From NCBI GenBank assembly GCA_965235115.1, contig OZ249436.1, positions 17,918,001 through 17,982,000 on the forward strand: a stretch of 64,000 nucleotides of DNA, written 5' to 3'. This DNA comes from Laetmonice hystrix (Eukaryota). How positions within the stretch are numbered: the first letter of the stretch is position 1; each line of letters opens with the position of its first letter. Below are positions 1-64,000 of this stretch, piece by piece. The notes under the pieces are model-generated. The model had not been told where the DNA came from. It ran no database searches and saw nothing but the letters and a program-made list of their open reading frames with translations. Both the position numbers and the translations under genes were made by a program.

Positions 1-1297
1 GTCGCAGTCAGTGGAGATCGGAAGGATGTGGACGGACGGTGTCGCAGTCAGTGGAGACTGGAAGGATGTGGATGGACGGTGTCGCAGTCAGTGGAGACTG
101 GAAGGATGTCGATGGACGGTATCGCAGTCAGTGGAGATCGGAAGGATGTGGACGGACGGTGTCGCAGTCAGTGGAGACTGGAAGGATGTGGATGGACGGT
201 GTCGCAGTCAGTGGAGACTGGAAGGATGTCGATGGACGGTATCGCAGTCAGTGGAGATCGGAAGGATGTGGACGGACGGTGTCGCAGTCAGTGGAGACTG
301 GAAGGATGTCGATGGACGGTGTCGCAGTCAGTGGAGACTGGAAGGATGTGGATGGACGGTGTCGCAGTCAGTGGAGACTGGAAGGATGTCGATGGACGGT
401 GTCGCAGCAGTCAGTGGAGACTGGAAGGATGTGGATGGACGGTGTCGCAGTCAGTGGAGACTGGAAGGATGTCGATGGACGGTGTCGCAGCAGTCAGTGG
501 AGACTGGAAGGATGTCGATGGACGGTGTCGCAGCAGTCAGTGGAGACTGGAAGGATGTGGATGGACGGTGTCGCAGCAGTCAGTGGAGACTGGAAGGATG
601 TCGATGGACGGTGTCGCAGCAGTCAGTGGAGACTGGAAGGATGTGGATGGACGGTGTCGCAGTCAGTGGAGACTGGAAGTATGTGGATGGACGGTGTCGC
701 AGTCAGTGGAGACCGGAAGAATGTCGATGGACGGTGTTGCAGTTAGTGGAGACCGGAAGAATGTCGATGGACGGTGTCGCAGTTAGTGGAGACTGTAAGG
801 ATGTCGATGGACGGTGTCGCAGTTAGTGGAGACGGGAAAGATGTGGATGGACGGTGTCGCAGTCAGTGGAGACCGGAAGGATGTGGATGGACGGTGTCGC
901 AGTCAGTGGAGACTGGAAGGATGTGGATGGGCGGTGTCGCAGTCAGTGGAGACTGGAAGGATGTGGATGGGCGGTGTCGCAGTCAGTGGAGACTGGAAGG
1001 ATGTGGATGGACGGTGTCGCAGTCAGTGGAGACTGGAAGGATGTGGATGGACGGTGTCGCAGTCAGTGGAGACTGGAAGGATGTGGATGGACGGTGTCGC
1101 AGTCAGTGGAGACCGGAAGGATGTGGATGGACGGTGTCGCAGTCAGTGGAGATCGGAAGGATGTGGACGGACGGTGTCGCAGTCAGTGGAGACCGGAAGA
1201 ATGTCGATGGACGGTGTCGCAGTCAGTGGAGACTGGAAGGATGTGGATGGACGGTGTCGCAGTTAGTGGAGACCGGAAGAATGTCGATGGACGGTGG
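1..1297. repeat. Minisatellite, 40-bp unit (43-bp variants), ~32 copies, truncated by window start
   Basis: Unit gtcgcagtcagtggagactggaaggatgtggatggacggt; explains the six overlapping ORFs at 11-1360. Confidence 0.97.
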
Positions 1298-1687
1298 TTG
1301 AGCGGGGATGAAGATGACACCGGACTGGTTGGATGCACACTTGGTGCCGCAGTGTTTTAAAGTAAGCCGCTGCTCCAGGCTCTTACATGGTAGTGGTCGT
1401 CAGATTTATGAATGCGCTGCGTTCACTTATGGGCCAATGTTTGCCGAGAGTGTCTTGGCCGTCTTAGGCACTAAACGGCCGGGCACAGGCGACGCTCGTC
1501 CACGTAACTGGGTCATTGCGCCACATTACCGTCACGATCAATATACAACCTCACGGCTACGGGCGCCAATCTCCCCCCACCCTTCCTTACCCCCCCCCCC
1601 CCCCTCCTGCCACCACCGACCGCTCCCAACCCGCCAACCACAGGTCCGCACCTAAGCCTAATCCTAATCCTTCTACCTGGTGCACAG

Positions 1688-1804
1688 ATTACCACAGAAT
1701 CTCACTACACAGACTGTTAATCCGGGATCCGCCGATAGAAGGTACGGAAGGCGGCTGTGGCATTGGCAAGGAGGAGAGGACAATGTACGAACTTCCATGG
1801 GAAT
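1688..1804 (+). CDS. Candidate internal exon, product unknown
   Basis: tgcacag| acceptor and GAAT|gtgagt donor; other acceptors possible; another donor AAA|gtaagc at 1362. Confidence 0.25.
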
Positions 1805-2533
1805 GTGAGTCTCAGGGTCGAATCAAAGCACATCCCTGACACCATCGTCAGGGGAGAAATCACATGATGCAATACCTCCGATCCGATCCTGTCTCGAGCC
1901 ACACACGTCACAGATCCTGGCGCCACATTTTATGTTTTTATATCTTGAAGCCCTTGTATCTCTCGATTTGGAAGTCATGGAATGGTGGCTCCATAGAGCT
2001 CCATGACTCCTACCAACTACTGCCTTATTCCTCCAGATGACTAGATGACTAGGGGGGCGAATTCCTTCGATCGTTTATGATTTACGTGGGATGTGATCGG
2101 AGGTTGGGAGCCTGTTTTCCTGGTATCTCCATGAGTGAAGCCTCCATGGTATAAAGTGCTCCATATTGACGGGAAGGCTTCGGGAGATAATGCTGTAGTG
2201 CTGTTATACAGGAAGATAATGATTATAAGTCACAGTGTTATAAACGATTTATAATTGTACACGCTAGTGTTGTTATTATAATTATGTATTTGAAATTATT
2301 TATAATTGCAACGCTAGAACGCTAGAGTCTGCGGCAAACATAAACTACTTCTCAAGGAGGGAACAATAGTCGCACTGTTTTAATGATTTAGTATGACTTG
2401 CTTGTTTTGGAGTGTGGCGAGTATAACTTGTTATGTGGGAGTGTCCAATGACCATGACTATGATTTTATTATGTGGGAGTTCATGACTATGACTTTGTGT
2501 TGGGATGTTTATAAGAAAATATAATTTTGTTTT

Positions 2534-2805
2534 GTGGGTGTTCCTGAGCAGGACTTTGTTGTGTAGGTGTTCCTGAGCAGGACTTTGTTGTGTGGGTGCT
2601 CCTGAGCAGGACTTTGTTGTGTGGGTGCTCCTGAGCAGGACTTTGTTATGTAGGTGTTCCTGAGCAGGACTTTGTTGTGTGGGTGCTCCTGAGCAGGACT
2701 TTGTTGTGTAGACCTGTGCTCCTGAGCAGGATTTTGTTGTGTGGGTGTTCCTGAGCAGGACTTTGTTGTGTAGACCTGTGCTCCTGAGCAGGACTTTGTT
2801 ATATG
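2534..2805. repeat. Minisatellite, 29-bp unit (longer variants), ~9 copies
   Basis: Unit gtgggtgttcctgagcaggactttgttgt; explains ORF 2345-2989. Confidence 0.93.
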
Positions 2806-2887
2806 TGGAAGGGGTTCGGAGTAAAACTTTGTTATGTAATAAAGTCTTTTTGAAGGAAGGAGGTGGCCCCGTTATGTGGGTGTCCAG

Positions 2888-2949
2888 GTGTACAGGATGG
2901 TGCTGGATGCACTCAGCTCGCTTTGCACCTGCTCTCCAATCAATGTCAG
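2888..2949 (+). CDS. Candidate internal exon (62 bp), product unknown
   Basis: gtccag| acceptor and CAG|gtgagt donor; all three frames open (e.g. VYRMVLDALSSLCTCSPINV). Confidence 0.35.
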
Positions 2950-3091
2950 GTGAGTCGTCCCACAGGTGCAAGTCTCTTATCGGCCACACATCAATAATTC
3001 ATCAATAACCTATCAAGGCGAGTGATTGGATGAGGTGCATCCAATAACAGTATGGAGGTCATGACGATCGACTACGCTGGACCAGTCCTAG

Positions 3092-3210
3092 ACCACTGAT
3101 GGACCACTACTGGACCACTGATGGACCACTACTGGACCATTGATGGACCACCACTGATGGACCACTGAAGGACCACTGATGGACCACCACTGATGGACCA
3201 CTAATGGACC
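3092..3210. repeat. Short tandem repeat, ~11-bp unit ggaccactgat/ggaccactact
   Basis: Direct reading. Confidence 0.85.
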
Positions 3211-3675
3211 ATCGCTCGCCTCTGCTGAGCACCCCCCAACTAAGAGTGATTTGGGCGTGAGTCGATCCACATTCAGAGGACTAACATGGCCACGCCCAGG
3301 ACGCTACGGGTGCATCCAAATTCCTCCATTCCCACGCTTAAAACGCTACACCCACAATCCCTGGAAGTCTGATATAGATGGCGGATTATTTCAAGGATTT
3401 CCATCTTTCCTTGTCGTTTTTTGAGCTTCTCTTTCCTGTCGTTCTCTCAAATTTCACAATCACACCTTTCTCGCCAAATCAACACGTTCCGAGAGAGAAG
3501 GAATAACTGTCACCTTTGCTCCTTATAGGGTCGGGTCCATGGAAAATCCTTTCAAAATCCAAAATGATTGCCAAGTCGTTCACCCCTGCATGTAACCCCC
3601 ACAACCCGTTTCCCACCATCACCACACACAAAGAAAGGTGTTGGTGGGTTCTCTAGCTGCCTCCAGCTGGTTCCT

Positions 3676-3830
3676 GCATGTCTTCCCAGGCGCCAACCTT
3701 GGATCCGGGCGTGTCTTCCCAGGCGACAACCTTGCATCTAGAGGGTGTCTTCCCAGGTGTTAACCTTGCATCTGATCATGTCTTTCCAGGCGCAAACATT
3801 GCATCTGGCCATGTCGTCCCAGGCGCCAAA
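3676..3830. repeat. Degenerate ~28-bp tandem repeat
   Basis: catgtcttcccaggcgccaaccttg variants, 5-6 copies. Confidence 0.75.
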
Positions 3831-4654
3831 CTGGTCATTTTCAATAAATGAGTACTCGGTATTATGTGACGGCTATTGTGCACAAAAGGTATCAATAGAT
3901 AGCTGGGGACTCCTCTTAATTGGTACACCAAGATGTGGATTGTCACACTTAATTATCTTGGCATATTAACCCCCTGAATCTGGATTACCTTTTTTGATAC
4001 GCACTGTAGATCTGGTCGCTCCCCTTGAGCATCTTTTCATGACGTTTGTTGGTAAGAACTAGAGATTTACAAGTATTCCTAGCTCCACAACTAATCGCCT
4101 GGATCCGCCCCTGCAACCCTATTTTGGGGTATTGGTAACGTAGTTCTTGCTGCAGCATGGTGGTTATCACTGGGTGCTTCGGTTTCTTGCACTGGTAAAA
4201 CTGATGGATTCAATCTCAGTGTTAACACCAACGCTCCGCAGCAAGGATCCTACTTTGGTCTCAGATAAAAGGAAAATGCATAGAAGCGTACGCCAGTAGC
4301 ATGTTTTATAAACAAGGATCATCAATGTATTGCTAGTTGAACATGACACCGCCTGTGAATGAATCTACACGTAAGGGGGCAACAGCTGTCTCATTCTCAG
4401 TCATGACTAAAACAGCAGCCATGGCTAAAACAGCAGCCCTGCATGCAAGCCTCCATTAATGATCTGACAAGTATCAACATCAGAAAGTTGATTCAGTTGC
4501 AATCCGCCCGGCAGATCAATTTCTGTTGTCAGGTCCACAGTCGACGTGTCAACTTTCAGACTATTTATTTTCAACGGTTTGTTTTTGTCCGCTGCAGTGA
4601 CTGGAAGCAAGACACCAAGCTTCGCCGGAACAAATGCCGAAACAATTCTCGACC

Positions 4655-4850
4655 CATAACGGAACTTTCCGGAAATATCGTGTGTAGAACTGCAGCTGTT
4701 TCTATTTTTGAAGGTGTTTTGGGTTAACACTACGACCAGCCAATCAAAGGCCCTCCTAGACTACGCTTTACGTGGTCAACTTCAACTCATCGGAGTCCGT
4801 AAACCAAGCTTTCCTTGACCAGCCAATCAGAGACCCTGAACCAGGTTTCA
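4655..4850. promoter_or_regulatory. Promoter-like segment
   Basis: Two gaccagccaatca CCAAT boxes (~4735 and ~4817) and ttccggaa near 4667. Confidence 0.3.
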
Positions 4851-5061
4851 GACCTGAAGGCTAAGCACTATCGTATTAAAAACAAACTGGGCCCTCCTAT
4901 ATAATAGAGTAAGCGATGGTATTAATACGCATAATATAGCATGTATATCCTGCTAATCTATTCCCACCCACGCCGCTATTGGTCACCTCGACGGATTCGG
5001 AAAAGGTGTGCTTCATGTCTCACAGTCTGAAGACTGCAGCCTATTAGAGTAATTTAAAGAC

Positions 5062-5712
5062 TGGTAGAATTACGGGTCAGCGACTGTTAGCTGTGAGACG
5101 TAAAACTAGGAGAAGTGCGGGTCAGAAACTGTTAGCTGTGAGACGTAAAAACCGGTAGAATTACAGGTCAGCAACTATAGCTGTGAGACGTAAAAACTAG
5201 TAGAAGTACGGGTCAGCAACTGTTAGCTGTGAGACGTAAAAACTAATAGAAGTACGGGTCAGCGACTGTTAGCCGTGAGACGTGAAACCTAATAGAAGAA
5301 CGGGTCAGCGACTGTCAGCTGTTAGGCGTAAAAACCAGGAGAAGTACGGGTCAGAAACTGTTACCTGTGAGACGTAAAAACCGGTAGAATTACAGGTCAG
5401 CAACTATAGCTGTGAGACGTAAAAACTAGTAGAAGTACGGGTCAGCGACTGTTAGCTGTGAGACGTAAAAACTAATAGAAGTACGCGTCAGCAACTGTTC
5501 GCTGTGAGACTAAAAACTAGTAGAAGTACGGGTCAGCGACTGTTAGCTGTGAGACGTAAAAACTAGTAGAAGTACGGGTCAGTAACTGTTAGCTGTAAGA
5601 CGTAAAAACTAGTAGAAGTACGGGTCAGTAACTGTTAGCTGTGAGACGTAAAAACTAGTAGAAGTACGGGTCAGCAACTGTTAGCTGTGAGACATAAAGA
5701 ACTAGCTGTGAG
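5062..5712. repeat. Minisatellite, 46-bp unit, ~14 copies
   Basis: Unit tagaagtacgggtcagcaactgttagctgtgagacgtaaaaactag. Confidence 0.96.
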
Positions 5713-6850
5713 ACACGCAGCTGGCACTGAACGCCATCCGCAGCGTTCGGTCGAAATGAATGCCCAGGGAACGGAACCCGAGCAGAGCTGGCTCTGTCAG
5801 AGATCAATATATGGTATTGGAAAGAAATGTTCCCACGGGTCTGGTGGCCGAGCCGGCAAGTCCTCCACACAGCCAAGTCTGCTGGAGGCAGTATGAGGTT
5901 TAGTTGGGACGGGAGACGCCAGCTTATTGGATGTCTTGGTCTCATTTATAGGTTCATACAATCATGTCAAGCACGTCTATCGTATGGAGTGGGTGGAATG
6001 TGTGAGGGTGTGGGACTGGGAAATGTGACCCATGGGGCTTGGGGGCCGGGGGGGGGGCGGGTTGGGGACATGGGCCAGGGGAGGGGGCAGGGAGACAGGG
6101 AGATAGAGGAGGGAGGGGGCAGTTCGGTAAAATTCATATGGTTGGGGGGGGGGGGTATAAGTCTTGGTGGATGGGAAAGGAAGAAAGAACGAGAGGGAAA
6201 AAAAGAAAGAAAGAAAGAATTACTATCTGGGGAGATAATAAAGGGTTTTGCGCAGGGAATGATCCACCAGGAAAGCACCCACTACAAAAACACCAGAATC
6301 CATCCACTAAATCAGATTAAGTTTGCCCCGACTAAAAAGGATTCTTGCGATGTAATGCGATACGTATAAATCTCATCATGTTTAGGAGGAGAGTGCCAGC
6401 CTCGGAAACTCTCATTTCGCCTAATGCAGCTCGCTCTCTTAAAACGTGCACCATTACCGTCGGATTATAGAGTCATCGAGCCTCTTTCGGAGGCGTCACT
6501 TATCAAAAGCAAATAAACAATAGGGCATAGAAAATAGCGGGCACGCGTAGTTTTTGTCCAGCAGAGGGCCGTTACAAACAATATGTAGCGCTCTAAGGTC
6601 CGGCCCGTCGCCAAGGGTGCCACAGAGTCTTTGACAAAACTGTTTTTGTTATGGTATAATGAATTTTAGAACGGCTAATTAACTATAATAAATGCGGGCG
6701 TGACATTATACCAATTACAATCTCCCACATTTTCCACTTTTTTAGTCTTTATAACGATACTTTTCCTTCGCCGCATGTTACAGGATCCGTGAGCAATTTT
6801 ATCAGGGCGTGGTGGTTTCCACTGACTCATCTCTCTCTCTTCCTCTCTCG

Positions 6851-7047
6851 NNNNNNNNNNNNNNNNNNNNNNNNNNNNNNNNNNNNNNNNNNNNNNNNNN
6901 NNNNNNNNNNNNNNNNNNNNNNNNNNNNNNNNNNNNNNNNNNNNNNNNNNNNNNNNNNNNNNNNNNNNNNNNNNNNNNNNNNNNNNNNNNNNNNNNNNNN
7001 NNNNNNNNNNNNNNNNNNNNNNNNNNNNNNNNNNNNNNNNNNNNNNN
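6851..7047. other. Assembly gap (N run)
   Basis: N characters. Confidence 1.
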
Positions 7048-7267
7048 CAACGCCCACCGTGTAAGTGAATCTGCTAACGTTAAAACGCCCAAGGTAAGAT
7101 ATCTTAATTGTTTCCAGTTACACACAACCACAGTTCCTACGCCCTGTAATAATGCCATCATTCTACCCGGCCTCAGCTAACTGTCGGTAATTTTATCTAG
7201 CGTCGGTTACTTCTCCATAGTAATATTCCCATGAAAAATCTTGGTTAGGAGTTACGGTGAGGGGCAA

Positions 7268-7500
7268 GTATAGGGACGGGGATAGGGTTAGGGGCAGTGT
7301 TAGGGTTAGGGGCAGGGTTAGGGTTAGGGGCAGCGTTAGGGTTAGGGGCAGTGATAAGAACATGGATAGGGGTAGGGGCAGGGTTAGTGACAGGGGGCGG
7401 GGATAGGGTTAGGGGCAGGGATAGGGCTAGGGGCAGGGCTAGGGTTAGGGGCATGGATACGGTTATGGGCAGGGAAAGGGTTAGGGACAGGGTTGGATAA
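7268..7500 (+). repeat. Degenerate telomere-like G-rich tract (gggttaggggca-type units)
   Basis: Multiple TTAGGG/CTAGGG/ATAGGG mixed with GGCA. Confidence 0.8.
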
Positions 7501-8838
7501 GGATAAGTCTGGAGATCGGAGAAATGGGTTAGAGTTTTGTGCCCGTTCGTTATTGATAGTTAGTTTTACCCACCAAGTTTTGTGAAGACGTTATCATGGT
7601 GACTGCCCGTTCCCAGTAAACCCCTCCCACTGTAGCAATATCATGTTCTCCCATCTAGCAACATAAGGCAAGCACAAAACTAGAAAAAAAATGGCTATTT
7701 TTCCATGGTCCGATAAGATTACCAAAGACATTTACATTGTTACTTTGCCATTCTTTCTAATGATAAAAGAGTGTAATTTTAGGTCTTTGTTCGCAGTATA
7801 TATCAACCATTTTGAAAAGTCTTTGTGCATGGTCGCAGACATTTCTTGGTGGATTATATCATCACCCACCTCCTGCCACTAAACGATAAAACGTCCGCTT
7901 TATTCTCTATGTATATAACACACCTGATCCGAACAAATCTCTTCAACCACCTCTGATATTAACTATGTGTCCCGAGGGTACAAGGTTTTCACATCACACC
8001 ACAATTTATGGCACCGTTTCGTGAATGTAATTTTAAGTAGCGGCGGTTTAAATAAAAAAGTGGTTCAAGTCGTTAGATCCATCATCCCGACATCCCCAAT
8101 ACTTCACTCTGATTAAAAAAAGCCACGTACGTTCAATCAAGCAGTTTACAATGCAGTTATTTTGGCAACCCATCCTGCTTGATTAGAATTGGCTGAAGTA
8201 ATAGCTCTTTTCATGCTGATTACTTGCCGTAATATTTCACAATCAACACACAATTACACGAAGCAGATGTATTGCCGAGATCCCAATCAACCAGAACCTT
8301 CACTATGTAGACTCTCCAAAGTCTACATTAGGAACTAAGGAGTCCCTAAAGTACAAACCGTGGATCATGTATGGAGACTGTGACGATAGTGTGATACACA
8401 TGATCGCAGACTTGTAATCCCCCTGCTGTAAATGCCTACGAGTATGATCTAAAAGTCACGATGTTATATTTACTTGCGAGTGTTCGAGTGGGTTTTAACT
8501 ATCAATGTCAGTTAGAACAGACTGGAGCATCTTTGAGTTTTGTGACATATTCCTGGTAGAATCGAATTTACCATTTGCAGCATCTTTCTCCACTCTTCAC
8601 GCCAAACAATATAATATAATGAAAACCCACGCGAACACGTATTCACGTTGAAAGATACAAACACGTAACGAGAGGAAAGTCCTTCACTGCGGGAAAGTAT
8701 GGAACGAGATGCCTGACGCATGAATACGGCACGTCACCGAAGGTGGAGTGCCGCATTCACGCGCCAAGTATCGAGTTCAGTTTATTAACTTTTACCTATA
8801 TTCTATCCGCGGGGCCACGGGATGGGGCGGTTTGTTAA

Positions 8839-9410
8839 AGGGAAATGTGAGTGTTCAAAGCGCCACCTAGTGAGCCGCGTTGGTACCACGGGGAAAATGT
8901 GAGTATTCAAAGCGCCGCGTAGTGAGCTTTAAAAGAAAACTGTTTGGCTTATTTATGCAGTCAACTAGGTTGATCTGGAAATCAGTAGTATTTTTTAAAC
9001 ACTGAACCAAACTGTGTGCCAGAACCTGTCTACTCCATTGAATGCTATAGTTAAGACCCGTGTTTTACCAAGGCACTGACTGTTTGGCAGGCTGTAACTT
9101 TTTTGTTGATTCGGTGACCCCCATTTTTTTTTGTTTTAAACTATTAGTCTTGGTCCACTTTATCTTGTCACCGAGTTTCAGGAGAAAATTGGTGGTCATT
9201 TTTTAACTATTAGTCAAAATGTCTGAAAAATCCTGTTTTTCCCATTGAAACCTATAGTAAAGACCCATTTTTTACGGAGGCCTGTATAAAAAAATCTAAT
9301 TCGGTGACATATGATTTTTTTTGTTTCTTTGTACTCCTAAGGACAAAGGCTATCCCCCATAAAAATATTTTGAAAATTCTAGTGGTGGATTCGAACACTC
9401 ACATTTCCCT
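8839..9410. mobile_element. Non-autonomous TIR element with TTAA TSD (Kolobok-like), 572 bp
   Basis: TTAA at 8835-8838 and 9411-9414; TIR AGGGAAATGTGAGTGTTC / GAACACTCACATTTCCCT; single TTAA at the empty site in copy B. Confidence 0.9.
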
Positions 9411-9549
9411 TTAAGTGGACACCCTCCCCCCATTTTTCTATACGATGCTTACAAAGTGGTAGCAAACTGAGGAGTGGGGGCTGTTGTTGGAACAGCCTAG
9501 CGTAACTTATAATACATGTTCCGGCGCTTCCATAGAGCCTCGTAGTTAA

Positions 9550-9876
9550 AGGAAATCTGTCCAAAAATTGAAATAAATGCAGTCAATTCTTCTAGCAGTC
9601 TGGTACTATGGCCCAATCCGTTGCTTAGTAACAACCGCCCTAACAATGCTAACGCGGTCATGGTGGTCGTTCTCGGTTCTCAGTCCATTGAGATAGGGAT
9701 GTATCGCCTCATTATGGCTCATAATCAACAAAAGACCTATAGCACAACAATGTTATGGATACGACAGAATGTTTTATCAGTCCAGTGGGATAGATTCAAG
9801 ATCAGACAAGCTTGAAATACGCGGATTCGTAGGAGATGGGGACAAAACTCGGCGGCCGTAGGGTGATCGATTACCT
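9550..9876. mobile_element. Second TTAA-flanked insertion (Kolobok-like), 327 bp
   Basis: TTAA at 9546-9549 and 9877-9880; short imperfect TIR AGGAAATC / GATTACCT; absent from copy B. Confidence 0.75.
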
Positions 9877-11207
9877 TTAACGTCACATCACGTAGATACA
9901 ATCAGTCCGTATGGAACACGCGTTCCATACGGACCACCGTATGCGCCCCCTGGCAGTGGCAGACCAATGCGTATATAATAAAAAGGGGAAAGGATTCAGT
10001 ACACCTACCCAAAATAACTCTTATACAATTCATGCACCTCAGCGTAAATTCATGAAGAAATTTTAGTAAAATATTAATTATCTTTGGTTGGTTTAGGGCT
10101 GAGAGGTGGCCAAAGTTTACGATGATTGAGATTAGTTTACGACTTGCCATGTCAGTTTGATAGGGTGGGGCTGATCATGGAATGAGTGTCGACTTGTTTA
10201 TGAAGGTATTATAGTTAATTGTCCTCGCTCCTGCCTAATGACGAGGGCCTCAGGGTCACGTACTATCCCTGAATTATGCATATTAATGTAGACTGCGAGC
10301 ACGTGGTTATCTGTGGGATGTATGAGTAGGAGCCAGCACGGCCTATATAATGTGATGTACGATCGCTCGGTGACAATCTGTGTTGACAAAGGCACGGTAT
10401 TATATCATGGGGCCTACACTCTCGACACCTTCAGACAATTTTCACATCGGGCAGTAAAATCAGTCAAATGGTGAGAGGCTCTCCCGAACGGTATGTGTCT
10501 ATAATAGAATCGTGTATGCCCCTCCTGAGTGAGTGAGTGAGTGAGGTTTTGCGCCATGTGGTCAGTATTTCAGCCATAATCAGGGCGATATGAACCATTT
10601 AGTTCAACCAAGGGACCTATTGTACTTCTCCCGAGTGATGATCAGGATGAAGTGAGAAAGAAGCCTGCCACCGGGAGGCGATTCTCTAGTCTTTTCGAAA
10701 AAATGGCACGGGGGTCTTTCTCTACCCAGGCACACAGACACGGCTGGACCTTTGATGACCCGGTTACGGAGCACTGGGGAGGAACAGCGAGATAAATGGT
10801 ACTGCAAGGATGCAAACCCATCTGTGCCACACAGAGGATTTTGCAGTTTGACACACGACAATTTCCCCAAACCTCCCCTCGCCCCAATGTTCGCCTTTCA
10901 CCAACAGCCAGGTGTTTTATAATATCCTATAACAGATTAAGACACCACACTGATATGAATTTGTAAGTCTGATGCTACCAGTATACACCAGTAATATATT
11001 ATACCTCATGATAATGAGGCTCACACTCGTGGCTGATATATTGTGCTAATATATTTCTCTAATATCGAGTGATACCCACAGTTGATATCCTTGGTTAATA
11101 TCAAATGTTATCTCCCTCTGATATCTAGTCCTCTATATGTGTGCTTCATGTTCAATAATTAACTGCCAGACATGCTTGAATCGACGCAATTTACTCGTCA
11201 CCATTTT

Positions 11208-11380
11208 AAAGTCAGACCTCGTTTATCCGAACAGCTTGGTGCCCATTAAAATGTATTCGGATTGTAGAAAATACGGATTACTGAATCATTTTAAATAGAA
11301 AATGGTAGATTATACCAGAAAGTGTGTTCGGATTGTGAGGTATACGGATTAAAGAAGCACGGATTAACGAGATTTACTTT
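11208..11380. mobile_element. Degenerate MITE with Tc1/mariner- or pogo-like ends
   Basis: Imperfect inverted ends aaagtcagacctcgtttatccg / cggattaacgagatttacttt; internal cggatt repeats. Confidence 0.45.
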
Positions 11381-12331
11381 CTCTGGATATTCCATGACCG
11401 GGAAAATACTCTTGTAATTAAAATAAGAAACAAATAGAGCAGAAAAACGCTAAATGTTGGCAGCGTCTACAACACGGCCTTTGTATGCCCGGTAAGCAGA
11501 AACCGTGCTTTGTTCCACTATTACCATGGTTACCGGCCGGAGGGAGCACAAACTACCGTGACTATCACGCAAACAGACCAGCGGGGCTTGTCACGTGGGG
11601 TCAGGTGATCGTTCTGGACCAATAATCAGCCGCGGAATCCATACCGAGGCTACCTCATGGTTCAGGGTGAAAATTCGCGACCCGGCCCTTCGAACTTCCC
11701 TGAAATCTTACAAATGGCACCTCGTTTATCGCTCAGACAAGGGGGTAGAAGAAATACTATTTGATGTAATAATTTCAATTACAATTTTACATTGAATGAT
11801 AAAATTGTAATTGTATAATAAAATACAATTTTATCAATTTTAAATGAATAAGTTTTAAATGAGAAAGGACGTGCCAGAATGGGGGTTCATGTAATGGTGT
11901 AGAAGTGATTGTAGCTATGAGTGGATGATTGCCATTATTCATATTGTATAAACTAATGAGGCTGTACCAAGTTGGATATATCTATGCACGGACAGTGTGA
12001 CTTACCATTCAAATTATTATAACAATGGGGGCGCCTTGTTTCTCACATACCGATTAAATCAATTGTCTTCCTACATGATTAATGCACCCACAGAAGCCTT
12101 TGTGTCGGAATCTCCCCGAACACCTGTTTATGACAAATACGTCGGTTTCTTTACATACGAGACGGCCACGTTAGGATACCTACTGGATCAATGTCCCTGT
12201 AAGAATAGGTTAATTTACATATTCGCCAGCGCGGTTGTTATCGTGGAAATGTCTAATTATGGTGGATTTGTTTTTTTACGGACCGTATAAAGTCAGACAC
12301 ATCCGTACACGTCCGTATACACAGCAAGCCT

Positions 12332-12910
12332 GGTTCAGGTCAGCCAGCAGGGATTTCATTCACGTTCAGGTCAGCCAGCAGGGATTTCAATCACGTCCAG
12401 GTCAGCCAGCAGGGATTTCAATCACGTTCAGGTCAGCCAGCAGGGATTTCAATCACGTTCAGGTCAGCCAGCAGGGATTTCAATCACGTTCAGGTCAGCC
12501 AGCAGGGATTACAATCACGTTCAGGTCAGCCAGCAGGGATTTCAATCACGTTCAGGTCAGCCAGCAGGGATTTCAATCACGTTCAGGTCAGCCAGCAGGG
12601 ATTTCAATCACGTTCAGGTCAGCCAGCAGGGATTTCAATCACGTTCAGGTCAGCCAGCAGGGATTTCAATCACGTTCAGGTCAGCCAGCAGGGATTTCAT
12701 TTACGTTCAGGTCAGCCAGCAGGGATTTCAATCACGTTCAGGTCAGCCAGCAGGGATTTCATTCACGTTCAGGTCAGCCAGCAGGGATTTCAATCACGTT
12801 CAGGTCAGCCAGCAGGGATTTCAATCACGTTCAGGTCAGCCAGCAGGGATTTCAATCACGTTCAGGTCAGCCAGCAGGGATTTCAATCACGTTCAGGTCA
12901 GCCAGCAGGT
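12332..12910. repeat. Minisatellite, 31-bp unit, ~18-19 copies
   Basis: Unit ttcaggtcagccagcagggatttcaatcacg; explains ORF 12235-12969. Confidence 0.97.
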
Positions 12911-13295
12911 CTAGCCCTGGAGAAGGGAGCTATAGACACACCCTGTCCCTAGATCTGAAGGGGGTATAGACGCACCCTGTCCCCAGCCCTGGAGGGGTAT
13001 AGACCCGCCCTGTCCCTAGCCCTGGAGGAAGGGTATAAACGCACCCTGTCCCTAGCCCTGGAGGGGGTATAGACCCGCCCTGTCCCTAGCCCTGGAGGAG
13101 GGGTATAGACGCACCCTGTCCCTAGCCCTGGAGGAGGGGTATAGACCCGCCCTGTCCCTAGCCCTGGAGGGGGTATAGACACACCCTGTCCCTAGCCCTG
13201 GAGGGGTATAGACACATCCTGTCCCTAACCCTGGAGGATGGGGTATAGACACACCCTGTCCCTAGCCCTGGAGGAGGGGGGTATAGACACACCGT
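12911..13295. repeat. Minisatellite, ~34-37-bp unit, ~10 copies
   Basis: Unit tagacacaccctgtccctagccctggagg(ag)gggta; abuts the 31-bp array. Confidence 0.95.
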
Positions 13296-13579
13296 GTTCC
13301 CGCCATGAGGACTCCCGCCTCCATACACCGTGTATACATGTAAGTGTAGACCACTCAAACGTACTCGTTTCTATGGCAATCCTTTCAGCCTTCCCAGAAT
13401 ATCCTCCGGGGATGGCGGAAGAACAGGCACAACACTCATACATACAGGTACCTATGTAATCACATCTACAACGTAATCACACAGGGTCTCTGCTTTACAG
13501 GTTACCATGACAACACTGTATCGTGATCGCGCGGGATCACATAATCAGGAAGTTATCGCCGTATTCGCTCATACTCACT

Positions 13580-13990
13580 TTGGGTTGTAGGTCTATGCTA
13601 GTGTAAACATCACGTGTAAAGTCTGTGTCCGTACATGGCCCACAGTTGGTTGTGGGTCTATGTTACGTGTAAAGTCTGTGTCAGTACATGGTCCACACGT
13701 TGGTTGTGGGTCTATGTTACGTGTAAACACACGTGTAAAGTCTGTGTCCGTACATGGTCCACACGTTGTTGGTTGTAGGTCTATGTTAGTGTAAACATCA
13801 CGTGTAAAGTCTGTGTCCGTACATGGTCCACACGTTGGTTGTAGGTCTATGTTAGTGTAAACATCACGTGTAAAGTCTGTGTCCGTACATGGTCCACACG
13901 TTGGTTGTGTAAAGTCTGTGTCCGTACATGGTCCACACGTTGGTTGTAGGTCTATGTTACGTGTAAAGTCTGTGTCAGTACATGGTCCAC
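13580..13990. repeat. Irregular tandem repeat, up to ~64-bp unit
   Basis: gtaaagtctgtgtccgtacatggtccacacgttggttgtaggtctatgtt recurring ~7 times. Confidence 0.9.
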
Positions 13991-14119
13991 AGGAGTCGTG
14001 GGATTGTAGTTCTTTGTTTTAACACCCCCCCCCCCTCCCCCGCATACCAGCGTCCCGTCACTGTGGCATTCAGCGTCCGAACGGGCTCACCTGGACAGGT
14101 GTGTCTGCAGGATTAAACT

Positions 14120-14885
14120 ACTCACCTGGTTCAGGTAACCCATCTCTAACCCCACCTACCTACCTACCTACCTACCTACCTACCTACCTATACCTACATA
14201 CCTACCTACATACCTACCTACATACCTACATACATACATACCTACCTACTTACCTACCTACCTACCTATACCTACCTACCTACCCGGATCACGCCTGCTG
14301 CCCCCACTCACCTGGTTCAGGTAACCCATCTCTAACCCCACCTACCTACCTACCTACCTACTGACCTACCTACCTACCTATACCTACCTACCTATACCTA
14401 CCTACCTACCCGGATCACGCCTGCTGCCCCCACTCACCTGGTTCAGGTAACCCATCTCTAACCCCACCTACCTACCTACCTACCTACCTACCTACCTACC
14501 TACCTACCCACCTACCTACCTACCTACCTACCTACCTACCTACCTACCTATACCTACCTACCTATACCTACCTACCTACCCGGATCACGCCTGCTGCCCC
14601 GACTCACCTGGTTCAGGTGAGCCTTCTCTAACCCCACCTACCTACCTACCTACCTACCTACCTACCTACCTACCTACCTACCTACCTACCTACCTGGATC
14701 ACGCCTGCTGCCCCGACTCACCTGGTTCATGTAACCCATCTCTAACCCCACCTACCTACCTACCTACCTACCTACCTACCTACCTACCTACCTACCTACC
14801 TACCTACCTGGATCACGCCTGCTGCCCCGACTCACCTGGTTCAGGTGAGCCTTCTCTAATCCCACCTACCTACCCAACTATACCT
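14120..14885. repeat. Compound repeat: conserved ~57-bp linker plus variable (CTAC)n, 6 units
   Basis: ggatcacgcctgctgcccc(c/g)actcacctggttcaggt(aacc/gagc) linkers between (CTAC)n tracts. Confidence 0.95.
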
Positions 14886-16186
14886 ATCTATCTATCTCAC
14901 CTGACCACCCTGTTAGCACCCACCCATCCACCCACTCACCTGACCTAAGCCACCCTTCCGCCCACCCACAAGGTCACTCACAGACGACGACCAGACACCT
15001 ATCCAGCTCAAGGACTCGGCTGTCATAACGAGGTCACACAATGCCTCCGGTTCGGCCACGGACACAACAAAAGGGACTGGGCCTGCAGCGCGCGGGCACA
15101 TTCCGCTAATAATTGATTAACGAGGATAATTAATTAATTAATTAACCACAGTAATCGGCATTCAATGTCAATCCTCTGATTACTGGCCATGGTGGACCGT
15201 TTAACACAGACTAGGATTAGGCCGCCTTTACATTGGTTCAGTTTGGTTTTCAGTCCAGTCCGGTTGCAGGTGTTTCTGGTTTTCTGGTTCCCCTGGAATG
15301 CAAGTCCGATGACAGGCGGGACCCACTGTCATATACAAGTAGCCTATACAATGTGTTTTCATCCTTTCGTTCTATAGCTATAGTTAAACACTATTGTGTA
15401 TTACCCAGTCCAGAACAATGCTTTTGAATTTAGGCAGGTAGATCTAAGTATGAAATAAAGGAAGACAGGTAATGTAGAGAATAATACCGCCCGCGCCAAC
15501 ATGGCTTCGAATGCAATCAGGATATCGGAATAAAAGTTAAATTTCGTAAACAATCTATGTACGCATACATCCATGAACGTCGTACATGATAAAGTCATTG
15601 TAGTACGGTTAATGGCCCCATTAAACATAGCAGTTTGCTGCCTTATTAAAGTTTATTTTTTAAATATGTCAATTTACTTGAGTCTGGGATAAATACAAGA
15701 AACCGGTTTGGTATTTCATGCAGACAGTGTCGCGTGAAATATTGGCCTCCATTATACTGAGGTCAGACAGTGGAAACGGAACTGGAATCGGTAACGGGCG
15801 CGGAGGGATATATCGTCTGGTCCATTGACCCTGTGTCCAATCACATGATTAAAGCCAAACAGACCATGAATATAATTGGGCGAGGTGGACAAGGAAAACA
15901 CTGTAACACACATCAATGCGAAAAAAAAACCGAGGCCCTAATGACAGAAAAATCGCACATATTCAATCTCTTCATAACATCCGAACTGTTAGACAACATT
16001 TTCTTTTCCTATCACACGCTGTGATATATAAGTGCAGGGTCGACTGCGTTGATGAGGGCGAAGGACTGCATTACTGACTCGGAATAAAGCATCCCCAGGC
16101 CTCTCTCTGAGGCTCTGTGACACAATCATTTACACATCCTGGAGCATTTACTGTCGGATCGTATAAAGACTAGTGTGGCTCCGCAG

Positions 16187-16248
16187 TTTTTGTGGTCAGC
16201 GCCAGATGGAGCGACTACTAACGCCCCTAGCTGGACGCCGTCAGACCG
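16187..16248 (+). CDS. Candidate internal exon, product unknown
   Basis: ctccgcag| acceptor and CCG|gtaagt donor; two frames open. Confidence 0.3.
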
Positions 16249-16630
16249 GTAAGTCCTTACTGAACATGCGCATATTGTCACCGAGTGCACTTGTCCTCGG
16301 CCCGTTGATCAGGTTTTTATGCGGTCACATATTGCTAGGGTCATGGCCGCCCAACCAGCGGTAACCACTGGTAACCACAGAACGACGGTAAAACAATGTC
16401 GACCTCTTCTATTCGTCCCGTCTACATTCCGTGAATAACAAACTAACAAAGCTCTGCTGTGATAACATGATGGCGACGGGCACATTGTGATGGGTTGAGG
16501 TCAGTTTATGTTACGAATTCCAGGGATTGTTACTCGGCATACCAAACAAAACTGTTCAAATGTTACTCTTACTGCTCACGTCATCATTCTTTTATTGCTG
16601 ACGTCATGATTCGACGATGGAACACCTTGA

Positions 16631-16726
16631 CTATCCGTCAGCCTCGTTCTGATTGTGGCTGATGGTGTACTTCCGGCCCGACCGGTCAGACATGTACGAC
16701 GATCTAACAATCGAGTTGTCCTTCAC
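16631..16726 (-). CDS. Candidate terminal exon VKDNSIVRSSYMSDRSGRKYTISHNQNEADG*
   Basis: cctacaag| acceptor, only one frame open, phase matches 17252-17298. Confidence 0.3.
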   Translation of the reverse strand: MKDNSIVRSSYMSDRSGRKYTISHNQNEADG

Positions 16727-17109
16727 CTTGTAGGCCTACATGGGAGACATAGCAGTCGGTCGCATGGTGTAACACATCAGCAGCCCCCAGGGGGCGCCTC
16801 CAGGATTCGGACAGGGTGGGTCCAAGCGAGAAATCTGCCGAATAATTTAAAGGTCCAAAGAATGATCAATTTGGAAATCTCTATGAGAAAGAAAAAACGA
16901 AAAATTGACAGCAATGGAGGGGGCAGACACATCGCGATAACGTCTTCTCACTTTGTAGGCCTACTCTGAAGCCAGGCTGCCTTTTTTCAAACATTTCGAA
17001 TTACTATATCCAATTTATTCTTAAAATTACCACTTCCAAAAAAGGAAAATACCAAAGGAGAACTCGCATTCGGAGTTTAAGTGAGCCCCCAACCCGGCCC
17101 ACCCCTCCC

Positions 17110-17190
17110 GCCTCCTCCTCCTCCTCCTCTTCCTCCTCCTCCTTCCTCCTCCTCCTCCTCCTCCTCCTCCTCCTCCTCCTCCTCCTCCCT
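17110..17190. repeat. (CCT)n microsatellite
   Basis: Direct reading. Confidence 0.95.
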
Positions 17191-17251
17191 TTAAGGTACG
17201 GCATCGTCTCAGCTGTTACCGAGAGGATAAACAAACTGAATGTCTCATTAC

Positions 17252-17298
17252 ATCGTAGGTTGTCATCGCCGACACCATCTTGATGAGACCGTGCCCAG
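17252..17298 (-). CDS. Candidate internal exon (P)GHGLIKMVSAMTTYD
   Basis: ttaacag| acceptor, GAT|gtaatg donor; phase 1 in, phase 0 out. Confidence 0.3.
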
Positions 17299-17834
17299 CT
17301 GTTAACAAACAGGTCATCACGTGCATCTTACCCCGTCATCAAGGGCAGACACCCCCCCCCCCCCAAAGTAACAACTCCACGGAATCTGGGGTGAGAATTT
17401 AACATCTATCACTACTCATTCGTCCCAAACCTACCCTAATAACCCCCAAACGTTGCACCCAGATCCCCCATCAAAACTTATCCCTCTCATATTAGCCCTG
17501 CCTCTGTCACAAACTTTCCTCAAAATTCGGGGAGAGGCTACCAAGGGGAACAGTTCTCCACCAAGACAACCCCATTGGGGGTGGGGGTGGGTGGGATCGG
17601 CCTCATCATCCTGCAGTTGTCAATCTAGCCATGCCTCCCTGAAAACGGTATTATTCTGTGGAGTTTGTGGATGTGACATGCAGCGAATTAAGGTTTTACT
17701 AAAATCATGGAAATTAAGAGTATTCTGCGTGTGCGCCAGTAAAATGTGGAAACCCTGGCACCTAAAATGAACTTCGATCCCAGGCGGCGTGTTCCAAAGT
17801 GTTTTGGACGAACAGTGCGGTATCTGTTCGTGGC

Positions 17835-17836
<2 letters not shown>

Positions 17837-17880
<44 letters not shown>
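17837..17880. repeat. (GA)n microsatellite
   Basis: Direct reading. Confidence 0.97.
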
Positions 17881-17887
<7 letters not shown>

Positions 17888-17994
17888 AGGGGGGGGGAGT
17901 GATCAGAACGACATGATTTGACGTATACTGAACCGGGCACAGCCGGTCCATCGTTTAGTGACGTTTCTTACCGTGGCCCTCACCTCGGACTTAC

Positions 17995-18057
17995 GTTTAT
18001 AGCTGCCATCGTTAATGAACATTTCCACTTCCGGTAGAAGGACGTCATCGCCGCCAC
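17995..18057 (-). CDS. Candidate exon: either first coding exon MAAIN (17995-18009) or internal exon GGGDDVLLPEVEMFINDGSYK
   Basis: Strong donor AAC|gtaagt; CCGGAAGT motif and acgATGG context inside. Confidence 0.35.
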
Positions 18058-18500
18058 CTGGCGACTAAAACCTGGTCTAGTTTCTCGAAACAAAACGAGC
18101 GAATCTCCGCCTGTCATGTTATACTCATTGCATCTACATCACTCACAGAGAAGATTTAAGTGGAAGAAAAAGGGAAAAGAAAGCAATTTCAATGGAAATG
18201 ATGGCATAAAATAGTCGTTCATTTGACAGTAACCCGATCTGCCAGTGCTGACAGATGCCAAACTGCGTTTGTCATTCTGTAAATGACTTTTTCCTCAGAG
18301 CTATTCAGATGGAAGTATGAGCGCTACATCCCCTGTGCCAATTATTTACCACCACGGAAGAGTGTCAGTATAAATGACAATAACTGTAACCTGACAGTGG
18401 AAATCAAAGATGTCTTTTACAAATGTTTTGTTTAACTTCTCCATTCCGTGGGAATGAGACCTCACTGTGACTAATACAAACTACACTCTAATGAGAGTAC

Positions 18501-18806
18501 CAGTGGCGTAGCTACCGGGGGGCAGGGAGTAGACTCCGAAAGTATTTTGGGAAAGTTTGGGGAAATTTCTCAGGGAAATCTGCAATACCATGGTCGACAA
18601 ACCGTGCTGGAGAAAAGCCTAATTGCATATCGCCCTAATTTACTAGGCTGTACTTTAATGCAATAGATTGTTTCCCTGATCTATTAGAACTATTAGGTGA
18701 CTCGTTTGGGGGTCTCATTTTCGCCTTAAAAACAGACGTGTTCATCAACATTTACGGCTTTTGGGGACGTTTCATATCTTTGCTCCCCTTGGTATCTACG
18801 CCACTG
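18501..18806. mobile_element. hAT-like MITE, 306 bp
   Basis: TIR CAGTGGCGTAG(C/A)TACC; perfect 8-bp TSD GAGAGTAC at 18493-18500 and 18807-18814. Confidence 0.92.
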
Positions 18807-20170
18807 GAGAGTACGTACCTGGTACTCTTCTGGTAGAACCTGTGAAGTCTTTGATGGCAACTAAATCAAGGAACCCCCTCCCCCGCGTCCTCATCACGTC
18901 ACACTGAGGTCACAAGGGATACCCTTGATGACGTCGTATGACCTTTAGTTGAAGGTCATGGATAAACAAAAAGATGACCTTCCACCTCTGACCTTTAATC
19001 GGTTGTTTTTACTCTATTTTTCTTATAAGAGAGAAACTTCAAAGTCAGTCATGGAGCAATCTGTCAGCTTTGATGCCTTGGTTTTCCTGGTTATCACAAT
19101 GTCTTTCAAGTTATCCAGGAGGTCGTTCAATACTTGGAAGGCTCTCAATCCAAGGTGGTCAGTGAAGAGAAAGGTTTACGTGGTCAACAACGGAGTTGCA
19201 CCTCTCAGTTTGACTCGCTCAATGACGGTTTGTCCTCAAGTCAGAGACTGGTGTGGCCATACCTACCGCATTCCATCTATAAGTTATGCATGATCTGCCA
19301 ACTCTACATAATTCTGTTCATCTTTTGTCGAGGGCCATCAAGCACCTGCTTCACGGCTCCTGGCCTCCTAACCCTATTCCTTGAGAGTCACAGACTGTTA
19401 CGCCAGGACGCGACACCAGAAACAACAAACAGTTTGTTTCTGCTAGTTACCAGAATTAAGGAGTGTATACGTCAAGGATGCTTCCTACAGCAGGTTTATA
19501 GTTTTACAGCAATGTTCTCCTAAATAAAGTCTGCTAAAATGATGAACATGCCCAGGCTGTCGACAGCATGTGTACGCAGTACGATGCTCGGCCACTGGGT
19601 GGCACCCCGTGCGTGTCCAGGTGAGGTGTCGGTGACGTCACGGGCGAGCAGACGGGACGTCTTCACAAAAGGTTTTGGCGGGAAACATGGCACAAAGCTG
19701 TGCGCCATCTGTCATGGTGATTATTATACAGCTGGCGCCGGTCGAGCGAGGTCATAGTCACCGTCAGCAACCGTCTGGTATCGCCACATAAAACTCGGTC
19801 CCGGCCAGGTAAAAAATCATCAGCATAATGGTATCATACAACTTGCGAATTACACAATGAGGGAAATATGGACGCTGTCAGGGAATCACACGATGTGGCA
19901 ATAATAACTGAATACAATCAATATGGAGGAAGACTTCAAGATACGTACAGCCTTCTATCTTTTAACATGTTTATGCAACAACTTTGGGCATGTATTGGTT
20001 AATTCGTGGATTAAAACTTCTTTTTCACGACTGGTTCACCATGGTTGCATTCAAAGTAAAAGTAAATTCTGACATTTTATTGAATTTGAAGAGCTACAGC
20101 ATATATAGCCGCAGGAAGGTGTCAATGTTATGTTGAAAATATTTGCAGTAGGTGCCGCAATAGTCTGCAC

Positions 20171-21205
20171 CAGCTGTGTGTCAATATTATGAAAGGTGGC
20201 AGTTTGGGCCCAGAGAGGTGTCAATATTAGGAAAGGTGATAGTTTGGGCCCAGAGAGGTGTCAATGTTATGAAAGGTGACAGTTTAGCCCCTGGGATGTG
20301 TCAATGTTATCAGACGTGACAGTATAGCCCCAGGGGGGTGTCAATGTTATAAAAGGTGGAAGTATAGCCCCTGGGATGTGTCAATGTTATCAGAGGTGAC
20401 AGTATAGCCCCTGGGATGTGTCAATGTTATCAGAGGTGACAGTATAGCCCCTGGGATGTGTCAATGTTATGAACAGTGACAGTATAGCCCCTGGGATGTT
20501 CAATGTTATGAAAGGTGACAGTGTAGCCCCTGGGACATGTCAATATTATCAGAGGTGACAGTATAGTCCCAGCTGTGTGTCAATATTATGAAAGGTGACA
20601 GTTTGGGCCCAGAGAGGTGTCAATATTATGAAAGGTGACAGTTTAGCCCCTGGGATGTGTCAATGTTATCAGACGTGACAGTATAGCCCCAGGGGGGTGT
20701 CAATGTTATGAAAGGTGGAAGTATAGCCCCTGGGATGTGTCAATGTTATCAGAGGTGACAGTATAGCCCCTGGGATGTGTCAATGTCGTCAGACGTGAAA
20801 GTATAGCCCCTGGGATATGTCAATGTTATCAGAGGTGACAGTATAGCCCCAGGGAGGTGTCAATGTTATGAAAGGTGGCAGTATAGCCCCTGGGATGTGT
20901 CAATGTCGTCAGACGTGAAAGTATAGCCCCTGGGATATGTCAATGTTATCAGAGGTGACAGTATAGCCCCAGGGAGGTGTCAATGTTATCAGAGGTGACA
21001 GTTTAGCCCCAGGGAGGTGTCAATGTTATGAAAGGTGACAGTATAGCCCCTGGGATGTGTCAATGTTATCAGAGGTGACAGTATAGCCCCTGGGAGGTGT
21101 CAATGTTATGAAAGGTGGCAGTATAGCCCCTGGGATGTGTCAATGTTATCAGAGGTGACAGTATAGCCCCTGGGATGTGTCAATGTTATCAGAGGTGACA
21201 GTTTG
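20171..21205. repeat. Minisatellite, 40-bp unit, ~26 copies
   Basis: Unit gtgtcaatgttatcagaggtgacagtatagcccctgggat. Confidence 0.97.
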
Positions 21206-21219
21206 GTCCTGGCCATCAG

Positions 21220-21288
21220 ATTGTGGACAAATCAGTCCAAGACGAGGCTGAGATTGAGGTTTTCATCAGACGAGGTCCCCATGGGTCG
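21220..21288 (+). CDS. Candidate exon IVDKSVQDEAEIEVFIRRGPHGS
   Basis: ccatcag| acceptor ~15 bp after the array; TCG|gtgggt donor; 23 codons. Confidence 0.35.
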
Positions 21289-21401
21289 GTGGGTCGAGGG
21301 TGGGGTATGCTCCGGGTATCTGTGGCTCTCTAGACCTCTCCCCAAACCTGCCACCCCTCTCTTTGGTCCCCTGACTCTCTGAGTGATGGCCATCCAATCA
21401 G

Positions 21402-21481
21402 TTGGGAGAGTTAGCATTGATCTGCCATGGGACGCAATTCATTTTACATCGATTGGTCGGGTCCAATCTTGGAGGTGCCAG
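21402..21481 (+). CDS. Candidate exon LGELALICHGTQFILHRLVGSNLGGA
   Basis: ccaatcag| acceptor, CAG|gtcagc donor; phase-compatible with 21220-21288. Confidence 0.25.
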
Positions 21482-21539
21482 GTCAGCTTTATCCATCACC
21501 TGGAGTGGGGGGGGGGCAGTTGGAGGTGGTGGGGGGTAG

Positions 21540-22320
21540 GGTGTGTAGGGGAAGGGGGAGAAGGAGGAAGGTAGGGTGTGGGTGAGGTGGATGGGGTGTA
21601 GGCGGGGTGGGAAGGAGATGGCGTGGGGTAGGGTGTGGGTGAGGGGTAGGGGTGGGTAGGGCGGGAAGGAGACGGGGTAAGGAGGGTGTAGGTGAGGGGT
21701 GGGGGTGGGGTAGGGGTGGGTGAGGGGTGGGGTGGGGTAGGGGTGGGTGAGGGGTAGGGGTGGGGTAGGGGTGGGTGAGGGGTGGGGTGGGGTAGGGTGT
21801 GGGTGAAGGATGAGGGGTGGGGTACGGGGTGGGTGAGGGGTGGGGTGGGGTAGGGGTGGGTGAGGGGTAGGGGTGGGGTAGGGGTGGGGTTAGGGGTAGG
21901 GGTGGGGTTAGGGGTAGGGGTGGGGTTAGGGGTGGGTGAGGGGTAGGGGTGGGGTAGGGGTGGGTGAGGGGTGGGGTAGGAGTGGGTGAGGGGTGGGGTG
22001 GGGTAGGGTGTGGGTGAAGGATGATGGGTTGGGTACGGGGTGGGTGAGGGGTGGGGTGGGTGAGGGGTGGGGTGGGTGAGGGGTGGGGTGGGTGAGGGGT
22101 GAGGTAGGGTGGATGAGGGGTAGGGGTGGGTGAGGGGTGGGGTGGGGTGGGGTAGGGTTAGAGGTGGGGTGGGGTAGGGTTAGGGGTGGGGTGGGGTAGG
22201 GTTAGGGGTGGGGTGGGGTAGGGTTAGGGGTGGGGTGGGGTGGGGTAGGGTTAGGGGTGGGGTGGGGTGGGGTAGGGTTAGGGGTGGGGTGGGGTAGGGT
22301 TAGGGGTGGGGTGGAGTGGA
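21540..22320 (+). repeat. G-rich low-complexity tract (ggggtggggtaggg(tt)a, gggtga)
   Basis: Dozens of G3-G4 runs with short loops; almost no C on the + strand. Confidence 0.95.
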
Positions 22321-23062
22321 GTGAGTATAGGGTAAGACTGGGGGAGAGACTGGGGGAGGGTCTGATTGCGACTGTTGGTATGATGTCCTTGTGGCAGGGT
22401 CTGGGATGTTCGGGGGTCTGGACATTAGAGCTGGCTCGTATGTACATGTATACTATGCGATTTTTGATTATCTTTCAGCATCAAACAAACATAACACTCC
22501 ATTAAAGGAGAGTAATTTGTCTCATTATAAAACCATCTAGTTGGTGAGGGGAAGATGACAGTCTATATCTTATACTTTTGTTATATCAGAGCGTGAATAG
22601 TCTCCTCCTCTCTAACATTACATCTCACCTTCATAAAGACGGATCGGTTTGCCTTAATTCAAGCTGGGATATCTTGTTATCTACTCTGAACGAAACCAGA
22701 TGAGACAATATGGTGGAGTAGATATAGATAATGATTGACTATACCCCGTCCTCCTCCACCATAATTCAGCCGGCATTGAGTTATACACAAGTGGATTTGG
22801 TGCCTACCTTCAGCTCTCCCATCCTAACTACTCTCTGTGAACTAGCCACCCGGGAATCCGACAAGTCATTACAGCCTTACATTCTAATCACAATCGAAAT
22901 TATCAACAACTTTCTCAGCCTAGAGACCCGCCTTCCCATGGTTATATCTTCACACGAGGAGAGGATTATCCTATTAGTGGGATGTACCTCCCAGGAGGGC
23001 TGCTCATGGATGTCCTATTTGTGTAATAGCTCCATGATTGACATAGTATGCCGCTCAATCTA

Positions 23063-23190
23063 ATCTGTGATTGACACAATATGACGCTCAATCTAATCTG
23101 CGATTGACACAATATGGCCGTCAGTCTAATCTGCGATTGACACAATATGAGAGGTCTAATCTGCGATTGACACTATATATGAAGCTCAAT
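23063..23190. repeat. Tandem repeat, 30-33-bp unit, ~4 copies
   Basis: atctaatctgcgattgacacaatatg. Confidence 0.85.
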
Positions 23191-24264
23191 CTTATCCCGT
23201 ATCACAGAGACCGATCTCGTTTTTCCCTCGTTATTCAGAAAGTAATGACATTCTATGTTGGATATGATCAATCAATCTAGTCAAGATTGTTTTCTGCTGT
23301 GTTTTACTTAATGTAATTACCATGTCCAACACCCTCATATTAGGTAAATATCCTAGTCTGTGCCTGATAGAATAGATTTTCTACCCTACCCAGCCTCACC
23401 TACCTTCCCCTCCGGGTAAAAACATTAAAAACACCTCACAGTGACCCTAATCTAATCCCCCATTTATGAGAGGCTGTACAAACATAACTGACACATTTAA
23501 CGCCCAGTGTATTTATACAAAATACCGCTCCTCGTGACGTGAAAGATTGCTTTTTCAGACGTATTAAAAATGCATGTAATAATTGTGAAGCCTTGCACAA
23601 GGGCCGGTGGCCCTGATGGTGACACATCGACGTTGTGCCGCCTGTGGTCCGCCTTTAACCCGCCTCTGCCCAGCACCGGGCCGCCTATCCAGCCAATGCA
23701 TGCAAATCTTGCAACATTCAAAAGCAATTGGCAATGATGTCGAGGGTGTGTTGGCATCTAGAGCGCAGATTACTATGTAAATGAATGAGCCTCTTCTCTA
23801 AAACGGCCTTGGAAACGTATGTGGAAATTATGCTAAAAACCAATGCAAATGAACAAGTTAAATGGCAGTACCTCGAGAAATATTTCATGCATGTGCAAGT
23901 ATAGTGCCTACTTGAAAAGCTACTGCCTCGGGTTAAAAAAAACCTGCCGATTGACTGGTGAGGGGTCTGACAGTTTGAGCCTCTCCTAGACCTTCAAATG
24001 AGGCCTCATTCTACCACAACTGGCCTGGTTTAAGTCATACTTTTCACATTAAAGCGCAATTTTGTGGGGATCGGGTCTACCACGCACGTTTTAACATCTT
24101 AATACCGAGTAATACATACTGTCATGTTAAATTGTAAAAAAGAAATCGGGAGAAAGTTTCCCCACGAGTGTACTGAAATAGGTGAATGGCAAAGTTCCCT
24201 TGTCCGCGCCAATGAGTGAGAAATGGAATGTGTTCACAGTGATATTAATAAGGCATAAGAACCA

Positions 24265-24443
24265 NNNNNNNNNNNNNNNNNNNNNNNNNNNNNNNNNNNN
24301 NNNNNNNNNNNNNNNNNNNNNNNNNNNNNNNNNNNNNNNNNNNNNNNNNNNNNNNNNNNNNNNNNNNNNNNNNNNNNNNNNNNNNNNNNNNNNNNNNNNN
24401 NNNNNNNNNNNNNNNNNNNNNNNNNNNNNNNNNNNNNNNNNNN
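24265..24443. other. Assembly gap (N run)
   Basis: N characters. Confidence 1.
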
Positions 24444-25431
24444 GCAGCCTTCTACACTCCCAAAATGGTTTAATAGGTTCTTACACCCCAGACCGAGGCT
24501 GTCTCGTCCCTAAACGTCAGAAGGTTGACTGGGGTATACTCCTGAATACCAGACCATCAGCTGATTGTACAATGAGGCCAGAAGAAAATAAATAACATCT
24601 AGGTTATATGGTGATTGATTCAGTGTCGGTATATGTCCACTTTCCGAATCAGACTTAGAAAAATAGTTCCAGCTGCGGAGTTAATGTCTCGTTAAAATAC
24701 CAGAATGGCCGATCTCCACCATACCACGGAGTCAGACTCACGTAATCCATCGTCATGGTACAGGGTCGGCTGGAATCGGGGCAAATCTCAGCTCGGATCC
24801 AATCTTTAACCTCGATAATAATTTAAGCCAATCATGTACTATGTTTGCAGTCATGTTTTTATAGCAGCGCGATTGCCGTTTCCAGGACGTAGCCATGTGA
24901 GGGGCAAACAGCGCCGCTCAACGCTGGATGGTGGTACTACAAGAGCAGCTGTCAGACCATTGGGTGTCGTTGGGACCTCGTGACGGGGTCACAGGGTTAC
25001 CCACAGAGATCAGGGACAGGGTTGTGGGGTGGGCAGGGTCACCACCAACTGGGTCTGGGGAGGGAAGGGTGTGACAACCACGGTGAGAAACACTAGGTTA
25101 AGTGGACAGGGTGTATTTTATTAACCCTTTGCAGCCCGAGCGCCCAATGGCTTCAGTGGGATTGGAGAGCAATGTTCGATGCAGGTTCGATGAACTCGGT
25201 GACCCCTTAGACATGTGTCTAGACAGTTATTGTGTCTATCACTGGGACTGGACAACAAAGTGACTGGACAGATAGTTATGTCATGTGACTGGATAATGTG
25301 TGTATCACTGTGACATAATACTTGACGTATCAGTGTGACTGCATTAATATACAGTGGGATAATTGTGAGTCCTACTCCTAAATGTGAGTCCTACAGCAAA
25401 ATAAACACACAATCACATTATTACAAGTCAT

Positions 25432-26975
25432 ATAACATGACCCACTCATTTAGTTAACCCTCGCCCTCCCAGTCCGACTGAAGGATTCAAACATAACATG
25501 ACCCACTCATTTAGTTAACCCTCGCCCTCCCAGTCCGACTGAAGGATAAAAACATAACATGACCCACTCATTTAGTTAACCCTCGCCCTCCCAGTCCGAC
25601 TGAAGGATTCAAACATAACATGACCCACTCATTTAGTTAACCCTCGCCCTCCCAGTCCGACTGAAGGATTCAAACATAACATGATCCACTCATTTAGTTA
25701 ACCCTCGCCCCCCCCCAGTCCGACTGAAGGATTCAAACATAACATGACCCACTCATTTAGTTAACCCTCGCCCTCCCAGTCCGACTAAAGGATTCAAACA
25801 TAACATAACCCACTCATTTAGTTAACCCTCGCCCTCCCAGTCCGACTGAAGGATTCAAACATAACATGACCCACTCATTTAGTTAACCCTCGCCCTCCCA
25901 GTCCGACTGAAGGATTCAAACATAACGTGACCCACTCATTTAGTTAACCCTCGCCTCCCAGTCCGACTGAAGGATTCAAACATAACATGACCCACTCATT
26001 TAGTTAACCCTCGCCCTCCCAGTCCGACTGAAGGATTCAAACATAACATGTCCCACTCATTTAGTTAACCCTCGCCCTCCCAGTCCGACTGAAGGATTCA
26101 AACATAACATGACCCACTCATTTAGTTAACCCTCGCCCTCCCAGTCCGACTGAAGGATTCAAACATAACATGACCCACTCATTTAGTTAACCCTCGCCCC
26201 CCCCAGTCCGACTGAAGGGTTCAAACATAACATGACCCACTCATTTAGTTAACCCTCGCCCTCCCAGTCCGACTAAAGGATTCAAACAGAACATGACCCA
26301 CTCATTTAGTTAACCCTCGCCCTCCCAGTCCGACTGAAGGATTCAAACATAACATGACCCACTCATTTAGTTAACCCTCGCCCTCCCAGTCCGACTGAAG
26401 GATTCAAACATAACATGACCCACTCATTTAGTTAACCCTCGCCCTCCCAGTCCGACTGAAGGATTCAAACATAACATGACCCACTCATTTAGTTAACCCT
26501 CGCCCTCCCAGTCCGACTGAAGGATTCAAACATAACATGACCCACTCATTTAGTTAACCCTCGCCCTCCCCCAGTCCGACTGAAGTATTCAAACATAACA
26601 TGACCCACTCATTTAGTTAACCCTCGCCCTCCCAGTCCGACTGAAGGATTCAAACATAACATGATCCACTCATTTAGTTAACCCTCGCCCTCCCAGTCCG
26701 ACTGAAGGATTCAAACATAACATGACCCACTCATTTAGTTAACCCTCGCCTCCCAGTCCGACTGAAGGATTCAAACATAACATGTCCCACTCATTTAGTT
26801 AACCCTCGCCCTCCCCCAGTCCGACTGAAGGATTCAAACATAACATGACCCACTCATTTAGTTAACCCTCGCCCTCCCAGTCCGACTGAAGGATTCAAAC
26901 AAACATGACCCACTCATTTAGTTAACCCTCGCCCTCCCCCAGTCCGACTGAAGGATTCAAACATAACATGCCCTC
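25432..26975. repeat. Minisatellite, 61-bp unit, ~25 highly similar copies
   Basis: Unit cataacatgacccactcatttagttaaccctcgccctcccagtccgactgaaggattcaaa. Confidence 0.98.
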
Positions 26976-27350
26976 CCAGTCCCTGATAAATATCCGAGGT
27001 GAGCACTCACATAACAACATTTTTTTTATTTATAAATTTGAATACAGCAAAACAATATCATAATGTTCCAGCTCAGAGCATCATGCAGTCATATCAACTA
27101 AAATGGTAATACGAATAGGAAATGGTACGAAATTTTAAGACCGAATGGTAATACGAGTACTGACGGATAAGGGGACACTTGAAGGAACGCTAATGAGTGG
27201 CACATAGTTCAAGGCTGGCGGCTGGTATCTTATGTAATTAGTTCCGCTGGTAAAATGCCACTGGAAGAGGCGTATGTTAAAGGATTGCACAATTAGCGGG
27301 TGAGGGGGACACCAAAATTATTTGTACAAAATTTCGCAATCATATTCGGC

Positions 27351-27822
27351 GTGTACCATTCAAACCTATCCTCTCCGTACCTTACCAGCTGAGTGTACCA
27401 TTCACACCTGTCCTCTCTGTACCGTACCAACTGGGTGTACCATTCACACCTGTCCTCTCTGTACCGTACCAGCTGAGTGTACCATTCACACCTGTCCTCT
27501 CTGTACCGTACCAACTGGGTGTACCATTCACACCTATCCTCTCCGTACCTTACCAGCTGAGTGTACCATTCACACCTATCCTCTCCGTACCTTACCAGCT
27601 GAGTGTACCATTCACACCTATCCTCTCCGTACCGTACCAACTGGGTGTACCATTCACACATATCCTCTCTGTACCGTACCAACTGAGTGTACCATTCACA
27701 CCTATCCTCTCCGTACCTTACCAGATGAGTGTACCATTCACACCTGTCCTCTCCCTACCTTACCAGCTGAGTGTACCATTCACACCTGTCCTCTCTGTAC
27801 CGTACCAACTGGGTGTACCATT
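27351..27822. repeat. Minisatellite, 42-bp unit, ~11 copies
   Basis: Unit gtgtaccattcacacctatcctctccgtaccttaccagctga; explains ORFs at 27293-27906. Confidence 0.96.
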
Positions 27823-28974
27823 CCACATCTCCGCAGAGTGTCCTGTACCAGCCTGATAGTGGCCCACTTCACAGGCCTCTGTTGGACAAGCTCACGTTCT
27901 GAGTGACTGCCCACGTGAAAACAAATGTAATCTGATAAAGGAAGCAACCTCCACTTCAAACAGACCTAACGTGAGGTCATTTCCTCCTTTAGTCGCTTGG
28001 ATAATTTTAAAGATTCTCACTCTGTGTCGACAGTTGGTGGGTAGTGATAGCGTCGGACCGCCTTCTCTAGGGTTTCACGGCGGGGGTTAAGAAGACAGGG
28101 TATCACCCCTCTGAGAACCACACTCCCTCAGGTGTGATCAGTTAGGGTACATCAACCAGAAACAGGTGGACATGAAAAACGAGTACTTTTAATGAGTCTC
28201 AGGTGTTTAGTGCGGTACTTGGAGAAGTAACGGTAATCACAAGTAAATTAACATCCCAGCCACTTTCACAGCCACTGCCGGTAGGAGGTGGCCCGTAGTG
28301 AATCAGGGCCCAGTGCTAGGTTTGGAGTTCTTAGCGTTGGATAGGGCTATACACAGCCGAGTTAGATGATCGGTCTGATGAGCCTAGTCATAAAAGTTGA
28401 TATCTGATACATACCACCAGTGACACAAATGCGACAAGAAAAAAAGTGAGCGACAACAACAAATATTTTTGTTTACATCCTGATCATTTGTCAAGCAGCT
28501 CAGTTTATAAAATAATAATTTTTAGAACAGCTGACACAAAAGTGGGCCCAGAATGATTGTTGAAAAAAGCAAAAGTAGTTGGGTGAGCAAATGTTCTGTT
28601 GGGCGACACTTACTTGCCCACGTGGGCGACCAAGTATTTCTGGTTAATGGAAAACTGTTTTTCCCTGTTACTCGGTTGGTAATTCTGGTGCGCGGATTTA
28701 CGCGTGTTGAGTACCAAGCAGCCTCAACTTTGGACAGCCCTGACCACCCGCCCTCACCTTGACACATGACCAATCGGTTCAAAATTTTCCCGAGGCCAAG
28801 TCCTTCTCACGCCATTTTTAGGATATAGATCATAAATTTGTTATGGGATAATCCATTGTGTCACACTGGATCATAACAAAAACCAAAATAAACCACATGT
28901 GGCCCCTCACATGATGTGTACTACCAGAATTGATCTATGGTCCATGATTCATGTTGTTTCTGTAGTTACAATCG

Positions 28975-29110
28975 GACGCCGCATGAATCACGTGCGAGTC
29001 ACGTGATTAACGCTCCCACTCACAACGCCTGTACCCAGAATACCTTGCTGTACTTCCGGTTTAGTTCTGCCTCCCTCGAGAGACATCCTCGAGGGTCGCA
29101 CGTGGGGGAT
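28975..29110. promoter_or_regulatory. Promoter-like CpG-rich segment
   Basis: CACGTG E-boxes and an ACTTCCGG (ETS-type) motif. Confidence 0.3.
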
Positions 29111-29134
29111 GACCTGAGGAGGGAGGAGTTTTAC

Positions 29135-29185
29135 CTGCAAGGTGTACACAGCTGTGACTTGGCTCCGGGAGTCTGATGAACGTAC
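29135..29185 (-). CDS. Candidate internal exon (51 bp), product unknown
   Basis: ctctgctcag| acceptor and CAG|gtaaaa donor; all three frames open. Confidence 0.3.
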
Positions 29186-29974
29186 CTGAGCAGAGTGGTT
29201 GTTTGAGGTACTAACAGTGTACGAGTCTACTCTGCCCTCCTCCCCCCTCCCTAATAGCCCCCATCCCAACCCCACCTGGCTCACCTCCAGACTCGCCCCG
29301 CTTAAATTAAAGGCCTCTGTACGGAACCAATTGTTGTATTGACCTTAGCGTCGTGGGTGGGCCATTCACGGCGTAAACCTAGCGATCACAGTGACCGAGC
29401 CTAATGGGTGGTGACCAGGCCGGTCGATCCTGATCACCAGGCCGGTCAGGTCGATCAGCGGGGTCATGTGATCAGACCAACTTTTATAACCAGGCTCATC
29501 AGGCCGATCATCTGGGGGTTATCAGGGTGGGGTACATCTGTACTGTACTCGGTACATGTTTGTGGTCGATCGACCCTCCTCCTAACTTAACTTCAATACA
29601 CGTATTACACCGTATATTTCAAAAATAAAAATAATACTATAGATACGTTAAGTCAATTCTACCCGTCAACTTTCCCATCTCGAGCCTAATCTTAACACTC
29701 AGAGAACTACTACACCTCGAGTTTGACTCAATAGATCCACTTCATCCTGATAAACACTCATTGGACCACTCCAGTCCGTACTTGACTCTTATCTGAACTC
29801 TCCCTTCCCGACAGAGCCTCAATAGATATGGATCCTCTCGGCTCCATTCAGGACAGCACAAGTGTAATTGATCAATGGTACCATCGGTGGTACCTTTTCA
29901 TTTCTCTGTAACGTTGCCCATTCTTCCCTAGAGTCGTCGGAGTTGCTTACTGAATTGTTGCACCGATATTTGTG

Positions 29975-30510
29975 AGCGGGGCCGCTCCCAACATCTAACA
30001 TTCCTCACCTACAACTGGGCGGGGGCCGCTCCTAACATCTAACATTTCTCACCTACTTCTGGGTGGGGGCCGCTCCCAGCATCTAACACCTCTCACCTAC
30101 TTCTGGGCGGAGGCCGCTCCCAACATCTAACATTCCTCGTCTACTTCTGGCCGGGGGCCGCTTCCAACATCTAACATTCCTCGTCTACTTCTGGCCGGGG
30201 GCCGCTTCCAACATCTAACATTCCTCTCCTACTTCTGGGCGGGGGTCGCTTCCAACATCTAACATTCCTCATCTACTTCTGGGCGGGGGCCGCTTCCAAC
30301 ATCTAACATTTCTCATCACCTACGTCTGGGCGGGGGCCGCTTCCAACATCTAACATTCCTCACCTACTTCTGGGCGGGGGCCGCTTCCAACATCTAACAT
30401 TCCTCATCTACTACTTCTGGGCGGAGGCCGCTCCCAACATCTAACATTGCTCATCACCTACGTCTGGGCGGGGGCCGCTTCCAACATCTAACATCCCTCA
30501 CCTATTTCTT
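29975..30510. repeat. Minisatellite, ~44-bp unit, ~12 copies
   Basis: Unit ctacttctgggcgggggccgcttccaacatctaacattcctcac. Confidence 0.95.
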
Positions 30511-32519
30511 GGCGGGTGGGGGGGGGTGGGGGGCGTCTCCACCATCCCTTTGGTAGAGGTGAAGGAGGCCCGTAAAAGGAGGGTGTCTTTGCGGAATGTT
30601 ATAGTTTGAAGTATTAACCAGCCTGGTGAATATACTGTTCTGACCAGGATCACGTGGCAGAGCTGACTACCAGCCTCGTTCTGGGATGTGACATACGCAG
30701 GCGTGCGTGTCTATAGAGTTAGGGTCAGAGGTCAAGTTTTTCATCTGCACCAGGAGTTTACGGCAGCTCAGCGATCGGGCAATTTAGTGGTCACGGCATC
30801 TTATACTTCACGACAGGTGGCCAGCCACTCCCTCGACCACTGGTCAATGAAATGACCAGACTAGTTGTGTATAGTCTGTAGTTCCATACATTACCTTAAT
30901 ACAGTAATTATTATGTGCTGCCAGACATAGAGGATTCATACAATTCATACAAGGGCACTATGATTACCAAACTTCTCTAATCTTCTACGATCTATGATGG
31001 AGCATGGTAAACGCCCGTTTCTACATGAGCACCCGTCGGTCCGTCCAACAACCCCCCCCCCCCCCCCCCCCGTCGCTGCCTACAGTACACGTACACATGT
31101 TCCTTTGTGAAAACCTGGTTTATGTGATCCCACCCTTGTGTGAACGAATACATTTTCATTTCCATGCATGTATGATTTAATTAGAATTGGCGGAATGAGA
31201 CGTCACCATGGTTACAAGAAACACACAATCTGTTCGTGGCTGGGATCTAATTGGCCACCACTCCTGAGACTTGCTCATACAACAGAATTCCACGACATAT
31301 TGCATTGAAATTATGCAGTCACAACTGTGGTCAGGGATCAGCGGTGCCATTGTCGCCATGGCAACAAGGTCAAAGGTCACGAATTATGGGCGAGATCATG
31401 TTAGGCTTAACAATCGGCGCTGAGTGAGGAGGGTCGGACTTTACAATTCTATGAGGGATATGTACTTGGCCTCCACGGTCAGTACTCCTCCTGTAAGCCC
31501 CTCCCACACGGTACACAGATGGTATTCCTCCTGTACGTCAGGTAAAGAAACATGCAGTGAGACCGACGCTCACCTGACGGCCGTGATTGCCACCGATACT
31601 TGTCAATCTGAAGTAAAATTAGTTGTTCAATAGTTCAACAGTTATTTTATTTGATGATCTTCTTCTTCTTCTTCATCTTCTTGTTCTACTTCTACTTCTT
31701 CTTCTCCTCCTCCTCTCCTCCTTATTTCCTATTACTATATCTTGAGAGAGTCATTCTACTCCAAACGTTACTTATAGTTACCACAGTGACGATAACACAG
31801 GATGACGACGTTATACAGTCGAGTTGCCACGGGTAACAGAGTCAGGTAAGAAACGTCGGGAAGGTCTATACACTGAGGGTCATCTTAGTGCAAAATGTAC
31901 ACGACGCTGAGTACACAGACAACGTTTAACATTGAGTATACAGATACTCACTGCGTATAGGTCTACAATCAATGAGAGGAACTTACGACATATGAATCAG
32001 TCCACATGGATTATCGCATACCTTCCTACATTCACACCCTCCCGCATTGCTGATTTATACATTCTAACATTTATTATACATCACCTTAGACATTTACAGA
32101 CCACTCAGCATTGATTATACACCCAGCAATACGTTAATTATAAACAGAGATCCATGATTGCAAACACCAGCCTATTGTCATCTTGAACCCTATCGATAAG
32201 TCTTAATTTCATAGGATCTAATTATTTCCCACAGAGTGACATTTCTCCACGGTGTTGCTTCCAAAGCAATCAGAATATGTAAATACGGTGGCTCCATGCA
32301 GATGTGGAGTGTTCGGCCTTTTGTTATTGATCAGCTCACCCTGATTGGCCAGTGCAAGGGCCAAGTATATTACGGTAGAGGACACACCATTAAGTCTCGG
32401 CTGCCGGTCTTATAAATCTTTTACCAATAGCCTTATTACCATACAAAATAGGTGCCGGGGTGCTCTGGCTAATGCAGACATTATACACAGTAGCATGACT
32501 GCGGTCTTGCCTTCCAGAC

Positions 32520-33229
32520 TCGCCATCACATGTCATTCAATGTATGTACTTGGGGAATAACTCGCCATCACATCTCATTCAACGTATGCACTTGGAGAAT
32601 AACTCGCCATCATATCTCATTCAATGTATGTACTTGGGGAATAACTCGCCATCACATCTCATTCAATGTATGCACTTGGAGAATAACTCGCCATCATATC
32701 TCATTCAATGTATGTACTTGGGGAATAACTCGCCATCACATCTCATTCAATGTATGCACTTGGAGAATAACTCACCCTCACATCTCATTCAATGTATGCA
32801 CTTGGAGAATAACTCGCCATCACATCTCATTCAATTTATGCACTTGGAGAATAACTCACCACCACATCTCATTCAACGTATGCACTTGGAGAATAACTCG
32901 CCATCATATCTCATTCAATGTATGCACTTGGGGAATAACTCGCCATCACATCTCATTCAACGTATGCACTTGGAGAATAACTCGCCATCACATCTCATTC
33001 AATGTATGCACTTGGGGAATAACTCGCCATCACATCTCATTCAACGTATGCACTTGGAGAATAACTCGCCATCATATCTCATTCAATGTATGCACTTGGA
33101 GAATAACTCACCCTCACATCTCATTCAATGTATGCACTTGGAGAATAACTCGCCATCATATCTCATTCAATGTATGCACTTCGAGAATAACTCGCCATCA
33201 CATCTCATTCAATTTATGCACTTGGATAA
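32520..33229. repeat. Minisatellite, 42-bp unit, ~17 copies
   Basis: Unit tcgccatcacatctcattcaatgtatgcacttggagaataac. Confidence 0.97.
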
Positions 33230-33439
33230 TACGAAGTGTTGCAGGACACGGAAACCAAACAAAATCTAAGAATGGTTCATATGTTTGTCATCTTTTGGAA
33301 GAATATGATTTAGCTTCCCTGTACGGGTCTCCCTCCATCTCTTGCTCTACTCTACCCTCTCGGCACACTCAAGATTTACAGCGATATAAGGAGATTTGAA
33401 ATCATGAGGCTGATTTTAGAACCGACCACAAGTTGGTAC

Positions 33440-34190
33440 ATAATGACGCCGGTCTGTGGACAGGGGTCACATGGACTCCGGTCTGCGGACAGAGGTTACA
33501 TGGACGCCGGTCTGTGGACAGGAGTCACATGGACGCCGGTCTCTGGACAGGGGTAACATGGACGCCAGTCTCTGGACAGGGGTCACATGGACACCGGTCT
33601 CTGGACAGGGGTAACATGGACGCCGGTCTGTGGACAGGGGTCACATGGACGCCGGTCTGTGGACAGGGGTAACATGGACGCCGGTCTCTGGACAGGGGTC
33701 ACATGGACACCGGTCTCTGGACAGGGGTAACATGGACGCCGGTCTGTGGACAGGGGTCACATGGACTCCGGTCTGTGGACAGGGGTCCCATGGACTCCGG
33801 TCTGTGGACAGGGGTCACATAGTCTCCGGTCTGTGGACAGGGGTCACATGGACTCCGGTCTGTGGACAGGGGTCACATGGACTCCGGTCTGTGGAGAGGG
33901 GTCACATGGACCCCGGTCTGTGGACAGGGGTCACATGGACGCCGGTCTCTGGACAGGGGTAACATGGACTGCGGTCTGCGGACAGGGGTCACATGCACTC
34001 CGGTCTGCGGACAGGGGTCACATGCACTCCGGTCTGTGGACAGGGGTCACATAGACTCCGGTCTGTGGACAGGGGAACCAGAACCGGTCTCTGGACAGGG
34101 GTAACATATGGACTGCGGTCTGCGGACAGAGGTTACATGGACGCCGGTCTCTGGCAGGGGTCACATGGACGCCGGTCTCTGGACAGATGT
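33440..34190. repeat. Minisatellite, 29-bp unit, ~25 copies
   Basis: Unit ggacgccggtctgtggacaggggtcacat. Confidence 0.96.
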
Positions 34191-34864
34191 CACTGAATGT
34201 TGCTGACCTGGCGTAGAACGAGGATGGAGGGGGGGGGCTAGCTAAAACGTCACAAACTTTGGGTACTTGGACATACTGACGTCACAAACACTGTGTGTTG
34301 TGACGTCCTGGTTATGTGACAGGGACGTGGGTCTCAAACACACTGAACCATACGACTTTATTGAGACCCAGGAGCGCCCCGATTGATGCACTTGGCCCAC
34401 TTGAGAGGATCAGGGCCCCTTGCCCTCTCCCCGGCAGGCCGAGCACATGATTTCCTTCCTTTCATACTTCCATGAACCTGACCTAGTAATATCAAACTGT
34501 TTATCAGTCGGCTCGCCGCATCTCTAAATGTCAATAACAAGAGCACCTTTTTTTCAGTTGACCAGCGGTTGACATTACGTTTTTTTTTATTAAATGCCCT
34601 GCCTGTAAACATTTCGCTGGGTTGAGAAAGTGAAACACAAAGCGATGCCGGCTATCGGCTCTAACCACGACCCTGTGTGTGACTTTCTCCCCCGCCCCAC
34701 CTCGAACCCCCCGGACTCTCCGCACGCTCGGTGATAGTGGCCAGGGTAGACTGACCATCGGTCAATACCGACTTGATTGACCATTGGGCAGGAGCCACCC
34801 ATGGGGCAGGCTCACACGGGGTTTGTTAACCCCACGTCAACAGTCCATCGACTCCGCCACAGAA

Positions 34865-35000
34865 ACCAAGCCTTCCTCCCCCTCCCGGCCGGCCAACACA
34901 CCCAGTCGGCCTTCCCTCCCCCTCCCGGCCGGCCGACACACCCAGTCGGCCTTCCCTCCCCCTCCCGGCAGGCCGACACACACAGTCGGCCTGGAGCACG
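34865..35000. repeat. ~40-bp tandem repeat, 3 copies
   Basis: ccttccctcccctcccggccggccgacacacccagtcgg. Confidence 0.85.
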
Positions 35001-35441
35001 GAGCCCGACACTCCGACTCGCCAGTCTCGAGTGGCCTCAAACTCTCTCAGTCCCGATTCCATGCGTCACATTGAAAGTGGTCATAAATTTTAAATTTTGC
35101 GAAAAACGAATTTTTATGAACTAATCCAGCTATGTGTCTGGTTCACAATCGTTAGTCTCCAGGGAACCTTCCGACTCATTCCGGTCCCAGTTGAATCTTC
35201 CAGCGGCCACTGACGATCAGGGAGCCAGAGTAGGAGTCAGCTACGGAGGGCAACCCTTGCCACCACGGTATAAACAAGTACTTGCCATTTCTCCGACCTT
35301 CACGATAAGATAAAACAGTACACTGGATTGACCCACTGCCTAGATACGTGTAAGGTTGATGTTTTCAGGCTGCTGCTGTCTCTGGGCATACAATCATCAC
35401 ATAAAGGCAGCACCTATACAGTTTCATATCCGTACTGCCAC

Positions 35442-35644
35442 CATAGGCGACGGAAGCAAGGGGGGCAGGGTGTTCGACCCCCCCCCCCCCCCCAATAATC
35501 TAAGTTGAGGCATCTCCCCGAATAATCTATGATCTCGAATGAAAAAAATGCATGTTTTGCCGCATACCCCCTTGCTTGACATGTATCACATTCGCTCTGA
35601 CACCCCCCCCCCCCTCAAATAATAATTTGCTTCCTGCGCCGTCG
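35442..35644. mobile_element. Degenerate hAT-like MITE inside the first unit of a minisatellite
   Basis: Ends cataggcgacggaagcaa / ttgcttcctgcgccgtcg; flanks actgccac / actaccat (6/8 match). Confidence 0.6.
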
Positions 35645-37630
35645 ACTACCATCACATGAAGGCAGAACACACACAGTCTCATGTCTGTGCTGCCATCACA
35701 TAAAGACAGCACACATACAGTCTCATGTCCGTGCTGCCATCACATAAAGACAGCACACATACAGTCTCATGTCTGTGCTGCCATCACATAAAGACAGCAC
35801 ACATACAGTCTCATCATGTCCGTGCTGCCATCACATAAAGACAGCACACATACAGTCTCATCATGTCCGTGCTGCCATCACATAAAGACAGCACACATAC
35901 AGTCCTATCATGTCCGTGCTGCCATCACATAAAGACAACACACATACAGTCTCATCATGTCTGTGCTGCCATCACATAAAGACAGCACACATACAGTCTC
36001 ATGTCCGTGCTGCCATCACATAAAGACAGCACACATACAGTCTCATCATGTCCGTGCTGCCATCACATAAAGACAGCACACATACAGTCTCATGTCCGTG
36101 CTGCCATCACATAAAGACAGCACACATACAGTCCTATCATATCCGTGCTGCCATCACATAAAGACAGCACACATACAGTCTCATGTCCGTGCTGCCATCA
36201 CATAAAGACAGCACACATACAGTCCTATCATGCCCCTGCTGCCAACACATAAAGGCAGAACACATACAGTCTCATCATGTCCGTGCTGCCATCACATAAA
36301 GACAGCACACATACAGTCTCATGTCCGTGCTGCCATCACATAAAGACAGCACACATACAGTCTCATCATGCCCGTGCTGCCAACACATAAAGGCAGAACA
36401 CATACAGTCCTATCATGTCCGTGCTGCCATCACATAAAGACAGCACACATACAGTCTCATCATGCCCGTGCTGCCAACACATAAAGGCAGAACACATACA
36501 GTCCTATCATGTCCGTGCTGCCATCACATAAAGACAGCACACATACAGTCTCATCATGCCCGTGCTGCCAACACATAAAGGCAGAACACATACAGTCCTA
36601 TCATGTCCGTGCTGCCATCACATAAAGACAGCACACATACAGTCTCACCATGCCCGTGCTGCCAACACATAAAGGCAGAACACATACAGTCCTATCATGT
36701 CCGTGCTGCCATCACATAAAGACAGCACACATACAGTCTCATGTCCGTGCTGCCATCACATAAAGACAGCACACATACAGTCTCATCATGCCCGTGCTGC
36801 CAACACATAAAGGCAGAACACATACAGTCCTATCATGTCCGTGCTGCCATCACATAAAGACAGCACACATACAGTCTCATCATGCCCGTGCTGCCAACAC
36901 ATAAAGGCAGAACACATACAGTCCTATCATGTCCGTGCTGCCATCACAGTCTCATCATGCCCGTGCTGCCAACACATAAAGGCAGAACACATACAGTCCT
37001 ATCATGTCCGTGCTGCCATCACATAAAGACAGCACACATACAGTCTCATCATGTCCGTGCTGCCATCAGATAAAGACAACACACATACAGTCTCATCATG
37101 TCCGTGCTGCCATCACATAAAGACAACACACATACAGTCTCATCATGTCCGTGCTGCCATCACATAAAGACAACACACATACAGTCTCATCATGTCCGTG
37201 CTGCCATCACATAAAGACAACACACATACAGTCTCATCATGTCCGTGCTGCCATCACATAAAGACAACACACATACAGTCTCATCATGTCCGTGCTGCCA
37301 TCACATAAAGACAACACACATACAGTCCTATCATGTCCGTGCTGCCATCACATAAAGACAACACACATACAGTCTCATCATGTCCGTGCTGCCATCACAT
37401 AAAGACAACACACATACAGTCTCATCATGTCCGTGCTGCCATCACATAAAGACAACACACATACAGTCCTATCATGTCCGTGCTGCCATCACATAAAGAC
37501 AGCACACATACAGTCCTATCATGTCCGTGCTGCCATCACATAAAGACAACACACATACAGTCTCATCACGTCCGTGCTGCCATCACATAAAGACAACACA
37601 CATACAAACTTATCATGGATGTGCTGCCAT
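35645..37630. repeat. Minisatellite, 44/47-bp unit, ~43 copies, with dimeric higher-order section
   Basis: Unit catacagtctcat(cat)gtccgtgctgccatcacataaagacagcaca. Confidence 0.98.
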
Positions 37631-37949
37631 CGCATAAGGACAACAGTCCCATGTCCGTAGGCATTGGGGAGGGGGGGGGGCAACTTGTGAGTACACCCCT
37701 TCATTCCCCCTCCCCCTTTGTTTGTACGTATTTATCTTACAGTATATTAGACCTGGTAGGGTCCATACCGCACCTCTCACAACATAAGGCCATCTGATAC
37801 ACTAGAGTGTAGGTTGTAGGGAAATGACTTTTGTCGGTTTTTACATATTAGCAATCAGCAAATTGAAACTAATACCCATCTAATGCCTCAGGTGTAAAAT
37901 TGATCTTTGGATACTTTGAAGGTGAACCGGCCTCCAGTTTCTGGCAAGG

Positions 37950-37980
37950 TTGCGCACCGGAAGTCGACCGCCAAGTATGC
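37950..37980 (+). promoter_or_regulatory. Candidate promoter / non-coding first exon
   Basis: CCGGAAGT at 37957-37964 followed by CAA|gtatgc donor at 37975. Confidence 0.3.
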
Positions 37981-38144
37981 CCCTCCCCCCTAGAATGGGT
38001 CTAGATCTATAATTTTATCCCAATACCATAGTTTGTGCTGATTGCATGCCTCTCACTGGCAGATCTCATTGGTCCTCCCTGTGAGGAGGGTTGTCCGTCA
38101 CAAGCTGGGATGTCTAGTTTCCCCACTCCGGTTTTGTCCCCCCC

Positions 38145-39180
38145 CCCCCCGTCAGACCAGTTTATAAGAGGTGAGGGGTGTCGCCCGTCAGACCAGTCTG
38201 GAGGAGGTGGGGGGGGGGGATGTCCCTCCGTCAGACCAGGCTGTAGGAGGCGATGGGGTGTCCCCCCCCCCCGTCAGACCAGGCTGTAGGAGGTGAGGGG
38301 GTGTCCCCCCGTCAGACCAGGCTGTAGGAGGTGAGGGGGGTGTCCCCCCCGTCAGACCAGGCTGTAGGAGGTGAGGGGGTGTCCCCCCGTCAGACCAGGC
38401 TGTAGGAGGTGAGGGAGGTGTCCCCCCGTCAGACCAGGCTGTAGGAGGTGGGGGGGGGGGTCCCCCGTCAGACCAGGCTGTAGGAGGTGAGGGGGGTGTC
38501 CCCCCGTCAGACCAGGCTGTAGGAGGTGAGGGGGTGTCCCCCGTCAGACCAGGCTGTAGGAGGTGAGGGGGGTGTCCCCCCGTCAGACCAGGCTGTAGGA
38601 GGTGAGGGGTGTCCCCCCGTCAGACCAGGCTGTAGGAGGTGAGGGGGGTGCCCCCCCCCCCCCGTCAGACCAGGCTGTAGGAGGTGAGGGGGGTGTCCTC
38701 CCGTCAGACCAGGCTGTAGGAGGTGAGGGGGGTGTCCCCCCGTCAGACCAGGCTGTAGGAGGTGAGGGGGTGTCCCCCCGTCAGACCAGGCTGTAGGAGG
38801 TGAGGGGGGTGCCCCCCCCCCGTCAGACCAGGCTGTAGGAGGTGAGGGGGGTGTCCTCCCGTCAGACCAGGCTTTAGGAGGTGAGGGGGTGTCCCCCCGT
38901 CAGACCAGGCTGTAGGAGGTGAGGGGGGTGTCCCCCCGTCAGACCAGGCTGTAGGAGGTGAGGGGGTGTCCCCCCCCCCCCCCCCGTCAGACCAGGCTGT
39001 AGGAGGTGAGGGGGGTGTCCTCCCGTCAGACCAGGCTTTAGGAGGTGAGGGGGTGTCCCCCCGTCAGACCAGGCTGTAGGAGGTGAGGGGGGTGTCCCCC
39101 CGTCAGACCAGGCTGTAGGAGGTGACGGGGGGTGCCCCCCCCCCGCGTCAGACCAGTCTGGGGAGGTGAGGGGGGCCGTG
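38145..39180. repeat. Minisatellite, ~35-40-bp unit with variable G and C runs, ~27 copies
   Basis: Unit ccgtcagaccaggctgtaggaggtgagggg(g)tgtcccc. Confidence 0.96.
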
Positions 39181-39222
39181 CCCCCATCAGACCTGCCGCG
39201 CCAACTGATGTCTTAATAAAAC

Positions 39223-39291
39223 ATGGCGCAGGTTTCAGACCAACTGTCACACTGGGGAAGGAAACTGAACATAACAAGCCATTTGTGTGTT
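39223..39291 (+). CDS. Candidate first coding exon MAQVSDQLSHWGRKLNITSHLCV
   Basis: Acceptor ccatcag| at 39190, aaaacATGG context, GTT|gtgagt donor. Confidence 0.4.
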
Positions 39292-39545
39292 GTGAGTAAC
39301 CTAGTTTACATAGGCTGTCAGAGCTGGGCGGCCGGCCAGAGTGATCGATAGGATAGCTCGGCCAGCCTGAGGTCAGCCTGGCTCGGTGTTTGTCGTCACA
39401 ATGATTGACAGCTCGTCTCACGTCAGCCTCAATCGCTCACCGCGCGCCCCACTCGCTATTGATTTCAATTCCCGCCGACAGGGGGCGATATCTGTTGCCG
39501 TCACACGCGTCCCATCACTGAGAACCTGGGTCCCTGACAGCTCAC

Positions 39546-39647
39546 CCTCTGTCCATCTCTCCCAGCACAGGTCCGAGGGTTCCTGGCGGCACCCTGTCAC
39601 CGTCACCCTGCCCACTGCTACAACTAACGTCTTCATATCGGCGTATT
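39546..39647 (-). CDS. Candidate internal exon (E)YADMKTLVVAVGRVTVTGCRQEPSDLCWERWTE; overlaps an alternative + strand candidate
   Basis: cctacag| acceptor and GAGG|gtgagc donor. Confidence 0.25.
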
Positions 39648-40989
39648 CTGTAGGTCTACAGGCTGCGGCCGCCAGTCCGCTCGGCCCGCCACCTGGCGGC
39701 AGGGGGTGGAAGCGATACCGACCGGGCATCTCGTGAAGTGAGCCTCTACAGTCCCATTCAGTGCCTCCCCCCTCCCTCCCGGCATCCCAGAGGAGTCCAC
39801 TGTGATCAATCTGATTACGGTCTTCATTTGCTGGCTTTCACCGCCAGGTGCGAACAGTCATTGCTTACACATCGACTACACCTGCTGTCCTCTCACGGCT
39901 CCTGCACACTGAACGTCTCCACTTTGAAAACAGCGGGGGAATGTGGAAAATATGCCCGGGTAGTTTTCGTCTCCATTGTAAGGGAAATGAGTAAATCTAT
40001 AGAAAATTACCGTAGTTTTCCAGGCGTAGAAATACACAAGTCTCCTTTGCCCTGCTATCCAGTGACTTGCTCTCATTTTTGCCGTTAAATTTAAATGAAA
40101 TGTTCCGTTTATTTTCTCCAGGAAAGTGCATGCAGTCATTGCTGCATTCAACAGTGATTTGTATGCAGAATTGTATTAGGCCTACATATGTCCTAAATTA
40201 AAACGTTTCCTTTCCCCCAAATCGATGAAACATATGAAAAATTGGTACGCGAGCCTATAAATCTGTGAGCAATGCCTGTGCGCGTGTATTCTAAAACAAG
40301 TGCTGCTGTACAGAATCTGAAAGAGGTCATTCGTGCAGGGAGAACTGCTTATAATAAAGTATGTCATTTAAAAGAAAAACTCTTTAGACTTATGTGGATT
40401 GTGTTGTGGCGTTAGCGAACCGCTCCACAATGTATCAGGCGAACGCGAGGCGCCAGCTTTTCATTTTTCATTTGTGTATCTTCAATAGAAAAACACTTGT
40501 ATCAATAGACTGCAACGGCTATACCGTTATATGTCCCATCGCTCTATCCATCTGTCCCATCGCTCTGTCCATCTGTAAAAGGTCCGGGCCCACTGGTCCG
40601 ACTGATCGACTGATTGTGGATGGGTTTTTTAGGCAAATTTGACCGTATAGTAATAAAAAAAACTAGAATTGGACTATACCCCACAGTGTCTGCCGGGTGC
40701 TGGGAACTCATTGAAGCACCGTCCCTGAGCTCAGCAGTCACTCGCGGATCTAAGTATGATTCTGCATGATCTTGTGCTCTGAAGAGCCCACCGTGTGTCG
40801 CCATCAGTATCAACCTCAGTGTGGAACGTATTAAATTGTGTAACATTGATACGATAATTTATACCCATGCATGTGTCAGTAAGTCGATGGAAACACGTGG
40901 TTTTGCTTATTTTCTAAAAATGCCTGTCGGTGTCGGTAGGCCTGGTCGTGGTGTTTAACTTGGTGATGACATTGATATCGGTGGCGTTT

Positions 40990-41530
40990 GATATTCAAAC
41001 ACGTAACGGGATGAAGGTCATTCACTGGGGGAACGTATGGAACGAGATGCCTGGCGCATGAATACGGCACAACATCGAAGGTGGAGTGCCGTATTCATGC
41101 GCCAGGCATGGAAGCATCGAGTTCCATACTTTCTCCCATTGAAGGACCCTCATCCCGTTATGGTTTATTATGCACTTAGATTATTTCTAATTAATTTTAA
41201 GGAAGGGAACCAACAGTAAACAAGAATTAACAACATATATCCGCAGGGCCACGGGACTGGGCGGTTTGTTAAGTGGCCACCCTCCCCCATTTTTTCTACA
41301 TGGTGGTCACATAGTGGTAGCAAACTGAGGGGTGGGGCCTCCTGTTGGAAGAGCCGAACGAAATTTATCATACATGTTCTGGCGCTTCCATAGGCCCTCA
41401 TAATTAGCGTCGCATCACGTGTACAATCATAGGACTCATTATCAGTCCGTATGGAACATGCGTTCCATACGGACCACCGTATGCCCCCCCCCCCCCCATG
41501 GCACTGACAGATGGAATACGCATATTATAG
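40990..41530. mobile_element. Two-hairpin dispersed element, copy B (uninterrupted)
   Basis: Homologous to 8654-9978; 24-bp perfect inverted repeat 41047-41070 / 41086-41109 and 12-bp hairpin 41446-41473. Confidence 0.85.
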
Positions 41531-41844
41531 TTAATATCATGATGAGATGTTGCGGAGTTATGCAGTTACAGTGTTCACAAAGTTGTTTTCGAAATTTTCG
41601 AAATGGTGTGACCTGGGTTTCGGCAGCCTGCATAACTGCGGTGTGATGTTGACGGAGCTTAGCCCACTTCTTGCCGGTCCCCATCCTGACTAGTGACTAA
41701 TTTCATCACACCCAGTTTCATTCTGATGAAATGTGTCAAAACAGAGTCTGACCGGTCACCTGTGTTTGGCAGATTGACAGATGTCACGTAATTCAGACTC
41801 AGTGGCACCAACCTTGCCTAAGATAACTAAGTTAACTACCCAGG

Positions 41845-41936
41845 GTGCATTTCACAATCTGTCGTTAGCATGTCGACACCAATGTATTTTCAATGGGGAT
41901 TTTAACGCACGACAGCACGATGGTTGTGAAACGCAC
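41845..41936. mobile_element. Short inverted-repeat element (MITE-like)
   Basis: gtgcatttcacaa / ttgtgaaacgcac (12/13) plus inner ctgtcgt / acgacag. Confidence 0.5.
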
Positions 41937-41954
41937 ATGTGGGACCTGTCTTAC

Positions 41955-42042
41955 TAAGGTCTGGTTTATTAACGATATCGTTAACGTCAATAGGAATGCA
42001 TAAGAGTATCTGGTTATATATATCGTTAATAACCCGACCTTA
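41955..42042. mobile_element. Short palindromic element, ~21-bp inverted arms, TA at both ends
   Basis: taaggtctggtttattaacgat / atcgttaataacccgacctta. Confidence 0.6.
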
Positions 42043-42214
42043 AATAGTTAGTTGCCTAAAATAGTATATTTTTCTTTTGAGAACGTACTCTTTCTCTAGG
42101 CTTTAAAACACACATTTTAATGCACACCGAAACTCGATATTTGAATTAAATGTAGGCTATATATGTTAAAACTGAGGAGAGAAGTATGGGCCTGGCAAAT
42201 GGGCGTATTGGTAC

Positions 42215-42970
42215 ATCGGCCATCGTTTTGTATTGGTGGCTCGGCCTATGATGATGGGGTATCGTTTTGTATTGGTAGCTCGGCCTATGATGATGGGGCA
42301 TCGTTTTGTATTGGTAGTTCGGCCTATGATGATGGGGTATCGTTTTGTATTGGTAGCTCGGTCTATGATGATGGGGCATCGTTTTGTATTGGTAGCTCGG
42401 CCTATGATGATGGGGTATCGTTTTGTATTGGTAGCTCCGCCTATGATGATGGGGCATCGTTTTGTATTGGTAGCTCGGCCTATGATGATGGGGTATCGTT
42501 TTGTATTGGTAGCTCGGCCTATGATGATGGGGCATCGTTTTGTATTGGTAGCTCGGCCTATGATGATGGGGTATCGTTTTGTATTGGTAGCTCGGCCTAT
42601 GATGATGGGGCATCGTTTTGTATTGGTAGTTCGGCCTATGATGATGGGGTATCGTTTTGTATTGGTAGCTCGGCCTATGATGATGGGGATCGTTTTGTAT
42701 TGGTAGCTCGGCCTATGATGATGGGGCATCGTTTTGTATTGGTAGCTCGGCCTATGATGATGGGGTATCGTTTTGTATTGGTAGCTCGGCCTATGATGAT
42801 GGGGTATCGTTTTGTATTGGTAGCTCGGCCTATGATGATGGGGTATCGTTTTGTATTGGTAGCTCGGCCTATGATGATGGGCATCGTTTTGTATTGGTAG
42901 CTCGGCCTATGATGATGGGGTATCGTTTTGTATTGGTAGCTCGGCCTATGATGATGGGGTATCGTTTTGT
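42215..42970. repeat. Minisatellite, 39-bp unit, ~19 copies
   Basis: Unit atcgttttgtattggtagctcggcctatgatgatgggg(c/t); explains the overlapping ORFs at 42146-42900. Confidence 0.97.
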
Positions 42971-43164
42971 AAATAGAGCAGCAGAAATAGAGACGGAGAG
43001 AGAAGAAGGGGAGTGAGAGAGGACGAGGAGAATGAGAACGGGAAGGAGCAGGACGAGGACGAGAAGGGAAAATACCGAGATACGTTTACGGGTGGGTTGA
43101 CTTGTTGTGCCCTCAATCCGCTCCCACCGTCATATAGGGAGTAAAAGTAACGTCACAATCTTAT

Positions 43165-43345
43165 GGGAGGGTGGGTGGGTGGGGTAGGGGTTGAGGGTGG
43201 GTGGGTGGGGAGGGGTTGAGGGTGGGTGGGGTAGGGGTTGAGGGTGGGTGGGGTAGGGGTTGAGGGTGGGTGGGTGGGGTAGAGGTTGAGGGTGGGTGGG
43301 TGGGGTGGGGGTTGAGGGTGGGTGGTTGAGGGTGGGGAGGGGAGG
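43165..43345 (+). repeat. G-rich repeat ggttgagggtgggtggggtagg
   Basis: Direct reading. Confidence 0.9.
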
Positions 43346-44657
43346 GATTGATAAAGCAGTATGTTATAGAACAATAAACTGGTGGGTCTCACGCCACCCC
43401 TTGAAAATCCTAGGCCGGCCCGTCCCTGGGCCAGGTCAAGTGGAATGTTAGGCTTTCTGCTCTGACAAAGAAAGAGAGAGAGAGAGAGAGCAAAGACCAA
43501 AAAACGTCGCTAAAGAATATGCTTTGTTAACGATACATTTCTCCCAGTCTACAGCACATTTGTTCATCCTACCCTTCCTTCCAAGTGAAGAACTTAGATC
43601 ACTCATGCAATACAATCCAGAGTAATCAAAGAAATAAAGCCTGGATGAAACAAAAAGGCTGATCCAATGTAAAGAATCGCATACTCATTAATACCATTTG
43701 ATTAGTCTCAAGTCTGAACCCAATGTTCAGTGTGGAGTGGGTTTCAATATTACTCACCGTGCTAAATTGTCCCCAATTACAGCTGCCTGCCTGGCTCCTT
43801 CTGCCTGGTAGTTGGTATCTCCCGATAGTAAAATATCCATGGAATCTGGGGGTAAAAACTATATCAGACACTAATCCTAACCCCCTAACCCTTCGTGGGA
43901 ACGTTACCATGGGCGTGTGACCTCACGGGTCGAGTACACCCCCGCCCCGCCATCCCAGATTTTGCTGAAGAAACTGCCCCGAATGTGGAAAAAGTTTCCC
44001 CCGTCGGCGGCAGGCCAGAGAGAGCTGATCTGGGGCCAGCTTTGATCTGACAAATTGTGAAATTGGTTCATTGAAGCATACACCAATGTACCTAAAGATG
44101 ACATGAAAATAGAGGCTTTACAGCTGGAGTTGAGTTGTAATAAGTGGCCCCACTGTTAAAGTACTGATGAAATGTAAGTGGGCATTTAGTGCACGAACCT
44201 AAAACATGCAATGTGATGAAGAGAGCAAGACGCGCTCTGACGTCCTCCGATGCGCTCAGCAATAGCTCTTGGTTTTTAAAGCATGGAAGTGCTTTTCATT
44301 CCCCGCATTTAATCTCCATTATTGAACTCTTTGTCCGAGGCGCATTGCTCAAGCTTGACATGATTTGCACTCTCTAACTTCTGTTATGTGTAAACTGTAA
44401 ATTGTGCGTAAAAATATAGGTTGTAAAACCCAGCATGGCCACACATTTATCGATCATGCATACAACATTATTATAATTACAAAATATGGGTTTTAATTAT
44501 TAACTTTTCTCATGTCTACAAGTTATGTGCTTGCTCTTTTCCTGAAAAACAAAAGTATCGCAATAATAGAGAAAGGTTCTTTGAACAGAGTTTTCTAGGG
44601 GGAAGCTGAGTTCCGACTATTGACTGTTGCGTTACTTAAAGCACTATATCCTTTATA

Positions 44658-44894
44658 TAGCCTCCATCACCAGACCCTTTTTCCCACTAGAGGACGCTCG
44701 TCGCTCGCTAAAAGGGTCTGGACACAAATAAAAGATCTAGGTTACACGAACACGGTGACCGTGATATAAAACAATCATGGGCGCTGATTGGACGAGCCCG
44801 GTATTGTGACCTAGAAACCTCGACCTTACTCTGGTCCCCTGCTCTAAATGCCGGCTCCGCGAGGCGAGAGAGTCAGGGGACTAACCAGTCACTA
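44658..44894. mobile_element. Short two-hairpin element bounded by TAG...CTA
   Basis: Hairpin 1 arms CCAGACCCTTTT 44670-44681 / AAAAGGGTCTGG 44710-44721; imperfect hairpin 2 at ~44831-44883. Confidence 0.5.
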
Positions 44895-45785
44895 CTGCCA
44901 CCATACTTAGCGGCGTATTGAGGACGGGGGTGCCCGGAACACCCCTCGCCCGCCCCGGATAACATAATAACATTATCTACAATCTGATATTTTATTGCAT
45001 CCCTAGATTAATTTCAACTTTGGGAACCCCCCGATCAGACTAGTTCTAACCACGACAATACCAGGCCATGTACTCCTGGACTGAACGATGCCCTGGCACA
45101 ATGGTCTGCCCCGCAGTTGGAAAGTATTGACATTTCAGAAAGAAAAAGCATTCTTATCATTCTTTCAGCAGCAAAAATGACACAAAGCCTGGTTCAATAT
45201 AATATAGTCAATAAAAAGGATATATTTCTCATAAAAAGAACACAATTATTACAAAGAAGCATGTAATAACAAATACACAACGCCAAGTATTCATACATTT
45301 GAACAGAAGCCATATACGGCATTTAATGAATTTTGGCGAAACATTATGTTCTCTATTCCATATACAGAACTACAAAATTATGCCCCATTAACGAATCATC
45401 GTAAATAAATCACAAAGAAATAGTGTTTCATTTTCTGCCCGTTTCAAAAGAGCTGGGTGATTGCAAAGAATCTTAAGACTCAAGTACGGTTCGCAGAGGT
45501 TTGGTCGTTAAGATTGGAGCAATTACCCTCCATGCAACCTTCTGATTTGGCCAATTTATTCTGTGTTACCCCTTCCTACAGATTTCTTCCCATAGCTCCT
45601 AGGCCAAGGTCACCTACGTCTGCCTCGACTTAATCTTAAACATTTGCTGGAGGAAACGGTGGCCGCTCGCGTAAACGTGGAACGCCGCGCAGAACAATAA
45701 AATTACAAACGGTCCGTACAGAGTAATAATACAGCATCGAGAAAATATCAATTTAAACTCAGTGAACGATTAACAATGTCGGCCG

Positions 45786-46739
45786 CTCCACGTCAGAATA
45801 CCTCATGGACCCTCGAGTCGATCTCTATGAGCATAGAGCTCCACGTCAGAATACCTCATGGACCCTCGAGTCGATCTCTATGAGCAGAGAGCTCCACGTC
45901 AGAATACCTCATGGACCCTCGAGTCGATCTCTATGAGCATAGAGCTCCACGTCAGAATACCTCATGGACCCTCGAGTCGATCTCTATGAGCATAGAGCTC
46001 CACGTCAGAATACCTCATGGACCCTCGAGTCGATCTCTATGAGCAGAGAGCTCCACGTCAAAATACCTCATGGACCCTCGAGTCGATCTCTATGAGCATA
46101 GAGCTCCACGTCAGAATACCTCATGGACCCTCGAGTCGATCTCTATGAGCATAGAGCTCCACGTCAGAATACCTCATGGACCCTCGAGTCGATCTCTATG
46201 AGCATAGAGCTCCACGTCAGAATACCTCATGGACCCTCGAGTCGATCTCTATGAGCATAGAGCTCCACGTCAGAATACCTCATGGACCCTCGAGTCGATC
46301 TCTATGAGCATAGAGCTCCACGTCAGAATACCTCATGGACCCTCGAGTCGATCTCTATGAGCATAGAGCTCCACGTCAGAATACCTCATGGACCCTCGAG
46401 TCGATCTCTATGAGCATAGAGCTCCACGTCAGAATACCTCATGGACCTTCGAGTCGATCTCTATGAGCATAGAGCTCCACGTCAGAATACCTCATGGACC
46501 CTCGAGTCGATCTCTATGAGCATAGAGCTCCACGTCAGAATACCTCATGGACCCTCGAGTCGATCTCTATGAGCATAGAGCTCCACGTCAGAATACCTCA
46601 TGGACCCTCGAGTCGATCTCTATGAGCATAGAGCTCCACGTCAGAATACCTCATGGACCCTCGAGTCGATCTCTATGAGCATAGAGCTCCACGTCAGAAT
46701 ACCTCATGGACCCTCGAGTCGATCTCTATGAGCATAGAG
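45786..46739. repeat. Minisatellite, 53-bp unit, 18 near-identical copies
   Basis: Unit ctccacgtcagaatacctcatggaccctcgagtcgatctctatgagcatagag. Confidence 0.98.
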
Positions 46740-46831
46740 GTCCCCCGTGTCAATCAACATTACCAAAGATTGGACTACAAGCGCCATGTTTAGGCTACAC
46801 GCGTCATAAAATGGACGGGGACGGGGGGGGG

Positions 46832-47521
46832 GGGTTAGAAGAAGCACTCGGGTTTATCTTGGGTGAGGTGTGGGGACCGAGGGTTGGGGTTAGAAGAAGC
46901 ACTCGGGTTTATCTTGGGGGAGGTGTGGGGACCGAGGGTTGGGGTTAGAAGAAGCACTCGGGTTTATCTTGGGTGAGGTGTGGGGACCGAGGGTTGGGTT
47001 AGAAGAAGCACTCGGGTTTATCTTGGGTGAGGTGTGGGGACCGAGGGTTGGGGTTAGAAGAAGCACTCGGGTTTATCTTGGGGGAGGTGTGGGGACCGGG
47101 GGTTGGGATTAGAAGAAGCACTCGGGTTTATCTTGGGGGAGGTGTGGGGACCGAGGGTTGGGGTTAGAAGAAGTACTCGGGTTTATCTTGGGTGAGGTGT
47201 GGGGACCGAGGGTTGGGGTTAGAAGAAGTACTCGGGTTTATCTTGGGTGAGGTGTGGGGACCGAGGGTTGGGGTTAGAAGAAGTACTCGGGTTTATCTTG
47301 GGTGAGGTGTGGGGACCGAGGGTTGGGGTTAGAAGAAGCACTCGGGTTTATCTTGGGGGAGGTGTGGGGACCGAGGGTTGGGGTTAGAAGAAGCACTCGG
47401 GTTTATCTTGGGTGAGGTGTGGGGACCGAGGGTTGGGGTTAGAAGAAGCACTCGGGTTTATCTTGGGGGAGGTGTGGGGACCGAGGATTGGGATTAGAAG
47501 AAGCACTCGGGTTTATCTTGC
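46832..47521. repeat. Minisatellite, 55-bp unit, ~12.5 copies
   Basis: Unit ggttagaagaagcactcgggtttatcttgggtgaggtgtggggaccgagggttgg. Confidence 0.97.
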
Positions 47522-47610
47522 ACTCTATACTCATAGTTCTGATGTAATACATGACTGATTTGACAAACTGGGAGGATACCCCAAATTTACTATACTGAAT
47601 ATGACAGTGG

Positions 47611-47900
47611 TTTTATCACCGTAATTATCCCATCCCCACGGAGGGGATGGGATTTTGAAATTGTAGTTGTGGACTTGTAGTCAACACTATGTCTATCTCA
47701 TTTTTCCAGATATCTCAACCAAACTTGGTACGCATCTTGACCATGACGAAGTCTGGTCAGACAATGAGTCATGACGTCACGTGACATCACGTCATGACGC
47801 CAAATTTTTGGGGCATTGGGGGCCATTTTTAAAGTTCATATTTATTTAGTACCATATTTTTTTCTCACGTGACTTGTGACGTCATCTAAAACGTCATCTT
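47611..47900 (+). mobile_element. Possible Helentron-type non-autonomous (HINE/DINE-1-like) fragment; 3' end not defined
   Basis: T-run start, 11-bp hairpin 47627-47653, core with ccaaacttgg; family assignment is recalled resemblance only. Confidence 0.3.
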
Positions 47901-49337
47901 TTCCTTACTGGCTGACCCTGTCTTAAGTACAGGATAAGCTCACGCCCTTAAATATTTACAAGGAGGGGACTTCTAACTGCATGTCTACTTTAACATATTA
48001 TGAAGTTCAATTAGCAAAATATATAATTAACAACACAGAGATCAATCATATGAGAGAATGAAGTAAAGACAGGCGGCGCATTTGACCATTCTTTAAGTGA
48101 CCTAGTAACCGACCTTTTGACCCCCACCATCTGGTTACAGATCTGGAACATTCAGTCAGTGCTCAAGAATTGAAGATCCACCTGACATTATTCCAAATCT
48201 ATTTATCTCATTTCAATTATATTCACCATACTAGAAGCCTAATTGTCCTCTTTCAAATGATATAAAATTCACTTGTGGGAAAGTTATATATATTTAAACT
48301 TGAATTGTCTGACAGGGTAAAGTCACATTACTTTACATTAACGTCACCGCTACAATACTTCAATGAGTTCTAGTACGAAATTTATCAACCTTCAAAACAT
48401 CAGAATTCCATTAGCCATATTGATGTTCTTTTGGCGACAACCGTCATTTGGAAGAAAACAAACATTTGTATTACCGCTGTAAAGAAATCGTTCCTGGCGT
48501 CCAACATTTCTTTCCTATTACAAGAGAACATATATATGTCATGTATTACTGACATTTCCTTTTAATAATGCCGTTCTATGACAGATCACCAAGGGGGACA
48601 CGTCACTGTCTGTCCATTACGGATGCCAGACATTTTGTGTATTAAGATCATGTCGGGGAGAGTTAGAAATATCGCTGCCAGGTGTAACAGAGGGTATGTA
48701 GACTGATAACCCCACTTCATACCATTACTTATACCACAATATTTTGGGAATAGCTAGGAAATATTGAAGTTCAAATGTAAAATATATTTAAAAATTGATA
48801 ACTAGGAAATAAATTGTTTTGCAAGAGCGTTTGAAAGTCAAGATTCCAGTGACATCGTAAAAAGTTTTCGCATTGTCTCATACTTTCGGTTGAGACACTT
48901 ATGGAACCGTTCCCTGTCCTTGCCATACATCCCAAGATTCCTCCTGTTAGTGAAGTTGTGACGTGAACAGACATCGGCCGAGTTATGACGTGCGCCGTGA
49001 CGTATGTCTCGATATAACGTCACGTCACGGTGCCTTGTCCATCACACAACACAGCCGCATCAACCGTCCGCCAGATCGAAATCCTCCAATCCGGGAGCCT
49101 TGAATATCACATGGGCCTGTGCCCACATCGGCCTGGGATCTAGCCTACGGCCGGTGGTCAATGAAGTGAGGCTTACTCAGAGATCAATGGACCATGTAAT
49201 GTTAACGTTATGCGAAATGGACCATGTGGTCGGTTATATGGGTCTTATCACGTGACTAATGGGCCACAAGGTCATTCGTGTAAATCTGATGTGACCAATG
49301 GGCTATGGACGTTTAAGGAAAATTACCTAAATGTGGT

Positions 49338-49494
49338 NNNNNNNNNNNNNNNNNNNNNNNNNNNNNNNNNNNNNNNNNNNNNNNNNNNNNNNNNNNNNNN
49401 NNNNNNNNNNNNNNNNNNNNNNNNNNNNNNNNNNNNNNNNNNNNNNNNNNNNNNNNNNNNNNNNNNNNNNNNNNNNNNNNNNNNNNNNNNNNNN
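49338..49494. other. Assembly gap (N run)
   Basis: N characters. Confidence 1.
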
Positions 49495-50104
49495 TCCATG
49501 TTGGGATGGGGTTGTGATAGGACGTTTTGGCCCGTTTCGTTTACGCCCTCGGCCTGACGTCTTTTAGAAAGTCCCGAATTTAGCGTCATCCTTCATTTAC
49601 AAAGTGCGCGCGGTTTTGGAGAGTGGTGTGAACAGGGTGCCACCACACTTCAGTCACTTGTGTTCAGTAATTGTTGCTAATGATGGCAGGAAGACTGGAC
49701 CGCAGCAACGTCGCTCTGTGTGTCAATACTCCTGGCAATTACGGCCAATTACTGTGACATGCGTCATCCTGGAGAAAAGCCTGGAGGATACTCCGGTCAA
49801 TCCGATAGGGGCACTCTCCGGCGACATGGGCGGAGAACGGAAACCTTGCCAATCAAGACTGGCTGACCAACAATTAACAAGGGTGGGGGCAGAGTATGGC
49901 CTCATCATGTAGATGTGGTCAATGTTTCAAATCGGAGGAGGAATCAAGGCGGCGAGATATTAAATCGTGGTTTAAGACAGCTGATTCCCGTTAAGTTTCT
50001 TAAAGAGCGCAGCTTGGAGGTTTATTGGGGCGGCAGGGGTGAACGGGGGAGATTGGGGAATCCATGGGGAAAGGGGGAGGCGAAGCCGGGGGAGGAGACA
50101 TGGA

Positions 50105-50360
50105 AAGCCGGGGCCCCTGGGAACCCGGGAAACCGTGGGAAGCCGGGGGGCCATGGGAAGTCGGGGGGCCATGGGAAGCCGGGGGCCCTGGGAAGCCGGG
50201 GGCCCTGGGAAGCCGGGGGCCCTGGGAAGCCGGGGGGCCATGGGAAGCCGGGGGCCCTGGGAAGCCGGGGGGCCATGGGAAGCCGGGGGCCATGGGAAGC
50301 CGGGGGGCCATGGGAAGCCGGGGGCCATGGGAAGCCGGGGGGCCATGGGAAGCCGGGGGA
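50105..50360. repeat. 18-19-bp GC-rich minisatellite gggaagccggggg(g)cc(c/a)t
   Basis: Explains the Gly/Pro-rich ORFs in six frames at 49915-50499. Confidence 0.93.
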
Positions 50361-51013
50361 GGGCGGCCGTCCTCACGTCCACACACCAACTGCCTCCAGA
50401 TCCTCCGTCCTGTTTGCGCACATCAAAACCTCACGCATGCGTGGGAAGACGCAGACAGCTGCCAGATGTGGAGGACATGTAATCTACACAAATAATTAAA
50501 CTTCACGAAGTAATCAGGAACAACATTCAATGCGTATTATAAAGGATAGCAACGCTCGGGCACACCTTTGACACTCTTGGATTGTCGAATACATGAGTCA
50601 ATTGTTACGGGGCAGAAACACACGCCGGTGTCAAAGTTCCTGTGGTATGACGTACCAAATATCCCACCTCTGCTTGGAGCAATAATGGCGATAACTGCTG
50701 TAATGGTCAGCCTGGCGAGGATGTAATTTGGGTGTGATTGCCAATTGATTGGGTTGTAATTATCATGGGTGTGATGGCGTGGCCGGGGAGAGAGTCATGT
50801 CGTACAAATTGAAACGATGAGTGTGTAGGAATACGATCGCCAGGGCCGTGGGAGGAGGGCGCGGGGCGGGGTGGGGGTGGGGGTAATCACACGCTTTCAG
50901 GTATTCACAGGTAATTAGGGTGATACATCACGGGGTGACGGGTGCAATACGATAAACCCAACTTGATCCAAGAGGAGCTGATCAAAGGGAGTGCCGCCAA
51001 GACAATGATTTAC

Positions 51014-51144
51014 CTGGTCGACTGACGGGTTGGCAGCGCGCCCACACTCACTGACTTCACCTCAGTGGGAATATCAACTTCCCGATCACATATCACAACA
51101 GATAGTCCACGCAACCACCGAGAGGTGGCGCTGTAGATCATCAC
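51014..51144 (-). CDS. Candidate internal exon VMIYSATSRWLRGLSVVICDREVDIPTEVKSVSVGALPTRQST
   Basis: cctcccctctcgtggccag| acceptor, CAG|gtaaat donor; only one frame open. Confidence 0.4.
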
Positions 51145-51399
51145 CTGGCCACGAGAGGGGAGGAGGTCCACAGCTGCCGCAGACAACCATACAGGTGGAA
51201 TCTCGAATAAATCTGATTTAGGGAAAGTAAAACTGAGCATGAAAGGGAATGAGGATATCGGAGAGAATATAGTCCTGCTTTGAGAACTCACGTTCTGAGT
51301 TGTTCGCCTCGCTTCCTCCGTAAACAGTTACATTTAGATCTATTCACAAAGCTAATCCATAGTATCTGTCAGTCAGTCGGCCTATACTCTTGACGTACT

Positions 51400-52340
51400 C
51401 TGATCCATATCTGTCAGTCAGTATATCCTAACGTACTCTGATCTATGGTATCTGTCAGTCAGTATACCCTAACGTACTCTGATCCATGTGTCAGTCAGTA
51501 TATATCCTAACGTACTCTGATCCATGGTATCTGTCAGTCAGTATATCCTAACGTACTCTGATCTATGGTATATGTCAGTCAGTATACCCTAACGTACTCT
51601 GATCCATGTGTCAGTCAGTATATCCTAACGTACTCTGATCTATGGTATCTGTCAGTCAGTATATCCTAACGTACTCTGATCTATGGTATCTGTCAGTCAG
51701 TATATCCTAACGTACTCTGATCTATGGTATCTGTCAGTCAGTATACCCTAACGTACTCTGATCCATGTGTCAGTCAGTATATCCTAACGTACTCTGATCC
51801 ATGGTATATGTCAGTCAGTATACCCTAACGTACTCTGATCCATGGTATCTGTCAGTCAATATATCCTAACGTACTCTGATATATGGTATCTGTCAGTCAG
51901 TATATCCTAACGTACTCTGATCCATGGTATATGTCAGTCAATATATCCTAACGTACTCCGATCCATGGTATCTGTCAGTCAGTATACCCTAACGTACTCT
52001 GATCCATGGTATCTGTCAGTCAGTATACCCTAACGTACTCTGATATATGGTATATGTCAGTCAATATATCCTAACGTACTCTGATCCATGGTATAGGGCC
52101 TATGTCAGTCAATATATCCTAACGTACTTCGATCCATGGTATCTGTCAGTCAGTATACCCTAACGTACTCCGATCCATGGTATCTGTCAGTCAGTATATC
52201 CTAACGTACTCTGATCCATGGTATAGGGCCTATGTCAGTCAATATATCCTAACGTACTTCGATCCATGGTATCTGTCAGTCAGTATATCCTAACGTACTC
52301 TGATCCATGGTATATGTCAGTCAGTATACTCTAACGTACA
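51400..52340. repeat. Minisatellite, 41-bp unit with length variants, ~22 copies
   Basis: Unit tctgatccatggtatctgtcagtcagtatatcctaacgtac. Confidence 0.96.
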
Positions 52341-53229
52341 TTCAAAGGTGAACCATGACTCACTACACTCGGTATCGATCTATATTTAACTGTGTCTTGT
52401 TCCTTCCATTGACGACGATGTCACTGAAAATGAATCCCGAAACATCCCAATCCTTAAAGATAACAACAACGTGTCCGAGCTAAGAACAAAGGGGTAATTT
52501 AATTAGAGACACCGACAGAAATAGACAGGCAGACAGACAGACAGACAGACAGACACAGAGAAAGACATTAGTAGGCCTAACACATCGTGGTAAACGGTAT
52601 ATTTTTGGAAGGGTCTCCTATTCTCCGTTGATTCCGTTGATTGTTTGTATAGGCATAAATAATTCGTAAATGACGCGTTTCTGCAGTCAGACTAATGACT
52701 TATTAAGAGTTATCAAGCCTCAACTTCCCATACGTCTCCCTGTGAAACACTCGCACGCTAAACGTTGGCCTTAAGACATTAAATCAGAGTGACCAGGGAG
52801 TGCCCCGGCTTCCCCTGACAACTGCCGCTAGGTGGCGGAGGCGGTCAGGAATGAGCCCAACTGTTGACGAGAAGCCGCACTCATTGTTGGCGACAGCTGG
52901 GTCATGTGACCACACGGCCGGGGTTACGGGGTCAACGGGGACCGCCGGATTTCCGGTCCACGTGGTCGTCGTCACGCGACCACTTTGTTGGGTGACGAGG
53001 CTCGGAATTCTCCGTCATATTCCGACTGTCAGAATGTGAGACTGAAAGCGGGGACGTGGGGGAGGAGTCTAGGCCTAGCAGTGGCGTCAGCCGGCGGGGC
53101 AGGGTCTGCTGATCTGAGGGGATCTAGATCTAATCTAGATGGTTTGACGTTGTGCTAACGCTCCGTCCGCCAGTGTCTCAAGGAACCGTCACCTAAGACT
53201 CCACCCATCATCTCAAATGGCGCTAGGAA

Positions 53230-53495
53230 CACTGGCATTAATGGCACCCATACACCCAGATGGCACAAATCACATACTACACTTGCACTAATGGCACCCA
53301 TACTCTCAGATGGCTCTAATCACACCCTACACTGGCACTAATGGCACCCATACTCCCAGGTGGCACCAATCACACACTACAGGGTGGGATGGCACCCACA
53401 CTCTCATATGGCACCAATCACACAGTACAAGGTGGGATGGCACCCACACTCTCATATGGCACCAATCACACAGTACAAGGTGGGATGGCACAAAT
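53230..53495. repeat. Degenerate ~48-bp repeat built from atggcacc subunits
   Basis: gatggcacccacactctcatatggcaccaatcacacagtacaaggtgg. Confidence 0.8.
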
Positions 53496-54294
53496 CCAAG
53501 TCGCAATCAGGGGTTGAGCCTAACCCGTGTTTTAGAATCTTACCAGCCCGCCATAAAACAAAGATGACGTCTTCCTAGAACAAAGAACAAGAAAACTAGG
53601 AGAGTGTCTTCCTCAATCCATTATTTACTAACAAGGCAGATGCCGGTCCCAGCTGGCCTGATAAAACAAAGCTGGTCGAGACTTGGACTGCTGAAAAAAG
53701 ATCAGCCACAAATACGATCCTTTTAACTTGTCATATCTCATAGCTTTCATCCACTAGCAGGGAGATCCTGGCGCTCATATGTCTCCTTGTTTCCTACTAA
53801 TGCTCAACGATTTATTGCCTGCACACTTGAATGATCATAATAGAATAATCCATAGAGATATTGCTTAAATATTTTAGACGATGAGTAGAGTATACGAGGC
53901 TGGCGGTACCGCGGTTTGAGATGTATTTTGGAATCAGTGTTGTCTTGGATATCAAGTTATTCTCAGTGATATGATAGTAATACCGGTACATTATGAAACC
54001 CGATATTTCTATCAAAGGGCTCGACTTCTCATCCTTTAAACCGAGTCCAATACAGAAAGGGCAGCTAAGAAGACACGAGTTGCATTATTAACTCGTTTTA
54101 CGCCAACATAAATAAGAATCTTTCAGTGATATTTTCCGAATGGTTAGAGAGAAAAAAACGAGACAAGTCGGCGACTCCACTGGTTCACGTCAAATGTACC
54201 AAGAAAAGCAATAGGCCAATAGTAAAAGTGCCATTGGTTGCATGCGAGGGTTGGGGTAAGAGAAAGACATAACTACTGTAGGCACGAAGATGTT

Positions 54295-55200
54295 CCTTTG
54301 AGTAGTATACAGGAATTGTTACTTAAAGCGGACAGGGAAAGCACTGAGTGGTATACAGAAATGGTTACTGAAAGCGGGCAGGGAGAGCACTAAGTAGTAT
54401 ACAGGAATGGTTACTGAAAGCGGGCAGGATACAGAAATGGTTGCTTAAAGCGGGCAGGGAGAGCACTAAGTAGTATACAGGAATGGTTACTGAAAGCGGG
54501 CAGGGAGAGCACTAAGTAGTATACAGGAATGGTTACTTAAAGCGGGTAGGATACAGAAATGGTTGCTTAAAGCGGGCAGGGAGAGCACTAAGTAGTATAC
54601 AGAAATGGTTACTGAAAGCGGGCAGGGAGAGCACTAAGTAGTATACAGGAATGGTTACTGAAAGCGGGCAGGGAGAGCACTAAGTAGTATACAGGAATGG
54701 TTATTTAAAGCGGGCAGGGAGAGCGCTAAGTAGTATACAGGAATGGTTACTTAAAGCGGGCAGGGAGAGCACTAAGTACTCTACAGGAATGGTTACTTAA
54801 AGCGGGTAGGATACAGAAATGGTTGCTTATAAAGCGGGCAGAGAGAGCACTAAGTAGCATGCAGGAATGGTTACTTAAAACGGGCACGGAGAGCACTAAG
54901 TAGTATACAGGAATGGTTACTTAAAGCGGGCAGGATACAGAAATGGTTGCTTAAAGCGGGCAGGGAGAGCACTGAGTAGTATACAGGAATGGTTATTTAA
55001 AGCGGACGGGGAGAGCACTAAGTAGTATACAGAAATGGTTGCTTAAAGCGGGCAGGGAGAGCACTAGTAGTATACAGGAATGGTTACTTAAAGGGGGCAG
55101 GATACAGAAATGGGTACTTAAAGCGGTCAGGGAGAGCACTAACTAGTATAATACAGGAATGGTTACTTAAACTGGGCAGGGAAATCACCAAATGGTATAC
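54295..55200. repeat. Minisatellite, 46-bp unit with interspersed ~30-bp deletion variant
   Basis: Unit aagtagtatacaggaatggttacttaaagcgggcagggagagcact. Confidence 0.95.
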
Positions 55201-55319
55201 ATAAATGCGTATTAAAAGCGTTCAGGCAGACAGCCAAGTCTAATGACAACATATAGGGGCGCTATCTTTTAACATACAGGTACAAAATATAAGGTAAAAT
55301 GTCAACACGTTGATGCTTG

Positions 55320-55395
55320 GTATATGACACCAAGTATTTAACAAAACACTTGGTATATCACACCAAGTATTTAACAAAACACTTGGTATATCACA
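55320..55395. repeat. ~33-bp repeat (x2.5) containing a hairpin
   Basis: acttggt-atatcac-accaagt. Confidence 0.8.
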
Positions 55396-55897
55396 CCAAG
55401 TATTTAACAAAACACAGCTCTTCCTCGAATGACCAGCTCCGAGGCCGGGTACTATCCTGCCTCCGGGTGGCCATCATAACGTATTAACTTACCTTGCCAT
55501 GTTTCCTCCCAGTAAATCACATATGGATTTATTCACTTATTGCCAGTCATTACCTCAGACCAGTGACCCTAGCCGCGGGGTTTTATGCGTTCGTTAGCAG
55601 TGTGTGAGGCCGAGCAGGCCCCGTGAATTAGACCCCGTCACGGGAGAATAATGAGTGGGGTAAGATATATCAAAACGGGGGTCATTCAATTACGGTTGCT
55701 GTGAAATACAATGACGAACTTTGTCATGTGAGTGGGTGTGTGCAGCCGGGTTGATCCATGGCTACCACGAGCATCACTCTGCGGTCACAGGCTGTGAAAA
55801 CAAGGGTTATTCTATCCTAGAGCGGGGATCATTAGGCTATACCAAGTGTGACCGGAGCATTGTGGATGAGACCAGTCATAAGGATCCGCGCCTTAAC

Positions 55898-56154
55898 NNN
55901 NNNNNNNNNNNNNNNNNNNNNNNNNNNNNNNNNNNNNNNNNNNNNNNNNNNNNNNNNNNNNNNNNNNNNNNNNNNNNNNNNNNNNNNNNNNNNNNNNNNN
56001 NNNNNNNNNNNNNNNNNNNNNNNNNNNNNNNNNNNNNNNNNNNNNNNNNNNNNNNNNNNNNNNNNNNNNNNNNNNNNNNNNNNNNNNNNNNNNNNNNNNN
56101 NNNNNNNNNNNNNNNNNNNNNNNNNNNNNNNNNNNNNNNNNNNNNNNNNNNNNN
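55898..56154. other. Assembly gap (N run)
   Basis: N characters. Confidence 1.
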
Positions 56155-56328
56155 CTCCTCAGAGACAGTAGACTTTAGACCGTGGGCAACCTGAGCCGAC
56201 AGGAATGAAGGAATGTTCAATATTTAATAGATCATGGACGAGACAAACAGAAGGTGCTCGTCATACTCAGTGTCAGCCCATTTAGGCGGGATGCTGGCTC
56301 ACAGATGACCTTCACCCTAGGTCATGAC

Positions 56329-56394
56329 CTTGGCATCGAGAACGGATCACGGAGAACGTCTTAGGACAGCCACGGCTGCGCAGAACTGTAGTTC
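56329..56394 (-). CDS. Candidate exon (internal or terminal), product unknown
   Basis: tttgttttctctgacag| acceptor; possible donor AAG|gtcatg. Confidence 0.25.
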
Positions 56395-56932
56395 CTGTCA
56401 GAGAAAACAAAGAGCTTCTTGGAATTCATATCCTCAAGAGTTCCGTACTTCGTTGACATTAATATATTTTTACTAAGTGAGATGTAGACAACATTGACGC
56501 TCTCCATCGACAATTAGAGCCCCGTCGTACCCAGGTGGAGAGAAGAGATTTCAAAGTAGATTCCTACTCGGCACCGCTGTTCATGCCAGGTAATGTGAAT
56601 CTAAGTCCTCATTAGATTCACACATTAATTATCAACCAACTGCAACCAATTAATATTGAGACTCTTCAATTAGAACATGTACCAGAACAATGACAGTCGG
56701 ACTAAGAAAGTGCCATGATGGATATATGCCCAGAAGCTTTCTCCCGCCACGCTATGGAAGATATCTAGGCTCCGTACTGAACTGAAACCCAAACTTGACA
56801 CTCAATGCGGAACCTACTTGATCCAACCCTGGGATTATAGTCTTTCCGTATCTTTCTCTGCCCATTTTTTGTATGCCGTGTCATGTCGTTTTTGTATAAT
56901 CTCCAGTTTTTTCCACCTTCTCGTGATTGCAG

Positions 56933-57050
56933 CCAAGTCCGTGGTTGTCCGCCCACACTCCACAAGTACACCCCCACATGAAAGCGTCCATGCCAGTGTG
57001 TTGTTAATTGCCCTCACCTTCTTGGCCGTGACTGCTGATACCCCAGTGGG
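56933..57050 (+). CDS. Candidate internal exon KSVVVRPHSTSTPPHESVHASVLLIALTFLAVTADTPV with a hydrophobic stretch
   Basis: Pyrimidine-rich acceptor ...gattgcag|, donor GGG|gtgagt; one frame open. Confidence 0.35.
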
Positions 57051-57244
57051 GTGAGTTAAGGAGGGTATACCACTATGGTGGAGGGCGGGGTGCCAAGACT
57101 AACATCTGTCTTCAACGCCACTACTGCTTAAATTTCTTAACGCACATCAATTAAATTTTATCATGATTGTATGCAGCACGTTGGTCTCTATCAATGAAAA
57201 CTTTGAGAAGTGCTATCGTTGCTTGCGGCCTAATGAACACGACC

Positions 57245-57248
<4 letters not shown>

Positions 57249-57286
<38 letters not shown>
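57249..57286. repeat. (GA)n microsatellite
   Basis: Direct reading. Confidence 0.95.
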
Positions 57287-57290
<4 letters not shown>

Positions 57291-58204
57291 CTTAGATTCA
57301 TACTACGGAAAGGATGAATGCATGCAGGCAGCTGCGCGAGAGGCCTGTTAAATTGGGAAAATATCTGAATGAAAATTAATTGCGTTACCCGAACGGCTGT
57401 GATTCCTGGACAAAATAAAAACGTTTAAAAAACATTGACGACCACCTAGATCTAAGAAGGCATCCCGTTTCACAGGTGGTTGGAAACTGCCGGCACACAC
57501 TTGATCCACGCTTTGTTTTCGGACAGTTAACACGGGAAGGCGGGTTGGGTGCCGCGCGGCGTACCGCATTCATCACGGCAGGAGGCGGGCTGGAGTTTAA
57601 CCATCAGTCAGGGCGGATTGTGAGACGGGGCCTCACTCTATTCAATGGCATGAACATTTCTCAGGCATTATTACTGGCACTGCTCATTAGCTGTAATTAA
57701 TCATTTTGTTAATTGAGTCCTCCTAGCGTCCCAGCTTTGTTCCAGTTGTTCCACGTGGAAATTCAAAGAGATCAGGCAGTTTGTCGGAGAGAGAAAATAC
57801 CCGAATGTCATCTGTGATCATCCTACTGTCTCCACGGTAGGGTCGTTTGAGATAGCCAGGTATTTAACTCAACTATCAGAGTTTAACGAAGCCAGGGTGA
57901 CATGTCCTGACGAGCGGGAGGGTGGGGTAAACGAGGGGGGGGGGTAACGAGGTGTTCCGCCATAGCAGCGTCCCGGAATGGTGCGCCGTCTAGTGGCAGT
58001 CACAGAATCCTCATTGTCGTCTAATTTACGGGCGGATATTTCGCCAACGACAGACGCCCTCGCGGTCGCTGATTGGTGCTGTACGATCGACCGGAAGGTA
58101 ACCTTTGACCTTGTAGGTAGTGATGATTGGATAAGGTTTGTTTCTGGTCGTCCCTTTCATCGGTAGACGTATATTGGAACTTTCAATCAGCTATATTCAA
58201 AAAA

Positions 58205-58378
58205 ACAAGGAGAGGGGAGAGAGGGAAAGAAAGCGAAATAGAGAGATAGAGAGAGAGAGGAGAGACAAAGCGCGATAGAGACAGAGCGCCGAGAGAGATA
58301 GAGGGAGATAGAGAGAGAGGAGAGGGAGAGAAAGCGATAAAGAGAGCAAGAGAGAGTAGAGAGAGGAGGGAGAGACGT
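58205..58378. repeat. Degenerate GA-rich low-complexity tract
   Basis: Direct reading. Confidence 0.85.
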
Positions 58379-58759
58379 AACGAAAAATTCAAAGACGCTT
58401 ATTATGTGTACTTACTTCCGGCCCACGCCCCATGCGTCAGGAGACACAAATCGTCATTATATTTTGTGTTCATTGTGTCAAAATAAACTATTACATCATC
58501 ATTATTGACCCATGTTGTCAGCACTGTATACATATAAATCATGACGTCATCCTTGTGCACACATCATGAAGACTCTCTGTCAATACGGGCACGTAATGAC
58601 TGTCTGCAGGTCTGGCGATGGGGGCCGCACACTGAGTGGTGTACTGGGAAAATTGGTACACTACCAAACTCCGCTTTCAGCATCAACATCAGCATCAATA
58701 ACAACATCGTCATATAGCCTAAGCATCAACATCAGCATCAATAACAACATCAACCAAGA

Positions 58760-59090
58760 CTGAAGGGGGTCAACCTCTTCCGGTCACTGAAGGGGGTAAA
58801 CTCCTACCCTCACCCGGACACTGAAGGAGGTAAACTCCTACCTTCGTCCGGACACTGAAGAGGGTAAACTCCTACACTCACCCGGACACTGAACTCCTAC
58901 CCTCACCCGGACACTGAAGGGGTAAACTCCAACCCTCGCCCGGACACTGAAGGGGGGGGGGTGAACTCCTACCCTCGCCCGAACACTAAAGGGGGTAAAC
59001 TCCTACACTCACCCGGACACTGAACTCCTACCCTCACCCGGACACTGAAGGGGTAAACTCCAACCCTCACCCGGACACTGAAAGGTGAAC
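58760..59090. repeat. Irregular ~34-bp minisatellite
   Basis: cactgaaggaggtaaactcctaccctcacccgga with deletion variants. Confidence 0.9.
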
Positions 59091-59230
59091 CCCCCCCCCC
59101 TCCTCAGTATTAAACAGAATCTCCAGGATGTTCCGATAGTTTTGGCTCTCATTCGTTGGGAAAAAAACCATGAAGAATTCTGCGCCTGTTTAAATTTGAT
59201 CAAGGTCACCATGGTACTGACCTGTGTAAC

Positions 59231-59594
59231 TTTTGCCCACATACGTCAGTGACCTGAGTCAGCTGTCTAACCCCAACCTTTGCCCACCTACGTCAGTGAC
59301 CTGAGTCAGCTGTCTAACCCCAACCTTTGCCCACCTACGTCTGTGACCTGAGTCAGCTGTCTAACCCCAACCTTTGCCCACCTACGTCTGTGACCTGAGT
59401 CAGCTGTCTAACCCCAACCTTTGCCCACCTATGTCTGTGACCTGAGTCAGCTGTCTAACCCCAACCTTTGCCCACCTATGTCTGTGACCTGAGTCAGCTG
59501 TCTAACCCCAACCTTTGCCCACCTACGTCTGTGACCTGAGTCAGCTGTCTAACCCCAACCTTTGCCCACCTACGTCAGTGACCTGAGTCAGCTG
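59231..59594. repeat. Minisatellite, 47-bp unit, ~7.5 copies
   Basis: Unit ctttgcccacctacgtc(a/t)gtgacctgagtcagctgtctaaccccaac. Confidence 0.96.
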
Positions 59595-59837
59595 TGTACA
59601 CTCGCCTTATTGTCATGTCATGCTTACTTTTGAAATTAGAGCAGTTTTCATGTGACTACTACATAAGTCATTATCCTGGCTTCAATAAGGCAGAGGAAAT
59701 TGGAATGACAATGTAAGTCATGCCCCGGGATTGGTTCAATCTAATGTGACACAAACTATGACTATATGGGCGTAACATTATAATAGGCAGAGATTGGAAA
59801 CGTTTTCTCTAAACATTTTCTCTTATCATCCGACACG

Positions 59838-60328
59838 GCCTTGTCCTAACCCTAACCTTTACCACCATTTCTCTAACCGTCTGACAGGGCCTTGTCCCAA
59901 TCCTAACCTTTACCGCCATTTCTCTAACCGTCTGATAGGGCCTTGTCCTAACCCTAACCTTTACCGCCATTTCTCTATCCCTCTGACAGGCCTTGTCCTG
60001 ACTCTAACCTTGACCACCATTTCTCTAACCGTCTAACAGGGCCTTGTCCTAACCCTAACCTTGACCGCTATTTCTCTAACCGTCTGACAGGGCCTTGTCC
60101 TAACCCTAACCTTTACCGCCATTTCTCTAACCGTCTGACAGGGCCTTGTCCTAACCCTAACCTTTACCGCCATTTCTCTAACCGTGCGACAGGGCCTTGT
60201 CCTAACTCTAACCTTGACCGCCATTTCTCTAACCGTCTAACAGGGCCTTGTCCTAACTCTAACCTTGACCGCCATTTCTCTAACCGTCTGTCAGGGCCTT
60301 GTCCTAACCCTAACCTTTACCGCCATTT
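59838..60328. repeat. Minisatellite, 51-bp unit containing CCTAACCCTAACC, ~9.5 copies
   Basis: Unit ccttgtcctaaccctaacctttaccgccatttctctaaccgtctgacaggg. Confidence 0.96.
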
Positions 60329-60852
60329 CGTGGGAATAATTCAGGAAATTCACCCAGCTTGAGAGAGAGGGGGCAGTGAGTAAGTGTAAAAAAAGAGAGA
60401 GTGTAATGAAAGAAAAAAGCTGCCATATTTCAGTGTGTTAAGTGAGTACAGAGTACATGTAGGCCTACATGAAGGAGGCCTTTACGTCACTGCCAGTCAA
60501 TTGTTGGCCACGCCCAATCACAGGTGTGAGTGACCGTGAGTCATTGAGTCAATCGACAGTTGAGGGGTGTGTGCCCTCAGTCCGTGTTGTCCAACAGGTG
60601 TGTGTTCTAGAGGAAACGGGTGATACTGCCCTCATCCCCCCAGCCCCCTGACGGATCCTATCAATCGCTCCGGGCCCCAGCCCCAAGCGTCCCCACACCT
60701 CCACTCCCCAGTCCCCGGCCCTCAGCCCATCTCGTCTCTCCCAAGCCCCATCCTCGGCTCCCAGCCCCTGGCCTTCGCCCCCCCCCCCCCCCCCCCCAGG
60801 CATAGGCCCCAACCCCTGGCCCTCAGCAGAGCGTCTCCCTCAGGCCCATCGC

Positions 60853-60975
60853 GGAGTGCGCCCATAGCCCAGTTTGTCCCGGCAGAGTGCGCCCATAGCC
60901 CAGTTTGTCCCGGCAGAGTGCGCCCAGAGCCCAGTTTGTCCCGGCAGAGTGCGCCTAGAGCCCAGTTTGTCCGTT
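60853..60975. repeat. 31-bp tandem repeat, 4 copies
   Basis: gagtgcgcccatagcccagtttgtcccggca. Confidence 0.9.
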
Positions 60976-61640
60976 TTGAGTCGGTGTGATCCCCTCCCCC
61001 GACAATAATCACAAATATTTCCAGCTTCCCTCTCCACGCTCGTGTAACGTGCACTTCCATTCCGATCTAAACTGGGATATAAACGGCCAGCTTGTGTCCC
61101 AGCCCGCTCGCAGCCATGCTCAACCCTCTTTGTCCCGAGAATGTTTTCATAAAATGTCATCTCGCAATGACTGTGTGCATGACAACATCCCAATCTTGCC
61201 ATGAATTGAGCATGCAATTTGAACTCGGACGAGCAAGTGTTGGGAACAATATCATGGAACCACGGACGTATTCGAGGCCAAACCTGTCAATCTGCTCAGT
61301 GTTGGTCCCCTGAATTACATCCATTGCTCTCCGTCTATACCTGTCACTATGTCAGAGTGTATCTAATTCTAGAACCTCTGCCGCCAGCCACGTCAGGTTA
61401 CAGAGTACAACCTTGGCCACCGTATGACGTCCACTTCAAATGACCAGCGGGGGGGCTGCATGCAGTAACAGTCCTAGAAGCGAATTGAGTTTAGGACCAA
61501 TCTTTAGCCTTCATTAAAACAGTTTGTATTTATTACCTCGTTTAGTTAAAAGACACAGAAATTAAAGAGAAAATTATAACCTTCATCATTCGTCTTGGAG
61601 AATATTAATGTTGCCCAGTCCTACGTAGGACCAGTCCTAA

Positions 61641-61871
61641 GGGGCGGACCATTTGATACGTGGGGTGGGCTATGGTTTTTTGTGGGGTTTTCTTTGAGGG
61701 GGGATCTGTGCACCAAACTACATCAAATCAAATATGTAAAAAAAATATATAGTATAGTCGAAATGGGGGGGGGGGATTGGTCATCGCAAAAAATAGCTTT
61801 GGCCTGGGGGCAAAAACAAGTTTGCTCATTAAGAAAAACCATACCCCCCCCCGTATCAAATGATTCGCCCC
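61641..61871. mobile_element. PIF/Harbinger-like MITE, 231 bp
   Basis: TIR GGGGCG(G/A)A(C/T)CATTTGATACG; TAA at 61638-61640 and 61872-61874. Confidence 0.75.
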
Positions 61872-62066
61872 TAACGTTATTGCAACGCCCCCAGCAGGTC
61901 CAAGAATGTAACCACGTTAATCAAAGTTTCGACACTGTACCGACTCTCAGCGTTTTATGAAACTGTACAAAGCTCTTCACCTATCAGAATAATGAGATGA
62001 CATTGTCAGCCGCTCTATCTGAGCTATCTATGAGGTCAGATATCTAAATCATGTTGACGTGTCAAA

Positions 62067-62633
62067 ACATGAATGGTTTTCTAAGTGTCACTGAAGATCT
62101 TTAGATGCCAGGTTGACCGAGGTGGGAACACATGAATGGTTTTCTAAGTGTCACTGAAGATCTTTAGATGCCAGGTTGACCGAGGTGGGAACACATGAAT
62201 GGTTTTCTAAGTGTCACTGAAGATCTTTAGATGACAGGTTGACCGAGGTGGGAACACATGAATGGTTTTCTAAGTGTCACTGAAGATCTTTAGATGCCAG
62301 GTTGACCGAGGTGGGAACACATGAATGGTTTTCTAAGTGTCACTGAAGATCTTTAGATGCCAGGTTGACCGAGGTGGAAACACATGAATGGTTTTCTAAG
62401 TGTCACTGAAGATCTTTAGATGCCAGGTTGACCGAGGTGGGAACACATGAATGGTTTTCTAAGTGTCACTGAAGATCTTTAGATGCCAGGTTGACCGAGG
62501 TGGGAACACATGAATGGTTTTCTAAGTGTCACTGAAGATCTTTAGATGCCAGGTTGACCGAGGTGGGAACACATGAATGGTTTTCTAAGTGTCACTGAAG
62601 ATCTTTAGATGCCAGGTTGACCGAGGTGGGAAC
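62067..62633. repeat. Minisatellite, 63-bp unit, 9 near-identical copies
   Basis: Unit acatgaatggttttctaagtgtcactgaagatctttagatgccaggttgaccgaggtgggaac. Confidence 0.98.
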
Positions 62634-62688
62634 GGCTACCTATGTGGTGGTAGTGATATACCTTTACTTGTATTTATTTCATCTACAG

Positions 62689-62721
62689 CGACCTGATACC
62701 ACAGACCGAGTGATGGACTAA
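62689..62721 (+). CDS. Candidate short terminal exon
   Basis: Strong acceptor tttatttcatctacag|; all frames stop within 33 bp. Confidence 0.2.
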   Translation, partial: RPDTTDRVMD

Positions 62722-62739
62722 GCTGGAGTGACGAGCTCC

Positions 62740-62935
62740 ATGATACAGAGATACAGGATACCGTGATACAGGATACAGGATACAAGATACCGTGATACAG
62801 GAGACAGTGATACAGAACGCATTGGTACAGGAGACGGTGATACAGGATATAGGAGATAGATACAGGATGCATTGATACAGGAAACATTGATACAGTGACA
62901 CGATACACGATACAGTGATAGACGAGACAGGGATA
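62740..62935. repeat. Degenerate (GATACAG)-based repeat
   Basis: Explains the Ser/Cys/Ile-rich minus-strand ORFs at 62636-63138. Confidence 0.85.
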
Positions 62936-64000
62936 CACTGAGACTCATCTAGTGACGGGCTCCATCCCACACTGTTACATAGAACTTTCCCACATGATAT
63001 ATTGGTAGTGAGGCAGCCACTGTGGCTGGTTCTTCCATAACCTATGTCTACTGTATTTATTTCTAATGGCACGACCACAATGTGGTACGTACGAATGCTC
63101 TTCCAGCCGGTTCTACGATCACTTCCGACCAACAACATTTATATTTTTTGTATTTGCTAGTGAATTCACCAATACTTGCGTTGTAAGATCTCATCCATAT
63201 CACCATTGCGGACACATTCCTGTATGAGCAATGTTACATGTGCCGACAGCTGGCCATAATTGGGAACTGTTTGACAACACATTCTACCCACGAGGCCACA
63301 CTTTGTTTACTCTTGGATTTACGGGCCCGCCGAAATGGGGAAAAGCAAAAGTAGAACAAAAAATGAAAAAAAAACACGTTTATTCCTGCTGAACTTCCTG
63401 ATGTGCCAGTCAGAACACACAGAAAAAAATAAACAGTTCTTTAATTCTGCCCACATCAGCTGGCGTAAATAACTGCATGTTAGACTTTACTTGCTTTTAC
63501 GTTTTACAAATTGGAACTGGAAGCCTACCACACAATCTGCTTCCAACTCGTTTGCCATTCCCCGGTCTCTTTGCCTATTATAGCCTAGTACTCTAGGCCT
63601 AGGCCAGGGAGCATCTAGGCCATAACCAGAAATCAATATTAAGGCCCCAGGATCCCTATGGCGGGTGTTAAGTGTATTACAAGTTTAGCCTTTAGATGTG
63701 CAGATTTTTTCCTCTGACATGTTAACTATCAAAAGTAAAGCGTGAGGAAATTATTTTTTATTTTTATTTCGTCCACCGTACTTTGGGTAACTTTGCAGGG
63801 TGCCCGTAAACCAAACAATAAAAAAGTATGGCCTGAGCATGGACAATTAAATGGAGGAATGAAATATATGTCGACATAACTGAATGGTCAGGACGGCCTG
63901 CATAACAGTACTACCAAATACACATTTTTATACCTTTGTCATGTATTCTAAATCAGCTGCATGATAGCATTCAACATGAAATAAAGTGGTCCCCAAAAAA

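What the first reader, a model, noticed from the sequence alone, without database searches (positions are those of the whole stretch)
8654..41530. Dispersed element with two hairpins sharing a GTATGGAAC arm and no visible TIR or TSD
Seen: two colinear copies (8654-9978 and 40990-41530). Copy B has a 24-bp perfect inverted repeat (41047-41070 / 41086-41109) nested inside gtatggaac...gttccatac, and ~340 bp further on a second hairpin tccgtatggaac-N4-gttccatacgga (41446-41473; 9906-9933 in copy A). The small hairpin is perfect in both copies although the loop and surrounding sequence differ. Inference: the shared arm is a recognition site of a non-autonomous element moved without a DDE transposase (tyrosine-recombinase or rolling-circle type), or the large hairpin is a structured-RNA precursor.
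Basis: partly seen in the sequence, partly recalled or inferred. Interest (0 to 1): 0.7.

Follow-up and report, generated by a model that had tools for sequence, protein, structure and literature searches.

The report
Gene-less Helentron-type transposon with long hairpin
The two look-alike stretches are old copies of a 535-base, gene-less mobile element with several hundred copies or more, built like a Helitron2/Helentron rolling-circle transposon; its unusually long end hairpin has mismatches that are stable on one strand only, which suggests it works as single-stranded DNA.

Summary
Copy B (40996-41529) is near full length. Copy A (8658-9984) is the same element, broken by one deletion and two TTAA-flanked insertions. 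They are independent insertions of an old dispersed family: copies are 80-92% identical to the consensus, and terminal motifs occur at 146-352 genomic sites against 0 in controls.

First, the large hairpin has arms of about 80 nt, not 24. Second, the element does have a perfect 14-nt inverted repeat, but an asymmetric one: one copy at the terminus, the other internal and abutting the long hairpin. Third, read on the window's minus strand, the layout is canonical Helitron2/Helentron (HLE2): T-run, left repeat, right repeat, stem-loop, T-run, with no target duplication.

The long hairpin carries three tandem G.A mismatches and a CCGAAGG apex, a known DNA mini-hairpin. All its non-Watson-Crick positions are of the stable kind on the + strand only.

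The genome holds over 100 intact Helentrons, but the six I sampled share no termini with this family. No autonomous partner and no empty site were found. Hairpin arms are no better conserved than the rest, so host selection for an RNA gene is not supported. My confidence in the HLE2 reading is about 0.6.

The parts
40996..41529 (-). Copy B, a near full-length element (535-nt consensus). The strand given is the canonical HLE2 orientation; all coordinates and motifs below are read on the + strand.
   Evidence: BLAST limits against 29 loci; unitig depth step at both ends
40997..41171 (+). Long terminal palindrome. Left arm 40997-41070, apex 41071-41085, right arm 41086-41171, with an 8-nt insertion at 41110-41117 specific to this copy. 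The consensus stem runs 16 bp, GA/GA, 2 bp, G/G, 8 bp, T.G, 17 bp, GA/GA, 25 bp, GA/GA, 4 bp, then a GAA loop.
41035..41043 (+). GTATGGAAC motif in the left arm. Its inverted partner is at 41121-41129. Each is followed, towards the apex, by the GA of a tandem G.A mismatch (41044-41045 and 41119-41120).
41163..41176 (+). Internal copy (B') of the 14-nt inverted repeat, directly abutting the foot of the long hairpin. It is degenerate in this copy; the consensus is TTTATTATATGCGC. With the right arm's end it forms the reverse complement of the joined element ends.
   Evidence: (20 exact genomic instances)
41413..41429 (+). Third, inverted copy (A'') of the 5'-terminal motif ACACGTAACGGG, just upstream of the small hairpin. 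It is partly deleted in copy B.
   Evidence: 3 of 1000 shuffles reach the score
41446..41473 (+). Small hairpin with a 12-bp perfect stem that contains GTATGGAAC and a 4-nt loop
41518..41529 (+). 3'-terminal copy (B) of the 14-nt inverted repeat, plus an A-run that varies in length between copies (a T-run on the minus strand)
8658..9984 (-). Copy A, the same element in four pieces: 8658-8778 (consensus 1-121), 8802-8838 (239-275), 9411-9549 (272-412) and 9900-9984 (443-535). Most of the right arm of the long hairpin and B' are deleted. The small hairpin at 9906-9933 is intact.
8839..9410 (.). Nested 572-bp MITE with 36-nt inverted ends and a TTAA duplication (8835-8838 and 9411-9414). It is not part of the family. 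Copy B shows the empty site.
   Evidence: I3
9550..9876 (.). Second nested insertion of 327 bp, also flanked by TTAA (9546-9549 and 9877-9880). It is not part of the family.
   Evidence: the family consensus supplies the empty site

Best explanation
The two stretches are independent, old insertions of a roughly 535-bp non-autonomous element of the Helitron2/Helentron group (HLE2; a 'HINE').

Read on the window's minus strand, the element runs as follows: a run of 3-5 T, a 14-nt left repeat, a small 12-bp hairpin, and a central part that can expand into tandem repeats. Then come the 14-nt right repeat, a 175-nt stem-loop placed directly after it, and a closing TTT.

Inferred mechanism: a Rep/helicase (HUH nuclease) of an autonomous HLE2 nicks one end, peels off one strand up to the terminal stem-loop, and joins the ends into a single-stranded circle. 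The circle then inserts into a T-rich site without duplicating it.

The GTATGGAAC inverted pairs in both hairpins, and the ACACGTAACGGG motif present three times, are probably the protein's binding modules at the two ends. Because the internal site is the exact complement of the joined ends, the folded + strand brings the 5' and 3' termini side by side on an internal splint.

Shown here: the anatomy, copy number, age, absence of a TSD, strand asymmetry, and the presence of active-looking Helentrons in the genome. Inferred: the enzyme, the single-stranded intermediate, and the roles of the motifs.
For: 1. Boundaries are sharp and common to many copies, and there is no TSD above chance.
2. The 3' end and an internal site form a 14/14 inverted repeat (0 of 1000 shuffles). 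The internal copy directly abuts a stem-loop that reaches the other terminus. [quoted passage not shown]
3. On the minus strand both boundaries are T-runs of 3 or more whose length varies between copies. This matches 'a string of Ts (2 to 5) on the boundaries... vary in number' (PMC4067079).
4. There are palindromes at both ends, as stated for Helitron2 and for the 5' IR of DINE-1.
5. One copy (L024) has a 40-bp internal segment expanded to a tandem array, a HINE trait.
6. The genome holds 125 Helitron_like_N matches, over 100 of them in open frames of 1,600-3,600 aa. One such frame carries DUF6570, Rep, PIF1 and Exo_endo_phos, which makes it a Helentron. The 3' ends of two sampled copies, one of them closing a head-to-tail concatemer, carry 12-bp-stem, 4-nt-loop hairpins, and the arm 12-mer recurs about 40 nt inside the 5' end of the concatemer copies. 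That is the same design as here.
7. The long hairpin's consensus has three tandem GA/GA mismatches, one G/G, one T.G and a C-GAA-G apex. These are the stable kinds on the + strand and the weakest kinds (TC/TC, C/C, A.C) on the other strand. MFE with DNA parameters is -91.3 against -84.5 kcal/mol. CCGAAGG is a documented DNA mini-hairpin in the single-strand initiation signal ssiA (PMC13037366).
Against: No autonomous element with these termini was found. About 170 kb around six Helentron copies from four subfamilies share nothing with the family. No paralogous empty site was obtained, so insertion between T and T is not shown; a crossover at TTT would look the same. The stem-loop is some 10 times longer than those reported for HLE2. 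Head-to-tail junctions are absent (0 exact hits against 20 for the internal inverted copy). The + strand also satisfies an 'end repeat, inner repeat, hairpin' layout (A, A'', small hairpin), so the orientation is not settled. The strand asymmetry would also favour an RNA fold (-148 against -134 kcal/mol).
Confidence: 0.6

Rival explanations
1. A non-autonomous element moved by a tyrosine recombinase (Crypton, or a DIRS/Ngaro-type retroelement derivative). A circular intermediate would recombine with a TTT target, and the internal copy of the joined ends would act like the 'internal complementary region' of DIRS1.
For: There is no TSD. TTT sits at both boundaries, and exactly TTT lies at the internal junction copy. 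The internal sequence is the complement of the joined ends, which is the logic of the DIRS1 ICR (established knowledge, Poulter and Goodwin 2005). Unchecked notes of this scan report Ngaro-type elements with junction hairpins and TTT insertion in this genome.
Against: There are no split direct repeats (A1...B1A2B2) and no inverted terminal repeats of the DIRS1 kind: the two long arms are adjacent, not terminal. The joined ends do not themselves form a hairpin. A canonical HLE2 layout produces the same 'complement of the joined ends' automatically. The GAA triloop closed by C-G is a DNA-type feature. No recombinase-bearing partner was looked for with sequence in hand.
Confidence: 0.15
2. A retroposon (SINE-like, or derived from a LINE 3' end) copied by target-primed reverse transcription, with the small hairpin as the reverse-transcriptase recognition stem.
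For: The + strand ends in an A-rich tail containing AATAAA. In the copies recovered, the + strand 5' start varies widely (consensus 31 to 239) while the 3' end is usually kept.
Against: No TSD above chance. No tRNA, 5S or 7SL head and no other Rfam family. A 175-nt near-perfect palindrome at the 5' end is not a SINE trait. Many truncation points lie inside the palindrome, where deletion is expected anyway. The A-run is only 3-5 nt.
Confidence: 0.06
3. A cut-and-paste (DDE) MITE or foldback element whose true ends I have misplaced.
For: Several inverted repeats are present. Five copies start near consensus 239 next to TATA.
Against: The two termini are not inverted repeats of each other. There is no TSD. 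The depth step and the BLAST limits agree on the ends. By contrast, the two true MITEs nested in copy A show clear TTAA duplications.
Confidence: 0.05
4. A host family of structured-RNA or small-RNA (hairpin RNA, miRNA-like) genes kept by selection.
For: The hairpin is long and stable, and the + strand is favoured as RNA too. There are weak miRNA-precursor-like scores.
Against: Decay is uniform across the element: arms 0.88, whole element 0.89 identity to consensus, with CpG sites decaying fastest. The number of intact small hairpins (146 with at most 1 mismatch) is about what neutral decay of several hundred copies predicts (my arithmetic). Rfam scores are far below threshold. Some copies may still feed small-RNA silencing, which is untested because no RNA runs exist.
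Confidence: 0.04

Closest known systems
HINEs / DINE-1 (non-autonomous Helentrons; Thomas et al. 2014, PMC4067079)
   Same: Gene-less, high copy number, and no TSD. A sub-terminal inverted repeat lies 0-4 nt from one end, and its partner is followed by a stem-loop near the other end. Both boundaries are T-runs of variable length. There is an extra inverted repeat near the 5' end, and the central part can expand into tandem repeats.
   Different: The stem-loop is 175 nt (arms about 80) instead of 5-22 bp. It abuts both the inner repeat and the terminus. It carries three tandem G.A mismatches. No partner Helentron with these ends was found, and T-T insertion is not demonstrated.
Helitron2 / HLE2 as defined in the HELIANO paper (PMC11417382)
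   Same: Asymmetric terminal inverted repeats of 12-16 nt (14 here), palindromes at both ends, and a stem-loop after the right repeat.
   Different: A second, weaker end-repeat and hairpin set exists on the opposite strand (A, A'', small hairpin), so either strand reads as an HLE2. If the + strand is the reference, the layout is that of 'HLE2-reverse' (stem-loop upstream of the left repeat).
Canonical Helitron (HLE1)
   Same: No TSD, a hairpin near one end, and a presumed rolling-circle mechanism.
   Different: There is no 5' TC, no 3' CTRR, and no hairpin about 11 nt from the end. The flanks are not A|T.
DIRS1 internal complementary region / Ngaro split repeats (tyrosine-recombinase retroelements)
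   Same: An internal sequence complementary to the joined element ends; no TSD.
   Different: There are no terminal inverted or split direct repeats of that kind, no coding relatives in hand, and the loop is DNA-type.
Single-strand initiation signals and origins of rolling-circle replicons (RSF1010 ssiA with CCGAAGG; phage G4 origin with GCGAAAGC; PMC13037366)
   Same: The apex of the long hairpin is the same CCGAAGG mini-hairpin (C-GAA-G with a sheared G.A). It marks one strand only.
   Different: Those are bacterial or phage priming sites. No role in a eukaryotic transposon has been described, and the function here is inferred only.
Parvovirus terminal hairpins (flip/flop, mismatched bubble)
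   Same: A long terminal palindrome with small asymmetric mismatches, acted on by an HUH nuclease. About 5 of 24 copies here have the apex segment inverted.
   Different: There is no sequence or coding relation. The inversions may be ordinary palindrome recombination after insertion.

Membership tests
HLE2 non-autonomous element (Helitron2/Helentron; HINE) | Short inverted repeats of 12-16 nt, one at or within a few nt of the 5' terminus, the other sub-terminal | tested here: met
   A 14/14 match between the terminal and the internal site; 0 of 1000 shuffles reach it. The internal site occurs exactly at 20 genomic places.
HLE2 non-autonomous element (Helitron2/Helentron; HINE) | Stem-loop after the right repeat, near the 3' terminus | tested here: met
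   The palindrome starts directly after the inner repeat and ends at the terminus. It is far longer (175 nt) than described cases.
HLE2 non-autonomous element (Helitron2/Helentron; HINE) | Insertion between T and T, no target-site duplication, T-runs at the boundaries | tested here: inconclusive
   There is no TSD above chance (n=9). T-runs of 3-5 and 3-6 lie at the two ends on the minus strand.
HLE2 non-autonomous element (Helitron2/Helentron; HINE) | Termini shared with an autonomous Rep/helicase(-endonuclease) element | tested here: inconclusive
   Helentrons are abundant, but 170 kb around six copies of four subfamilies show no similarity. The divergent Rep families listed could not be fetched.
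HLE2 non-autonomous element (Helitron2/Helentron; HINE) | Central micro- or minisatellite expansion in some copies | tested here: met
   L024 has a 40-bp internal segment repeated at least 6 times. This is not specific to the family.
Canonical Helitron (HLE1) | 5' TC, 3' CTRR with a 16-20-nt palindrome about 11 nt upstream, A-T insertion | tested here: not met
   On the + strand the termini read CAAACACG... and ...ATAATAAAA, on the minus strand TTTTATTAT... and ...CGTGTTTG.
MITE of a DDE transposon | Terminal inverted repeats at both termini plus a fixed-length TSD | tested here: not met
   The ends are not complementary to each other, and there is no TSD.
SINE | Pol III-type head (tRNA/5S/7SL), variable-length TSD, simple-repeat or A tail | tested here: not met
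   No Rfam head at E up to 10; no TSD; only a 3-5-nt A-run.
DIRS/Ngaro-type element | Inverted terminal repeats plus an ICR, or split direct repeats A1...B1A2B2 | tested here: not met
   Only the 'complement of the joined ends' is present. The long arms are adjacent, and the terminal motifs are not repeated in direct order.
Known RNA family (miRNA precursor and others) | Score at or above the Rfam gathering threshold | tested here: not met
   The best is mir-1271 at 29.1 bits against 80.5.

The most novel reading that the evidence does not exclude
The long hairpin would be a strand-specific single-stranded-DNA device of HLE2 transposons that has not been described. Its tandem G.A mismatches and CCGAAGG mini-hairpin apex would mark which strand is mobilised and keep the hairpin free of single-strand-binding protein, as at priming or initiation sites. 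The adjacent complement of the joined ends would act as an internal splint, aligning the 5' and 3' termini for Rep-mediated circle closure. If general, this gives a sequence-only read-out of the transferred strand and of the circle junction for Helitron2/Helentron elements.
Probability: 0.25. Interest if true: 0.65.

Novelty: new variant of a known kind. Interest (0 to 1): 0.42.

Why it matters
Helitron2/Helentron elements are widespread, but how their ends are recognised is known only by analogy with Helraiser. This family puts the same 9-mer in hairpins at both ends. It carries an internal complement of the joined ends. It also has a 175-nt terminal hairpin whose every imperfection is stable on one strand and unstable on the other. 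Together these are testable predictions about the strand that moves, the Rep binding sites and the circle junction. For annotation, the family explains several hundred or more 'unknown' repeats in this genome, and it shows that tools expecting short HLE2 hairpins would miss such elements. As a locus in this window it is ordinary junk DNA with no sign of host function.

Tried and rejected
1. I suspected that the 5' flank repeats the 3' tail, as a terminal direct repeat or tandem remnant. By eye it looked so, but local alignment against shuffles showed no signal (an earlier run had picked the wrong arm of the palindrome).
2. I looked for long TSDs and found none above the mismatched-pair control.
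3. I tried for an empty site through a repeat in the left flank of L016. The other repeat simply ends at the junction, so it was uninformative.
4. I tested the abundant Helentrons as partner. There was no similarity in 170 kb, and no 5' repeat matching their own 3' unit was found in the stretches I held.
5. I searched for head-to-tail concatemers of this family: 0 hits, against 20 for the calibration pattern.
6. RNA evidence was not obtainable. No RNA runs exist; the three runs are contigs of one sample and showed no allele lacking the element.
7. I searched for relatives outside the genome. One metagenome scan gave a single unrelated hairpin array.
8. I tried to count 'flip' against 'flop' apex forms genome-wide: 132 against 37 hits. 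At least 17 of the 37 are the opposite-strand reading of ordinary copies, and several others are variants in which one G.A pair is repaired, so only 'flop is a minority' can be said.
I fetched nothing more from the genome and did not try another route.

Full report
WHAT IS THERE

The window is part of contig 1 of a 627-Mb eukaryotic assembly. Copy B aligns with 29 other loci from 40996/40997 to about 41525-41530. Unitig depth in three runs of one sample gives the same limits independently. It jumps from about 100 to 8,000-51,000 at 40996 and drops back between 41514 and 41550. Copy A (8658-9984) is the same element in four pieces. It lacks consensus 122-238 and is interrupted by two insertions, each flanked by TTAA (8839-9410 and 9550-9876). 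The flanks of A and B are unrelated, so these are separate insertions, not a local duplication. The assembly gap at 24265-24443 lies far from both copies. It bears only on their spacing and relative orientation.

FAMILY SIZE AND AGE

- The first look found 956 candidates, of which 40 were scored at 71-81% identity to copy B.
- The small hairpin with at most one mismatch occurs at 146 sites.
- A 29-mer of the 5' end with at most three mismatches has 352 hits, 34 of them perfect.
- Reversed-pattern controls are 0 in each case.
- Copies are 80-92% identical to a 535-nt consensus built from 16 copies.
- CpG positions have decayed more than others (0.83 against 0.90).

ANATOMY (+ STRAND; CALLS 22, 54)

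1. The element begins CAAACACGTAACGGG (motif A).
2. A 175-nt palindrome follows, whose far arm ends in the complement of A.
3. Directly after it comes TTTATTATATGCGC (B'), the exact complement of the element's 3' end (B).
4. A central part of about 230 nt follows.
5. Then comes an imperfect inverted copy of A (A'').
6. Then the small hairpin (12-bp stem, loop ACGC).
7. After about 45 more nt comes B, then an A-run.

B and B' match 14/14, and 0 of 1000 shuffles reach that. For A and A'', 3 of 1000 shuffles reach the score. GTATGGAAC sits in both arms of both hairpins. Because A' and B' are adjacent, the internal site is the reverse complement of the 3' end joined to the 5' end. It is found exactly at 20 places in the genome. 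A whole-element fold pairs B' with the 3' end next to the foot of the long hairpin.

ENDS AND TARGET

Nine copies with both ends show no flank duplication beyond chance. An apparent repeat of the 3' tail upstream of the 5' end did not survive a shuffle test. On the minus strand the element starts with 3-5 T and ends with TTT or more. The run length differs between copies. I obtained no empty site. One attempt was uninformative, and after no more genome sequence could be cut out.

COMPARISON WITH KNOWN KINDS

Thomas et al. 2014 (PMC4067079) describe HINEs and DINE-1 with these features:
- 12-15-nt sub-terminal inverted repeats 2-4 nt from the 5' end;
- a palindrome between the 3' repeat and the 3' end;
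- T-runs of 2-5 at the boundaries that vary in number;
- insertion into TT, and frequent central tandem repeats.

The same paper states that Helitron2 has asymmetric terminal inverted repeats and palindromes at both ends. The HELIANO paper (PMC11417382) gives the canonical HLE2 layout as 12-16-nt inverted repeats with a stem-loop after the right repeat. It also describes an 'HLE2-reverse' form with the stem-loop upstream of the left repeat. Read on the minus strand, this family meets every structural point. One copy (L024) has a 40-bp internal segment expanded into an array. The 5' TC and 3' CTRR of canonical Helitrons are absent. So are the paired terminal repeats and TSD of MITEs, and the head and TSD of SINEs.

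THE ENZYMES ARE PRESENT, BUT THE PARTNER IS NOT IDENTIFIED

The genome has 125 Helitron_like_N matches, most in open frames of 2,000-3,600 aa without stops. One 3,617-aa frame contains DUF6570, Helitron_like_N, PIF1 and a C-terminal Exo_endo_phos domain. That is the Helentron architecture. Two sampled loci end in 75-bp units, each with a 12-bp-stem, 4-nt-loop hairpin. In one of them the units close a head-to-tail concatemer of two 99.9%-identical copies whose own ends lack them. The arm 12-mer recurs about 40 nt inside the 5' end of those concatemer copies. So a hairpin-arm motif repeated at the opposite end is a feature of bona fide Helentrons here too. However, 170 kb around six copies of four subfamilies share no sequence with the family. 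The more divergent Rep families could not be examined. Head-to-tail junctions of the small family are absent.

THE LONG HAIRPIN IS STRAND-SPECIFIC

An unchecked note of this scan (s1-352467) describes another small HLE2-like element with a long hairpin marked by G.A pairs. Prompted by it, I paired the consensus arms. From the foot to the apex the stem reads:
- 16 bp, then GA opposite GA;
- 2 bp, then G/G;
- 8 bp, then T.G;
- 17 bp, then GA/GA;
- 25 bp, then GA/GA;
- 4 bp, then a GAA loop closed by C-G.

The GA/GA state is the commonest at all three places among 30 copies. Variants have one side converted to a Watson-Crick partner, and about 5 of 24 copies have the apex segment inverted. Genome-wide, the GA-CACC-GAA form has 132 hits, against 37 for the inverted form, and many of those 37 are opposite-strand readings. 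On the other strand the same places would be TC/TC, C/C and A.C. With DNA parameters the + strand folds at -91.3 against -84.5 kcal/mol. With RNA parameters the values are -148.0 against -133.8. The apex CCGAAGG is listed as a DNA mini-hairpin in the single-strand initiation signal ssiA. Related GCGAAGC-type hairpins occur at single-stranded phage origins (PMC13037366). A search of the held papers returned no paper on Helitrons that mentions tandem G.A mismatches. This points to a function as folded single-stranded nucleic acid of + polarity. DNA is more likely than RNA because of the GNA triloop. That fits a rolling-circle mechanism.

NO SIGN OF HOST SELECTION

Identity to the consensus is flat along the element. 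The long arms are at 0.88-0.89, the small hairpin arms at 0.88, the central part at 0.89 and the tail at 0.90. With about 0.88 per site, roughly a quarter of copies should keep the small hairpin with at most one mismatch. The 146 observed fit several hundred copies decaying neutrally (my arithmetic). Rfam gives nothing near threshold. No RNA run is available.

VERDICT

The tyrosine-recombinase alternative remains possible at about 0.15, because an internal complement of the joined ends and T-run boundaries are also what such elements show. The RNA-gene reading is unsupported. Membership in HLE2 is structural only. The partner and the T-T empty site are missing.

Noticed in passing
window 8835-9414 and 9546-9880: Two different MITE-like insertions inside copy A. 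Both are flanked by a duplicated TTAA and both begin AGG(G)AAAT. The first (572 bp) has 36-nt inverted ends. Copy B and the family consensus give the empty sites. They look like a TTAA-targeting (piggyBac-like?) family, although the termini are not the usual CCC...GGG.
   Followed up: partly
window, whole (e.g. 1-1296, 12333-13297, 20177-21202, 25432-26970, 32518-34193, 35649-37645, 38145-39193, 42222-42971, 45785-47520, 51393-52339, 62067-62633): The window is unusually dense in minisatellite arrays: at least 25 arrays with periods of 17-63 bp, each 0.3-2 kb long and often 90-99% homogeneous. No common flanking sequence links them.
   Followed up: partly
L031-L035 (G000:C11:7300001-7350000): Two 19.3-kb Helentron copies, 99.9% identical, lie head to tail: the 3' end of one abuts the 5' end of the next. 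A diverged third 5' end and two 1.4-kb repeats follow, and only then the terminal 75-bp hairpin units. Each copy has an uninterrupted 3,617-aa frame with about 2,200 aa upstream of the Rep domain, of which only DUF6570 was recognised.
   Followed up: partly
L024 (G000:C5:15773460-15776752), about 2370-2640: In one copy of the family, a 40-bp internal segment (around consensus 395-435) is expanded into a tandem array of at least 6 units. This shows minisatellite birth inside the element.
   Followed up: partly
L012 (G000:C13:15782142-15785582), about 1500-2035: In this copy the 3' terminal 100 nt lie inverted upstream of the 5' end. That is what an inversion between the inverted motifs A and A'' would produce.
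   Followed up: partly
L021, L022 and three further hits; also window 8795-8838: At least five copies begin at consensus position about 235-239, preceded by TATA, and copy A has a deletion ending at the same point. This may be a recurrent breakpoint or a shorter subfamily of about 300 bp.
   Followed up: partly
window 41625-41772: Unitig depth rises to 800-1,900 just right of copy B, so another, unrelated repeat of moderate copy number starts there.
   Followed up: no
L048 (metagenome contig Ga0209562_1037191), about 300-1100: An unrelated array of roughly 100-bp units, each with a GTGGAAC...GTTCCA-type hairpin followed by GTCGAGGT and A/T/G-rich spacers. It matched the small hairpin by chance.
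   Followed up: no
window 21500-22330 and 43160-43350: G-rich (GGGGT/GGGTGA)n-like arrays with strong GC skew, similar to each other at about 75% identity.
   Followed up: no
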